From assembly GCF_006345805.1 (NCBI RefSeq), contig NC_042997.1:173538001-173602000 (forward strand): 64,000 nt of DNA, read 5' to 3'. The notes under the pieces are model-generated. The model was not told where the DNA came from, made no database searches, and saw nothing but the letters and a program-made list of their open reading frames with translations. Source of the DNA: Octopus sinensis (Eukaryota). The position numbers were made by a program, and so were the translations under genes. Positions 1-64,000 of this stretch are shown in pieces (position 1 is the stretch's first letter; every line of letters begins with the position of its first letter).

Positions 1-352
1 TTGAGTGGACTAGGTAAAAATTTATTTGTCTCGGCACATCCTTAACGCATATTCCATCTGTGTGTAAAATTTCAAGAAAATCCGTTGAAAACTTTAAAAG
101 TTATGGCAGAAAATAACATTCATATGAGAATTTGGATTGAAATGTCCAATTGATTTTTGAAAAATCGATGCTGATTAAAAATGATCGATTCTTTGAAATT
201 CCAAATGCGTACGTGACCGCATGGGCATAAGTCCCCGCATGGGCATAAGTCCCCGCTCAAGATCGGTTGGATAGTCTCGGAGGAATTAAGGTAACAAATT
301 CACAAACACACACAGTCACAAATAGACAGAAATTGTCATTTATGTATATAGA
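1..352 (-). mobile_element. Probable non-autonomous Helitron/Helentron-like element, 5' end (runs off window)
   Basis: Minus strand reads A|TCTATATACATAAA at 353-340, like the 5' end of the Helitron at 8170; internal 18-bp tandem duplication at 218-256. 3' end not visible. Confidence 0.4.
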
Positions 353-814
353 TATAACAATCCGTGTGCGAATAACAAAGGCGACGAGGCAATGGATTGG
401 GTCACAAATACTAAACAGATGAAAAAAATATGCTTGAAGTTAACAGATAGCCATCATCTGCCCAAGAGCAACTCTTTAGAAACGTTTTCTGAATTTGCTA
501 CTCTTGAGAAGCAACACAGCTGATGCAATTTGCAAGGCCGTCCCGTATCGATGACAAATTCAAGTCCTCCTTAGGTAAATGCTTATCAAACAAAGAAGAA
601 TTCCATAAAACCATTGGCTAATATCGCAGCTCACACTGATCTCCCTGTTCAGTGCAACTTTTGACTAATGTATCCATTTCTTTGGCTACAGATAAAACAT
701 TCTTGATCAAAGAATTCTGAGTTATTCTTCGTAAAACTCAATTTTCAACTCCATTCTCTTCACACATCAACAACAATATATGCTCGCTCATACCATCTAA
801 TACAAACTTCAGTT

Positions 815-1198
815 GAGGCGCAATGGCCCAGAGGTTAGGGCAACGGATTCGCAGTCATAGGATCGCGGTTTCGATTCCCAGACCGGGCGTTGTGAGTGTT
901 TATTGAGCGAAAACACCTAAAAGCTCCACGAGGCTCCGGCAGGGGATGGTGGTGATCCCTGCTGTACTCTTTCACCACAACTTTCTCTCACTCTTACTTC
1001 CTGTTTCTGTTGTACCTGTATTTCAAGGGGCCGACCTTGTCACTCTCTGTGTCACGCTGAATATCCCCGAGAACTACGTTAAGGGTGCACGTGTCTGTGG
1101 AGTGCTCAGCCACTTACACGTTAATTTCACGAGCAGGCTGTTCCGTTGATTCGGATCAACCGGAACCCTCATCGTCGTAACCGACGGAGTGCTTCCAA
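815..1198 (+). mobile_element. tRNA-derived SINE family A, full length
   Basis: A-box-like TGGCCCAGAGG and B-box GGTTTCGATTCC (867-878); 13-bp TSD AATACAAACTTCA at 799-811 and 1204-1216; near-identical copy at 7197-7580. Confidence 0.9.
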
Positions 1199-1430
1199 GG
1201 TCCAATACAAACTTCAAACTATAAAAACCGAGACGTGGTTTCCTGTTCTCTTCGCTCTTTAGAAGAGATCATTTTCATCCAAGATGTTTCTATTATCTTT
1301 AATCGTTTCAGAATTGCATTGTCCTGCCTTATTGGATTTAGTATTCGGGAATACTTCAAATTAAACACGTGTATATTTGTGTATACATGTATGTCTAATG
1401 TGAAGATGCAATATAATATTCATATTTGTG

Positions 1431-1480
<50 letters not shown>

Positions 1481-1525
1481 TGTTTTTTTGTGTATGAAGT
1501 AGCTTAGGGAATCTTAGTGAATCAA

Positions 1526-1756
1526 GGCGGCGAGCTGGCAGAATCGTTGGCACGCCGGGCGAAATGCTTATCAGTATTTCGTCTGCCGCTACGTTCTGAG
1601 TTCAAATTCCGCCGAGGTCGACTTTGCCTTTCATCCTTTCGGGGTCGATTAAATAAGTACCAGTTACGTACTGGGGTCTATATAATCGACTTAATCTGTT
1701 TTTCTGTCGTTGTTTGTCCTCTCTGTGTTTAGCCCCTTGTGGGTAGTAAAGAAAGA
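1526..1756 (+). mobile_element. SINE family B monomer
   Basis: GGCGGCGAGCTGGCAG head, GAGTTCAAATTCC B-box, TTTCATCCTTTCGGGGTCGAT central domain, TAAAGAAA tail; many copies in window. Confidence 0.9.
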
Positions 1757-2193
1757 GAAGTAGTTTAGTGAATCTCTGTCGTTTAGCGATTTGGGTTCTA
1801 TTACTTAATTATCTTAATTATCTGCTCATGAATTAAGGTATACGTTATGGAGTGTGTCACAGAAACGCGTACCCATTACGTAATTTTTAGGCAGAATCAG
1901 CGGAACACTGTGTGACAAGGCTGTACCATTTGAATTACAAGTACAATCAATCCAGCGATCTTCTTGTATACAGTTCCTTTCTTTACAGTTTTATTCGCAA
2001 GGTATAGATCGATCCGAGGCTATGGTTTGTTAACCGACATTACCCTGTAAGGAGCATAGAACCGACTTTCAGGGTTCTCTGGCGTGTATATATTCCTCTC
2101 TGGATGGGACGCCTGTACGACGCTGGATTAGTCATTTTTACCAGCTGAATGGATTGGAACATAAAACGAAGTATTTTACATAAGAACAAAACA

Positions 2194-2579
2194 CAGCTAC
2201 TCTACCCAGATTACAAGTTTAGGTTTATACCTGTAATTATTGGGACACTGGAATGTGTGACACACTGCCTAAATAACAATCTTGAGAAATTAGGCCTCTC
2301 ATAATCAAAAGGTAGAAAGCTGATTCGAAGACTACAGAACCGAGCCATCACTGCGACTATACAAAACTGTAAAACTACCCAGAATTTTATCATTTAAATA
2401 TGTATGAGTATGTCGAGACATGAGAATACATATATAAAACAAAACATACAAATCTGCATATATACATACATTCATACCCTGTTGATTATAATTGAAATTC
2501 CAATGAAGGACCCTTGGATCTAGGTTAGAAATCGGCTCCTTCCCTATTGGAAGGAAATCTTGAAATAAAACTGAATGAC

Positions 2580-2580
<1 letters not shown>
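2194..2580 (+). mobile_element. 3' end of an RLE-type non-LTR retrotransposon (R4/NeSL-like): ORF C-terminus plus 3' UTR
   Basis: 2194-2397 translates QLLYPDYKFRFIPVIIGTLE...KLIRRLQ...CKT with one internal stop, resembling the IPxIIGALG C-terminal RLE motif; the 3' UTR end recurs at 51611-51716. Confidence 0.6.
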
Positions 2581-2652
<72 letters not shown>

Positions 2653-2672
2653 TAAATAGATAGATAGATAGT

Positions 2673-2723
<51 letters not shown>

Positions 2724-2737
2724 ATAGATAGTAGATC

Positions 2738-2781
<44 letters not shown>

Positions 2782-2900
2782 CATACATACATACATACTA
2801 CATACAAACATACATACATACATACATACATACATACATACATACATACATACATACATACATACATACATACATACATACATACATACATACATACATA
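2581..2900. repeat. Compound (TAGA)n-(TACA)n microsatellite
   Basis: Directly visible. Confidence 0.97.
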
Positions 2901-3279
2901 CGACACATATGTATACATGAAGTAATATATTAAACGACATTTTAGTCTCCGCGAAAGCAATTTTATACAGCGCAGTAAAGTATCCATGAAATTCTTGTTC
3001 ATGAATTGTATATATTCATAACAAACCTGTGGTCTCTAAACATCCTGTCATATCCGACCACCCTCGCGACCCACCGCTCTACCGTTTCTCTATATACAAC
3101 TGTTATTTGTCGAGGCATAAATCGTATTTTTGTGTTATTGTTATTGTTGTTGCTGTTGTTATTCCAGCCCGCCAAATAGTCAACCGTCACCGTTACCGTT
3201 ACCCTGGAAAATAAAAGAAAGCACTGTAGTTACAATCATTACCTTGACAACAACAAATCCTAATGATATTAATGTATAC

Positions 3280-3393
3280 TAGGCTCAGGCGTGGCTGCGT
3301 GGTAAGAAGCTTGCTTCCCAGCAACATGATCCGGGGTTCAGTCCCACTGCCTGGCACCTTGGACAAGTGCCTTCTGCTATAGCCTCAAGCCGA
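3280..3393 (+). mobile_element. SINE family C head only (tRNA plus CORE-like region)
   Basis: GTGGCTGCGTGGTAAG...GGTTCAGTCCCACTGC...CTTGGACAAGTG matches the heads at 30902 and 47854. Confidence 0.75.
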
Positions 3394-3403
3394 TATATAT
3401 ATA

Positions 3404-3744
3404 TAAAGGGGGTAAAGACCCCCTTCGGTCATGAATGACCATGGGATTGCACCTAGAAAGTTACCCTCCTAGACACAAGTCCGGGCAAGGTTGTTTATGG
3501 AAGACCAGCAGTCGCCCATGCATACCGGCCTCCCCTCTCCACGCCACCAGTGTTATCCAAGGGAAAGACAAAGGTCGATACAGCTTGGAACCAGTGACGT
3601 CGCAACTCATTTCTACAGCTGAGTGAACTGGAGCAACGTGAAATAAAGTGTCTTGCTCAAGAACACAACACGCAGCCCGGACCGGGATTCGAGCTCACAA
3701 CCTCACGATCGTAAGCTCGACGCTCTAACCACTGAGCCATGCGC
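3404..3744 (-). mobile_element. tRNA-derived SINE family E (tail type 2), inserted in (TA)n
   Basis: Minus strand has a tRNA-like head (TGGCTCAGTGG...GCTCGAATCC) then CTTGAGCAAGACACTTTATTTCACGTTGCTC, shared with 22681-23000. Confidence 0.8.
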
Positions 3745-3877
<133 letters not shown>

Positions 3878-3906
3878 TATATATAATATATATAATATAT
3901 ATATAT

Positions 3907-3939
<33 letters not shown>

Positions 3940-3941
3940 CA

Positions 3942-4069
3942 CAGGGTGTCCCAAAAATGTATACACACCTTAAATAATTGTAAATTTGTTATTCTTTGTA
4001 AGCCTAGTACTTATTCTATCGTTCTCTTTTGCCGAACCACTATGTGTATACATTTTTGGGGACACCCTG
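3942..4069. mobile_element. Tc1/mariner-type MITE (128 bp) containing a SINE D fragment
   Basis: ~25-bp TIR CAGGGTGTCCCAAAAATGTATACAC and its reverse complement; TA on the right, CA on the left, inside a (TA)n array; 3989-4042 matches the SINE D tail. Confidence 0.8.
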
Positions 4070-4073
4070 TATT

Positions 4074-4149
<76 letters not shown>

Positions 4150-4380
4150 TGTATATATGTATGTATATATTATGTATGTACATACGAAAGAAAGTCAAAA
4201 ATTATCCCCACTTTCACCATAGCATATCTTTATTAATGTCACACTGCCTTTTACACATGCGTGCTTATAGCTGGTACTCTCGTGGTCACTTGATCGAAGT
4301 CTAAGCGTGATTGCGCCATTTTTCTTCCTGGCTTGACAGAGTAAGCATAGCCGCTCCACTATTGATTCGTAACAAATGTT

Positions 4381-5215
4381 AAGGTGGTGAGCTGGCAGAA
4401 TCGTTAGCATACCGGACAAAATGCTTAGTGGCATTTCGTCTATTTTTACGATCTAAGTTCAAATTCTGCCGCGGTCGACTTTGCTTTTCACCTTTTCGGG
4501 TGGGGGTAGGGGAGGGGCATAAAATAAGTTTCAGTTGAGCACTGGGAACGATGTAATCATGCCCCAAAATTGCTGGCCTTGTGCCAAAACTTGAAATCAA
4601 TATATCTTAAGGTGGCGAACTGGCAGAATCGTTAAGCACTCCGAGTAAAATGCTTAGCGCCATTTCGTCCGTTTTTTACAATCTTAGTTCAAATCCCGTT
4701 GAGGTCGACTTTGCCGTTCTTTCCTTCTTTCTTTCTTTCTTCCTCCTTTCCTTCTTTCTTTCTTTCTCAGTTCTTTCTCAGTTCTTTCATTCTTTCTTTC
4801 TTTCTTTCCTTCTTTCTTTCTGGGTCGATGAAATAAGTACCACCTAAACATTGGAAGGGTAATCGACTTACCCCTCCTTGAAAATTCTGCCACGGTCGAC
4901 TTTGCCTTTCATCCTTTCGACGAATCGATAAAATGTGTACCAGTTGAACACTGGAGTCGATATAATGGATTTATTCCACACCCCACGAACCTGCTGACCT
5001 TGTGCCAACATTTGAAACCAATTTGCAATATATGCCCAAGTTCAGAAATTTGGGTCGAAGGAATCAGTCGATTATATCGACCCTAACCTATGACAAGTAG
5101 TTTTATCATCGACCGCGGAAGAACCAATTGTGAGTTGATCTTGGCACAATTTGAACTCATGCTTCTGAACGAAATACTGTAATGCTTACAAAGGCAGACA
5201 GACACCTTAACGTTT
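4381..5215. mobile_element. Cluster of older B-related SINEs (subtype B2)
   Basis: Three + strand B-type heads/central domains with GCTGGCCTTGTGCCAAAA-type tails, one expanded by (TTTC)n at ~4716-4820; one minus-strand copy at ~5040-5215. Confidence 0.7.
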
Positions 5216-5248
5216 CGGCAACTCCACAGACCTGACAATGCTAATAAA

Positions 5249-5473
5249 TATTTCTTTATTGCCCACAAGGGCTAAACATAGAGGGGAGAAACAAGGACAG
5301 ACAAACGGATTAAGTCGATTATATCGACCCCAGTGCATAACTGGTATTTCATTTATCGACCCCGAAAGGATGAAAGGCAAAGTCGACCTCGGCGAATTTG
5401 AACTCAGAACGTAACGGCAGACGAAATACCGCTAAGCATTTCGCCCGGCGCGCTAATATTTCTGCCAGCTCAC
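5249..5473 (-). mobile_element. SINE family B monomer
   Basis: Reverse complement of the B consensus seen in other copies. Confidence 0.9.
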
Positions 5474-5534
5474 TAATAATATAAGTATCAGTGATACAGA
5501 TGTGTGTGTGTGTGTGTGTATGTGTGTGTATGTG

Positions 5535-5584
<50 letters not shown>

Positions 5585-6319
5585 TGTGTGTGTGACAGAG
5601 AAGTCGAGATATAAGAGAGAAAAAGGTAATTACAAATAGTTAAAATATAAGGTAACCTAGTAATGCATTATTGCCTTCGCCACCCATACTCTTCCTAAAA
5701 CTCCACATACGCTAAACAAACACCTACATACAAACTGACACATAAGCACACACACAGGCACACTTACGCACAGAAATAGATAAACGAACGCACTAAGCAA
5801 CCACACCAATACAAACACACACCACAGCCGCCGCAACCACCACAATCGCAAAACCATCGCTACGAACCATCATCGTCTGCTCCGCCGTACCACACAAGCG
5901 TCTGGGGCGAAAATGTCAGTGCCGCTGTTTGTTTATGCTGTCAGTGATATGTTTGTTAATCGTTTCGAATTTATGTTCAATCTGTGAACAGGTCATGGAT
6001 AGGTCTCGGCTACGTCTGTCTATATTCGTGGAACCTTCAGGAAGCCAAGGTAAATAAAGGAGGAAAAGGAGGAGGAGGAGGAATAGGAATAAGAGGAGGG
6101 ATACGAGGAGGAGGAGGGAGATAGGAAGAGAGAGTGAATAACGTACGTACTTTCACATCACAACGTGTGTGTATGCTTTGTGCACTCGCCCGTTTATGTG
6201 TGTGTGTGGGGGTATGTGAGTTTGTGTGTTATGTGTGTGCGTGCGCTTATATGTATGTGTGCATGAATGCGTTATGTGTGCGTGTATGTCAACACTTAGA
6301 ATACATCTACTTCTAAATT

Positions 6320-6406
6320 ATGTATGTGTCTATGTACGTATGTATGTATGTATGTATGTACGTATGTATGTATGTATGTATGTATGTATGTATGTATGTA
6401 TGTATG

Positions 6407-6439
<33 letters not shown>

Positions 6440-6440
6440 G

Positions 6441-6507
<67 letters not shown>

Positions 6508-6576
6508 ATCTATCTAGTTATTAATTTATCTATGTAAATGTGTGTGCGTGTGTATTATATACACACGCACAAACAC

Positions 6577-6617
<41 letters not shown>

Positions 6618-6620
6618 CTC
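6320..6620. repeat. Compound (TATG)n-(TATC)n and (CA)n microsatellites
   Basis: Directly visible. Confidence 0.95.
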
Positions 6621-7196
6621 TTTTCTCCGATTCTTTGACTGTTTCTCTCATTTTCTCTTTTCAGTTTGCGTTTCTTTTTATCAGGAAAAATATTGCCCTG
6701 CACTTAGCGCGTTGGATTCATGTTCCATAGGTCGAGTGTTCGATCTCAGGTCACTCTAGTCCACTCAGATGAAAACAAGCACTCACGATAGCGAGTGGGC
6801 TGTGGGTAGTAGATCTGTAATGACCGATCGTTTCATTCTCACTTGTATGATTAAAGCTGCAAATTTAGCTGTTTTTTTCTTGCTGTCTTTTTAGGAATAT
6901 GGATTTACTAGAGAAGATTCCTCGTCCACTCGCTCCTGCCCCTTTTAGTCACCTCTTACGCCACGCAGGGAATACGGCGACTGCATTCTACCGATCCCAC
7001 CCAACCCCGATTGCAGGAGGGTTTGCTAGTTAACCCATAGCTGGGACCCCTACAGGTGCTGCCACTCCGGACCGGAGTTGACCTGGGAACAATAGAGGGT
7101 AAGAAGTGATTCCACACTCCTCAAACTCTGAAACCAGGGCCCCAGGGTCCACTATAGTATCACCAGGTATACGTTTATTATCGCATTCATATTTAT

Positions 7197-7580
7197 TGGG
7201 AAGCACTCCGTCGGTTACGACGATGAGGGTTCCGGTTGATCCGAATCAACGGAACAGCCTGCTCGTGAAATTAACGTGTAAGTGGCTGAGCACTCCACAG
7301 ACACGTGTACCCTTAACGTAGTTCTCGGGGATATTCAGCGTGACAAAGAGAGTGACAAGGCCGGCCCTTTGAAATACAGGTACAACAGAAACAGGAAGTA
7401 AGAGTGAGAGAAAGTTGTGGTGAAAGAGTACAGCAGGGATCACCACCATCCCCTGCCGGAGCCTCGTGGAGCTTTTAGGTGTTTTCGCTCAATAAACACT
7501 CACAACGCCCGGTCTGGGAATCGAAACCGCGATCCTATGACCGCGAGTCCGCTGCCCTAACCACTGGGCCATTGCGCCTC
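7197..7580 (-). mobile_element. SINE family A, full length
   Basis: Reverse complement of 815-1198; 12-bp TSD TCATATTTATTG (7187-7198) / TCATATATATTG (7585-7596). Confidence 0.9.
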
Positions 7581-8169
7581 CACGTCATATATATTGATTT
7601 GGTTACGTGTTGTAATCACTTACAGTTGATAGATTTTACTGATTGATCTTTTGTGATCAGAAATATCCATAAAGGTGTTATAACCACACTTTAGTGAAGA
7701 GAGGGAATGGAGGATTTGGCATTCAGGTTTCTGTCATTTATTGTGCGATAGACATTACTATAAGATGGAAATATGGAAGCTAAATGAATTGCAGGTTCCG
7801 CTTACGTAGATATAACAGCTATGTAGTACATGGTGTACACTACAGACACACGTACAAAACCATCGAACGCGCATAGACATACACAAACACATCTAAGCAT
7901 GAACAAAGGACTCTCGTACTCACTCAGACATGTGTGCGTACGTACACACAGATACTTGTGCATACGTAGAATTTATAGCCATGAAACTTCTGTATTAAAT
8001 TTATCCAGAAGTTACTACGTATTTATTTCACTACCAGGATGGAGGTGGCGTTCTTATTTAATCTCCTTGCCACAATGATTGAACAGATCATCTCAAGGCA
8101 TTCCAACTTTGACCATTCCGCCTGTTTAGGGTTTTACACGACTATACTATCTGATATACTTTTAACATA

Positions 8170-8681
8170 TCTATATATATAAAACTGTAGTTGTGTGAGT
8201 GTCTGTCCCCTTCGATTTAGATTCCTAACTACTCCCACATTTTGCGGTTCAGTTTAACCAAATTCGGGTATCTTATAGTCGTGATTCATATCGAGCCCGT
8301 CTGAGTATTAGCGCGCGTCTACGATGAGTCTACGATTTTAAAAATAATTTAACATAATTTTTTATTCCATTTTAATGCATAATTTTTCGTGTGTCGATGG
8401 CGGCGGAGTTGGCGTCCATGGTCACACCTGCACCTGTTTGCTTCTCCCCTTCTTCCCTCCCTCGTGAAGCTGTGGGGAAGGGAGTGTAAGGAAATCAACG
8501 TCGTAAAGCGTTGTCAAGGAGACCAGCGTTCTTTTAGAACAACGACTTCATGGCTTGAAGACACCAAAACAGAAATGGCTAAGAAAGCCCGAATTGGCGT
8601 CTATAAGGGAAGTAACTCTCTAAAAATGCTTATATAGTTATTTCCCTTACAAACCCGAGCAACGCCGGGCGATACTGCTAG
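8170..8681 (+). mobile_element. Non-autonomous Helitron
   Basis: 5' TC after A8169; subterminal hairpin CCCGAGCAACGCCGGG (8654-8669); 3' CTAG (8678-8681) followed by T; no TSD. These are the canonical Helitron termini. Confidence 0.85.
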
Positions 8682-9606
8682 TTATCTTATATATTTTCTT
8701 TCAGATATGTCTAGTAAATATATATTTGAACGAAAATATACTTTCACTGTACTGTATTCATCACTTATTTCTAACCCGAAATACTTCGATCAGGATGTTA
8801 TTCCTTTTGTCTATCATTAACTTTCAGTAACTATAATTTCTACCAGTAACTTCATAATAAATTGTAACTGATCCAAAATACTTTATGTATTTATTCTTCC
8901 TTTTATGCAAATTCAAAATAAAGGATTTTAAAAAATGATATTTTTTGTATGGAAATTGAAAAAAAAAATGTGTATGTTAAGAGGTTGAGACTGACTGTAC
9001 GATGTTATTTGCGATTGTTTTGGTTATTATTTTTAGCAAGAGAAACGACAACACAGAGGCTCGTTCATTAAGCTGAAGCTTTGTTTAATTGTATTATGGT
9101 TGTAATGTAATGGTGACAATGTCACTGCAACAAATTTCTGTTGGTGATAATGATGGCTTTCATAATCATCATCATTATAATGGTTTCAAATTTTGGGCAC
9201 AAGGCCAATAATTTCGATGGAGGGTTTAAATCGATTACATCGACCCCAGTACTCAACAGTACTCAACTGGTACTTATTTTATCGGCCCCGAAAGGATGAA
9301 AGCGTACTGTCGACCTCGGTGGAATCGTCGTAATGATAACTATTAAATGCTGTAATGCATACTATTAAAAATTTAGTTGAAGCAAAATACCTTTCCTAAT
9401 AAGCCAGCCACTCAAATGGACGATGAGACTCACGTGAGACTGGTAAAATTCCTTTTGTCATAATAACATTTAGAAAAGCTACATTGTAGAGGTTCTTTGG
9501 GGCACGCAAACACCACATCAGTTTCACTTGAAACAGAAAATTCTTCAATGAAACAATGCCAGATGTATAATGTTGGGGGTGGAAAGAAAACAAATTCTTT
9601 TCTACG

Positions 9607-9990
9607 TGTTTCAGTCATTGAACTGCGGCGATATTGGGCCACCCCCTGAAGGGTTTATCCAAATAAATCGATCTTAGTACTTATTTTTTAAGGCCTGGTA
9701 CTTATTCTCTTGATCTTTGTTGCCTAACTCGTAAGTTACGGGAACATAACGAAACGAACAAGAAACAAGACAAACACTAACACACTTATAAATACACACA
9801 CATACGCACACGCACGCACACACACATACACGGCTGGTTTCTTTCAGTTTCCATCCACCACAGCCACTCGTAAAGCTTTGGACTGGCTTGGGTTATAGTA
9901 AAAGGCACTTGCCCCAGGTGCTATCATGTGTGGGTGAATCCGGAATCATACAGTTGAGGAACAAAGTTCTTACCACACAACCACACCTGA
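9607..9990 (-). mobile_element. Degenerate composite SINE C-microsatellite-D
   Basis: Diverged match to 47451-47854. Confidence 0.65.
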
Positions 9991-11624
9991 GCATAGAACT
10001 AATAAACACTCAAAGAAAAAACAAAATGCTAGACACACAAATGGCACCTAAAGAATCTCAAAATTATAATGTCCAAACAAAGAGTATCTTAAAGAATTTC
10101 TTGAATCAGAGCATTCCATTTCACAATGTAAAGCACCGCAAAGAGTAGATGACGTCAGCAAAATGGAAAATGAAGTGAACGGTCACTATAACTGTGTGTG
10201 TAGTATTATGATTGATTGATTTTAGTTTCAGCTCATGAGCTGTGGCCATGCTGGGGCACCGCCATTTTGAAAAGATATTGTTGAAAAGATATTTATAATA
10301 TTAGTGAATTCAATGATAGCTAATTAATCATTCGGTGCTGTCAGTGCAAGCGCTGTTCTGTCAACTAGAAGTACGAGTTCACCTCTGTCCGACATATTAT
10401 GCACTAAAAATAGCTCTAAGCTACTAGTCTCTCTCTGTGGACAGAATACTAGTAACCTATCCTTTGCAAAAGTTTAACAAAACCACAAACTAATCAGATC
10501 ATTTTTATTTTTCTGTATACAAAGAACTGAAATTTGTAAAGTAATCATTTTGCTTTTTGCAGCTTTATTTATCGAAAAGGTATGACGTACAATATTTTTA
10601 GCTAGGTATTTTTTTTAATAATCGCAATTTGTTAGAAAGAGCAACAAGGGTTACAACATAAACATGAAGGTGTTTTTTTTTTTTCATTAGATCAGTGTAA
10701 GCACAAACACACAAACATACTCACAACTTATATGTGTGCACATGTGTGTGTGCCTGTTTGAGTATGCGTTTGAACAAACGAATGCATAGGTGTATGAAAG
10801 AGCATTCAAATGTTTATGTGTCAGTGCGTGTGTATGAATTCATCAGTGAGTCTTTATACAACACTTTGATTTACGACTGGGAATCTTTAGCAGACCCGGA
10901 AAACCGCTGATATCGGTCCAAGGTGTGCTGAGAAGCTGTCAAATTTTCTATACTAACCACACAGTAAATTTAGAAACATTGATGAAAGAGCAATAACACA
11001 CGGAATTGTAAAAGAAAATTAAGGAAGGTGTGCCATATATTAAAGATATTGTCTTATATGGTGGAGAAAAGTCTTCGAATAAAAGTCAATAAAAATATAA
11101 ACAATATCAAAATCAATTGATGTAGTTGTTTTTCATAGAAATAATTCATTTACGATTTTCAGCTAAATGTTATTTTTTTCTTTCTTTTTCTTTTTTTTTT
11201 ATATTCCTCAGTTACTAAATTCTACGATTTATTCTCTGAATATAATTTATCTGAAGCAAAGTTCGACTGTACCCTATCTGAAGAAAAATCGTGTGTCCCC
11301 TTTATATGTTGATATAGTAGAGTCAGTTGTACCCTACATACGCGAAGAAACTGTAAAACAGTTCAGCTGTACCTTACGTATTCAAATTAGCAGTGTCATT
11401 TTCTTCTACCTTACATTATGAAAGTGTAATGTCAGCTGCACTTTATAACATTAGAATGGTTAAGTTTGTTTGACTTTTTTACTTCCCGTACCTCACATAT
11501 TGGAATTAACAGATTCAACAGTTCTTTTCTATATTATTATTTGTTGTAGTTAGTTTCTTTTTACTAAACAGTAAAGAAAAGGAAAAAGGAAATATGTAGT
11601 TATCTAATTACATTACCAAGTATA

Positions 11625-11800
11625 CTATTGTTGTTGCTGCTTAACTCCAGGTCAGCCCTGGTCAAGCGGAGCTATGATCAATAGCATTGCAGCTTTGATC
11701 AATCTATATATCAGGAATGTCATTGTCAAATCTATCCTTTATTTAAAACACTAGAATGTAATTTGAAAGAGATTTGGTTGCTATTTCTAGCATATCAAAT
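11625..11800 (-). mobile_element. Old interspersed repeat family F with (AAC)n-like tail
   Basis: CAGGTCAGCCCTG...ATTTGGTTGCTATTTCTAGCA motifs recur, diverged, near 8040-8160, 18170-18350 and 36240-36420. Confidence 0.45.
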
Positions 11801-12074
11801 AACCCATGTACAGGCTCCTTCGATTGTTCATTTCCAAGGGTGTTAGTGACACAAGTTATGTGAAGTGGCTTAGTCTGGAAACTGAAACCGCGTAAAAGCC
11901 ACAAATCTTATCTTCTGTGTTTCATACATGAAATTCTTAGATGATAATATTATCCAGTTTATAACAATGTGGAATGGGTCTTTGGCACAACCAGAATTTA
12001 AAAACTGGGCTTCACCTTTTGTTTGATCCAAGTTAATGCTTTATGAATTTAACCTGTTTGACTAGGCATAAAAG

Positions 12075-12144
<70 letters not shown>

Positions 12145-12686
12145 CTTTGTCTGTCCTTGTTTGTCCCCTCTATGTTTTGTCCTTTGTGGCAATAAAGAAT
12201 TTAATATTATGACGTTTATGGGTTTCCTAAGTTTATTAAAAACGTTAGCGAAATTAGGAGACTGTCAGAAAATACTAAGAGAATCGACTGTAACGAACGA
12301 ATTAAGATGACATTTGGGGGTGAAGCAATGTGATGTGACTAGCTGCGGCTGTGAATCGAAACCAAATGACATTCGGTAGGCCACGAATTCACCACTTAAT
12401 CCAAGATGCTATACACAATCTGTTTTATACAGGAAAAACTGTAATAGCTGCAAAAGCACAAATCAACGGATTGTTAACATATTAACGATCAACTGAAGTG
12501 ACAAGTACACGAATACTGATGTTTCTGTGTCCAAGACACTTAGTACGAACAGGTCAATCTTCTTAGCTTTAAATAAAAACCATGTAGGTAAACACAGCTC
12601 TAAATTTCAATGGGAAATTTATCCTTTCGCTGTTAATGAATTCGGATCGATCGTAGCATTGGTGTAACTTCAGAGGTGTATCTAAG

Positions 12687-12872
12687 CAATGCTCCACAAC
12701 CATTTTTCACTTGCGGTACGCTTATATTCTTTTCAAAATTCGAAGGCACACCTGAACTTAAAATATAGCTAAAAGTATAGGGGAAAAAATTATATTCAGG
12801 TTATACTGCGGCACACCTAGTATCGTCTCGTGACACACCAATGTGCCGCGGCATACCGGTTGCGAAGCACTG
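12687..12872. mobile_element. hAT (Charlie-type) MITE
   Basis: Imperfect 15-bp TIR CAATGCTCCACAACC / GGTTGCGAAGCACTG; right flank ATCTAGAG fits the NTCTAGAN Charlie target; left flank ATCTAAG. Confidence 0.55.
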
Positions 12873-13003
12873 ATCTAGAGCACTAGTTATCAAACAATCT
12901 ACTACAGAATATCAGAAATACGATTCAAAATTTTACAAAATCAACATTAATGCCTGGAAAGTTTTAAAAAGATGTGATATTCATAATTTTCACAAGGATT
13001 TTC

Positions 13004-13362
13004 GGTAAGTAGCTTGCTAACCAACCACATGGTTCCGGGTTCAGTCCCACTGCGTGGCATCTTGGGCAAGTGTCTTCTGCTATAGCCCCGGGCCGACCAA
13101 TGCCTTGTGAGTGGATTTGGTAGACGGAAACTGAAAGAAGCCTGTCGTATATATGTATATATATAAATGTGTGTGTGTGTTTGTGTGTCTGTTTTTGTCC
13201 CCCTAGTGTGTTTACGTCCCCGTCACTTAGCGGTTCGGAAAAAAGAGACCGATAGAATAAGTACTGGGCTTACAAAAAGAATAAGTCCCGGGGTCGAGTT
13301 GCTCGACTGAAAGGTGGTGTTCCAGCATGGCCGCAGTCAAGTGACTGAAACAAGTAAAAGAA
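13004..13362 (+). mobile_element. Composite SINE C-microsatellite-D, slightly 5' truncated
   Basis: C head, (TA)/(TG) linker, D tail ending CAGTCAAGTGACTGAAACAAGTAAAAGAA. Confidence 0.88.
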
Positions 13363-13889
13363 TAGTTGAATGGACTACAAGTGCCCGCTACGATAAGTTT
13401 ACTACAAGCAGAGTGAGGGCAAGTGGAAATTAAGGACCAATTTCCTCTCTCACCCTATATTCAGTAAACTAATCTTACATTGTCTTTCCAGATTTTATTT
13501 ACACAACAGTTAGAAGTGTCACCTTCTTCAATGCCCTTCCTTTATAACTATATCTCTTTTCAGTGTCTCACTTCCCTCACAAATACTCTTTCTCTTTCTT
13601 CTCTCTCCTAGTTTCTATCTTTTCTCTTCTTCCTTTCTGTTTTACTCTCACCCCTCATTAATATATATATAGAGAGAGGGTGTTCGGGTTAAATTTGTCA
13701 GTTTGTATACTTCGAAAATATAAAACTTAATGAATCATACATTTCTTCTTTATAATGAAGTATAAGTGCATTTCTTACCATCTTTTCGTCCCTTCCTTCA
13801 TTCTCTCTATCTCTCTTCCTACCCCTGTAATGTTTTTCGTCATATTTCCATTTTCTTCTTATGTCTCCCTCCACAGCATCTGCCAATCA

Positions 13890-14226
13890 TTCTCACTCAC
13901 TCACTCATTCATTCACTCACTCACTCACACACTCACTCACTCACTCACTCATTCATTCACTCACTCACTCACTCACTCACTCACTCACTCACTCACTCAT
14001 TCATTCACTCACTCAATCACACACTCACTCACTCACTCACACACTCACTCACTCACTCACACACTCACTCACTCACTCACTCACACACTCACTCACTCAC
14101 TCACTCACTCACTCACACACTCACTCACTCACTCACTCGCACACTCACTCACTCACTCACTCACTCACTCACTCACTCACTCACACACTCACTCACTCAT
14201 TCACTCACTCATTCACTCACTCACTC
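13890..14226. repeat. (TCAC)n microsatellite, ~335 bp
   Basis: Directly visible; produces the HSLT-repeat false ORFs. Confidence 0.97.
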
Positions 14227-14729
14227 TACATCTTTACTTACGCAATAATATCTTATTAGACTATTACATTGACATCTGTATTTAAATGCTATACTCTTAA
14301 TACATGTCGCCTTGCTTTTACAATTTTTTAATAATTATATAATATTCACCAGTAAATTAAAAAAATAAAAATGTCATTTTTTTTTAGTAAACAACCCTAA
14401 GAAACCTGGACAAAACAACGGGGGAAAGCGACTATCGTTTTTGTACTGATATTGTTATCAATAACACTTCTTTATGTTCCGAATATTTTCCTTGTGTTTG
14501 TATATGTTGTGATACACATTCACACACATATATCACATGTTTAATGAATATCAACGAGTTCACGCATCTATTCGATTATAACTTGATCAACAACTATTTA
14601 ACTTTAGCTTCCATGGATTGGAAATAAAAATCGGCTTTCATCACTGTTTTGTATATGGATATAACATGATAAATATGTACTTTCTGGCAAGTTAAGTAGA
14701 CTTTTCAAAACTTTGAGGAAACGATTCAA

Positions 14730-15560
14730 GTTATTCTAAAAGAGCGTCAGAATAGCAAGAAAAACAGGTATATATTTTTAGAAGAATAATAAATATAATA
14801 ACAATTTCTGCAAAAGGTTCAAATTGCTTCTTATGAAACAGTTACACAAAATGAAGTCTCATATTTTGCTGGAGTTAATTATTTTGTCTGCAAAATGTTA
14901 AGACATTGCTAGAAGATTAAGCAGAACAAGAAACAAGTAAAATTCCTCTCTCAAATAATACACTTTGCAGACGCATCTTGGCACTGGTTATTTAAATCAA
15001 GCAAATTGTATGCTACAATATTCATATTATGCTTAGCAAGTTGATGAGACAGCAAGCAGACATTGCTAACAAAGCGCAAACTCTACAGACGATGAATACG
15101 CTTTTCATATCTTAAATAACTACCTGAAAAATTGTAATTATCATGGAAGTCATGTGCTGCTATTTGTATCGATGGAGTTCTTGTAACAGTAAAGTTGTAT
15201 GAAAGAGCTTACAAAGTTTGTAAAAAAAAACAAAAAAAAACCCCAAAATCAGGTTGATACTGCAAAACATTGTGTACTGAAGTCATTTTACAACCAAGTT
15301 GGTAAGTGGTTAATTATGTTAAAACCAAGATATTAAAGGCTCGTATATTTTAGAAAATATGTATTGACAGCAATTCGCAGAAGAATGGCTGTCAAGGTGG
15401 AAAGTGATCTGCGATGTGCATGAACTTAGAAAAAAAGCCATTTTGCATAGTTTGAAGAAGTATATAAAAAATCGTTTGTGTATATCTCCAATGAGAATTT
15501 TGTATTTCTAACCTGCAATATTTGACAAGCATATTTCAGCCCTTTATTAGCTTGAACAGG
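14730..15560 (+). pseudogene. Decayed hAT (Charlie/Buster, ZBED5-like) transposase
   Basis: PLSNNTLCRRI at 14945-14977 and YA*QVDET at 15028-15051 match Buster/Charlie motifs; many stops and frameshifts; boundaries approximate. Confidence 0.6.
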
Positions 15561-15795
15561 AATATGTCAGGTTAAAACTGAAAATAGCTAAAATCTCCTG
15601 ATAAACTAATATACTGTTAGTTAGTTTATCTAAATATTTATATATTTATTTAAATATTCAAAAGTTTCTCTAGATATTTACATATTTAACTGTTTACATA
15701 TTTAAATATTTTCTTAGTTTGTCTAAATAGTTTCCTTAAGATTCTATTGTAATACAACGTGATTTTATTTCTCAAGTGTTTAATGGCATCAAATA

Positions 15796-16279
15796 CCGTA
15801 AATCCTCGAGTATAATCCGTATTTTTCCCCAAAATTTAACGGTCAAAATCCCTAGTGCGTACTATACACGAGGTTAAAAATGAAATATAATTTCTAAGCA
15901 ATGTCCGAGTCTCTATTTGCTGTCCGGCAATGTTTATTTAGACGCATTTTGTGATGTCGAGCGCGAAAATACCTTAAGCTAAGACTGAAAGCAATGAAGT
16001 CATAAAAGAATCATCCATAACTTGCAGTAAGCAACATTTATTAAACATTATTACTGTTTTTTCTTTATTTTCTGCAAACAAAATGCACAAAAAAGCTACA
16101 CGTTTGCAGTATGTTATATATACAATAATAATAAAGGACGTTACCGTATACATTTTTACAAACCAAGTTAGAGAAGTGGTGTGTATTATACACAAAGTTT
16201 AGGTTTTTTCAGAAGTACAGCCCCCTAAAAATCCCCTGCGTATTATATTCAACGGCGGACTATACTCGAGGATTTACGG
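15796..16279. mobile_element. Tc1/mariner-superfamily (Tc2/pogo-like) MITE, 484 bp
   Basis: 24-bp TIR CCGTAAATCCTCGAGTATA(A/G)TCCG with 1 mismatch; TA TSD on both sides. Confidence 0.88.
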
Positions 16280-16597
16280 TATAGTCTGTGATAATTGCTT
16301 ATTGTATAGTCGCAAGAGAATGTCCATAACTCTTTTCAGAATCTTTAAGACTGGTGGTGGGGAGGCAGAAGTTATATATTTTCAGTTGATAACCAACGCA
16401 TGATATTTAATCATTTTAACTCTATTTATGGTACTTACAGAAGATTCTCTTCCGTCCAGGTTATTTTTTCTAGTTAAATAAGAATATATATCACCAGCCA
16501 CGGATGCATGTTCCGTAAGCTTTCTTATGTAAGTCAGTACAATAAGTGCTATTCGGTAAAACACAAATCAACTGGTTAAAGACATAGGAGGTTTAAA

Positions 16598-16809
16598 GGC
16601 GGCGAGCTGGCAGAAACGTTAGCACCCCAGGCGAAATATGTAGCCGTATTTCGTCTGCCGTTGCGTTCTGAGTTCAAATTCCGCCGAGGTCGACTTTGCC
16701 TTTCATCCTTTCGGTTTCGATTAAATAAGTACCAGTTAGGCACTTAATCTGTTTGCCTGTCCTTGTTTGTTCTCTCTGTGTTTAGCCCCTTGTGGGTAGT
16801 AAAGAAATA
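16598..16809 (+). mobile_element. SINE B monomer with internal deletion
   Basis: 13-bp TSD GACATAGGAGGTT (16581-16593) / GATATAGGAGGTT (16810-16822). Confidence 0.9.
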
Positions 16810-17103
16810 GATATAGGAGGTTCACTGGTGTTTGGCAATCTGCAACTCAAGGAGTATCCAGAATTAAAGAGGACTTCACCATCGTGTAAAATAACAATAA
16901 AAACAGGTGAATGGATTGTACGGTAAGCTGTTGGGCTGCGCTGTCCAGCCACACGTCGATATTTGCTCTTATGCAACACGGTGCAACCAGAAAGTTTGAG
17001 AGGGTCTCTGCAGTATTTTGTCGTATCGTAAATATGTTGAACTAATGAAATGATTGCAGATGCCGTATTATCAATTCGTTTGTTTCTATTTATAACACAT
17101 ACA

Positions 17104-17141
<38 letters not shown>

Positions 17142-17205
17142 CAGTGGGGAGAGGGAGAGAGATGTAGGTATGTAAATAGATATGTAAATAGGTATGTAAA
17201 TAGAA

Positions 17206-17436
17206 GGCGGCGAGTTGCCAGAATCGTTAGCGCGCCGGACGAAATGCTTAGCAGTATTTCGTCTACCGTTGCGTTCTGAGTTCAAATTCCGCCGAGGTCG
17301 ACTTTGCCTTTCATCCTTTTGGGGTCGATAAATTAAGTACCAGTTACGCACTGTGGTCGATGTAATCGACTTAATACCTATGTCTGTCCTTGTTTGTCCC
17401 CTCTATGTTTAGCCCCTTGTGGGTAATAAAGAAATA
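17206..17436 (+). mobile_element. SINE B monomer
   Basis: 14-bp TSD GGTATGTAAATAGA (17191-17204 / 17437-17450). Confidence 0.92.
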
Positions 17437-18442
17437 GGTATGTAAATAGATAGATAGATAAAGAGTCTGAATATATGACTATATTTCTAATGTCCTTCAG
17501 TTTTAGACAGTGTGTTCATGGAAATTTGGTTGCTACATCTACCAAGTCAAGTGCTTGCGTAAGAGCTTTCCTTCATTGTCTGGAAGTAAACTTTATTGCT
17601 GTTGTTGTGCAGTCGTAACCAAACAAAACTATTGTAAAACGTCTTTGTAATCCCATCATTTATAAAAACGAACGCTATATTTCAATAAGCATACCCTCTA
17701 CTTGACACGAAAGTATATGATTTGTGAGAATTTTGGCTACTACTTTCAGCAGCTTAAACAGTCAACTGTCAAGTTCCCTGTTTAGCAAAATCATGTGTCA
17801 ATGAAAAATGCTTTCTCTCACTTTCCTCCCCCTCCCTATCGCAGCCGTGTAACAGCTTCTATCTCATATCTTCAGTGAAGGTGGCTGAAGTAACAGGGTA
17901 GTGAGTTCGACGTTTGTCTTTCCAACGATATGAATTTCCACTTAGAGAAGGTGATAAAAATTTGTATAAGAGCGATTACGTTATCAGTATTACTACTGGA
18001 TTTGACTAGTTGTTAGCTTCATCAACCTATCCTTATTCATATTCGACTGTTCCCATCCTACCAACTTTCTGGTCTTATATCTAATTTAGAAATAATTATT
18101 CATAATATTATTTACATTCATTTCCTTACCAAAAAAACTTCTGACTCTTGGCGCCAACGTAGAGCTTTCTTAACCTGGGAGAAATAATAGCTACAACTCC
18201 CTTAAACATGTTTTCTGCCGACTTAAAAAAGAAGAAAAAGATGTGTTGGATAATGTGGTTCTATATAGACTGCGTCTCGTAAAATGTGACAGGCACACCT
18301 TTTGACTATGGAGCTTATTTAATCAGAGTTAGCCAAGGCTCAGCAACAAGTTTCTACTCCTTATTGCAAAATGTAACCTTATTTATTCTTTAATCTTAAT
18401 TTTTCAATACAAATTCTATATTTTCACTCTTAATTCTTTATT

Positions 18443-18844
18443 CGGATCTTTTCGGTTTGAACGGCAGTTTTTTCTAGCGGTGTCACCCATAATTATGACC
18501 CTAGTATCGATCTATTACATTTCAATCTGTTTTAGGGTTAGTTAGGGTTAGGGGTGGGGGGAAGGGTATCTGTTTTTCTTCACAAATGTAAATAAACCCA
18601 ATCTGTTTTTTAAACAAGGGACATATTCATATGGCACAGAATGTTTTTTTACCTCACTAGACATCACTGATTGGTTGAAATTGCAGAAATTGAAGAAAAA
18701 GAACAACAAATATCTTACAAACTATAGAATTTTCTCAAGAGAAAAAGATGTTTTATAAACACATTCTACCAGTATACGAAGTTAAAAAAATTTTAGTTAC
18801 CTAGAAATTATGTTAAAAACTGCCGTTCAAACCGAAAAGGTCCC
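18443..18844 (+). mobile_element. MITE with (G)GGATC termini and 6-bp TSD, copy 1
   Basis: ~28-bp TIR; TSD TTTATT (18437-18442 / 18845-18850); internal TTAGGG-like G-rich tract at 18532-18566. Confidence 0.88.
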
Positions 18845-19386
18845 TTTATTCCTATGCAAAGTAGATAAAGCCATGAATAAAAGAACTGGTCAAACCTACC
18901 CTCACACCTTTACCTCCCCTTAACATTATCCCATAAAACACCAGCACTATAAACACACTATAACGATTTTATGTTTATTGCAGCGCTGAAAAATAATCAC
19001 CTGTCTGACCTGAATTCATTGGGAAAGTTTTACACGCCAACTGGATTGAATTAGTGAGTTTTGGAGACCATTTCCGGTTTATATATAAACTCCTCCTGTA
19101 ACTCTTTTTGTTGTTTGTTGTTTTTGTTCGTGTTTTCTTTTCTTCTTTGTTAAAACATTTATGTCACCAGCTCTAATAGCTTTTCCCCATTTGTAAGAAA
19201 CGTTCTACTCAAGTTTATTATTATTTTTTCCACTCTATGAAGTATTGTTTGCAATTTAACGCGAACTTTCCTTTCTGTGTCCGTTTTCTGCTCTTGTGAA
19301 TACATCAATTTAGAAAAAAAACTTCCTGGTTCAAGTTAAACCTGGGTATAAACACTTACAGTCTTAAAAAGTGGCAAGCTGGCTAA

Positions 19387-19800
19387 GGCGGCGAGCTGGT
19401 AGAAACGTTAGCACGCCGGGCGAAATGCGTAGCCGTATTTCTTCTGCGTTACGTTCTGAGTTCAAATTCCGCCGAGGTCGACTTTGCCTTTCATCCTTTC
19501 GGGGTCGATTAAATAAGTACCAGTTACACACTGAGGTCGATGTAATCGACTTAATCCGTTTGTCTGTCCTTGTTTGTCCTCTCTGTGTTTAACCCATTGT
19601 GGGTTGTAAAGAAATAGGTATTTCGTCTGCCGCTACGTTCTGAGTTCAAATTCCGCCGAGGTCGACTTTGCCTTTCATCCTTTCGGGGTCGATAAATTAA
19701 GGACCAGTTACGCACTGGGGTCAATATAATCGACTTAGTCCGTTTGTTTGTCCTTGTTTGTCTCCTCTGTGGGTAGCCTCTTGTGGGCAGTAAAGAAATA
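19387..19800 (+). mobile_element. SINE B head plus two bodies (dimer)
   Basis: Junction AAGAAATA|GGTATTTCG at 19616/19617; 15-bp flanking repeat CACTTACAGTCTTAA (19353-19367 / 19801-19815). Confidence 0.9.
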
Positions 19801-20289
19801 CACTTACAGTCTTAACCGTTTGCATACCCTGTGTATCATGTAACACACTGGATATATTTCCCTGGAGTCTGAGCATCATATATGATATACATTCCTAATT
19901 TGTTTTCAACTGCCAGAGTAGGATTTCTGAAAAGAAAGCTTTATAGTACTCGAGACGTATGAAACAAGGACTAATTTAGAGTCTGAAAACAAGCCTTATG
20001 GACATTTAGGACAAATTTACGAAGGGGTTAAATAAGACACCTGACAACAACAAGAGAGCAAACTTATCAGAAGATCATGTGGTTGATGCGGTTTGTAACA
20101 TTTCGCTTAGCAGCCCTCAATCTGGAACTAGAGAACTCTAAACATACATACATACATACATACATACATACATACACACATACACACATACACACATACA
20201 TACATACATACATACACACATACTACATACATACATACATACATACATACATACATACTTACACACACACATGCACGCACACACTATAT

Positions 20290-20622
20290 CTTTTATCTTT
20301 TACTTGTTTCGGTCATTAGACTGCGGCCATGCTGGGGCTCCGCCTCGAAAAGGTTTAATCGAACGAATGGACCCCACTACATATTTTTAAAAACCTCTTA
20401 CTTATTCTGTCGATCATTTTTGCCGAACCACTAAGTTACGAGGACGTGAGCATACCTAAGTAAGTTGACAAGCGGTGGTAGGGGGACCAGCACAGACGGG
20501 CTTCTCTCAGTTTTCGTTCACCAAAACCCACTCACAAGGATTTGGCCGGCCAGGGCCTATAACAGAAGACATTGGACGCGGAACTATGTGGGTAAGAAGT
20601 AATGGTCTTACCACACAGCCAC
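20290..20622 (-). mobile_element. Degenerate composite SINE C-D
   Basis: Diverged match to other C-D copies. Confidence 0.7.
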
Positions 20623-21834
20623 AACTACAAATAATGAAAGCAATTATATATATATATATTTACATTACCTACTTTATATTTATATATACATATTTATATA
20701 CATGTAATATTTGTATATATGCCTTTCATATATTTAGCCAGTACACATACACATGATTGGCATTTCGTATTTTTGTTTATTTGCTTGGAAGAGTGACAGA
20801 AGCAAAATCTACACAAGAAAACAGAAAAAAGAACAAAAGGAAAAACAAAAAGAACTGCAAGAAAAAATAATTGTACAATAGCAACAAAATGAATAATAGA
20901 AAAGAAACACAATTTATTTGTGTTGTTCATATTTTATTTAGGTTTTTAGTGTTTTCTTTGCGTAGATTTTTTTTCTTCTTCTCTCTTCAAAATAGATAGA
21001 ATTTTATCATAGAATTATTAGCTGTTAGATCTCTTCCGGGTAGGAGTTTTGTATTTCAGTATTTTGTTTGGTGTAGGCGGCGAGGTGACAGAAGTATTTT
21101 GCCTGTCTTTATGTTCTGATTTCAAATTCCGTCGGGATCGATATAATTGACTTACCCCTCAAACGAAATTGATGGCCTTTTGTCAAAGCTTGAATCCAAT
21201 ATTTCGCTTAAGCGTAGCGATATGTGTGTTTGTGTGTGTTTGTGTGTGTGTTTGTGTGTGTGTGTTTGTGTGTGTGTATGTTTGTTACAATTAATCTGCT
21301 TGTTCTTCCGTTACCTAGCCCGTCCGTAACGCTTTCACGGGATTAGTTGAAGGGGTGAGGAAGTGGAAGGTGGGAATGAAGAGAAGGAGTGTGAAGGGTG
21401 GAGTAGTATTGAGGGAGATGGAGTGGAGAGAGTGGGAAGCAGAGTGGAGAGGAGGGAAGGGCGAGGTGGTGGTGAGTGAAATGTGTAATTTATTTTTTGA
21501 ACTAAGTTTTTTCCTCCGTTACTTAGCCCATCTATAACGCTTTTACTTGTGATTAGATGAAGGGAAAGGCGAAAAGCGATAGAAAAAACGAGGGTAAGGC
21601 GAAGAGTGAAAGAGAAAGTGGGAGAGTGCTGTATATTAAGTCTATAAAATTGTGCATAACATGTATAAAGTGTATATATAAAGTACGTTAAGTAATCATC
21701 GTACTCCAATTTCTTTCACTTTTGAATGAGTAGCTGATGAGCGACTATTTTTGATACAGACATAAAGCAGGCTACGCTTTCAGGTTTACAATTAATTCTG
21801 TGAAATATTCACGGGTCTTGCTAGTATATATAAA

Positions 21835-22055
21835 GGCGGCGAGCTGACAGAGACGTTAGCACGCCGGGCGAAATGCGTAGCCGTATTTTGTCTGCCGCTA
21901 CGTTGTGAGTTCAAATTCCGCCGAGGTCGACTTTTCCTTTCATCCTTTCGGGGTCGATTAAATAAGCACCAGTTACGCACTGGGGTCGATATAATCGACT
22001 TAATCCGTTTGTTTGTCCTCTCTGTGTTTAGCCCCTTGTGGGTAGTAAAGAAATA
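21835..22055 (+). mobile_element. SINE B monomer
   Basis: Consensus match; TSD unclear. Confidence 0.88.
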
Positions 22056-22680
22056 TATATGAATTCTTTTATTCTTTTACTTCTTTCAGTCATTGAATTG
22101 TGGCCATGCTGGAGCACCACCCTGTTTGTGCGAGTGCGTGTGCGTGTGCGTGTGTGTGTGTAATAGGAGGATTGAAGTATTGCTAACTAACGAAATCTGT
22201 GAGCCTGTCGAGCATATAGTTTCTCATTTAAATTATATAGCATTTGCTCGATTAAAGGCGGTGCTCCAGCATGGCCGCAGTCAAATGACTGAAACAAGTA
22301 AAAGAAAAGAAAGAAAGAATTACATTAAACTTATGTGTGTTGCTATTTTACAGATAAGTAGACTGAGAAAGCAAGTCGGTACAGCAGAGAGAACCAATGG
22401 ATGCAGATAGGAACTTCACTTCAATAGAAAACTCGCCTCCTTATCATTTCTACAAACCTTCAATAGCATGATTTATCGTAATACTCATTGGATTATATGA
22501 AGCCGCTCCCATGAAAGATAACGAAAACTTATGTGAGTCTGCCGCTATCAATAAACTCTGAAATTAATTTTAAACAAGCCTAACGCTATTTTAAGAGTTA
22601 ACAGAGGACACACATACATATACATCAACTGGGTCTTACAAACAGCATATTTCGGATAAAATTAATAAACACCATTAAGT

Positions 22681-23000
22681 GGCAATCCGTCGATCACGAC
22701 GATGATGGTTCCAGCAGATCCGATCAACAGAACAGCCTGTTCGTGAAATTAACGTACAAGTGGCTGAGCACTCCACAATCACACGTGTACCCTTAATGTA
22801 GTTGTCGGGGATATTCAGCGTGTCACAGAGTGTGGACAAGGCTGGCCCTTTGAAATACTACTAATTTTTGCAAGTTTGGTGGACTAGAGCAACGTGAAAT
22901 AAAGTGTCTTGCTCAAGGACACAACGCGTCGCCAGGAATTGAACTCACGACCTTACGATTGTGAGTCGAATTCCCTAACCACTAAGCCACGCGCCTTCAC
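22681..23000 (-). mobile_element. Chimeric SINE: family E head plus family A tail
   Basis: 22860-23000 matches the head of 3404-3744; 22681-22860 matches the tail of 7197-7580. Confidence 0.8.
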
Positions 23001-23033
23001 ATATACAATTACAACCTGGTATTTAGTAAAGAG

Positions 23034-23263
23034 GGCGGCGAGCTGGCAGAAACGTTAGCACGCCGGGCGAAATGCTTAGCGGTATTTCGTCTGCGTTACG
23101 TTGTGAGTTCAAATTCCGCCGAGGTCGTCTTTGCCTTTCATCCTTTCGGGGTCGATAAATTAAGTACCAGTTACGCACTGGGGTCGATGTAATCGACTTA
23201 ATACCTATGTCTGTCCTTGTTTGTCCCCTCTGTGTTTAGCCCCTTGTGGGTAATAAAGAAATA
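23034..23263 (+). mobile_element. SINE B monomer
   Basis: 13-bp TSD GGTATTTAGTAAA (23018-23030 / 23264-23276). Confidence 0.92.
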
Positions 23264-24031
23264 GGTATTTAGTAAATATAATTTTACTCTCACTGTGAAT
23301 ATGGATCCCATGATAATATCCAAGAAGCTTAGGACAACAAGTTGAAAAGAGCGAATAGAATAGTTTCCACTACCGTTAAAAGTTAAACTGACATTCTTTT
23401 ATTTCCTCTCGATTGTTGAAAATTATATGATTATATTGAAACATGCGGGCACATGGAGGTTAATATTCTTGAATTGGTAAACCTGGAAAAGTACAGGAAA
23501 GCATATTTATGCTTAAAATATTGCAGCTATAGTTAAAATTTAAAAATATATTTAGATTTAAAAACTAAAAATAATAGCTTTAATTAGCTACTCTATAATA
23601 ATAAAATTAACTCAAATAATAAATTTAAGGCTAACTGTCAGCAAAAAATATAAAAAATTTCAATAGCCCCATTTATAGGGCTATTGAAAATTTTCAATTA
23701 CAAGTGTTTAGAACTACTAAAAGTTCGTCAGTAGTATTCAATTGAAATTCCATTTTTACTAATCTTTTTTATAGAAATTGGCACACTATAATTCATTGAT
23801 AAAGACACCACAAGGCTGGTCTTCTGGAAATTTCAAAGAAGGAAAGTTCAATTGAAACCTTTATGGTAGGGTTGAAGTTTAGGGGAGAGTACTGTGATAT
23901 TTTCCGGAGAAGGCGGTACTCTTACTAATCATATTTTTTGAGGGGTTGCAGTTGAAAGGTCCGCATTCTGGATGCTAGCAATGCATACAACCGTTGAAAC
24001 ACACTCTATTGGCTATAAAATGTATGAATAT

Positions 24032-24466
24032 GGGATCTTTTCGGTTTGAACTGCAGTTTTTAACATAATTTCTAGGTAACTAAAAAATTTTAAACTTCGT
24101 ATACTGGTAGAATGTGTTTATAAAACATCTTTTTCTTTTGGCTTTATTGAGAAAATTCTATAGTTTGTAAGATATTTGTTGTTCTTTTTCTTCAATTTCT
24201 GCAATTTCAACCAATCAAATACGTCTATTGAGGTAAAAAAACATTCTGTGCCGTATGAATATGTCCCTCGTTTAAAAAACAGATTGGGTTTATTTACATT
24301 TGTGAAGAAAAAAGATACCCTTACCCCCACCCCTAATCATAACCCTAACTAACCCAAACCCTAAGACAGATTGAAATGCAGTAGATCGATACTAGGGTCA
24401 TAATTATGGGTGACAATTTCATATGACACCGCTAGAAAAAACTGCCGTTCAAACCGAAAAGATCCC
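24032..24466 (-). mobile_element. MITE with GGGATC termini and 6-bp TSD, copy 2
   Basis: Reverse-orientation copy of 18443-18844; TSD GAATAT (24026-24031 / 24467-24472). Confidence 0.9.
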
Positions 24467-24888
24467 GAATATGTTATACATTATAGTATTCGCTATAAAA
24501 TGATATTGGCTATAAAATGTATGAATATGTTCTATATTATAGCAAGGAAAGAAAACTCTGTTAACACGCAAGTCATTTGATCGTCTTTTTTACTGAATTC
24601 AGTCACATTTGTTTTGCAATGTTTTCTCCTCCTAATTTTTTTTTTGTTTTGTCCTTAAAACAATGGGCACCTTTTGATTAATCTGACACATGAAAAATCT
24701 CTTTAAAATATCTAGGCGTGTATTAATACTGGAAACCTTATTTACATTAAATCTGAAGTAAATAATACACTGTATATACTGAAACTGTTTATTCATTATC
24801 TAATCACCAAAACCATTTGTTTGAGAATCAGAATGTATGTAGCCTACAAATTTTAGAATTTAAGCAAACAAAAGAATATAATACTTGA

Positions 24889-24920
<32 letters not shown>

Positions 24921-25131
24921 GCATACATACACACGTACATCGTTTTATTGTTTTTATTTAACTGTCTAAATCTAGTTTGTGTAACTCAAAAAAACGTCGC
25001 AAAATATAATGCAGTGATAGTGTAATGTTAAGAGGCATTGTGGCTTCGTCAGATGTCTATACTATAAGGGCGTGGCGAAGTGAGAGAATCGCTAACGCGT
25101 CAGATATAATGCATTGCGGTATTTAATAACT

Positions 25132-25546
25132 GGCGGCGAGCTAGCAGAATCGTTAGCACGTCGGGCGAAATGCTTAGCGGTATTTCGGCTGCCGTTACGT
25201 TGTGAGTTCAAATTCCGCCGAGGTCGACTTTGCCTTTCATCCTTTCGGGGTCGATAAATTAAGTACCAGTTAAGCACTGGGGTCGATATAATCGACTTAA
25301 TACCTATGTCTGTCCTTGTTTGTTCCCTCTGTGTTTAGCCCCTTGTGGGTAATAAAGAAATAGGTATTTCGGCTGCCGTTACGTTGTGAGTTCAAATTCC
25401 GCCGAGGTCGACTTTGCCTTTCATCCTTTCGGGGTCGATAAATTAAGTACCAGTTATGCACTGGGGTCGATGTAATCGACTTAATACCTATGTCTGTCCT
25501 TGTTTGTCTCCTCTGTGTTTAGCCCCTTGTGGGTAATAAAGAAATA
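25132..25546 (+). mobile_element. SINE B dimer nested in an older B2 SINE (25069-25717)
   Basis: Internal junction at 25362/25363; TSD GGTATTTAATAAC (25118-25130) / AGTATTTAATAAC (25547-25559); the flanks join into a degenerate B2 element. Confidence 0.88.
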
Positions 25547-26227
25547 AGTATTTAATAACGGTTCATTACGTTCTGAGTTCAAATCCCATCGTGGTCAATT
25601 TTGTATTTCATCTTTCCTGAATCGTTAAAATAAAGTCCCTGTCAAAATGGGGAAGGCAGTATAATCGACTATTCACCATCCTCAAATTTCAGGACAAGTG
25701 TTTCATGTTAGAAATCAACGGTGCGTGATTAACAGAATTTTAAGAATGTCGAATAAAATATCTCGAGCTATCTAGGGACGGATCTTTATATTCTGAGTTC
25801 AAGTCATGCCGAGTTTGTCTGTGATTTTTATTCTTATAGATTTGATAAAAAGAGAACTTGATTACAGTCAAGTACTTGGGTCGGTATAATCAATTATGCT
25901 CCTCCCCCGAATATGAAGTATTTAGGCACTGTATTTCTAATCAATATTATGAAAGTGCATTGGATTATTAGTAATACGAAAGGAATTTACCATCTATTTC
26001 TAGTAGTTCTGTTGACTATGTAGAAGCTCTGTCACGGCAGGATCAGTAGAGCTGGTAAGCTTAACGAATTGTTTCGTCTCTCTTTCGATTAAATTCAATT
26101 CCAGTATACCTGTAAATAGGTATATCAACAGATTGCTATTTCAGCCTTATTATATGAGTTGATGCCTATCGCTGTATATTACTGGTATTTCATCACAACT
26201 ACTAGTGATATTCTGAGCAGTTTTAAG

Positions 26228-26411
26228 CAACGAGCTGGCAGAATCGTTTGCACTCCGTGTAAAATGCTATGTGGCATTTCACCCGGTTTAAAGTTCTTAG
26301 TTCAAATTCCTCCGAGGTCGACTTTACATTTCCAGTTGAACACTCAGGTTGATGTATCCGACTTACCCCCTCCCCCGAAATTGCTGGCCTTTTACAAAAA
26401 TTTTGAAATCA
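26228..26411 (+). mobile_element. SINE B2
   Basis: 19-bp TSD ATATTCTGAGCAGTTTTAA (26208-26226 / 26412-26430). Confidence 0.85.
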
Positions 26412-27690
26412 ATATTCTGAGCAGTTTTAAAGAATTCATCAGCTAATATAATTCAGAAGAATCGTTAAATCGGCGAAACAGTGCCTGCAGTATATAGATG
26501 CGGTACTATACATATTCAGTTGAAATCCCTTCGAAATCAACTTTACTTATCATTCTTTCCTTTCGATAAATTCAGAACCAGTCGTGCAAGGGAATTAATT
26601 TAATATTTCTATAAAGCCATCTTGATGCAAGAGTGATTATAACAGAAGACTAAAAACTTACGAAAACCACTTCTCTACTAAGTTCGGATTTACTCGACTA
26701 GGGAATTTGGTAGAAGATACTTGCTCATGGTGTCATGCTTTGCGATCCGTTCCGGAATCCCCTACTTTAGAGCTCACTTCCCTAACTGCAGAACGATCCT
26801 TCTGTCTGTCTGTCTGTTCGGCTGTTTGTATGTATGTATGTATGTATGTATGTATGTATGTGTGTGTGTATGTATGTATGTATGTATGTATGTATGTTTA
26901 TACGTGTGTGTGTGCGTGCGTGTGCTTGTGTAGTTGGACAAGGTTAGATATCTAACCCATATTCTTGCTTTACTCCATATTTGTTTTCCTTTCTTTCATT
27001 CTTTTTCTCTTCTTTCTTTCTTTCTTTCTTTCTTTCATTCATTCATTCTCTCTTTCTTCCAGTCTGTCTGTCTTTCCTTCTTCATTGTTTCCTTCTTTCT
27101 TGTTTTTCTTTATTTATCCTTTGTAATTAATTCCTACCCCTGGAATCCCGGAACACATAATCCATCGTTCTTACTGTACAGAGAGAAAGAGAGAGAGGGA
27201 GAAGGGAGTAGAGAGAGAGAGAGAGTGGGAGAGAAAGAGGCTGAGAGAGAGACAGAGGGAGAGAGAGAAGTGACTCAATACTTCTCACCAGGTCACACAA
27301 CACATTAAGTAAATCTCAGTTCTATCATACATACATCCTAATGGCAACTTTACTTTTTCTATGATCCATTAGAATGCCAGGGATCACGGCAGGCAGGTTT
27401 TGCCTTTTATGATCCACTGCAGCAGCCAGAAAACAATGACATTAGGCGATTCCTTTTTGTTGCCATCGATTTATTTAGTAGGGATCGGAGAAAGTAATAG
27501 CTTCTTTCTCTTTCACCGAGTTTACCCCTCCTCGTCAGTGAAAGGCATTATAACTATATCAGTGAATTCAATTTCATACCGTCACATATTATTTTCCTTC
27601 TTCTAAGATTTATTGCTCTCGGGATTAGGAGACAAACGGAAGATTATGTAACTTGTTTGTTTAAATTACTTGATGGTACTGTTATGTAAC

Positions 27691-27711
27691 AGTAGTAGTA
27701 GTTGCAGCAGC

Positions 27712-27743
<32 letters not shown>

Positions 27744-28271
27744 CTGTTGTTGTTGTTGTTGTTCTTCTTCTTCTTCTTTTTCTTCTCTTCTTCTTCTTCT
27801 TCTTCCTTCTTCTTCTTCTTCTTCTCTCTTCTTCTTCTTTTCTTCTTCTTCTTCTTCTTCTTCTCTTCTTCTTCTTCTTCTTCTTCTTCTTCTTCTTCTC
27901 TTCTTCTTCTTCTTCTTTTTCTTCTTCTTCTTCTTCTTCTTCTTCTTCTTCTTCATATTATTATTATTATTATTATTATCATTAAGGCAGTGAGCTGGCA
28001 GAATCGTTAGCACGCCGGGCGAAGTGCTTAGCAGCATTTCGTCCGTCTTTAAGTTCTGAGTTCAAATTCCGCTGAGGTCCGCTTTGCTTTTCATCCTTTC
28101 GAGGTTGATAAATGAGTGCTTGTTGAGCACTGGGGTTGATAAAATTGATTTACGCCCTCCCGCAAAATTTTGGGTTTTATGTTTAAAGTAGAAAAGATTA
28201 TTATTATTATTACTGTTGTTGTTGTTGCTGTTGTTGTGTTGTTGTTGTTGTTGTTGTTGTTGTTGCTGTTG

Positions 28272-28369
<98 letters not shown>

Positions 28370-28387
28370 TTTGTTGTTGTTGTTGTT
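27691..28387. repeat. Compound trinucleotide arrays flanking a B2 SINE (27986-28190)
   Basis: (AGT)(TGT)(TCT)(TAT), then the SINE, then (ATT)(GTT)(GCT) blocks. Confidence 0.95.
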
Positions 28388-28525
28388 CAGGTCACAGTCT
28401 GGAATGGAGCTCGGAATATTGGGGTTAGTAGCCCGTGCTCTTAACCTCTACGCGATATGCCTACGGACATAGCGCGGGCTATTAACCCCCAATATTCCGA
28501 GTTCGATTCCATGCTGTGACCTGAA
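28386..28525. mobile_element. Head-to-head inverted pair of short tRNA-derived SINEs
   Basis: ~52-bp arms carrying the B-box GTTCGATTCC and tRNA-like GGGCTACTAACCC; (AAC)n/(AAT)n tails point outward. Confidence 0.7.
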
Positions 28526-29597
28526 TAAAAATAATAATATACAACTGTAAACTATCCATATATTACAGAAAAAAAAAATCGTTACTGATCAGCCATGAGA
28601 CTCGAACTCACATCCCTGTGATTACGCGTCAAGTGCTTTACCTCGAGTTAGAACTAATAGAATAGGTTTTTCAAACCGGGTCCAGCCCTTCATACATTGC
28701 CAAATATACTATCTCTATCACCACGCAATATTCAGGTCGTGTTACTATAATGGTGGGGGGTATTGTTCGTAGCAGTGATGGAAGAGATGGTAGGGAGTCG
28801 GGGTGAGACCGAATTTGCATTGTTTATGCTGTTTTTATTTTTAGCCCCACATTATCTCTTATCAAGAAAACATTTACCCAAAATGCATTGCGGCCGTGAC
28901 TTTACCCGTGCAACTACCAACTTCGCGTCAGTTCTTTCAACTTATACCTTACTCCCAGTCTTGTCACTCATATTGTATCTAGGACTACATTATCCAGTGT
29001 GTCCTTACTTTTTTTTCAGACAGCAGACTGTAATATCAAGCGGATTTAGTACTTGTCTTTAGCAGTTCGAGAGGCAATATAGAGGCACGTTAGTTGGTAT
29101 TTGTGGTTGTCATGGAGTTATTTGTAATTATGTAACATCCAGAAGAAAAGCGGGTTGAATTGACAGAATCGTTAGAGCGTCGAACAAAATTCTTTGCGGT
29201 ATTTCTCATGACCCATTAAATTCTGAGTTCAAATCCGAGGTCAGCTTTACCCTTCATCTCTTCAGGGTCGACAAAATAAGGTACCAGTCAAGTACTGGGT
29301 AAATATGTTCGACTAACCCCTTGCCTTCAACATTTCAGATCTTGTGTACGTGTTAGAAACTACCATTTAATATACATATCAATCTTGATGGAGCGTATAT
29401 TTGATCCAAGTCGTTCCAGCTGTGGCCATTCCTGCTACTTTGTATATGGGTGATTACATTGTTCAATGTATGGACTATTGTTCAATGTATGGACTATTGT
29501 TCAATGTAAGGAAGAGAGTGAAGATTGACGAAAGCACTCGGCAGCCATTTTGCCGGTCTCATGTATGTGTGTGTGTGTGTATATATATATGTGTGTG

Positions 29598-29631
<34 letters not shown>

Positions 29632-30523
29632 CATATATACATATAATATATATATAGTATATATGTATATACAGAGAGAGAGTGTGTGTATATATGTATG
29701 ATTGTGTGTGCTGTGTTTGTGTACTCAGATGGTGTGTGTGTGTGTGTATAAACACATACATATGATATATATATATATAACAAAAGGACACATATGCACA
29801 TGTCTCTGTGTGTGTATAAATAAATAGGTACGTATATATATATACTCATGCATAAATATATGTTTATATATGTATATATATATACACTTATATATGTGTG
29901 TGTGTGTGTACGCGTGCGGGTGTGAGTGTGTGAGTGCATGCATGTATATATATATATATGTGTGTGTGTATATTTATGCATATATATATATATATATATA
30001 GCGCATACAAACGCACAAATATACACCAACACACGTATACACGCACACATCCCCACTCTCACTTGACAGCCAATCCATCATGAAGAAGAAAAAGAGACTC
30101 GACTGTAGAATTAGATGGAAGGACAAGTCGAGTAAAGTGGCGGTTAGGTGAGTTGTGGCAAATGCGATAATGGTGGTTGAGGGCAGCTTGCAATCGCACA
30201 GAGACATATGTCGAAGGCCTGTGTAACGAGGGCGCATTGGAAAGCCTGCAGGGATCCATGGCAAAAGTACGGAGAACAATAAAACAAATAATGTGGTATA
30301 GGCAGTAGTAGGTGCGCCTGGCTGGTCGGCTGGCTGGCTGGCTGGCTGAGTGTATACGTAGGAAGGTATATGTGTTTATGAATTAGTGTATGTTATGTGT
30401 GTGAATTTGCAACCTATCTCTGTGTAAGTATGTATGTATCTATCTATGTATCTATGCATTTGTGAGTGTATATGTGGGGGCATATACTCTTATGCACGCA
30501 CGCACGCGTGCATACACACACAC

Positions 30524-30578
<55 letters not shown>

Positions 30579-30674
30579 TAATCCAAACAAGAAAACAAAA
30601 AGACAACAACGCAAAGAGGTGGTACAATTAAAGTATTATTATTAGGTGCTCAGGAAAAACGGGAAGAAGGAGGG

Positions 30675-30706
30675 TATGACGTTTCGAGCGGAGCTCTTCG
30701 TCGGAA
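30675..30706 (-). ncRNA. Hammerhead-like motif (U4C variant) in a Penelope-like relic
   Basis: Minus strand CCGACGA-A-GAGC-TCC-GCTC-GAAA-CG-TC; stem I weak. Confidence 0.45.
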
Positions 30707-30732
30707 TATATATATATATATTTATATATATA

Positions 30733-31065
30733 CAGGGTGACCCAAAAGTAGGTTTGCAGTTATCACGTAGGCACTTTAAATTTCTTTTAAAACATTTATC
30801 ATATTTAAATTTCTATCTTACAAACTGAAAAAGGGAGCTTGACAAAACTAAATTAGCGTTGTATAATGGTTTCAGATTCTCTAATAATTAAAATCTAAAC
30901 TGAGTGGCTGTGTGGTAAGAGGCTTGCTTACCAACCACATTGTTCCGGGTTCAGTCCCATTGCGTGGGACCTTGGGCAAGTGTCTTCTACTATAGCCTCG
31001 GGCCGACCAAAGCCTTGTGAGTGGATTTGGTAGACGGAAACTAAAAGAAGCCCGTCGCATATATG

Positions 31066-31097
<32 letters not shown>

Positions 31098-31098
31098 C

Positions 31099-31157
<59 letters not shown>

Positions 31158-31416
31158 TCCCCCCAACATCGCTTGACAATCGATGCTGGTATGTTTACGT
31201 CCCCGTAACTTAGCGGTTCGGCAAAAGTGACCGATAGAATAAGTACTAGGCTTACAAAGGATAAGTCCTGGGGTCGATTTTCTCGATTAAAGGCGGTTCT
31301 CCAGCATGGCCGCAGTCAGATGACTGAAACAAGTAAAAGAGTAAAAGAGTAAATGTTAATATATGAATGCGAAAGAGATAGTTCAATAACTGTAAACCTA
31401 CTTTCGGGCCACCCTG
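30733..31416. mobile_element. Tc1/mariner MITE interrupted by a C-D SINE
   Basis: TIR CAGGGTGACCCAAAAGTAGGTTTGCAGTT / AACTGTAAACCTACTTTCGGGCCACCCTG; TA on both sides. Confidence 0.82.
30902..31352 (+). mobile_element. Composite SINE C-microsatellite-D, near full length
   Basis: C head, (TA)(TG) linker, D tail with GTAAAAGA repeats. Confidence 0.9.
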
Positions 31417-31718
31417 TATAATACGCATACATATAAACGAGTATGCTTAGAAACGAAAGAAAATGAACTCAATTCATGATGTAGAGTAAAGGCAACAAAC
31501 TGTCATAATCTTTTTACGCCAGGCAAAATGCTTGGCGGCATTTCACCCGGTTTTACGTTCCTAGTACATAAATTCCGCCGATGTTGACTTCGTTCTTCAT
31601 CCTTTCGGGGTTGATAAAAATAATTACTAGTTGAGGACTAGGGTCGATGTAGTCGCATTACCTCCTCCCTCGAAATTAATGGCCGCGTACAAAAATTTGA
31701 AACCAATATATGATATAG

Positions 31719-32126
31719 TCCACAACGTGTGGACAATGTTGAAGGCAGACGAGAAAAGAGTGAGCGCTTTTGAAATGTGGTGTTACTGCAGAATCCTTAG
31801 AGTGTCGTGGACGGAGAGAAGGACGAACAACTGGGTACTAGAAAAGCTCGGTTGCGAGATGACTCTTCGGCGAAACATCGTGAAGCGGAAGCTAAATTTC
31901 TTTGGCCACGCCATGCGCCGAGATGGACTTGAGCGAACGATCATAACTGGTAAGGTGAACGGCAGACGTAAAAGAGGCAGACTACCCACTTCTTGGCTGA
32001 GAGACATCGCAGCCACAAGATTGTCTTTATTCTCAGCTGTCCATGGGGTAGAGGACAGGAGAAGGTGGCAAGAAACTGTGATGACCACAGCATCACATAG
32101 TGCGACACCTGACTAGGATGATGATG
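31719..32126 (+). mobile_element. 5'-truncated RTE-clade LINE (ORF C-terminus) with (GAT)n tail
   Basis: AFEMWCYCRILRVSWTE...KRKLNFFGHAMRR...GRRKRGR is the RTE C-terminal signature; 11-bp TSD ATATGATATAG (31708-31718 / 32127-32137); inserted at the tail of a B2 SINE (31515-31705). Confidence 0.9.
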
Positions 32127-34108
32127 ATATGATATAGAGTTGATATTAGAAATCAGTTTAGGATTCTAACTGTTACCATTCAGATTTTACACATTCGTCT
32201 AGACGTATGCGTGGGCTCGTCCAGACAGTATTTGGTGAATGGAAGTAACATAGCATCAGTGGCAAACTAGTTTAGCTAATACTCATTGATCAAGGTGTAA
32301 GAAGTGATCCAGTATATAGAAGCCAAGAAATATCCTTATTGCTTGACAGTTATTGTGTAAAAAAAAGAACTCGATTCCGACCTAGAATCACCTGGAGGAA
32401 GGTGCTTCACGATGTACAGAATCGTTTGGGTGTGTGGTGAATCGCCACTCCGTAGATTTCTGAAATTATGGAAGCTTTTCAGGGAGAATTTTTGTTCTCT
32501 GATGATGATGATAAGGTAACACACCTCTGATATACGTTTGTGATATCACTGGATGTTTTAATATGTGCGACTTTTTAGTTGTGCATAGCTAGATTTTGGG
32601 AACTCAGTTTGTTGCAAAGTATCAAAGCCGATAATGGTTCTCTTTTAAAATCTGCGATCTTTGAATTTTCAGTCGAATTGGAACAAGATCGAGGAGGTAG
32701 TCCTGTCAGTACTTCTTCAAAATATTATAAATATGCTGTATGTCCTTACTTTGGAAAGGCAAAAAACCCTTTGATTAGGCAGAAAGAGAAATTTCTATAG
32801 CTTATAGTAGGCTCTTGGAATGCCAACTTACTTATAACTGATGTTGACCGAGCATGAATAGATGTCCTTAATGTTACTGGACTCAAATGGATTGTTTTAT
32901 TTGTGTTATAGGTGGGAAATATCTTAGCAGAGACACCACATCCCTAGCAATACTAGTAGCATCATTTAGGATTAATAGCGGAGAACACCAAGTTACCTTC
33001 ATGTTTCTCACACACACTAACACTCAGAAATAAAAGAATATATTTTTGAGGTATAAATTATTACTGATTTACTCATATTAATAGGTTCTTACGTTGCACA
33101 CCAATCTTGGAATCTGTATGATTACTCTCGCCAAGCTCCTCGAACAAAACTCATATAGAAACTGAGAGTTGAGTATTATATGATACGTATACATGGGTTA
33201 CATATGTATCAAACACACAAAAAATCACGCACGTGCACACAAACAATTTGCAAAATCTGTGTCTATACATGCAGAAACTGCGTACGTTTGTAAAATGGTT
33301 ATAATATAGTGTCGTACATTAACTGGTGTATGTATTCGTTTACATACTTGTCGGTGTATCTTTCTATCTTAATTCCAGTTATACATCTATACATGTATAC
33401 CGTTATGTTATGATATAATATCATAATATATTGTGTTGCTAATATCATTGTATTATCTCTGTGTGGAGGTATGCTTCATATCGTACTTAGCATGTATTAA
33501 TCTCAAAACGAGCAACAATTCTTTTTCTCTTCTACTAAAGCAGCACTCGTCTTCCGTATGTAGACAGATTCAGTAACTTGTTAAAATGTCGGATCTGTGG
33601 GTGCGTGTATAGGATTTACAAGCTATCCTTGATTATCAACCTGTCATGTGTTTTTTTTCAAGGCAGTTAGCAAAGTAGAAGCGCTAGTTTCTTTTCATTG
33701 CTTGTGTACATGTGCTTCACAAATACCTCAAGTGTATTATGGCTACATCTTACCTATAAATAAACGTATTGCTTCTACACATATGCATACAAATATACAA
33801 CACAAGTATACGTGAACAAAGAGACTTACACATATCCATACGTTGTTACGTAGACTAACATCTATGGCCTCCCTCACCGCCACCACTATCTCCAATGCGA
33901 ACACAACGCCAATATATAATGTACAAAGAGCAAAGAGAAAACGTAAATGATAAGTTCATGGGAAAGACTACATACGTATAAATAATATCGACAGCAAAGT
34001 CATTTAATAACAAAGAGTGCATGTCATTTCCTTGAAAGAACGACACTTCTTAATTATACTGATATTGCATTCAGCACACTACTTCATATTCATAACCTTG
34101 CGGAATAA

Positions 34109-34470
34109 GGCGGCGAGCTGACAGAATCGTTAGCACGCCGGGCGAAACGCTTAGTGGTATTTCGTCTGCCGCACTGGGGTCGATATAATCGACTTAATCC
34201 GTTTGTCTGTCCTTGTTTGTCCTCTCTGTGTTTAGCCCCTTGTGGGTAGTAAAGAAATAGGTATTTCGTCTGCCGCTACGTTCTGAGTTCAAATTCCGCC
34301 GAGGTTGACTTTGCCTTTCATCCTTTCGGCGTCGATTAAATAAATACCAGTTACGCACTGTCCTTGTTTGTCCTTGTTTGTCCTTGTTTGTCCCCTCTGA
34401 GTTTAGACCCTTGTGGGTAGTAAAGAAATAGGTATTTCACCCGATTTTACTTTCTAAGTTCAAATTCCGC
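34109..34470 (+). mobile_element. SINE B array (head plus three body starts)
   Basis: AAGAAATA|GGTATTTC junctions at 34259/34260 and 34430/34431; internal deletions. Confidence 0.85.
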
Positions 34471-34809
34471 CGGATCTTTCCTGTTTGGTTACCAGTGGCT
34501 CCAAAAATTAAAGATTACTGAAAATTTTATAATTTGGCACAATAATACACTTTCCCAAACGGAACTGCTGGAGATATTTCATTTTTTTTTTTTGTTTCCA
34601 GAAAAATGTTTTTAAAAAGTTATAGAGGTTTAAAGTTTGTCGGATCTTTCCTGTTTGGTTACCAGTGGCTCAAAAACTTAAAGTTTACTGAAAATTTTAT
34701 AATTTGGCACAATAACACACTTTCCCAAACTGAACTGCTGGAGATATTTCATTTTTTTTTTTGTTTCCAGAAAAATGTTTTTAAAAAGTTATAGAGGTTT
34801 AAAGTTTGT
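34471..34809. repeat. Tandem duplication, 170/169-bp unit
   Basis: Units start CGGATCTTTCC at 34471 and 34641 and are near identical. Confidence 0.92.
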
Positions 34810-36417
34810 ACATTTTCACCCAGTCAGGAAACAGGATTTGAAAGCTGTTATTTTGTGCATGACTGCACATTTTACTGTCAACATCCTGAAAATAGGACAT
34901 GTCTCAATATTTGTAAACAACACGTGTTATGTCACCGGTGATTTCCTTTCATGCAAATAAATCTTATTTGGCTGTTATTTTTAGCACACCTCACAACCAC
35001 CAATGTTTAATGCAAATGCGATAAACAACACATTACATGTAGTAAGCACATTACAATTTCTAACAGAAAGATTTAAAAGAATTAGATGAAAGTTCTCCGG
35101 TAATTTTCTTTAATGTAAATAAATGTTTATGTTAATTTAAAAGAGAAAAACAGTTAGTTTTAAATCTGTGATCGAGATGTTGGCAAATAAACTTTAATTT
35201 AAAAGATTTATTTAGCTGTTATTTTTAGCACACCTCACAACCACCTCAATGCTCAATAACGAAACGAAACAAACATTAAACAAACAATTTAAGTATGTTT
35301 AATTACAATTTAAATGTGCTTAAAAAACAAACATTTAACTTTCGGTTTCAATTTTAAAAATATCCTCCTTTGTTTTTAATGTTTCCATAATAGAAGCTAA
35401 GTTACTGGAGCATGCTGCCATAATCGCACAGAACACAGAACACAACATCAAATTCGTCAACACGTGCTTCCTCACAGATAAAAGACTTCTCAAAGACTGC
35501 TCGGATTCGCTTGTTACTATGGCAACAGGCACGTTGAAGAAAAAAAAAAGAGTTCTCATGTTCCGCTTCTTACTATCGAAATAGCCATGAATGTATCTGT
35601 GGCTTACGATTGGCTAAAATTACCAAAAATTTCAAACTTTAATTACTAATAACTCTTTATTTATTGATTTATAGGGAAAATTACTTTCACGTCATTAATT
35701 AGCCTATAAAAGTGTATCATTGCACTGAATATGAAATCAATTCGAACAGTAAATTGACGCTGGCGGCCGCTGGCAACCAAACAAAAAATATCTACTTTGC
35801 CTTCTATCCTTTCGGGGTCGATAAAAAAAGTACCAGTTAAACACTGGGGTCGATCTAATCGACTTACCCTACCCTTAGAACTTGCTAGCCTTGTGCAAAA
35901 ATCTGAAATCAGTAATCATGCGAGCTAAGTGTCGTTAGCACGCCGGGCGAAAAACTTAGCAGCATTTCGTCCGTCTTCAGGTTCTGGGTTCAAATCTGCC
36001 GCGGTCAACTTTGCATTTCATCCTTTCGTGGTCGATAAAATAAGTACCAATTAAAAACTGGGGTCGATGTCATCGACTTACCTCCTCCTCCCTCGTTGAA
36101 GAGAGAGTGAGAGAGAAAAAAGAATTCCTTACAATGCATATTGATACGGTTGAGAAAGGCATCAAATTTGAATAATCGTGGGTAAAACACATAAGGTAAT
36201 TCCCAAGCATTTTGCCTCATCTAAAAGAGAAAAAAATCCAACACCCCTACGAGGCGTCTCAGCCTTATTGAAATGGTAGCCAATTTTTCCATAAATTATA
36301 TCCTACCACATTTTTTAAAGGGCAAAATGGATACAATGTTTTTCGAAAAAGACGGAATGAGTAAGGCTTAACAGTACCTTTGACCATAAGTTTACTCATT
36401 CAAGACTGAACAGGTCA

Positions 36418-36435
36418 ACAACAACAACAACAACA

Positions 36436-36497
<62 letters not shown>

Positions 36498-36676
36498 AGA
36501 CATAATGTTTCTGTTGTTGCTACTTTTGTTGTGAAACATTTGAAAGTTTTAGAAACATCGAAACCAAAGACAGATAGATGAATGAATGAATTGATGGATG
36601 GATGGATGGATGGATGGATGGATGGATGGATGGATGGATGGATGGATGAATGGATGGATGGATACATGGCTGGCTG

Positions 36677-36729
<53 letters not shown>

Positions 36730-36742
36730 GTAGGTAGGTAGG

Positions 36743-36799
<57 letters not shown>

Positions 36800-37069
36800 G
36801 GATGGATGGATGGATGGATGGATGGATGGATGGATGGATGGATGGATAGATGATAGATAGATTGATAGAAAGGAAGAAAGCAAGAAAGATAGATAGATAG
36901 ATAGATAGAAAGAGAGAGAAGAGAATGAGAGAGAGAGAGAGAGACGGAGAAAGGAAGTGAGAAAGAAGAGGGAAAGATGTTAAAAGACAAATAGTGGAGC
37001 GAGAATTAAAAAAGAAATGGGAGAGAGAGAGAGAGAGAGAGCGAAAGAGACAGTAAGAGAGAGACAGGG

Positions 37070-37105
<36 letters not shown>

Positions 37106-37120
37106 AGAAAAGTAAAAGAG
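36418..37120. repeat. Compound (AAC)(TAC), (GATG)(GATA)(GGTA) and (GA) microsatellites
   Basis: Directly visible. Confidence 0.95.
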
Positions 37121-37514
37121 ACAGATAGGATGGAAAGGTGAAGAATGAGAGTGTAGGAGGAGAATAGGAATAGGGTGGAGACTAAGTTTGTTATTTTAGC
37201 TAACCTCTTTATGACTAAGAAAACAACGGGTACAACAACAATAGTTTCTCATTTCATAACAACAACAACAACGACAAGAGCAGAAAAGGGTGGCATACAC
37301 ACACACTTCGCCATGTCATAGGTACTGCCCCCCCCCCCTTACCTCCCTACTTCATCTATTGCTAGTAACTTACCCCCCCCCCCAGCCCCGCACACACACA
37401 CGCACACACGCACGCACGCACGCACGCATATACACATATACACACAGAGACACACGGAGAGTGTGAGGTCTATCTAATTATGACACGACCACCCACGCCA
37501 TCCACCGCCGCCGT

Positions 37515-37804
37515 CGCTGTCGACGTCGTCGTCGTCGTGGTGGTGGTGGTGGTGGCAGAACGAATGAGACAACCATCGTTCGTCACCACCAACACCACCG
37601 CCATCATCATCATCATCATCGTCATTATCACCACAGCCACCTTCACCAGCAGCAGCACCACCAGTACCACCACTGCGACAACAATCCACTTCTCCGATAT
37701 CCGTCGTTGCCGTCACCGTAGAAACACTATCGTCGTCACCGCTGCCGCCATCCGCCACCACCAGACCACCACCACCACCACCACCACCACCACCACTACT
37801 ACTG

Positions 37805-37842
<38 letters not shown>

Positions 37843-37849
37843 GTTTATT

Positions 37850-37884
<35 letters not shown>

Positions 37885-37907
37885 TATCATTATTATTATT
37901 ATTATTA

Positions 37908-37940
<33 letters not shown>
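37515..37940. repeat. Compound trinucleotide array (GTC)(GTG)(CAC)(TAC)(CAT)(TAT)
   Basis: Directly visible. Confidence 0.93.
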
Positions 37941-39180
37941 GTAGTCCGCTATAGTGCGCCCATCCTGAAATGGACATAAGTGGATATTGACCAACTTGAT
38001 CGCACAACACGAAAGACAATGACAATGCATGGTACCCCCCCACCCAAAGGCAAATGTACACAGGCTTTACATGGAGAGAGGTAAAGGTGGATGTGGGTTA
38101 TTAACATACGGGAGTCCATCAGCAATGAAAGAAGAAACATGGCAGAAAATTTTTTGTAAGCAGCAAACAAGACCTGCTACAGTATGCCGCTAATGTAAAA
38201 GGAGTTAACAAAAATGGACTTGAGAGTGCTCATGAATTCCGATTAAGAACAGCCAACGAGAGAGAAGAAACCTTACTCCGTAAGGAATTACATGGTCAGT
38301 TCCACCCTGAAACCAATAGATTAAAAGACCAAGAAACATCATGGAGGTGGCTCAACAAGGGCGACCTAAAAAAGAACACTGAAAGCTTAATCATCTCTGC
38401 CCAGGGCCGGGCATTGAATACCAACTCAGTGAAAAAGAATATATACCACACAAGTGCATCGGACCTCTGCAGAATGTGTGGGACGAGGGTCGAAAGTGTG
38501 ACTTACATTGTTAGTGCTTGTGAAAGTCTTACACAGAAGGAGTACAGGCGTAGACACGACAAGGTAGCCCAAAACCTCCACTGGCTACTATGCCGTAAAT
38601 ATGGATTTGAGGTTATGGGTGCTTGTACCACAACATACACCGGAAAAGGTAATGGACGAAAAGGGGAAGGCAAAAATCCTCTAGGACTTTTATTTCCAGA
38701 CAGACAAGGTGTTAGAGCACCGAAGGCTGGATATAGTAACCTTTAGGAGGGACAAACAAGAGTGCCTAATAATCGACGTGGCAGTGCCAGGAGATCAACA
38801 TATCATCATGAAAGAGAAAAGGTTGATAAACATGGTGGCCTAAGAATTGAGATCGTTAAAATGGGACAACTATGAGAGTCGAATATAAAGGTTATTCTTA
38901 TTATTGTCGGAGCATTAGGTTCAATACCACCCAATCTGAAAAAAAAAGAAAAACATCTGAAAACCTTAGAAATACCTTACAATCTAGATGTTTTGCAAAA
39001 GTCGGCATTTCTTGGAGCTGTACGCATGTTGCATAAAGTACTGTATGAGGTCCTTGTTGCGACTTGGCAAACAGTACAAAACCCCAGTAGACACAATATC
39101 TTCAATCAACAACCTCACGATATTGTATACTTTGCGACGTCTATAATAATAATAATAATAATATAATATAATAATAATAA
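37941..39180 (+). mobile_element. 5'-truncated R4/Dong-like non-LTR retrotransposon (RT C-terminus, CCHC-type zinc knuckle, RLE), decayed
   Basis: VVRYSAPILKW...LDRTTRKTMTMHG...HRLYMERGKGG; CRMCG...IVSAC...RRHDKVAQNLHWLLC; (P>L)DIV...IIDVAVP; IIVGALG; (TAA)n tail. Confidence 0.85.
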
Positions 39181-39186
39181 CTCTTT

Positions 39187-39298
39187 CACCGGTACTTAAT
39201 TTATCGACACCGAAAGGATGAAAGACAAAGTCGACCCCGGCGTAGTTTGAACTCAAACGTAAAGATGGATGAAATACCTATTTCTTTATTGCCCCAAC
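39187..39298 (-). mobile_element. SINE B tail fused to a B body
   Basis: Same AAGAAATA|GGTATTTC junction at 39279/39278. Confidence 0.75.
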
Positions 39299-39496
39299 AA
39301 CAACACTGGTCTGCATCATTTTCTTTATTGGCTGTATTGTGTCTTTTTCGAAATATATATGAAAAATAGTGATTCTTGGTTGTTTTGTAATCATCTCTAT
39401 CACATGAGGTTCTCAAGTTATGCAGACACGTTATATCTCTTCTTCTATGACATAAGTACATGATAAAGTATATTACCAATGAAATATAAGATATTG

Positions 39497-39621
39497 CCGG
39501 AGCATCGTGGAGCTTTTAGGTGTTTTCGCTCAATAAACACACACAATGCCCGGTCTGGGACTCGAAACCGCGATCCTCCGACCGAGAGTCCGCTGCCCTA
39601 ACCACTGGGCCATTGCGCCTC
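39497..39621 (-). mobile_element. SINE A head fragment
   Basis: Matches 7459-7580. Confidence 0.8.
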
Positions 39622-40568
39622 CCACACTTAACATACATATTATATAATACTTCTTTCAACAGACACTCACTGACATATAATAAATAGCTCCTTCCCAAAC
39701 ATGTTGCTTATGCATTAATTTGAACTTTTGCATATGATATACTAATTATATTCTTACAACATAATTTTTAATTCGTTTTTTCCAAATTCTCATTTGGCAT
39801 CATTCCTTAATATTTCTCTTTCTCTTATTCCTATATTTCCTCTTATTTTATTTTATTTTATTTTATTTCTTTTAATCTTCTTTTATTGCATTGCTTCATA
39901 TCTATATCTTATTTTATAATTATTTTGAATTATCTACTCACATGCCTCGTTATTCTACTCTTAATACGTTTAATGTAATACTTTCGCTACACCCCTTAGA
40001 ATCTCTTAAAAAAATGAAATGAAAAAAGGATTTAGCTACAAATAGAGCCTCCGTTATGTGTTTATCTCAATAGGGGATGTCGTTTCGGTAATGAGTTTTT
40101 TTTTTTTTTCCTTGGATGTGTGGTTAAGAAGCTTATTTCGCCCCAACTTGGCTTCGGATTCAGTCCCATTGCGCTGCACTTTGGGTAAGTGTGTTTTACC
40201 ATCCCTTCGGGCCGAGCAATGACTTATGAATGAATTTGGTAGGCGAAAACTGCTACGTAAAAGATTCTCGTACACACACACAAACACACGCACATTATAT
40301 TATATACATTAATATCAAACAGTGAGAACGAGTGGATAAATTGGTGGATAATTTTTTTTTTAATTGTGGGTTAACCAGGCTACCATTGGTTTCATGTTAA
40401 GAGAGATATATTTCTCCACAATTTTCAAGTCTATTACATGGAACGTTGGAGTTTGTCTCCATCTTGGTTGAAAACATAAGATGACGATTATATATATGTG
40501 TGTGTGTGTGTGTGTGTTTGTGTGTGTGCGTGCCGTGTATATGTATATATATATATATATATATGTGT

Positions 40569-40614
<46 letters not shown>

Positions 40615-41220
40615 TGTATGTATATAGTGAAATTAATAAAGATCAAGATATTTAATATATAACAAGAAAATTATAAACCTATAGATTGATAATTATAAAA
40701 AAAATCTTTTCTGCTCTAGGCACAAGGCCCGAAATTTTTGAGGCGGGGAAGTCGATAGATCGACCCCAGTACGCAACTGGTGCTTAATTTATCGACTCCG
40801 AATAGACAAAAAGTAACGTCGACCTCAGTGGAATTTGAACTCAGGACGTAAAGACAGACGAAATACTGCTAAGCTTTTCACCCGGCATGCTAACTTTTCT
40901 GCCAGCTCGTTGCCTTATGAAAATAAATAATAAACCAAAAATGTAATTGAATACTTGAAAAAGAAAAAAAATTTTTTTTTTTTTAAATTAGTAGAACCCA
41001 CAGGAACCCTTAACCTTGATATATTTTAAGGCCAAACCCAGCAATAAATACTTAACTGGCCGAAGTAATCTACCTTACTCTGACACTCATTCTTACCTAA
41101 CTGGACGAGGTCACGAGGAAATATAACTATTTATAGAAACACCAACACCTCCAAAACGATCCTTATTCGGTCATTCTCATAGTCTTTTTTTAGGTCATCT
41201 TCGAACGGCAGCAAACAACA

Positions 41221-41305
41221 GACCCTGAAGAAGCTGTATCAACAATGAATACCAAGGTGCACAAATAACAGTGTACGGCGGGCGCAGCCGAAACGCGCGT
41301 AGGTC
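41221..41305 (+). ncRNA. Type I hammerhead ribozyme candidate
   Basis: Stem I GACC/GGTC; core CTGAAGA (41225-41231); stem II GCTG...CAGC; GAAA (41290-41293); palindromic stem III ACGCGCGT; predicted cleavage after GUA at 41301. Confidence 0.75.
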
Positions 41306-44300
41306 AAAGGGGAAAATGCTGCAAATAACTGTACATGAATGTGTAAACCTCCGTTCTCCTAATCTTTATTAATTTTATTATTTTCTCTACCGAAACTATA
41401 CAGTCCTTAAAAGGACATTCGGATTTACCGAGCGAGGATAACTGAATCTACTAAATTATCAGTAACTCGAGTACCACCAACATTGGCTGTGGTTATCCGG
41501 CATTGAGAACTGCCAGGACTATATATCCCTTGAAACACACATACACACACACGTGTGTGTATGCGTGTGTGTAGGAATGTATGTATGTCTTAGTGTTTCT
41601 TCCCCACCACGTAACAACCATTGACAAAAGAGACCGATAGAATACGTATCAATCTTAAAAAAAAAACAAGTCCTGTGGCCGATTTGTTCGGCTAAAACCT
41701 TCAAGTTTGTGCCCCAGCATGGCCACAGTCTAATGACTAAAACAAGTAAAAGTGGGTAATAGGAAATATTTATCATTTCACTTTTATCTTTGTTCTTTTA
41801 AAATATATTTCGGCCCTGACCAAACCAAGTATTTGTAAACTGGCAAAACGCTCTTTTAAACGCGATAAAATGCTTTAGTTGAACAGACTACAATAAAGAC
41901 TAGTTTTCGTGTTTGAGAGAACGAGAGAGAATGAGAGAGGGAGAGAGAGGCAGAGAAAGGGAGAGAGAAAGAGCGCTAGCATTTCGAATCTCGCATTTCA
42001 AATACATATCGTTGTTTATTTTGTTTTGTGTGGCAGGTAATACCGAGGAAATGAACATCGGATGATACAAAACGAGAGCAATTAATTTCTGTTGCATCTG
42101 TCTGTCTCGATTTTATTTTAAATCACGCCGTTAAGGAAAAGGAAATTAATAAATATTTCGTCAGCTTTGATTGAAGTGCCATCTGCCGGTGACGATCTGC
42201 TTACCTGCGACAACTAAGGAGGTATTCACCAATCTCGCTTTTCCAGGTTATTTACTATGGTTGCGTTATTGCCTTCACATTGCCGAGGTGTTATCTGTTG
42301 CTGCGCTGTCCGTTATATATCTTCCTAAAACTTCAAGCTTTCTCATTTTATTGCTGGATTAATTAGGTATTCACTTGTTTGTGTCTACTTTTCCTTCCCG
42401 TATATCCATCCGATAATTTATGATTTTAATCATTACAGTGGTTCAACTTTTACCATTTCCTCTTAATAATTCGCAGGTTCTTTGCAACTGCTCTTTTATA
42501 GAACCTCTTGCCAAGAGTTACATTTGATGCTATGCTGGTTCTGTATGTAATTTACTTAATGTTCTTCGAAACCAAGTGTTAACGAGTGAACTTTTGAATA
42601 TAGCGCTACAAATACGAAGGTGGTCATTTAATGTACTCAGTATAAAGATAAGAACTACTAATAGTTTCTTTCTGTGAAGACATGTGGCTTAGCAGATTTT
42701 TATACCGTACCTTGTGTCTCTAAGCAATCTGCAGGCTTTGAGCACATGATGTATTCTATATAAAAATCAGGGCGCTGGTATATGAGAAACCACGAGAAAA
42801 AACGAAGAGACTGATGCAAATAGTGGAAGGGTGGATAAAAATGGAAAAAGAAAAGAAAGAAAATTAGAGTTGCGTTCCCTTTGGCCGTAGGAGCCATAAT
42901 TAAACTAGCTATAGCAGAAGAATTCAACGGAGAGGGGTCCAAAGTCTGCGAGGCAGTTGTGCTCAATCCAAAGACAATGGCGTTCTCTAGTTCACCGAAC
43001 AAAATTTGCCCATATGCTTGCATTTGCTGAAAAATTCGGATCTGGAAGTAAGTAGCACGGTAGAATATTTTGATCTAAAAAGAATGTGCGATCTCTCAGA
43101 TACGCATAAGCTACATTTCTTAGATCCATTTGCACATATGGCATAGAGTTCTCTACATTCTCCACTTGATCCTATATGGTGTGCAGTTCTTCAAACCCCA
43201 TAAGTAGTCAGCTAACTTAGTGGCTTTTACTTTTGTCGATGTGTCAGAAAGAAGACAGTTAATTTTATATAACGTCTTTTCAAATCAACTTTGCATAAAC
43301 CGATGTAACTTATCGTTTTCGCTTTATATAGATAAATGAGTGAAGAGTGAAAGTTTGTGGTTTAACGTTTATTCCATTGTTTACAACTGTTTCAACAACC
43401 TGAGCTGAGCTCAACTTGTTGAAACCATGAAATAAACGTAACATCAAAAACTCCATCCTTCACTGATTTAAACTTATATTCTACAATGAAAGTAAACCTT
43501 ATGATTTTTCTGTTTGTTCGAAATGAGTTTCTACTGAAACAATTCACTTTTAATACAACTTTAGGTAGCCACCGCTCAAGCGCTTCCTAATTATCTAATT
43601 CCTTCAAGGATCAATAGACATGGACCCACTGGTTCAAGATGATTGAAGGTAGGTCAGGAACAACTAACGAACATGTAGAAACTGGGGTGTAGCAAGCTTT
43701 CCCACGCTAAATAAACATGCACGGGTGCTTCCCACATTCTCTACATTTTTTCACAGTTTTTCATTGATCATCCCATGGCAGATTCGTGGTATCTGGGAGT
43801 TACTAATCCCAAAATATCATGAAGGTAATAGTTGTGCATGTTCGCGAGATACTGGACAGAGACAGAAGAATCCTTCAGTCGTTGCAAGTGCTTTTGAGCA
43901 AGTCCTTTCTATGATTCACTTTAACCTCGCTACATATTTTATTTCGCTGTGTCTGGAAGAAGGGTGTTGTCTGTAGCCACTGAAGACTCTACAACAAACT
44001 TACCTTGCTGAAGTGCCTCAGCGTCAGAGTTGGCTCAGATATAAAATACCGCTTAGCCGACTTATTCCATAATTGAAGGTTAACCTTCACTACTCTCAAC
44101 CTGCTTTCCCGGGGTTGTTGCCCTTTCTTCAGTACTTATCTAACCCACTATTCCCTCCGAATACATTGCTTATATAGCCACCGTAAACAGTGCTGTTAAG
44201 TTATTGGATATACCAATTTATATATTATGATGCATTTCTGGGGTTGGTATGTAACTATTAAAGCTTTGTAGGTATGTGGCACTTCGTTATGCAAAGACAA

Positions 44301-44374
44301 TATACTATATGGTATATTAAATGTCTTCATAAGTCAGTACCACGTTCTATTGCGTTAGCAGTACACTTACATTA

Positions 44375-46727
44375 CACTGGTCAACAAGTATTTTTCCTCA
44401 AGTATATGTCAAGGTGTACTGAATGTAGTTTTCAATGCTGATTTCACATGTACAATTAGGTTTTTGACATCACGTACAGAATTCAAGATGCAAACTTTTT
44501 TTTTGTTTTAGCTCATGCAATATATAGAATTTGCAGTTGATGCTCATGCATAATAAAGAGCATCCAATTGCATGTATTTCATTTACACCATGGAAACGTA
44601 CCTTTAAAATAAACTACATTATTCCTTGCGGCATAGTTCAGATGCAATATTTCATCATCTTGAATCAACCAATCAAGTTTTGTCTGATGAAATGGTTATT
44701 CAACATCTCAAATTGTTCATTCGTGATTGGTCTGATGAAATATTTTTTCATCCCAAATTCAAAATAAGTATAACCGTTTGTATCTATTTCCTTACTTGTT
44801 TTACAGTGTTAGCAAAGTCAAGACAGTGTAGAAATCGTTTTGTTATGCCTGTGGACAATTTATTGTGAAAGCTCAAAAACGTACAATAACACTAGAGATC
44901 AAGAAGATTTATAAGCTATACTTTGACTGTCCTCTTGGAGATCAGGACAAGTTATGGACACCACATTTTATCTGCTTAGCTTGCTCAAATGGCTTACGTA
45001 ACTGGTTCATTAAGAAGAAGAAGTCTATGCCTTTTACCATTCCAATGATATGGAGGGAGCCGAAAGACAATTTTAATGACTGTTATTTTTGCAAAATAAA
45101 TGTCACAGGATTTTCTATGAAGAATAAACACAAAATTGTGTAACCCAATTTGGATTCTGCAATGAGATTTGTGCCTCACAATAGAAGTCTGCCAATTCCA
45201 GTTCCACCAGATGATGGCATTGAAACATCAGATGATGATGCTGACTGTTACGATAGTGCTGCTGAGGAAGATTACGTGGCTCATGATGATAGATTTGAAC
45301 CTCAGAAATTTTCCCAAGCTGAACTGAATGACCTTGTCAGAGACCTATCCCTCTCAAAAGATAAAGCGGAACTGTTGGGATCAAGACTGAAGGAGAAGTA
45401 TCTGCTAGAGAAGGTACTTGTATAACTTATTTTCGGCAGAGAAATGTGGTTCTACAAACGTGTTTTTCGGTTGAAGGCTCGCTTTGCTTTTGCAGTAACA
45501 CCGATGAACTTTTCGAATGTTTATCACAAAACCTGATTCTACAGAGTGGCATTTGTTTATTGACTCTTCAAAACGAAGTTTAAAATTTGTACTTCCCACA
45601 ATGTTAATTTGAAGTCCTCCATTCCTATTACACACTCCGTCATCTTCATGAATCATATGAGAATATGGAACTTTTACGTCATGCCATTGCCTATGAAAGA
45701 TACTCATAGAAAATATGCGGAGATTTAAAGGTCATTGGAATGTTAATGGGAATGCAAAATACTGTTGTTTCTCATGTCTGAGATAATCGGGCAACTGACA
45801 GGCATCATTCGGAATCAAACTGGCAGACAAGAACATCATACCTCCAGAACTATCTAGCGCCAAGAATACACCTCTTATAGATCTATGTAATGTCCTATGC
45901 CTCCTTTGCACATAAGGCTTAGACTGATGGAACAGTTTGTAAAGGCACTAGGGGAGAGAAGTGCCAGAGGATTTGAGTATATTGTTGACAAGTTTCCCAA
46001 AATCACACAGGCGAAGTTGAAAGAGGGCATCTTTGTCGGACCCCAAATTAGAGAACTACTCAAAGATGTCACCTTCAAGACAATATTGGACGAACTAGAA
46101 CTGCCTGCCTGGACTACTTTCAATTGGATCTATAAGAATTTCTTGGGCAACAAGAAAGCAATGGACTACAAGGATGGCATCAAGAATCTTCTGAAATGTA
46201 ACTCAGCAATGAGTTGTCGTATGTCACTGAAAGTTCACTTCTTGGACTCCCATCTGGATTTCTTCGCAGATAACATTGGAGCAGTGTCTGATGACATTGA
46301 TGCTATGGAGAAACGGTACCAAGCCTTCTAGAATGATAGTATTCTGGCTGACTACTGCTGGACACTTTACCGTGATCAACCAGATCAGGAACACCACAGG
46401 AAATCCAAATCACGATGTTTCTAACTCTGTTGTTCTAACTTTGTTTTGTCTGACCCATTTTTTGTGTATTCACTCTATGTAGAATTATGTAGAATGAGTG
46501 ATGATTTTTAGCTCAATAAACTCATTTACTTTCTAAAAATAATATGGTTTTATTTATTACGTTAATGATTTCAGATGTACAACTATGTAAATATTTGCAT
46601 CTACTGAAAAACTGATACGTGCTGCATACAAATGGAGTGAAACTTTGAAATCATCATGAAAAATTAGTCTAAAAACGTTGGTTTGCATTCTTAATGAGTA
46701 TAATACATTTAGCTTTGTTGACCAGTG
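44375..46727 (+). mobile_element. Chapaev3-type (CMC) DNA transposon, 2353 bp, complete ends
   Basis: 13-bp perfect TIR CACTGGTCAACAA / TTGTTGACCAGTG; 3-bp TWA-type flanks TTA/ATA; internal transposase. Confidence 0.8.
44838..46424 (+). pseudogene. Decayed Chapaev3-type transposase
   Basis: FCYACGQ...YFDCPLGDQDK...PMIWREPKD..DCYFC; FIDSSKRSLK; CGDLKVIGMLMG; PPLHIRL; LKEGIFVGPQIRELL; HFLDSHLDFF..N.GAVSD; ADYCW. Stops, frameshifts and deletions present. Confidence 0.8.
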
Positions 46728-47450
46728 ATATATAACGTTCTATTGCGTCAGCAGTGCTCTTACATTATATAACCTTAACAAAATAATGTACGAGCACTGC
46801 TGACGCAATAGAACGTGGTACTGACTTATGAACACATTTAGTATATCTTATAGTATGTTGCGTTTGCATAACGAAGTACCACGTACCTACAAAGCTTTAA
46901 TATTTACATACCAGCCCCAGGAATGCGTCTAATATGTACATTGGTAAATCCAATAATTTAACACCACTGTATGCAGTGGTTATATAAGCAATGTATTCGG
47001 AGGCAATAGTGGTTCAGTAGAGTGCTGAAGAAGGTGCAAAGTCGACCTCGGCGGAATTTGAATTCAGAACGTAACGGCAGACAAAATATCGCTAGGCATT
47101 TTCCTCGGCGTGCTAACGTTTCCTGCCAGTTCACAGACTTGCATGTATAATACAATTACGATCATGAAATTAGCATTAGCTTATCTCACTCTTTCTTGTG
47201 GAACCCCCTATGAACTTTTTGCGGAACTCTAGGGTTCCGGGGAACCCCGGTTGAGAAACACTAAAATTAGAGTATGAGACCAACATCTCAAAAGTCACAA
47301 ATTCATATCCCATTATTTGGTTCTCAATATTGTTATGTAACCACAGGCCAGTCTGATCAAGAAAACTCTGAAATAAACAACTTCAACAGTAACGTCAATA
47401 ACAGATGCACGTACATATGAAGTGAACTATGAAGAATGTTTGTTGTTAAA

Positions 47451-47854
47451 TACTCTTTTACTTGTTTCAGACATGTAACTGCGGCCATGCTGGAGCACCG
47501 CCTTTAGTCGAAGAAATCGACCCCAGGACTTATTCTTTGTAAGCCTAGTACTTATTCTATCGGTCTCTTTTGCCGAACCGCTAAGTTACGGGGATGTAAA
47601 CACACCAGCATCGGTTGTCAAGTGATGTCGGGTGGGGGAACACAGACGCGCAAACACACACATAAATATACATATATATGCATATATACGACGGGCTTCT
47701 TTCAGTTTCCGTCTAGCAAATCCACTCACAAGGCTTTGGTTGTCCCCCAGGCTATAGTAGAAGACACTTGCCCAAGGTGCCACGCAGTGGGACTGAACCC
47801 GGAACCATGTGGTTGGTAAGCAAGCTATTTACCACACAGCCACTCCTGCGCCTA
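47451..47854 (-). mobile_element. Composite SINE C-D, full length
   Basis: Reverse complement of the 30902-31352 architecture. Confidence 0.9.
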
Positions 47855-48336
47855 GAAGAAATTGTGAAATGTTTTCAAGTATTTGAGGAGGAAGTGTGAA
47901 CGATTCTATAGATAGATACTTTGTAGTTTTATTGTTCAGCACTTTGTGTTTAAACTTCGCTGAAATTTTATTTTGCTATTTCCGTTAGTTGTGTTTGATA
48001 ATTAATTTATAAACAGTTATATCCAGCTTTCACATTACTCCAATAAAATATAATGAGGTTCATAGATTTAAAGTCATCCCATTATCACATGTGGATGGTC
48101 GGTGCTGAATTTAAGAGCTTCGAATTGGTGCAATCAGATATTGCTAAAAATTAGTGTCAGAGTAAGGTAGATATTGACTAAAATTTCTTATAAGGGTTTT
48201 CGTAGCATTATCAAGGGCTGAACAACGGTAGTCAAGCGTTGGTAGGCGAAAACACAGACATAAGTAAAGACATGTTCATACATATATACATGGATACATT
48301 CATGCAAGCCACGCATACAGATATGTATATACAGAA

Positions 48337-48751
48337 GGCGGCGAGCTGGCAGAAACGTTAGCACACCGGGCGAAATGAGCAGCCGTATTTCGTCAGCTGA
48401 TACGTTCTGAGTTCAAATTCCGCCGAGGTCGACTTTGCCTTTCATCTTTTCGGAGTCGATAAATTAAGTACCAGTTACGCACTGGAGTCGATATAATCGA
48501 CTTAATCTGTTTGTCTGTCCTTGTTTGTCCCCTCTGTCTGTAGCCCCTTGTGGGTAGTAAAGAAATAGATATTTCATCTGCTGATACGTTCTGAGTTCAA
48601 ATTCCGCCGAGGTCGACTTTGCCTTTCATCTTTTCGGAGTCGATTAAATAAGTACCAGTTACGCACTGGAGTCGATATAATCAACTTAGTCTCTTTGTCT
48701 GTCCTTGTTTGTCCCCTCTATGTTTAGCCCCTTGTGGGCAATAAAGAATTA
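48337..48751 (+). mobile_element. SINE B dimer
   Basis: Junction AAGAAATA|GATATTTC at 48567/48568; TSD ATATGTATATACA (48321-48333 / 48754-48766). Confidence 0.9.
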
Positions 48752-49245
48752 ATATATGTATATACATGTGTTTGTGTACAACGGGTGTCCTTCAGTTTCT
48801 CTTTACCAAATACACTCACAAGCCTCTTGTCGACCAAGGGCTATAACAGAAGATCCTCGACCAAGTTGCAGAGGAACTGAACCCAAGACCAAATGTTTGG
48901 GAAGCAAGCTTCTCAACGACGCGACCGCATTTTCGCCGATGCGTAATTATAAGGAAAAGTTGGTTTCTTTCCTAGTAGATTGAGCTACTAGGTACGGATC
49001 TTTCTCCTAAGGGAGGATACTTTAAGTTTGCTCTCGCATCGTGGCTGCCATTTTAAATTTTGATTTACTTTCCATCATGGCGTCACAAAGCAACGTGAAC
49101 GGACAATATTCTGATTTATTTCACTCGTTTCTTGTATGGAGCCATCTTTTCATTTCGTTTCCAGTGTTTCGTTTCTTCGTAACTCACAGAACATGAATAA
49201 ATGTATATACACACATTGGCATACACGCACCCACGCACGAACACA

Positions 49246-49286
<41 letters not shown>

Positions 49287-49574
49287 TACACATATACACA
49301 CAGGTGCACACAAAGACATATATATACATACATGCATATCTATTTACATATATATAATATGCATTCACACACAAACATACACACATACGCATACAGACAC
49401 ACACACATGCACACACATACACGCACACATTCATATGCACACAAACGCAAGCATATCTATTTACATATGATGATATACGCATACCTTCATACATACATGC
49501 AGATGTAACATACTCAAATACGCCAATAATTACATGCTGAAGCACATACATTCACACACACAGGCACACATGCA

Positions 49575-49618
<44 letters not shown>

Positions 49619-50726
49619 ATGCACACACACGCAAGTATATATTTATAAGATACAGTATCGTTTGCAAGAGTGGTAGTTATGAAAGACTACCTACACTCCC
49701 AAATCTACTTTTACGCTAATTCGCTGGCCACGACAACGAGTTTCCTAGAAAGCAACTAATAGTAAGAACATAGTATATTTTCAGTATTATTTATTGACCT
49801 TCAAGATATAGCAAACCTGACCTTTATTATAAATTCTTTATTATCAATGTCAATTCGAATCAGTCTTACAACAAACGCTGCTTATCGTTTGTGAATCCAG
49901 TGTCTAAGACTCTGAAAGTACAAATCTATTTGTTTTCTTTGTTCTGCTGTTGTTCTTATCATTAGAAGAACAGGCAACGCCGCTTGATGGCTCCGAGAAG
50001 GCCATGGCAAATAGGAAATCTATTCCTTTAAGCAAGTGTATAAGGAAAAAGAACTAGAAAGCAAGCAGATCAGCTAACAACTCAAGGAACAAACGACTGG
50101 AGGAGAAGGTTAATGGGGAAGGTGGAGTGGTTGTGGCGGTGATAATGGTAGTGGTGGTGGTGGTGGTTGTAATGGTGGTGGTTGTTGCGGTGGTGATGGT
50201 AGTAGTGGTATGTAGTGGAAGATATCATTGTAAAAGATCCTATCAAATTACCAAAACTGAGAGTAGAGAAAAGGGAAAAAGAACAATGGCCGAATTAATA
50301 GCAGCAACGACGCTGGAAAACTGACGTAATCAGCAATTCTATGGCGTCGGCAGCTGAGCGATCAATCATATGAACCCTAATCAGACAAACTATCATATAT
50401 CGAAGATTTGGGGGTTGCTGTTCTCTTGTGACGTGAATGTGATAATCAACCGAATGTCAAACGTGATATTTGTTCGGGATTAAAAAGAGGTTGGGGGTGG
50501 GGGTTGAAGAAATCATAAGAAAGAAGGTTTTTGTTTTGTTTCATTTTGTTTTATCCATTTTCAAGGACTATTTTCAAAATTCTTGGAATAAACGATATAT
50601 TTGTCTTTCTTTAATACTCTTAAAGTATTTCGGGTATGAACATTCCAATTGAAATAATTTCCATTTTTCATCTATAAACATGTAATCTATTTCTTGTTAT
50701 GGCTTAATAAGAGAAAAAAGAGTATG

Positions 50727-50803
<77 letters not shown>

Positions 50804-50828
50804 GTATCAATCTCTCTCTCTCTTTCTC

Positions 50829-50895
<67 letters not shown>

Positions 50896-50956
50896 TATAT
50901 ATACAGGTAGATAGAAAGTTAGATATACATATATATATGCATATGGAAGTATTCAA

Positions 50957-50996
<40 letters not shown>

Positions 50997-51533
50997 ATAC
51001 CTGTTTAGAGGGATATAAAGTTATAGATGGTTCGAAATCAAAACAAAGAACTGCGAAAGATACCTCATGACTAAATAATCATGTTAAGCTGAGCGACGGA
51101 TATTCAATCTACTATTGATACACGGACAGATCATTCCACCGGCTTCCGCACAGTTTCCGCCGAACCAATTTCACGGACAGGTCTTGAGTCGACCCGAAAT
51201 GTCTATGATGTCTCGCAGCAGAATCGAATCCAGCGCCACGTGACTAATCCAACTTCTTAATCATACGGCTATGTCTGCGGTTATTTGTTCCATGTAATGG
51301 TGATAATGGTGTAGATTTAGTATATATAAATAAATGCATATTGTCTATGTGTCAGTCAATAAATATCTTAGTCTGTCTAGAAAATATTAGCAACACGAAT
51401 AGGTTGTGGGCAAATATTTTGAACAAATTTTTCGAACAATCCAAACACTAATGATATTTCTTTATCAGTTTTCTTCTCGGTAATAAAATACGAAAAGTAT
51501 GTATGTGTGTGTGTCTGTATTTATGTATATATA

Positions 51534-51595
<62 letters not shown>

Positions 51596-51610
51596 GTATG
51601 TATATATGTA

Positions 51611-51716
51611 TGTCATTATTCAGTTTATTTCAAGATTTCTTGCAACAGAGAAAGAGTTGGTTTCTAACCTAGATCCAAGTCTCCTTCATTGGAATTTCAA
51701 CATCAACAAAAGGGTA
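51611..51716 (-). mobile_element. 3' UTR terminus of the same RLE element family as 2194-2580
   Basis: Reverse complement matches ~2475-2580 and ends at the same TGACA, followed by TACA/TA repeats. Confidence 0.7.
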
Positions 51717-51780
51717 TTTTTGTACGTATGTGTGTATCTGTATATATATATATATATATATGCATGTATGTATTTGTTTG

Positions 51781-51866
<86 letters not shown>

Positions 51867-52039
51867 AGTCTGTCTGTCTTTCTGTCTGTTTATCTATCAT
51901 CTATCTATCACACTAACTATGCATCTATTTAACTACAAACATACTCTCCTTCTCTTGATAAATATACATAACATACACTCACATCCATCCATCTATCCAC
52001 CCATCCATCCATCCATCCATCCATCCATCCATCCATACA

Positions 52040-52070
<31 letters not shown>

Positions 52071-52339
52071 CAAGCTCAAATCCACGTTTGTACTAATTCG
52101 GCTGATTTACAGGCAAAAATCTACCTGCAGCAGTTTTCCACCACATACATATTGTTGAACCTCGATCCGTGCTGGAAATTATTCATGGCTCGGAAAAGTT
52201 GGTAATCTGATGGTACAAGGTTTGAACTATAGCCAGGGTGAGGTTGCACATTCTGTTCTTCAAGTTTGCGCATGATCACATTGATCACATTCAAGTTTGC
52301 TCTTGATCACATTGGCTGAGCTTATGGAGGTATCGATTG

Positions 52340-52765
52340 ATTTAAAAAGCCAAGTTCTGGCGACAAAGAACGACTGTTTGTCCTTGGTTGCTCTTCAGCC
52401 ATTTCAAGCTAGGCTTCATATTCCACAGTAGGTCTCCCTGACATTAGTTTGCCTTTGAAGCTAGTGTCACTTTCCTTGAAATGTCTGAGCCAATTTTGTG
52501 ACATACGTTCGTTGACTGTTTCTGGGCCTTCCTTATAATTAATTTCTTTTGCCGTTGCTCTTGCACTAAGTCCTTCTTTCAAAAAGATTGTGTAAAATGG
52601 CTCTGATTTCAATCTTTTCACCACTCAATGTCAATGCTGCAAAATAAAGAATAAACAATTCAGCAACGATTGGACAAGTTATTTCAAATTAATGATACAA
52701 CATGAAGAGATGTCAAAAATCATTACTGAAAACTTGAAAAAACTTTTGACTCAACCTGGTGAATA
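52340..52765 (-). pseudogene. Mariner transposase N-terminal HTH remnant
   Basis: FLKEGLSARATAKEIN..EGPETVNERMSQNWLRHFKESDTSF....SGRP resembles the Mos1-type HTH; a probable TIR remnant lies near 52740-52765. Confidence 0.7.
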
Positions 52766-52775
52766 TATGTGTGTG

Positions 52776-52809
<34 letters not shown>

Positions 52810-52871
52810 ATACACACACAAACACACACACACATAGAAATATGTACGTAAGTATATATGTATTTACATAC

Positions 52872-53278
52872 CTTTTACTATTTTACTTGTTTCAGCCATT
52901 TGACTCTGGCCATGCTGGAGCATCGCCTTTAGTCGAGCAAATCGACCCAGGACTTATTCTGTGTAAGCCTAGTACTTATTCTATCGGTATATTTTGCCGA
53001 ACCGCTAAGTTACAGGGACGTAATCACACTACTATCGGTTGTCAAACGATGTTGAGGGGACAACACAGACACACAAACATATACACACATATATATATAT
53101 ATATACATATATACGACGGGCTTCTTTCAGTTTCCGTTTACCAAATCCACTCACAAGGCTTTGGTCGGCCCGAGTCTATAGTAGAAGACACTCGCCCAAG
53201 GTGCCACGCAGTGGGACTGAACCCGGAACCATGTGGTTCATAAGCAAGCTACTTACCACACAGCCACTCCTACGCGTA
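52872..53278 (-). mobile_element. Composite SINE C-D, full length
   Basis: Consensus match to other copies. Confidence 0.9.
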
Positions 53279-53974
53279 TGCATATATTTTTTTTAGAAAG
53301 GAGTTAATTTCTATCAAATGAAGACAATTGTGATGACAACAATGATAAGTATTAGATGTAGAAATTTCTGAAAATCTTGCATAATTTCATAGTTCCACTT
53401 ACAGATTGTATTTGTAGAGTATATGTTAGCTGGTCGCTTCTTTGCCTGAAAATTCTACTTATTCTAGATTGTCGTTTAGACATTTATTAATATAATTATT
53501 CTCTGACTAATGACCAGAAATATATAGCCAGATATTACAATAATGTAAAAGATTGATGAAAAATATAACATCTATACCAAACTGAGGAGAATTTGGAGCC
53601 AATCCGTTCGAAACTTACCTTTGAATTTTTAACCAATAATTATTGGAATAGTTGGATATGTGATTAATCGTGTCAGTAGTAATCTTGGGCAACTAAGTTA
53701 CAAACAGTCAGATAAAACATAATTGATTAGGAATTTACAGCTACAAGCCATGAAAAGGAATGTCGAAACATGTAAGATATCCTAGCTTGGTATACACTTT
53801 AAAACCATATATGCCACGATATCCATGTCTGTAGCCATATCCGTGTGTGCACAAACATATGTACATGCCTGCATACTTACAGGCAGGCATGTATACATGT
53901 TTATGTATGCATACATGTGTGCATACATACTTATGCGCACATATATGTACTCTGTTGATGGTATAAATATAGAG

Positions 53975-54205
53975 GGTGGCGAGCTGGCAGAATCGTTAGC
54001 ACGCCGGGCGAAATGCTTAGCGGTATTTCGTCTGCCGCTACGTTCTGAGTTCAAATTCCGCCGAGGTCGACTTTGCCTTTCATTCTTTCGGAGTCGATTA
54101 AATAAGTACCAGTTACGCACTGGGGTCGATATAAACGACTTAATCCGTTTGTCTGTGCTTGTTTGTCCTCTCTGTGTTTAGCCCCTTGTGTGTAGTAAAG
54201 AAATA
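53975..54205 (+). mobile_element. SINE B monomer
   Basis: 15-bp TSD GGTATAAATATAGAG (53960-53974 / 54206-54220). Confidence 0.92.
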
Positions 54206-54433
54206 GGTATAAATATAGAGAATCCTCCTGTTATTTTAATACATACATAGGCATCAGCAAGAGAAACAGTGGGGAAAATTCCCATCAAAATTTCTACAAA
54301 GTACAAACATAACAAGGCTTGATATAATTGTTCAGGATGAACAAGAAAACGTATGATCCCTCTTAGAGGTCAGCTGAATTCCTGATGTGAATATCTTAAA
54401 AATCAACGAGAAAGAGGATAAATATAGACAATC

Positions 54434-54594
54434 GTCCTACTATAAAGTCTGTCCTTGACTATCTAACCGTTGTGTCTCACTTTGACTGTCCTACTATAGT
54501 GCCTGACCTTTACTATCTAACCATAGTGTCTCACTTTGATTGTCCTACTATAGTGCCTGACCGTGACTATCCCACTGGTGTCTCTCCTTGAATT
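54434..54594. repeat. 54-bp minisatellite, three units
   Basis: GTCCTACTATA unit starts at 54434, 54488 and 54542. Confidence 0.9.
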
Positions 54595-55027
54595 GGACAA
54601 CTGCTTCGAAATCTACTTCTGCACTGCGTTTGAAAATTCACATTTATACTAATAATAATTGCTGAACTTTATTTTGTTCGTTCAGGCTACTGGTTTCAAA
54701 GGCTATAGTTTTCAAAGGCTAAAGGTTTTAGACAGAGTCCAATAAGCTAACACGCACATTATAAATACAATCTGTAAGGGAGAAATAAAACGAAGTTTTT
54801 CTCAAGTTCAAAGTGTAAAATTGTTTTTGCTACCTACATTCCAATGATGGAACTAGAAATCAGCTCCTTCCTTAGAAGAAGACTTCAAATAATTTCAAAT
54901 AGAAATGAACATACATACAGACAAACATGCGTGGATACTTATAGACATACATATACATACATGCATATTGAGGTTTTGGATTGTACTACTTAGAAACTTA
55001 GGGAAACAATAGTTTAATTATCATATC

Positions 55028-55423
55028 GATTTCAAATGTTGGCACGAGGCCAGCAAATGTCGAGTAGGGGATAAGTCGATAACACAAGACCCAGTAGTTA
55101 ACTGGTATTTATTTTATCGACCCAAAATGAAGAATGCTAAAGTCAATCTCGGCGGAATTCGAACTCAGAACATGCAGACGGACGAAATACCTATTCCTTT
55201 ATTACCCACAAGGGGCTAAACATAGAGGGAACAAACAAGGACAGACAAAGGGATTAAGTCGATTACATCGACCCCAGTGCGTAACTGGTACTTAATTTAT
55301 CGACCCCGAAAGGATGAAAGGCAAAGTCGACCTCGGCGGAATTTGAACTCAGAACGTACAGACGGACGAAATACCGCTAAGTATTTTCGCCAGGCGTGGG
55401 AACGACTCTTCCAGCTCGCTACC
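55028..55423 (-). mobile_element. Hybrid: young B body inside an older B2 SINE
   Basis: Diverged head, young B body, AAGGAATA|GGTATTTCG junction (55192/55191), then the B2 body and tail. Confidence 0.8.
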
Positions 55424-55799
55424 TTAGTATAGTTATATCGAAACTAAGTAAAGATGGTTATTCTGAGCTCAAATCCTGCAAATCTATCAAAACAGATTCG
55501 CTTTCCCCTTCATTCAAGATGTATAAATAATGCATCAATAATATGTAACATAATATACTCGTGTCGAATGGATTGCCTCGATTAAGTGATCTCTCGAATA
55601 CAAAGGCCCACAATGTTTGTGCATATGTACAGATGAATGTGCGTATATATTCAATATATGCCCACACATGTGTATATACACATATGTACGCGTACATGTG
55701 TGTGGTTGTGTATGTGTATGTAGGTGAGTTACGTGCATTCGTGGGTGTGCATGTTCAAGTGTTACGTGTATGTATGCATCTATCTACCTACCTACCTAC

Positions 55800-55881
<82 letters not shown>

Positions 55882-56025
55882 GTCTATCTATCTATCTATC
55901 TATCTATCTACCTATCTGCCTATCTCTCTCGCCCTCTCTCTCTCTCTCTGTATATATATATATTATATATATATTATATATATATATATATATACGAGAG
56001 AGAAAGAGAGAGATAACTAGATAGG

Positions 56026-56063
<38 letters not shown>

Positions 56064-56232
56064 CTTATCTGTCTATCAAACTATATGTCTTTATCTCTAC
56101 ATACGCAAATAGATGAGAGTGTATATGTTTGTAAGTGAAAATGTATGTAGACCCGAAGCAAATTGTTATAAATGTTTATATATGTATGTATAAATATATA
56201 TATATATATACCAACATACATACATACATACA

Positions 56233-56264
<32 letters not shown>

Positions 56265-56864
56265 CACACACACACATATATACACACACACACATATATA
56301 TATAGTGGGCCTATGTGTGAGTGGACGGACAGAGATGCCTACGCCAAAAATATGTGTAGATGAAAGAGTACGAGAAAATGTTTCACATATAGCTATATGT
56401 AATTTGAGCCCAGCACAAGACTAAGTAGATCTTTGAATACTATCGATTCCTTGTAAGATAGCGGCGCCAATGTCAATCAAGCATGGCCGATGGTTTGTTC
56501 AATGTTCCCTTACGAAGTGTCCATTGAAAATGTCCTTTCTTGAAGACTTCTTTAACGGTTCATAGGAAAATATCTCATATGCCAGATTGTCAAAGACAGA
56601 CGGACAGTGCTGGGTCGATAGATTGTATTTACCTTTTAATTTTTTTTCATTATTTTTTAATATATATTTATTTATATACAATTTGTCATAACAGAATATG
56701 AATGTGTGCTCATGTCCATTTACATATAAACATACACACACGAATAATATATGTATATATGTATGTACGTGTATATATATATGTATTTGTATGTGTGTGT
56801 GTATGCATACACAAACACACACACACATATATATATATATACATATACGTATATATATGTGTGA

Positions 56865-56904
<40 letters not shown>

Positions 56905-57144
56905 AGATAGATAGCTAGTTAGATAGACAGATAGATAGATAGATAGACATGAGCTTGCATTTTTATATGTGTATAAGAGCCTGTCTTTTTGAAAACGTAT
57001 ATCTGCAAATTAAATACGTTTATTTTCACATAATATCATAATATATGACCATAGATAGAAAGATGTGCATTACCTTTTTGTATTAAATTATAGCTGTAAT
57101 ATAAGTATATAAGTCTGTATTCCTGAAATATATGAACGTATGTC

Positions 57145-57215
<71 letters not shown>

Positions 57216-57267
57216 CCTATCTAGCTGTCTGTCTGTCTGCCTGTCTGTTTATCTATCTATCTATCAT

Positions 57268-57319
<52 letters not shown>

Positions 57320-57364
57320 CTATCTATCTATCTATATGATACAGTTTGACAATATATATATATG

Positions 57365-58200
57365 TGTGTGTTTTATCAGCTCAAAGCTGTAACCATGGAA
57401 GGGTACCCGCTGTTTTGCTACACTGTTATTATTGAGAGCCTCCTTTGGTATGTGGCATTTGGTGAATAAGGAAGTTTGATGTTGCTACCCTCATTTGCAC
57501 CTCCTGCTGCGAGGTAGTTTCATCTGAGACTCTTGACAGGAAGCGATCCAGTTTTGATTTGAAAACACCTACATCCACTTTGTGTAGGTCCGTCAGGCTC
57601 TTTGGAAGAGTATTAAAAAGCTGTGGACCCCAGAAACACAGGCTGTTGCAGTAAATGGTCCTGAAGCGTGATGGCATTGCTGGGATCTTTGGTATTGTGC
57701 AGTTCCGACTCGTTCTGGTATTTGTGTAGCTGTCAATGCCAAAATTTGGATATTCTAGGTATATATTACTGCATATCTCTCCCGACTTCGCTCCAAGGAA
57801 TAGAGACTTAACTGTTTCAGCCTATCCCAATAGCCGAGCTGTTACAATGAGATGATCTTCTGTGTGAAGATTCGCTGCATTGCGTTAAGGTCCACTGTTA
57901 ATTTTACACTATTGGGTGACCATAGCTGGGAGCAGTAGTCCAGGCGGCTGAGGACGAATGTCCCCCAGATGACGAATGTCCTCCATCATGGTTTCCTTCT
58001 TTCTGGTTTTGAAGGTTCTCAGGATCTATCCAACTAGTCGTCTGCACTTTTGTCGCCATCCAGCTGGAGTCTGACTCCTGCTGCAGGCGTGCAACATCAC
58101 TTGGCTTCTGTAGTTTCTACGAGACTTTCGTATCGTCTGCGTAGCTAGCAAGGATGGCTATCCGGGCATCTGAAGGCGTATCTATGAGGGTCACTATGAA
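57365..58200 (-). mobile_element. CR1/L2-group LINE 3' fragment with decayed RT
   Basis: SYADDTKV (YADD at 58143-58132); TFVLSRLDYCSQLWSP; LYSLERSRER; GPQLFNTLP...FKSKLDRFL; internal deletion and stops. Confidence 0.85.
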
Positions 58201-58586
58201 AAGCGTATATATATATGTTCTGCTTAGGAAATTAATTTTAGTTTTTAATGATTGACTCGCAATAAGTTATTGAGTCGAAATAATTAACTCGCAAAGAATA
58301 AATCTATAAAGATACTATTATGTATTTACCATCATGCTAAACCTTTAATTCTTATACATTTTTCTCGCTCCGTTTTTTCGTTTTCTTTCCATTGTTTTTC
58401 TCCCATACCTTTTTATCGAAGACAGTAGACTTGAAACGGCAAAGACTTATCCGCTCTTCCTGAGCGTCAAACTTCTAAACCTAATAGCTATTTCGCTACC
58501 GGTCTTCGTCTCTGTTTACTGTAAATTTGAACTATATCCAAAAATATTTTTTAAAAAATGTCTTCTCTGTTTAATTCCTCGTGTTC

Positions 58587-58622
58587 CTTTCTGTTGAAGA
58601 GCGTAGGCTCGAAACGTAAAAG
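58587..58622 (+). ncRNA. Hammerhead-like motif (A6U variant); degenerate tandem copy at ~58407-58445
   Basis: CTTT-CTGTTGA-A-GAGC-GTAG-GCTC-GAAA-CG-TA-AAAG; stems I and II intact; ACGT palindromic stem III. Confidence 0.5.
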
Positions 58623-58723
58623 ACTTTCTCACCTTCCCAAGCGTTAAACTAATACACCAGTTTGTTGTTTATAAACCTGTCTTCGTCTTTTGCCTTTCTG
58701 TAAATCTCAACTATATATATATC

Positions 58724-59615
58724 TTTAAACACCTAAGAAATCCACTCATAGGGAATTCAACACGCTAGAGAGAACAGCTAGGTTCTGTAAACCACAAAAA
58801 TAACGGATAAAATTCGACAGGAATAAATGAAAAACATTTACCATCTAGTACCCTGGACCAATTGGTTACTGATCATCTTTTAGCGAGTCAGGGGGAACTC
58901 ACAAGGTCTGATTTTCTTCAGCAAGGTCTAACCTAGGGTTAAACATATCCAACACGAGACAAACAAGGCTACTTTATACGAACTAACTTTTCAAATTTTA
59001 CTGCGCAGACGCAGTCCTTCGCTGGCTACAATGAAAAACCGCCAACTTTTAACCGAAAATTATCCAAAAACTTACAGTATTTAATCATGTCAAAGGGAAA
59101 TGGAATTTAATTAAAACTAAAACATTCAATCAAAATTTACATTTCCAGTGGTCTAACGTGCAAAAAAAATTAGTCAAGAAGACTATATATTAGTCATACG
59201 ATACAGTGTATATTTAAACACATAAGGAATCCACTTATAGGGAATTCAACACGCTTGAAAGAACAGCTAGGTTCTGTAAACCACAAAAATAAGACCTTGT
59301 GAGTTCCCCTTGACTCGCTAAAAGATGATCAGAAACCAATTGGTCCAGGGTACTAGATGGTAAATGTTTTTCATTTCCAAATTTATTCCTGTCAAATTTT
59401 ATCCGTTATTTTTGTGGTTTACAGAACCTAGCTGTTCTTTCTAGCGTGTTGAATTCCCTATAAGTGGATTCCTTATGTGTTTAAATATACACTATATCGT
59501 ATGACTAATACATAGTCTTCTTGACTAATTATTTTGCACGTTAGACCACTGGAAATGTAAATTTTGATTGAATGTTTTAATTTTAATTAAATTCCATTTC
59601 CCTTTTACATGATTA
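58724..59615. repeat. Tandem-plus-inverted repeat structure (Penelope-like topology)
   Basis: Inverted arms 59082-59292 / 59406-59615; the loop is the reverse complement of 58803-58908; direct repeat with period ~489. Confidence 0.8.
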
Positions 59616-59620
59616 TACAC

Positions 59621-59705
<85 letters not shown>

Positions 59706-60442
59706 ATTATAATTAAGGGTTAATTGCAACAAGTTGCTCAAAACCACATACCGAAAATATTAGAAATAGCAGCCAAATTGATCACTATTTCTTCTACTAA
59801 TAAAAAGTCTCCACAAACAGAATTTGTAACCTGTATATGGCAAAAAATTAATTAAATTAATTATATTCCACCCATTTTTGCATATATATATATATATATA
59901 TATATAAGTGTGTGTGTGTGTGCATGTATGTGCGTGTGTGTGTGCGTGTGTATGTCTGTATGTATGTATGTATGTATGCATGTATGTATGTATTTATGAC
60001 AACTATGTTAAGGTAAAAAAATGAATGAAAGAAATTATATGGCTAAATTTGTGGTTAAGATTAGAAGTTCCCGAGGCGAATTAATTAGTCGAAATAATTC
60101 ATTCACGTATTTCATACAGATATTCTAAAATTCTTTTTTACAGTGATATTCGCTTCAGTGATATTTGCTTCGTCTTCACACTATTCACAAATCGCAACTG
60201 AATTAGAAGATACAGGTTATTATCCTTATTCAATACCATATTAGGAATCAACCAATATTTTGAAAACGTATTCTTGACTTTAAAGAATACAATACTTATA
60301 TATTTCGTTTTTGGATTTGGTTTGCAAGATTCTTTATGTGAGTTCGTGTGTTGAAGCATATTGTTGTGTCTGGAGAGAGTCATTTTCTTTTTGTGCCTTA
60401 TAATGTAACACACTCACCGGTAAAATTACCACTTATTTCTTG

Positions 60443-60553
60443 TTTTTATTTTCCTAAAATTTTCGTTGCATCTTGCAACATTTTCAATAGTCTTGAGAGT
60501 CAAGACTATTGAAAAGGTTGCAAGACGCAACGAAAATTTTAGGAAAATAAAAA
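60443..60553. repeat. 54-bp-arm hairpin with 3-nt loop
   Basis: Arms 60443-60496 / 60500-60553 with 2 mismatches; abuts a SINE D copy (60554-60770). Confidence 0.92.
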
Positions 60554-60863
60554 TGTGTATATATTTGTGTCTTTGTTTGCCCCCAAAATTGCTTGACAAC
60601 CGATGGTGGTTTGTTTACGTCCCCGTATCTTAGCGGTTTGGAAAAAGAGGCCGATAGAATAAGTACTAGGCTTCCAAAAGAATAAGTCCTGCGGTCGATT
60701 TGCTCGACTAAAGGCGGTGCTCCAGCATGACCACACGCAAATGACTGAAACAAGTAAAAGAGTAAAGAGTATACACACACACACACACAGGTGCTATTAG
60801 TTAGACATGGCCTGGACCAATCTTGGTCGAAACATATCTAAGTTTATCTAAGTTTATATATAT

Positions 60864-60920
<57 letters not shown>

Positions 60921-61408
60921 TGATAGATATTAGATAGATATATATATAGATATATTATGTGTGTATATTAATAAATATATATGCATGTGCATGCATGTGT
61001 GTGTATTATGTATATATACATACATACATACATACATACATACATACATACATGCATATACATGAGTGAGTGTGTGTATGCTTATATTGACGAAAATATG
61101 GCAAATTTAAAGTTAGCCTACTTTAAATATCGATAAATATCGTTTATTGATAATTATGAGGTTTCAGATTTGTCTATGAAAAGCTTATCGCAGCTGATGA
61201 TTTGAACTGTATGCAATAGAAACAAGTAAGAATATCAGAATGAAATTTCTAAATATGCATGAATGGAAATGATCCATTGTGGAGCTGTCGCCTCGGGAAG
61301 CTTGAAGCGGTAGCGGCAACCATCTTTGTCAAAGCTGTCATATGGCAGACGTATTTTTCACACAGAAACACACATGCATATATAGATATGGTCATGGATA
61401 AATACACA

Positions 61409-61456
<48 letters not shown>

Positions 61457-61635
61457 ATATATATATATGTGGTGTGTGTGTGTGTGTGTGTGTGTGAGTG
61501 TGTGTTTGTATGTATGTGTGTGTGTGGTGTGTGGTAGTGTGCATAGACACGCGTTTATGTATTTATGTATAACCAACACACCTAGATATCATTACATGTA
61601 TATACGTATATATATATATATATTATATATAATAT

Positions 61636-61666
<31 letters not shown>

Positions 61667-62000
61667 TATACACGTATGTATGTATAAATTGCTTTTGTGG
61701 TTATCGTTGTCGAGAAATTTGTTTTTTCTTAAAGATGTTCGATGCTGAGCGATTCTAACGAGGTTGAAAAAACTCTATCTCCAATAGCTGCAAGCGAGAA
61801 ATCTACGAAATATGGAGAAAACAAGAAAGAGAGAATGGGAGGGTGCAAAAAAAATTTACCGCATAATGACAAAACCATAAGAAGCACAAACTAACAATAT
61901 AATACCATTAAAGGAACAAAAACAAAACAACAATTGCGGCGACAACGGTAAAAGGCTTAAAACTGCTGAAAACTACAAGATAGATGTATGTGTGCTTGTA

Positions 62001-62413
62001 TCTCTTTTACTCTCTTTTTACTCTTTTACTTGTTTCAGTCATTTGACTGCGGCCATGCTGGAGCACCGCCTTTTTAGTCGGGCGAATCGACCCCAGGACT
62101 TATTCTTTGGAAGCCTAGTACTTATTCTATCGGTCTCTTTTGCCGAACCGCTAAGTGACGGGGGACGTAAGCACACCAGCATCGGTTGTCAAGCAATGCT
62201 AGGGGGGACAAACACAGACACACAAACACACACATACATATATATATACATATAGACGACGGGCTTCTTTAGTTTCCGCCTACCAAATCCACTCACAAGG
62301 CATTGGTCGGCCCGGGGCTATAGCAGAAGACACTTGCCCAAGATGCCACGCAGTGGGACTGAACCCGAAACCATGTGGTTGGTTAGCAAGCTACTTACCA
62401 CACAGCCACTCCT
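62001..62413 (-). mobile_element. Composite SINE C-D, full length
   Basis: Consensus match to other copies. Confidence 0.9.
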
Positions 62414-62482
62414 GTTATATATAATATAATATGAAATATATATATCATATACATGCATGAATATATATAATAATATATATAT

Positions 62483-62564
<82 letters not shown>

Positions 62565-62847
62565 TATATATGAATAAAAAATGGAGTCAACGCAGGTTTA
62601 AACAAGTATTTTTTCTTTCTACATATGTTTCAAAAATTCCACTGATACTTATTCAAAAGAATAAAAGGTATAAACAATGCCAATCTTCTCTTCGGGAAAG
62701 TGAAAAAACGAAACTTGTCAATACGACATTTTAGCAAAAAATGATGGATTCGTATAGCGATAGACAGAACGCTATTAATATTGTTTAAAAAACGTTATAT
62801 GATATAACGTCATAAGTAGCTAACCGAAAGAGTAGGGATATTAATAG

Positions 62848-62886
<39 letters not shown>

Positions 62887-62887
62887 G

Positions 62888-63780
62888 AATATTTTATAAT
62901 TATATACATAATAATAACAAGGGGTCGGGTTTACGCCTCACCACGCACTGCTAGAAATAGACGCTAAAGCTCCTATTACCATCTTAAAATCTCCTACAAA
63001 TAACACACTATTCTGTAGGTAAGCAACCACAAGGTTGGTCAATTAGAATATGTCACTTACTGCTATCACCAGCGGAAGTACTCTATAAGTACTCAAAATA
63101 TGCATACGATCGGCGATATCGGTTTACCAAAATTATATCCACACTTGCAAACCGATCTCTTGTTGTAATTATATACATAATTATAAAATATTTTGTAAAA
63201 TGTACCTTTGAGGTTTTTATTTCTGCACTGATCACCTCATAAAATCGTTGATTTTACTCTGTATTAATATTAATATTTGGATAAATTTACTTCATGATCG
63301 AAACTGCATTTACTTAATACACAGTACATGGGTACAAAAGAGGGATGTGAATTACACTTGACGGGATATTTTTGCAAGTATGGATGGATATTGGTCATCC
63401 GATTTCGCCGATCGTATGCATATTTTGAAATACTCGCAACTTTATCTTATGGAGTACTTCCGCTGATCATAGCAGTAAGTGAAATATTCTAATTTTATTT
63501 TAAGCCTGAAATCCGATGGGGTACCGAGTTGACCAGCTTTGTGGATTCATTATTTTTCTTTTGCTTACCTACAACATGGTGTGTTATTTCTCGGAGATTT
63601 TAAGGTGGTAATAGGAGTTTTAGCGTCTATTTCTAGCAGTGCGCGGTGAGGGGTAAAGCCGACCCCTTGTTATAATTATGTATATGATTATAAAATATTT
63701 TGAAAAATGTACCTATAAGGTTTTTATTTCCGCAGTGACCACTTGGTAAAATTATTATTGATTTTACCATATATTAAAAA
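62888..63780. repeat. Inverted-plus-tandem repeat structure
   Basis: Arms 62888-63151 / 63371-63701 (left arm has three deletions); direct repeat 63152-63268 / 63659-63780. Confidence 0.8.
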
Positions 63781-64000
63781 ATATTTTTTATTGCACCACT
63801 TGGCCTCAACTCTCCTCCCCTCTTCATCTACCTCCTTCCTTCTCCTCTCTTCCCATCACACCTACTTTCTCCTACCCACCTTCTCCCTTCCCCCTCTCCC
63901 TTCATCATCACCCCTCCCTCGTAACCCACCCCTACACAATCCAACCCACCTTCCCTATCAATCCCATTCCACCCCACCCCATCCTTTACACCTACTCCCA

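What the first reader, a model, noticed from the sequence alone, without database searches (positions are those of the whole stretch)
16581..55423. SINE B targets a GGTAT/GATAT motif that it carries itself: a self-targeting retroposon
Seen in sequence: of eight B copies with readable TSDs, six have a TSD starting GGTAT or GAYAT on the pre-insertion (left) side: 17191 GGTAT, 23018 GGTATTT, 25118 GGTATTT, 53960 GGTAT, 16581 GACAT, 48320 GATAT. The copies at 1526 and 19387 do not fit, although 19387 has GGTAT 8 nt upstream of its TSD. The same GGTATTTCG occurs ~47 nt into the SINE, between its A and B boxes. Inference: either the partner LINE endonuclease prefers this site, or the SINE RNA 3' end extends into GGUAU(UU) and primes reverse transcription by microhomology. 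Either way the family makes its own landing pads. I do not know of this being described for this family.
Basis: partly seen in the sequence, partly recalled or inferred. Interest (0 to 1): 0.8.

Follow-up and report, generated by a model that had tools for sequence, protein, structure and literature searches.

The report
SINE that inserts into its own GGTAT motif
A short retroposon in this animal genome lands preferentially just before the five bases GGTAT, which it also carries at position 48, so new copies repeatedly insert into old copies and build head-to-tail partial dimers. This is a real, non-A-rich parallel to the self-insertion hot spot known in human Alu.

Summary
All six listed coordinates check out.

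- **3' ends.** The window holds 18 3' ends of SINE B, and every one stops at ...AAAGAAATA. Ten are followed by a target that begins GGTAT, and two by GATAT.
- **Target origin.** At four sites the GGTAT is also present in the left copy of a 13-15 bp target-site duplication (TSD), so it comes from the target. Three of these lie outside SINEs (3 of 10 non-SINE targets, p = 7e-8).
- **Self-insertion.** Eight of the 18 ends abut position 48 of a resident SINE, always in sense orientation. Three of these are unambiguous nested insertions with 13 or 17 bp TSDs. They explain the [1-231][48-231] partial dimers.
- **Allele control.** Resident heads with GGTAT at position 48 are occupied 7 of 11 times. 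Heads with AGTAT, CGTAT, GGCAT, GCCAT or AGCAT are occupied 0 of 15 times (p = 5e-4).
- **Context.** GGTAT outside SINEs is occupied only 3 of 83 times, so the motif is needed but SINE context adds about 18-fold.

Whether the LINE endonuclease or annealing of read-through RNA sets the preference cannot be decided from one window. No further genomic copies could be retrieved. This is a new variant of a known kind: Alu has a comparable self-insertion hot spot.

The parts
53975..54205 (+). SINE B monomer, full length, internal GGTAT at 54022. TSD GGTATAAATATAGAG at 53960-53974 and 54206-54220.
   Evidence: (15/15, p=0.001)
23034..23263 (+). SINE B monomer, internal GGTAT at 23081. TSD GGTATTTAGTAAA at 23018-23030 and 23264-23276, with 3 extra nt (GAG) before the head.
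   Evidence: the target is not SINE-like
17206..17436 (+). SINE B monomer, position 48 = AGTAT. TSD GGTATGTAAATAGA at 17191-17204 and 17437-17450. The target lies in a (GTAAATAGRTAT)n minisatellite.
16598..16809 (+). SINE B monomer, older (84% identity), with an internal deletion. TSD GACATAGGAGGTT at 16581-16593 and GATATAGGAGGTT at 16810-16822.
1526..1756 (+). SINE B monomer that does not fit the motif. TSD GAAGTAGCTTAG at 1496-1507 and GAAGTAGTTTAG at 1757-1768.
5249..5477 (-). SINE B monomer, internal GGTAT at 5430 (unoccupied). TSD weak (TTATTAG).
   Evidence: p=0.34
21835..22055 (+). SINE B monomer, position 48 = CGTAT. TSD weak (TATATAAA against TATATGAA).
   Evidence: p=0.07
12143..12203 (+). 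5'-truncated SINE B (last ~60 nt) inserted in an (AT)n microsatellite. The 3' flank starts ATATT.
19387..19616 (+). Full-length B (younger unit) whose 3' end abuts position 48 of the resident unit 19617-19800. It is preceded by a 19-nt remnant at 19368-19386, of which 19371-19386 (GTGGCAAGCTGGCTAA) resembles head positions 1-16 of the resident copy.
   Evidence: (units only 89% alike, TSD region 12/17)
19617..19800 (+). Resident B, positions 48-231. Its own TSD, CACTTACAGTCTTAA at 19353-19367 and 19801-19815, flanks the whole composite.
25132..25362 (+). First unit of a partial dimer. Positions 48-64 (25179-25195, GGTATTTCGGCTGCCGT) are identical to 25363-25379, including the private CGGCTG.
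25363..25546 (+). Second unit (48-231) of the dimer. The whole dimer is flanked by the 13-bp TSD GGTATTTAATAAC (25118-25130) and AGTATTTAATAAC (25547-25559).
25066..25700 (+). Older related SINE split at its own position-48 GGTAT by the B dimer. Head at 25066-25130, remainder at 25560-25700.
   Evidence: read directly from the sequence
34109..34430 (+). Resident B carrying a clean nested insertion. A 5'-truncated B (consensus 142-231) at 34173-34259 is flanked by the 17-bp TSD GGTATTTCGTCTGCCGC at 34156-34172 and 34260-34276.
34431..34480 (+). Fragment of an older SINE starting exactly at position 48 (GGTATTTCACCCG...), abutted by the B tail that ends at 34430. No resident head lies upstream.
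39279..39300 (-). 22-nt stub of a B tail (TTGTTGGGGCAATAAAGAAATA) abutting position 48 of an older SINE (39278-~39180, minus strand).
48337..48567 (+). First unit of a partial dimer, position 48 = CGTAT.
48568..48751 (+). Second unit (48-231), starting GATATTTCA. The dimer is flanked by the TSD AGATATGTATATACA (48319-48333) and ATATATGTATATACA (48752-48766).
55192..55358 (-). Young B body (consensus 65-231, 96% to consensus) inserted into an old Y-family SINE.
55028..55423 (-). Old Y-family SINE hit at its position-48 GGTAT. Head at 55423-55376 (79% to B). The 17-bp TSD GGTATTTCGTCCGTCTG is at 55375-55359 and 55191-55175. The Y body and tail run 55174-55028.
54184..54205 (+). Example of the B tail CCTTGTGTGTAGTAAAGAAATA. 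It holds a 4-bp hairpin (loop CUUGU) that is conserved with compensatory changes in the Y and X tails.

Best explanation
SINE B is about 231 nt long. It has A- and B-box-like motifs in its head and a non-poly(A) tail that contains a hairpin and always ends ...AAAGAAATA. I take it to be copied into the genome by target-primed reverse transcription, using a partner LINE that is not in the window.

**Shown**
- The first nick falls immediately 5' of 5'-GGTAT-3' on the element's sense strand, so the primer end is ...ATACC-3'.
- The second nick falls 13-17 nt downstream, giving TSDs that begin GGTAT.
- The preference is graded, with G-R-T-A-T the best fit.
- The SINE head, and those of related families, carry GGTAT(TTCG) at positions 48-52. 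Resident copies that keep this allele are therefore hit in sense orientation.

**Inferred**
- The partner's endonuclease is the main source of the preference.
- When resident and incoming copies are similar, the 5' end of the new copy is resolved in register by homology. The product looks like a seamless full unit followed by a 48-231 unit, a partial dimer.
- When they are dissimilar, or the new copy is 5'-truncated, the classical nested structure with a 13 or 17 bp TSD is seen.
- Each insertion separates the resident copy's A box from its B box, while the composite keeps one intact promoter.
For: - **Precise 3' ends.** All 18 B 3' ends stop at AAAGAAATA. In 8 of 10 outer TSDs the right copy starts at offset 0 (p <= 0.001).
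- **Motif in the target.** GGTAT starts both TSD copies at 17191/17437, 23018/23264 and 53960/54206. At 25118/25547 it starts the left copy and the right copy reads AGTAT. Three of 10 non-SINE targets start GGTAT, p = 7e-8.
- **Self-insertion.** Eight B tails abut position 48 of a SINE head, all in sense orientation.
- **Clean nested cases.**
  - 34173-34259 is a 5'-truncated B with a 17-bp TSD.
  - In 55423-55028, the head is 79% identical to B and the inserted body 96%. The rest is Y family at 67%, and the 17/17 TSD carries the Y-diagnostic GTCCGTCTG.
  - The 25132 dimer sits inside an older SINE with a 13-bp TSD at that SINE's own position 48.
- **Allele control.** GGTAT alleles are occupied 7 of 11 times and other alleles 0 of 15 (Fisher p = 5e-4).
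- **Family specificity.** Only B tails are found at position 48. None of about 10 Y or X tails is.
- **Tail hairpin.** It is kept by compensatory changes across B, Y and X. That fits a LINE reverse transcriptase that recognises the tail.
- **Element boundary.** No copy at a non-GGTAT target carries GGTAT after AAATA, so the motif is target-derived.
Against: - The sample is one 64-kb window: 18 events, of which 8 share a single target type.
- The partner LINE and its endonuclease are unknown.
- GGTAT outside SINEs is occupied only 3 of 83 times, and GGTATTT outside SINEs 1 of 12. A five-base endonuclease motif alone does not explain the 18-fold bias towards SINE-internal sites.
- Three position-48 junctions (19617, 34431, 39278) lack the resident head upstream. 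They need an accompanying target deletion, or another mechanism.
- In dimer 48337 the units share private variants beyond the expected TSD. A simple nested insertion does not predict this.
- The B consensus has no T4 run. Pol III transcripts must therefore read into the flank, which keeps the annealing model open.
Confidence: 0.6

Rival explanations
1. RNA-annealing (microhomology or homing) model. B has no internal Pol III terminator, so its transcripts run into the 3' flank. Source copies that sit at GGTAT sites, especially those nested in another SINE, make RNA reading ...AAAUA-GGUAU(UUCGUCUGCC...). This flank part would anneal to the nicked target strand and place the reverse transcriptase at the last A of the tail. 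Targets that begin GGTAT, and above all SINE position-48 sites, would then be favoured. The preference would be inherited through the flank of the source copy rather than encoded by the endonuclease.
For: - There is no T4 run in the B consensus.
- Every copy starts precisely at AAATA although the RNA must be longer.
- Occupancy is about 18-fold higher at SINE-internal GGTAT than at other GGTAT (7/11 against 3/83). Long homology would explain this.
- Y-family tails align with B column by column, but Y TSDs begin AATAT or GATAT instead of GGTAT.
- It is a known principle that the first TSD base tracks the 3' terminal repeat in RTE-clade LINE/SINE pairs (PMC13295347).
- From my own knowledge, R2 uses downstream 28S sequence in the same way.
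Against: - Six to eight insertions at targets with little or no match to GGTAT (GAAGT, CACTT, ATATT, TTTAT) still start at exactly the same A, so annealing is not required.
- No copy carries transduced GGTAT at a non-matching target.
- The most conserved TSD positions are 3-5 (TAT), not positions 1-2, which pair with the primer's 3' end.
- No RNA data are available.
Confidence: 0.3
2. The partial dimers are not nested insertions. They would be made in one event by template switching of the reverse transcriptase, from position 48 of one SINE RNA to the 3' end of another. Alternatively they descend from a dimeric master copy whose read-through RNA retrotransposes as a unit.
For: - In dimers 19387, 25132 and 48337 a good TSD flanks the whole composite.
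- Junctions 19617, 34431 and 39278 have no resident head upstream.
- The 48337 units share private variants along their length.
- A nested copy without a terminator would naturally give dimer RNA.
Against: - The outer TSD is equally expected for a resident copy hit later.
- 34173-34259 (5'-truncated, 17-bp TSD) and 55423-55028 (old Y head and tail around a young B body, 17/17 TSD) cannot be made this way.
- 19368-19386 looks like the resident copy's head remnant.
- Each dimer has its own variants in positions 48-64, so there is no single dimer master.
- A switch always at position 48 would itself need the GGUAU homology.
Confidence: 0.2
3. GGTAT is simply the last five bases of the element, an invariant flank, and the apparent target preference is an artefact of where the boundary was drawn.
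For: - Nine of 18 tails are followed by GGTAT.
- The tails of the related Y family align so that AATAT occupies the same columns.
Against: - The left TSD copy, 13-15 nt upstream of the head, also begins GGTAT at 17191, 23018, 25118 and 53960.
- Copies at other targets end AAATA and are followed directly by their TSD (1757, 16810, 19801, 48752).
- Y copies show GATAT or AAT.. on both sides too.
Confidence: 0.03
4. Some perfect dimers arose by microhomology-mediated tandem duplication (replication slippage). The slippage would be between the internal GGTATTT at position 48 and the GGTATTT that starts the 3' TSD of a monomer already sitting at a GGTAT target.
For: - Dimer 25132 has GGTATTT both at position 48 and at the start of its outer TSD.
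- Its two units are 97.6% identical.
Against: - It cannot explain 19387 (outer TSD CACTT), 34173, 55423, 34431 or 39278.
- A 5-8 bp microhomology across 184 bp is a rare route compared with 8 junctions in 64 kb.
Confidence: 0.07

Closest known systems
Alu self-insertion hot spot (position 133, after the A-rich linker; Levy, Schwartz and Ast 2010, PMC2836564)
   Same: A SINE inserts into resident copies of its own family. It does so at one prominent position, in sense orientation, because that position resembles the partner LINE's integration site.
   Different: - The Alu site is A/T-rich (L1 TT/AAAA type) and lies between the two monomers.
- Here the motif is GGTAT, between the A and B boxes of a non-poly(A) SINE.
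- Occupancy is allele-specific.
- The products are in-register partial dimers.
RTE-clade LINE/SINE insertion signature 'Tn-TA' (Bov-B and Sauria SINE, plant Au SINE; PMC13295347, PMC6007223)
   Same: - Non-poly(A) SINEs show a reproducible sequence signature at the first nick.
- The first TSD base correlates with the element's 3' terminal sequence.
- TSDs are of similar length.
   Different: - No T-run about 10 nt upstream and no TA at the nick was seen by eye in the B target flanks.
- The B signature is a five-base motif inside the TSD.
- B has no terminal microsatellite.
Site-specific non-LTR elements that use flanking-sequence annealing (R2 in 28S rDNA; own knowledge, not tested here)
   Same: Transcripts carry downstream target sequence that can pair with the nicked target and fix the start of reverse transcription. 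This is a possible model for the SINE-context bonus.
   Different: - R2 uses a restriction-like endonuclease and is essentially confined to one site.
- B uses many sites (8 of 18 are not GGTAT or GATAT) and makes 13-17 bp TSDs, which is typical of AP-type endonuclease LINEs.
Stringent-type SINE/LINE pairs with a tail stem-loop (for example UnaL2/UnaSINE1; own knowledge)
   Same: The tail is non-poly(A) and holds a conserved hairpin close to the 3' end. Here the hairpin is supported by compensatory changes between families B, Y and X.
   Different: - Those pairs end in short tandem repeats and show little target preference.
- B ends in a unique sequence and shows a strong preference.

Membership tests
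LINE-mobilised SINE (target-primed reverse transcription) | Copies flanked by target-site duplications that vary in sequence and have lengths typical of staggered nicks | tested here: met
   Eight of 10 outer TSDs are significant, at 12-15 nt scored length (19 nt for 1526 when read by eye). Nested TSDs are 13 and 17 nt.
LINE-mobilised SINE (target-primed reverse transcription) | 5'-truncated copies with intact 3' ends | tested here: met
   12143-12203, 34173-34259 and the 39279-39300 stub all end ...AAATA or a close variant.
LINE-mobilised SINE (target-primed reverse transcription) | 3' tail shared with a partner LINE | not testable with these tools
   Every tail match in the window is preceded by SINE body. 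The only LINE 3' end present (31719-32128) has a different, (GAT)n tail. The source genome could not be reached.
tRNA-derived SINE | Head recognisable as a tRNA, with internal A and B boxes | tested here: inconclusive
   A-box-like TGGCAGAATCG and B-box-like GAGTTCAAATTCC are read from the consensus. ARAGORN finds no tRNA in the window. Rfam finds no tRNA match at E <= 10 on copy 53975.
Strictly site-specific non-LTR retrotransposon systems (R1, R2, Tx1, Dong type) | Essentially all copies lie in one defined target sequence | tested here: not met
   Only 10 of 18 insertions are at GGTAT. Others are at GAAGT, CACTT, TATAT, TTTAT, ATATT and similar.
RTE-type 'Tn-TA' insertion signature | T-run about 10 nt upstream of the nick, and T|A at the nick | tested here: not met
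   The upstream flanks of the TSDs at 17191, 23018, 53960, 25118, 16581 and 48319 were read directly and show no such pattern. The sample is small.
Self-insertion hot spot of the Alu type | One dominant position within the family's own consensus, hit in sense orientation | tested here: met
   Eight of 8 SINE-internal insertions are at consensus position 47|48, all in sense orientation.
Self-insertion hot spot of the Alu type | Hot spot explained by an A-rich L1-type endonuclease site | tested here: not met
   The site is GC|GGTATTTCG and is allele-specific for GGTAT.

The most novel reading that the evidence does not exclude
The SINE carries a heritable target memory. It has no terminator, so each source copy transcribes the start of its own target site. 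Copies nested at position 48 of another SINE would make RNA whose 3' extension matches every other SINE head. That RNA would guide integration to the same position, a homing-like and RNA-guided bias on top of the endonuclease. This would explain the roughly 18-fold excess at SINE-internal GGTAT. New copies would then systematically split the promoters of older ones, which is competition within the family.
Probability: 0.2. Interest if true: 0.75.

Novelty: new variant of a known kind. Interest (0 to 1): 0.5.

Why it matters
- **A defined target motif.** A five-base, non-A-rich motif with a built-in allele control (GGTAT against AGTAT, CGTAT or GGCAT in otherwise identical heads) is a natural experiment on how a LINE/SINE pair chooses its nick site. 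It gives a direct handle for finding and testing the partner endonuclease.
- **Family dynamics.** Self-insertion between the A and B boxes means new copies disable old ones and create composite dimers. This affects family dynamics, age estimates from nesting, repeat annotation, and assembly of a SINE-rich genome.
- **RNA guidance.** If the SINE-context bonus proves to be RNA-guided, it would extend R2-style flank annealing to a dispersed Pol III retroposon.

Tried and rejected
**Getting more genomic copies**
- Two exact-pattern scans of metagenome contigs found nothing, and a viral-contig scan found nothing.
- The genome-contig scan gave one 22-mer hit in Natrialba. It is a chance match inside coding sequence, not a tRNA or SINE.
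- A protein search with the antisense reading frame of B found one 543-nt ENA scaffold, L002. It holds a diverged copy with GGTGT at position 48 and no readable TSD.
- A protein search with the transposase-like ORF at 45897-46331 found no relative above 65% identity. The source genome is therefore not in that collection.

**Partner LINE**
- No tail match in the window lies outside a SINE.
- The RTE-like fragment at 31719-32128 has a different tail.
- Pfam gave nothing useful for three TE-like ORFs.

**tRNA origin**
- ARAGORN and Rfam were both negative.

**Literature**
- I found no description of this SINE or of a GGTAT target. One of these searches was wasted on 'Octopus sinensis' matches.
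- My guess that the genome is a cephalopod (octopus-like) rests on memory only and was not verified.

**Ideas rejected**
- GGTAT as part of the element.
- 23018 lying in an old SINE: there is no similarity.
- A single dimer master: each dimer has its own variants.

Full report
**The element.**
- The window is AT-rich (33-42% GC) and full of microsatellites and short retroposons.
- BLAST with three seed copies, followed by alignment of 11 full-length copies, defines SINE B at about 231 nt.
- The head begins GGCGGCGAGCTGGCAGAA and holds an A-box-like motif. GGTATTTCG lies at consensus positions 48-56. A B-box-like GAGTTCAAATTCC lies at about 72-84.
- The tail reads ...GTTTAGCCCCTTGTGGGTARTAAAGAAATA and has no poly(A).
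- ARAGORN and Rfam do not recognise a tRNA in it, so a tRNA origin is not shown.
- The consensus has no run of four T. If Pol III transcribes it, as the boxes suggest, the RNA must extend into the 3' flank.

**Checking the observation.**
- An anchored test takes the 25 nt after the tail and compares them with the 40 nt before the head, against 2000 random flanks. It gives p <= 0.001 for eight of ten outer TSDs. In every case the right-hand copy begins immediately after AAAGAAATA.
- Three TSDs begin GGTAT on both sides: 17191/17437, 23018/23264 and 53960/54206. A fourth, 25118/25547, has GGTAT on the left and AGTAT on the right.
- The motif therefore belongs to the target and not to the element. 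Copies at other targets (1757, 16810, 19801, 48752) run straight from AAATA into their TSD without any GGTAT.
- GGTAT occurs at 8.4e-4 per position in the window. Three of ten non-SINE targets starting with it gives p = 7e-8.
The partner of 25118 lies after a whole dimer, and the 48320 TSD begins one base earlier, so GATAT is offset there.

- The window holds 18 B 3' ends.
- Eight of them abut position 48 of a resident SINE head, always in the same orientation: 19617, 25363, 25547, 34260, 34431, 48568, 55191(-) and 39278(-).
- This accounts for the five head-to-tail composites [1-231][48-231] that BLAST showed.
- Three cases are unambiguous nested insertions.
  - A 5'-truncated B (consensus 142-231) at 34173-34259 is flanked by the 17-bp repeat GGTATTTCGTCTGCCGC.
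  - At 55423-55028(-), the first 47 nt are only 79% identical to B, while the body at 65-231 is 96% identical. The downstream unit is a Y-family element at 67%. The two 17-mers are identical and carry the Y-diagnostic GTCCGTCTG. A young B therefore entered an old Y copy, and its 5' end was joined in register.
  - The 25132 dimer lies inside an older relative. That relative's head (25066-25130) and remainder (25560-25700) are separated by the dimer and a 13-bp TSD at the relative's own GGTAT.
- In 19387 a 16-nt piece resembling head positions 1-16 precedes the full-length newcomer. This suggests insertion with a 31-nt target deletion.

**An internal control.**
- I listed every SINE head in the window by its position-48 allele.
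- GGTAT alleles are occupied 7 of 11 times and GATAT 1 of 2. AGTAT, CGTAT, GGCAT, GCCAT and AGCAT are occupied 0 of 15 times (Fisher p = 5e-4).
- One base therefore decides whether a head is hit, which argues against a general attraction to SINEs.
- Conversely, GGTAT outside SINE-family sequence is occupied only 3 of 83 times (Fisher p = 3e-6 against 7 of 11). GGTATTT outside SINEs is occupied 1 of 12 times.
- The motif is necessary but not sufficient. Either recognition extends further, or homology between the SINE RNA and the target helps.

**Related families.**
- Two other families, here called Y and X, share the head and body to about position 168 but have other tails.
- The three tails align without gaps.
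- They share a 4-bp hairpin with loop CUUGU whose stem differs by compensatory changes at three of four pairs. Cells are 91.7% paired, and 0 of 500 shuffles reach the observed score.
- These are only three lineages, so the number of independent changes is small. Still, the result fits a tail that a LINE reverse transcriptase recognises.
- Y copies also have TSDs beginning AATAT or GATAT (31471/31705 at 14 of 17 matches; 55 region).
- None of the Y or X tails sits at position 48. The GG part of the preference is therefore specific to B.

**Mechanism.**
- I consider it shown that B integrates with a first nick immediately 5' of GGTAT, and a second nick 13-17 nt downstream. It is also shown that the copy of this motif in SINE heads is a heavily used landing site.
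- I infer that the partner LINE's endonuclease supplies most of the preference. I also infer that in-register dimers arise because the newcomer's 5' end is resolved by homology with the resident head. A later deletion between the two adjacent heads would give the same product.
  - For it: the lack of a terminator, the precise start inside a longer RNA, and the 18-fold SINE-context bonus.
  - Against it: the identical start point at unrelated targets, and the stronger conservation of TSD positions 3-5 than of positions 1-2.
- Template switching or dimer masters may account for some composites (19617, 34431, 39278, 48337). They cannot account for the three clean cases.

**Comparison with what is known.**
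- Nested-insertion hot spots are established in human repeats, including a single sense-orientation hot spot for Alu into Alu at position 133 (PMC2836564).
- RTE-clade LINE/SINE pairs have a reproducible signature at the nick, and the first TSD base follows the 3' terminal repeat (PMC13295347, PMC6007223).
- B does not show that Tn-TA signature. It is not strictly site-specific, and its motif is not A-rich.
- I found no paper describing this SINE or a GGTAT target, but Repbase and Dfam could not be consulted.
- I rate it a new variant of a known kind.

**Limits.**
- Everything rests on one 64-kb window.
- No further copies from the source genome could be obtained.
- The organism was not identified by any tool.

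Noticed in passing
window 54160-54205 and the tails at 4577-4598, 31680-31704, 40727-40706(-), 28170-28195: The tails of three SINE families (B, Y, X) align gap-free. They share a 4-bp hairpin with loop CUUGU, and three of its four pairs differ by compensatory changes. It is probably the stem-loop recognised by the partner LINE.
   Followed up: partly
window 31719-32128 (+): A 5'-truncated 3' end of an RTE-like LINE. The ORF ends at 32116, the tail is (GAT)n, and the TSD ATGATATAG lies at 31710-31718 and 32129-32137. It is inserted inside the right-hand TSD copy of Y-family SINE 31491-31704. It is not the partner of SINE B.
   Followed up: partly
window 21075-21195 (+): A Y-family SINE with head positions 1-17 fused directly to position 48 (..GTGACAGA|AGTATTTTG). 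The breakpoint is the same as the B landing site. Compare the 16-nt head remnant at 19371-19386.
   Followed up: no
window 22950-23000 (-); also L002 440-543: A different SINE with tRNA-like head motifs (GGCGCGTGGCTTAGTGGTTAGGGAATTCGACTC...). It lies next to the B copy at 23034 and is also present on the single related metagenome scaffold.
   Followed up: no
window 17160-17204 (+): A minisatellite of three GTAAATAGRTAT units, which is the target of copy 17206. Each unit contains AAATA|GGTAT, the same sequence as the junction between the B tail and its target.
   Followed up: no
5' flanks of SINE heads throughout, e.g. 4379-4382, 16594-16597, 27982-27985, 34105-34108: Heads of all three families are almost always preceded by (T/A)AA. 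One to 19 extra nucleotides lie between the left TSD copy and the head. These may be a 5' leader, or a preference of the second nick.
   Followed up: no
window 45897-46331 (+) and 38414-38746 (+): Two TE-derived ORFs. One is a transposase-like C-terminal fragment whose best database relatives are only 58-65% identical. By eye, the other looks like the cysteine-rich C-terminus of a LINE ORF2. Pfam gave nothing significant for either.
   Followed up: partly
window 34350-34390 (+): The resident B copy at 34260-34430 has lost about consensus 150-185. In its place it carries a triplicated TCCTTGTTTG.
   Followed up: no
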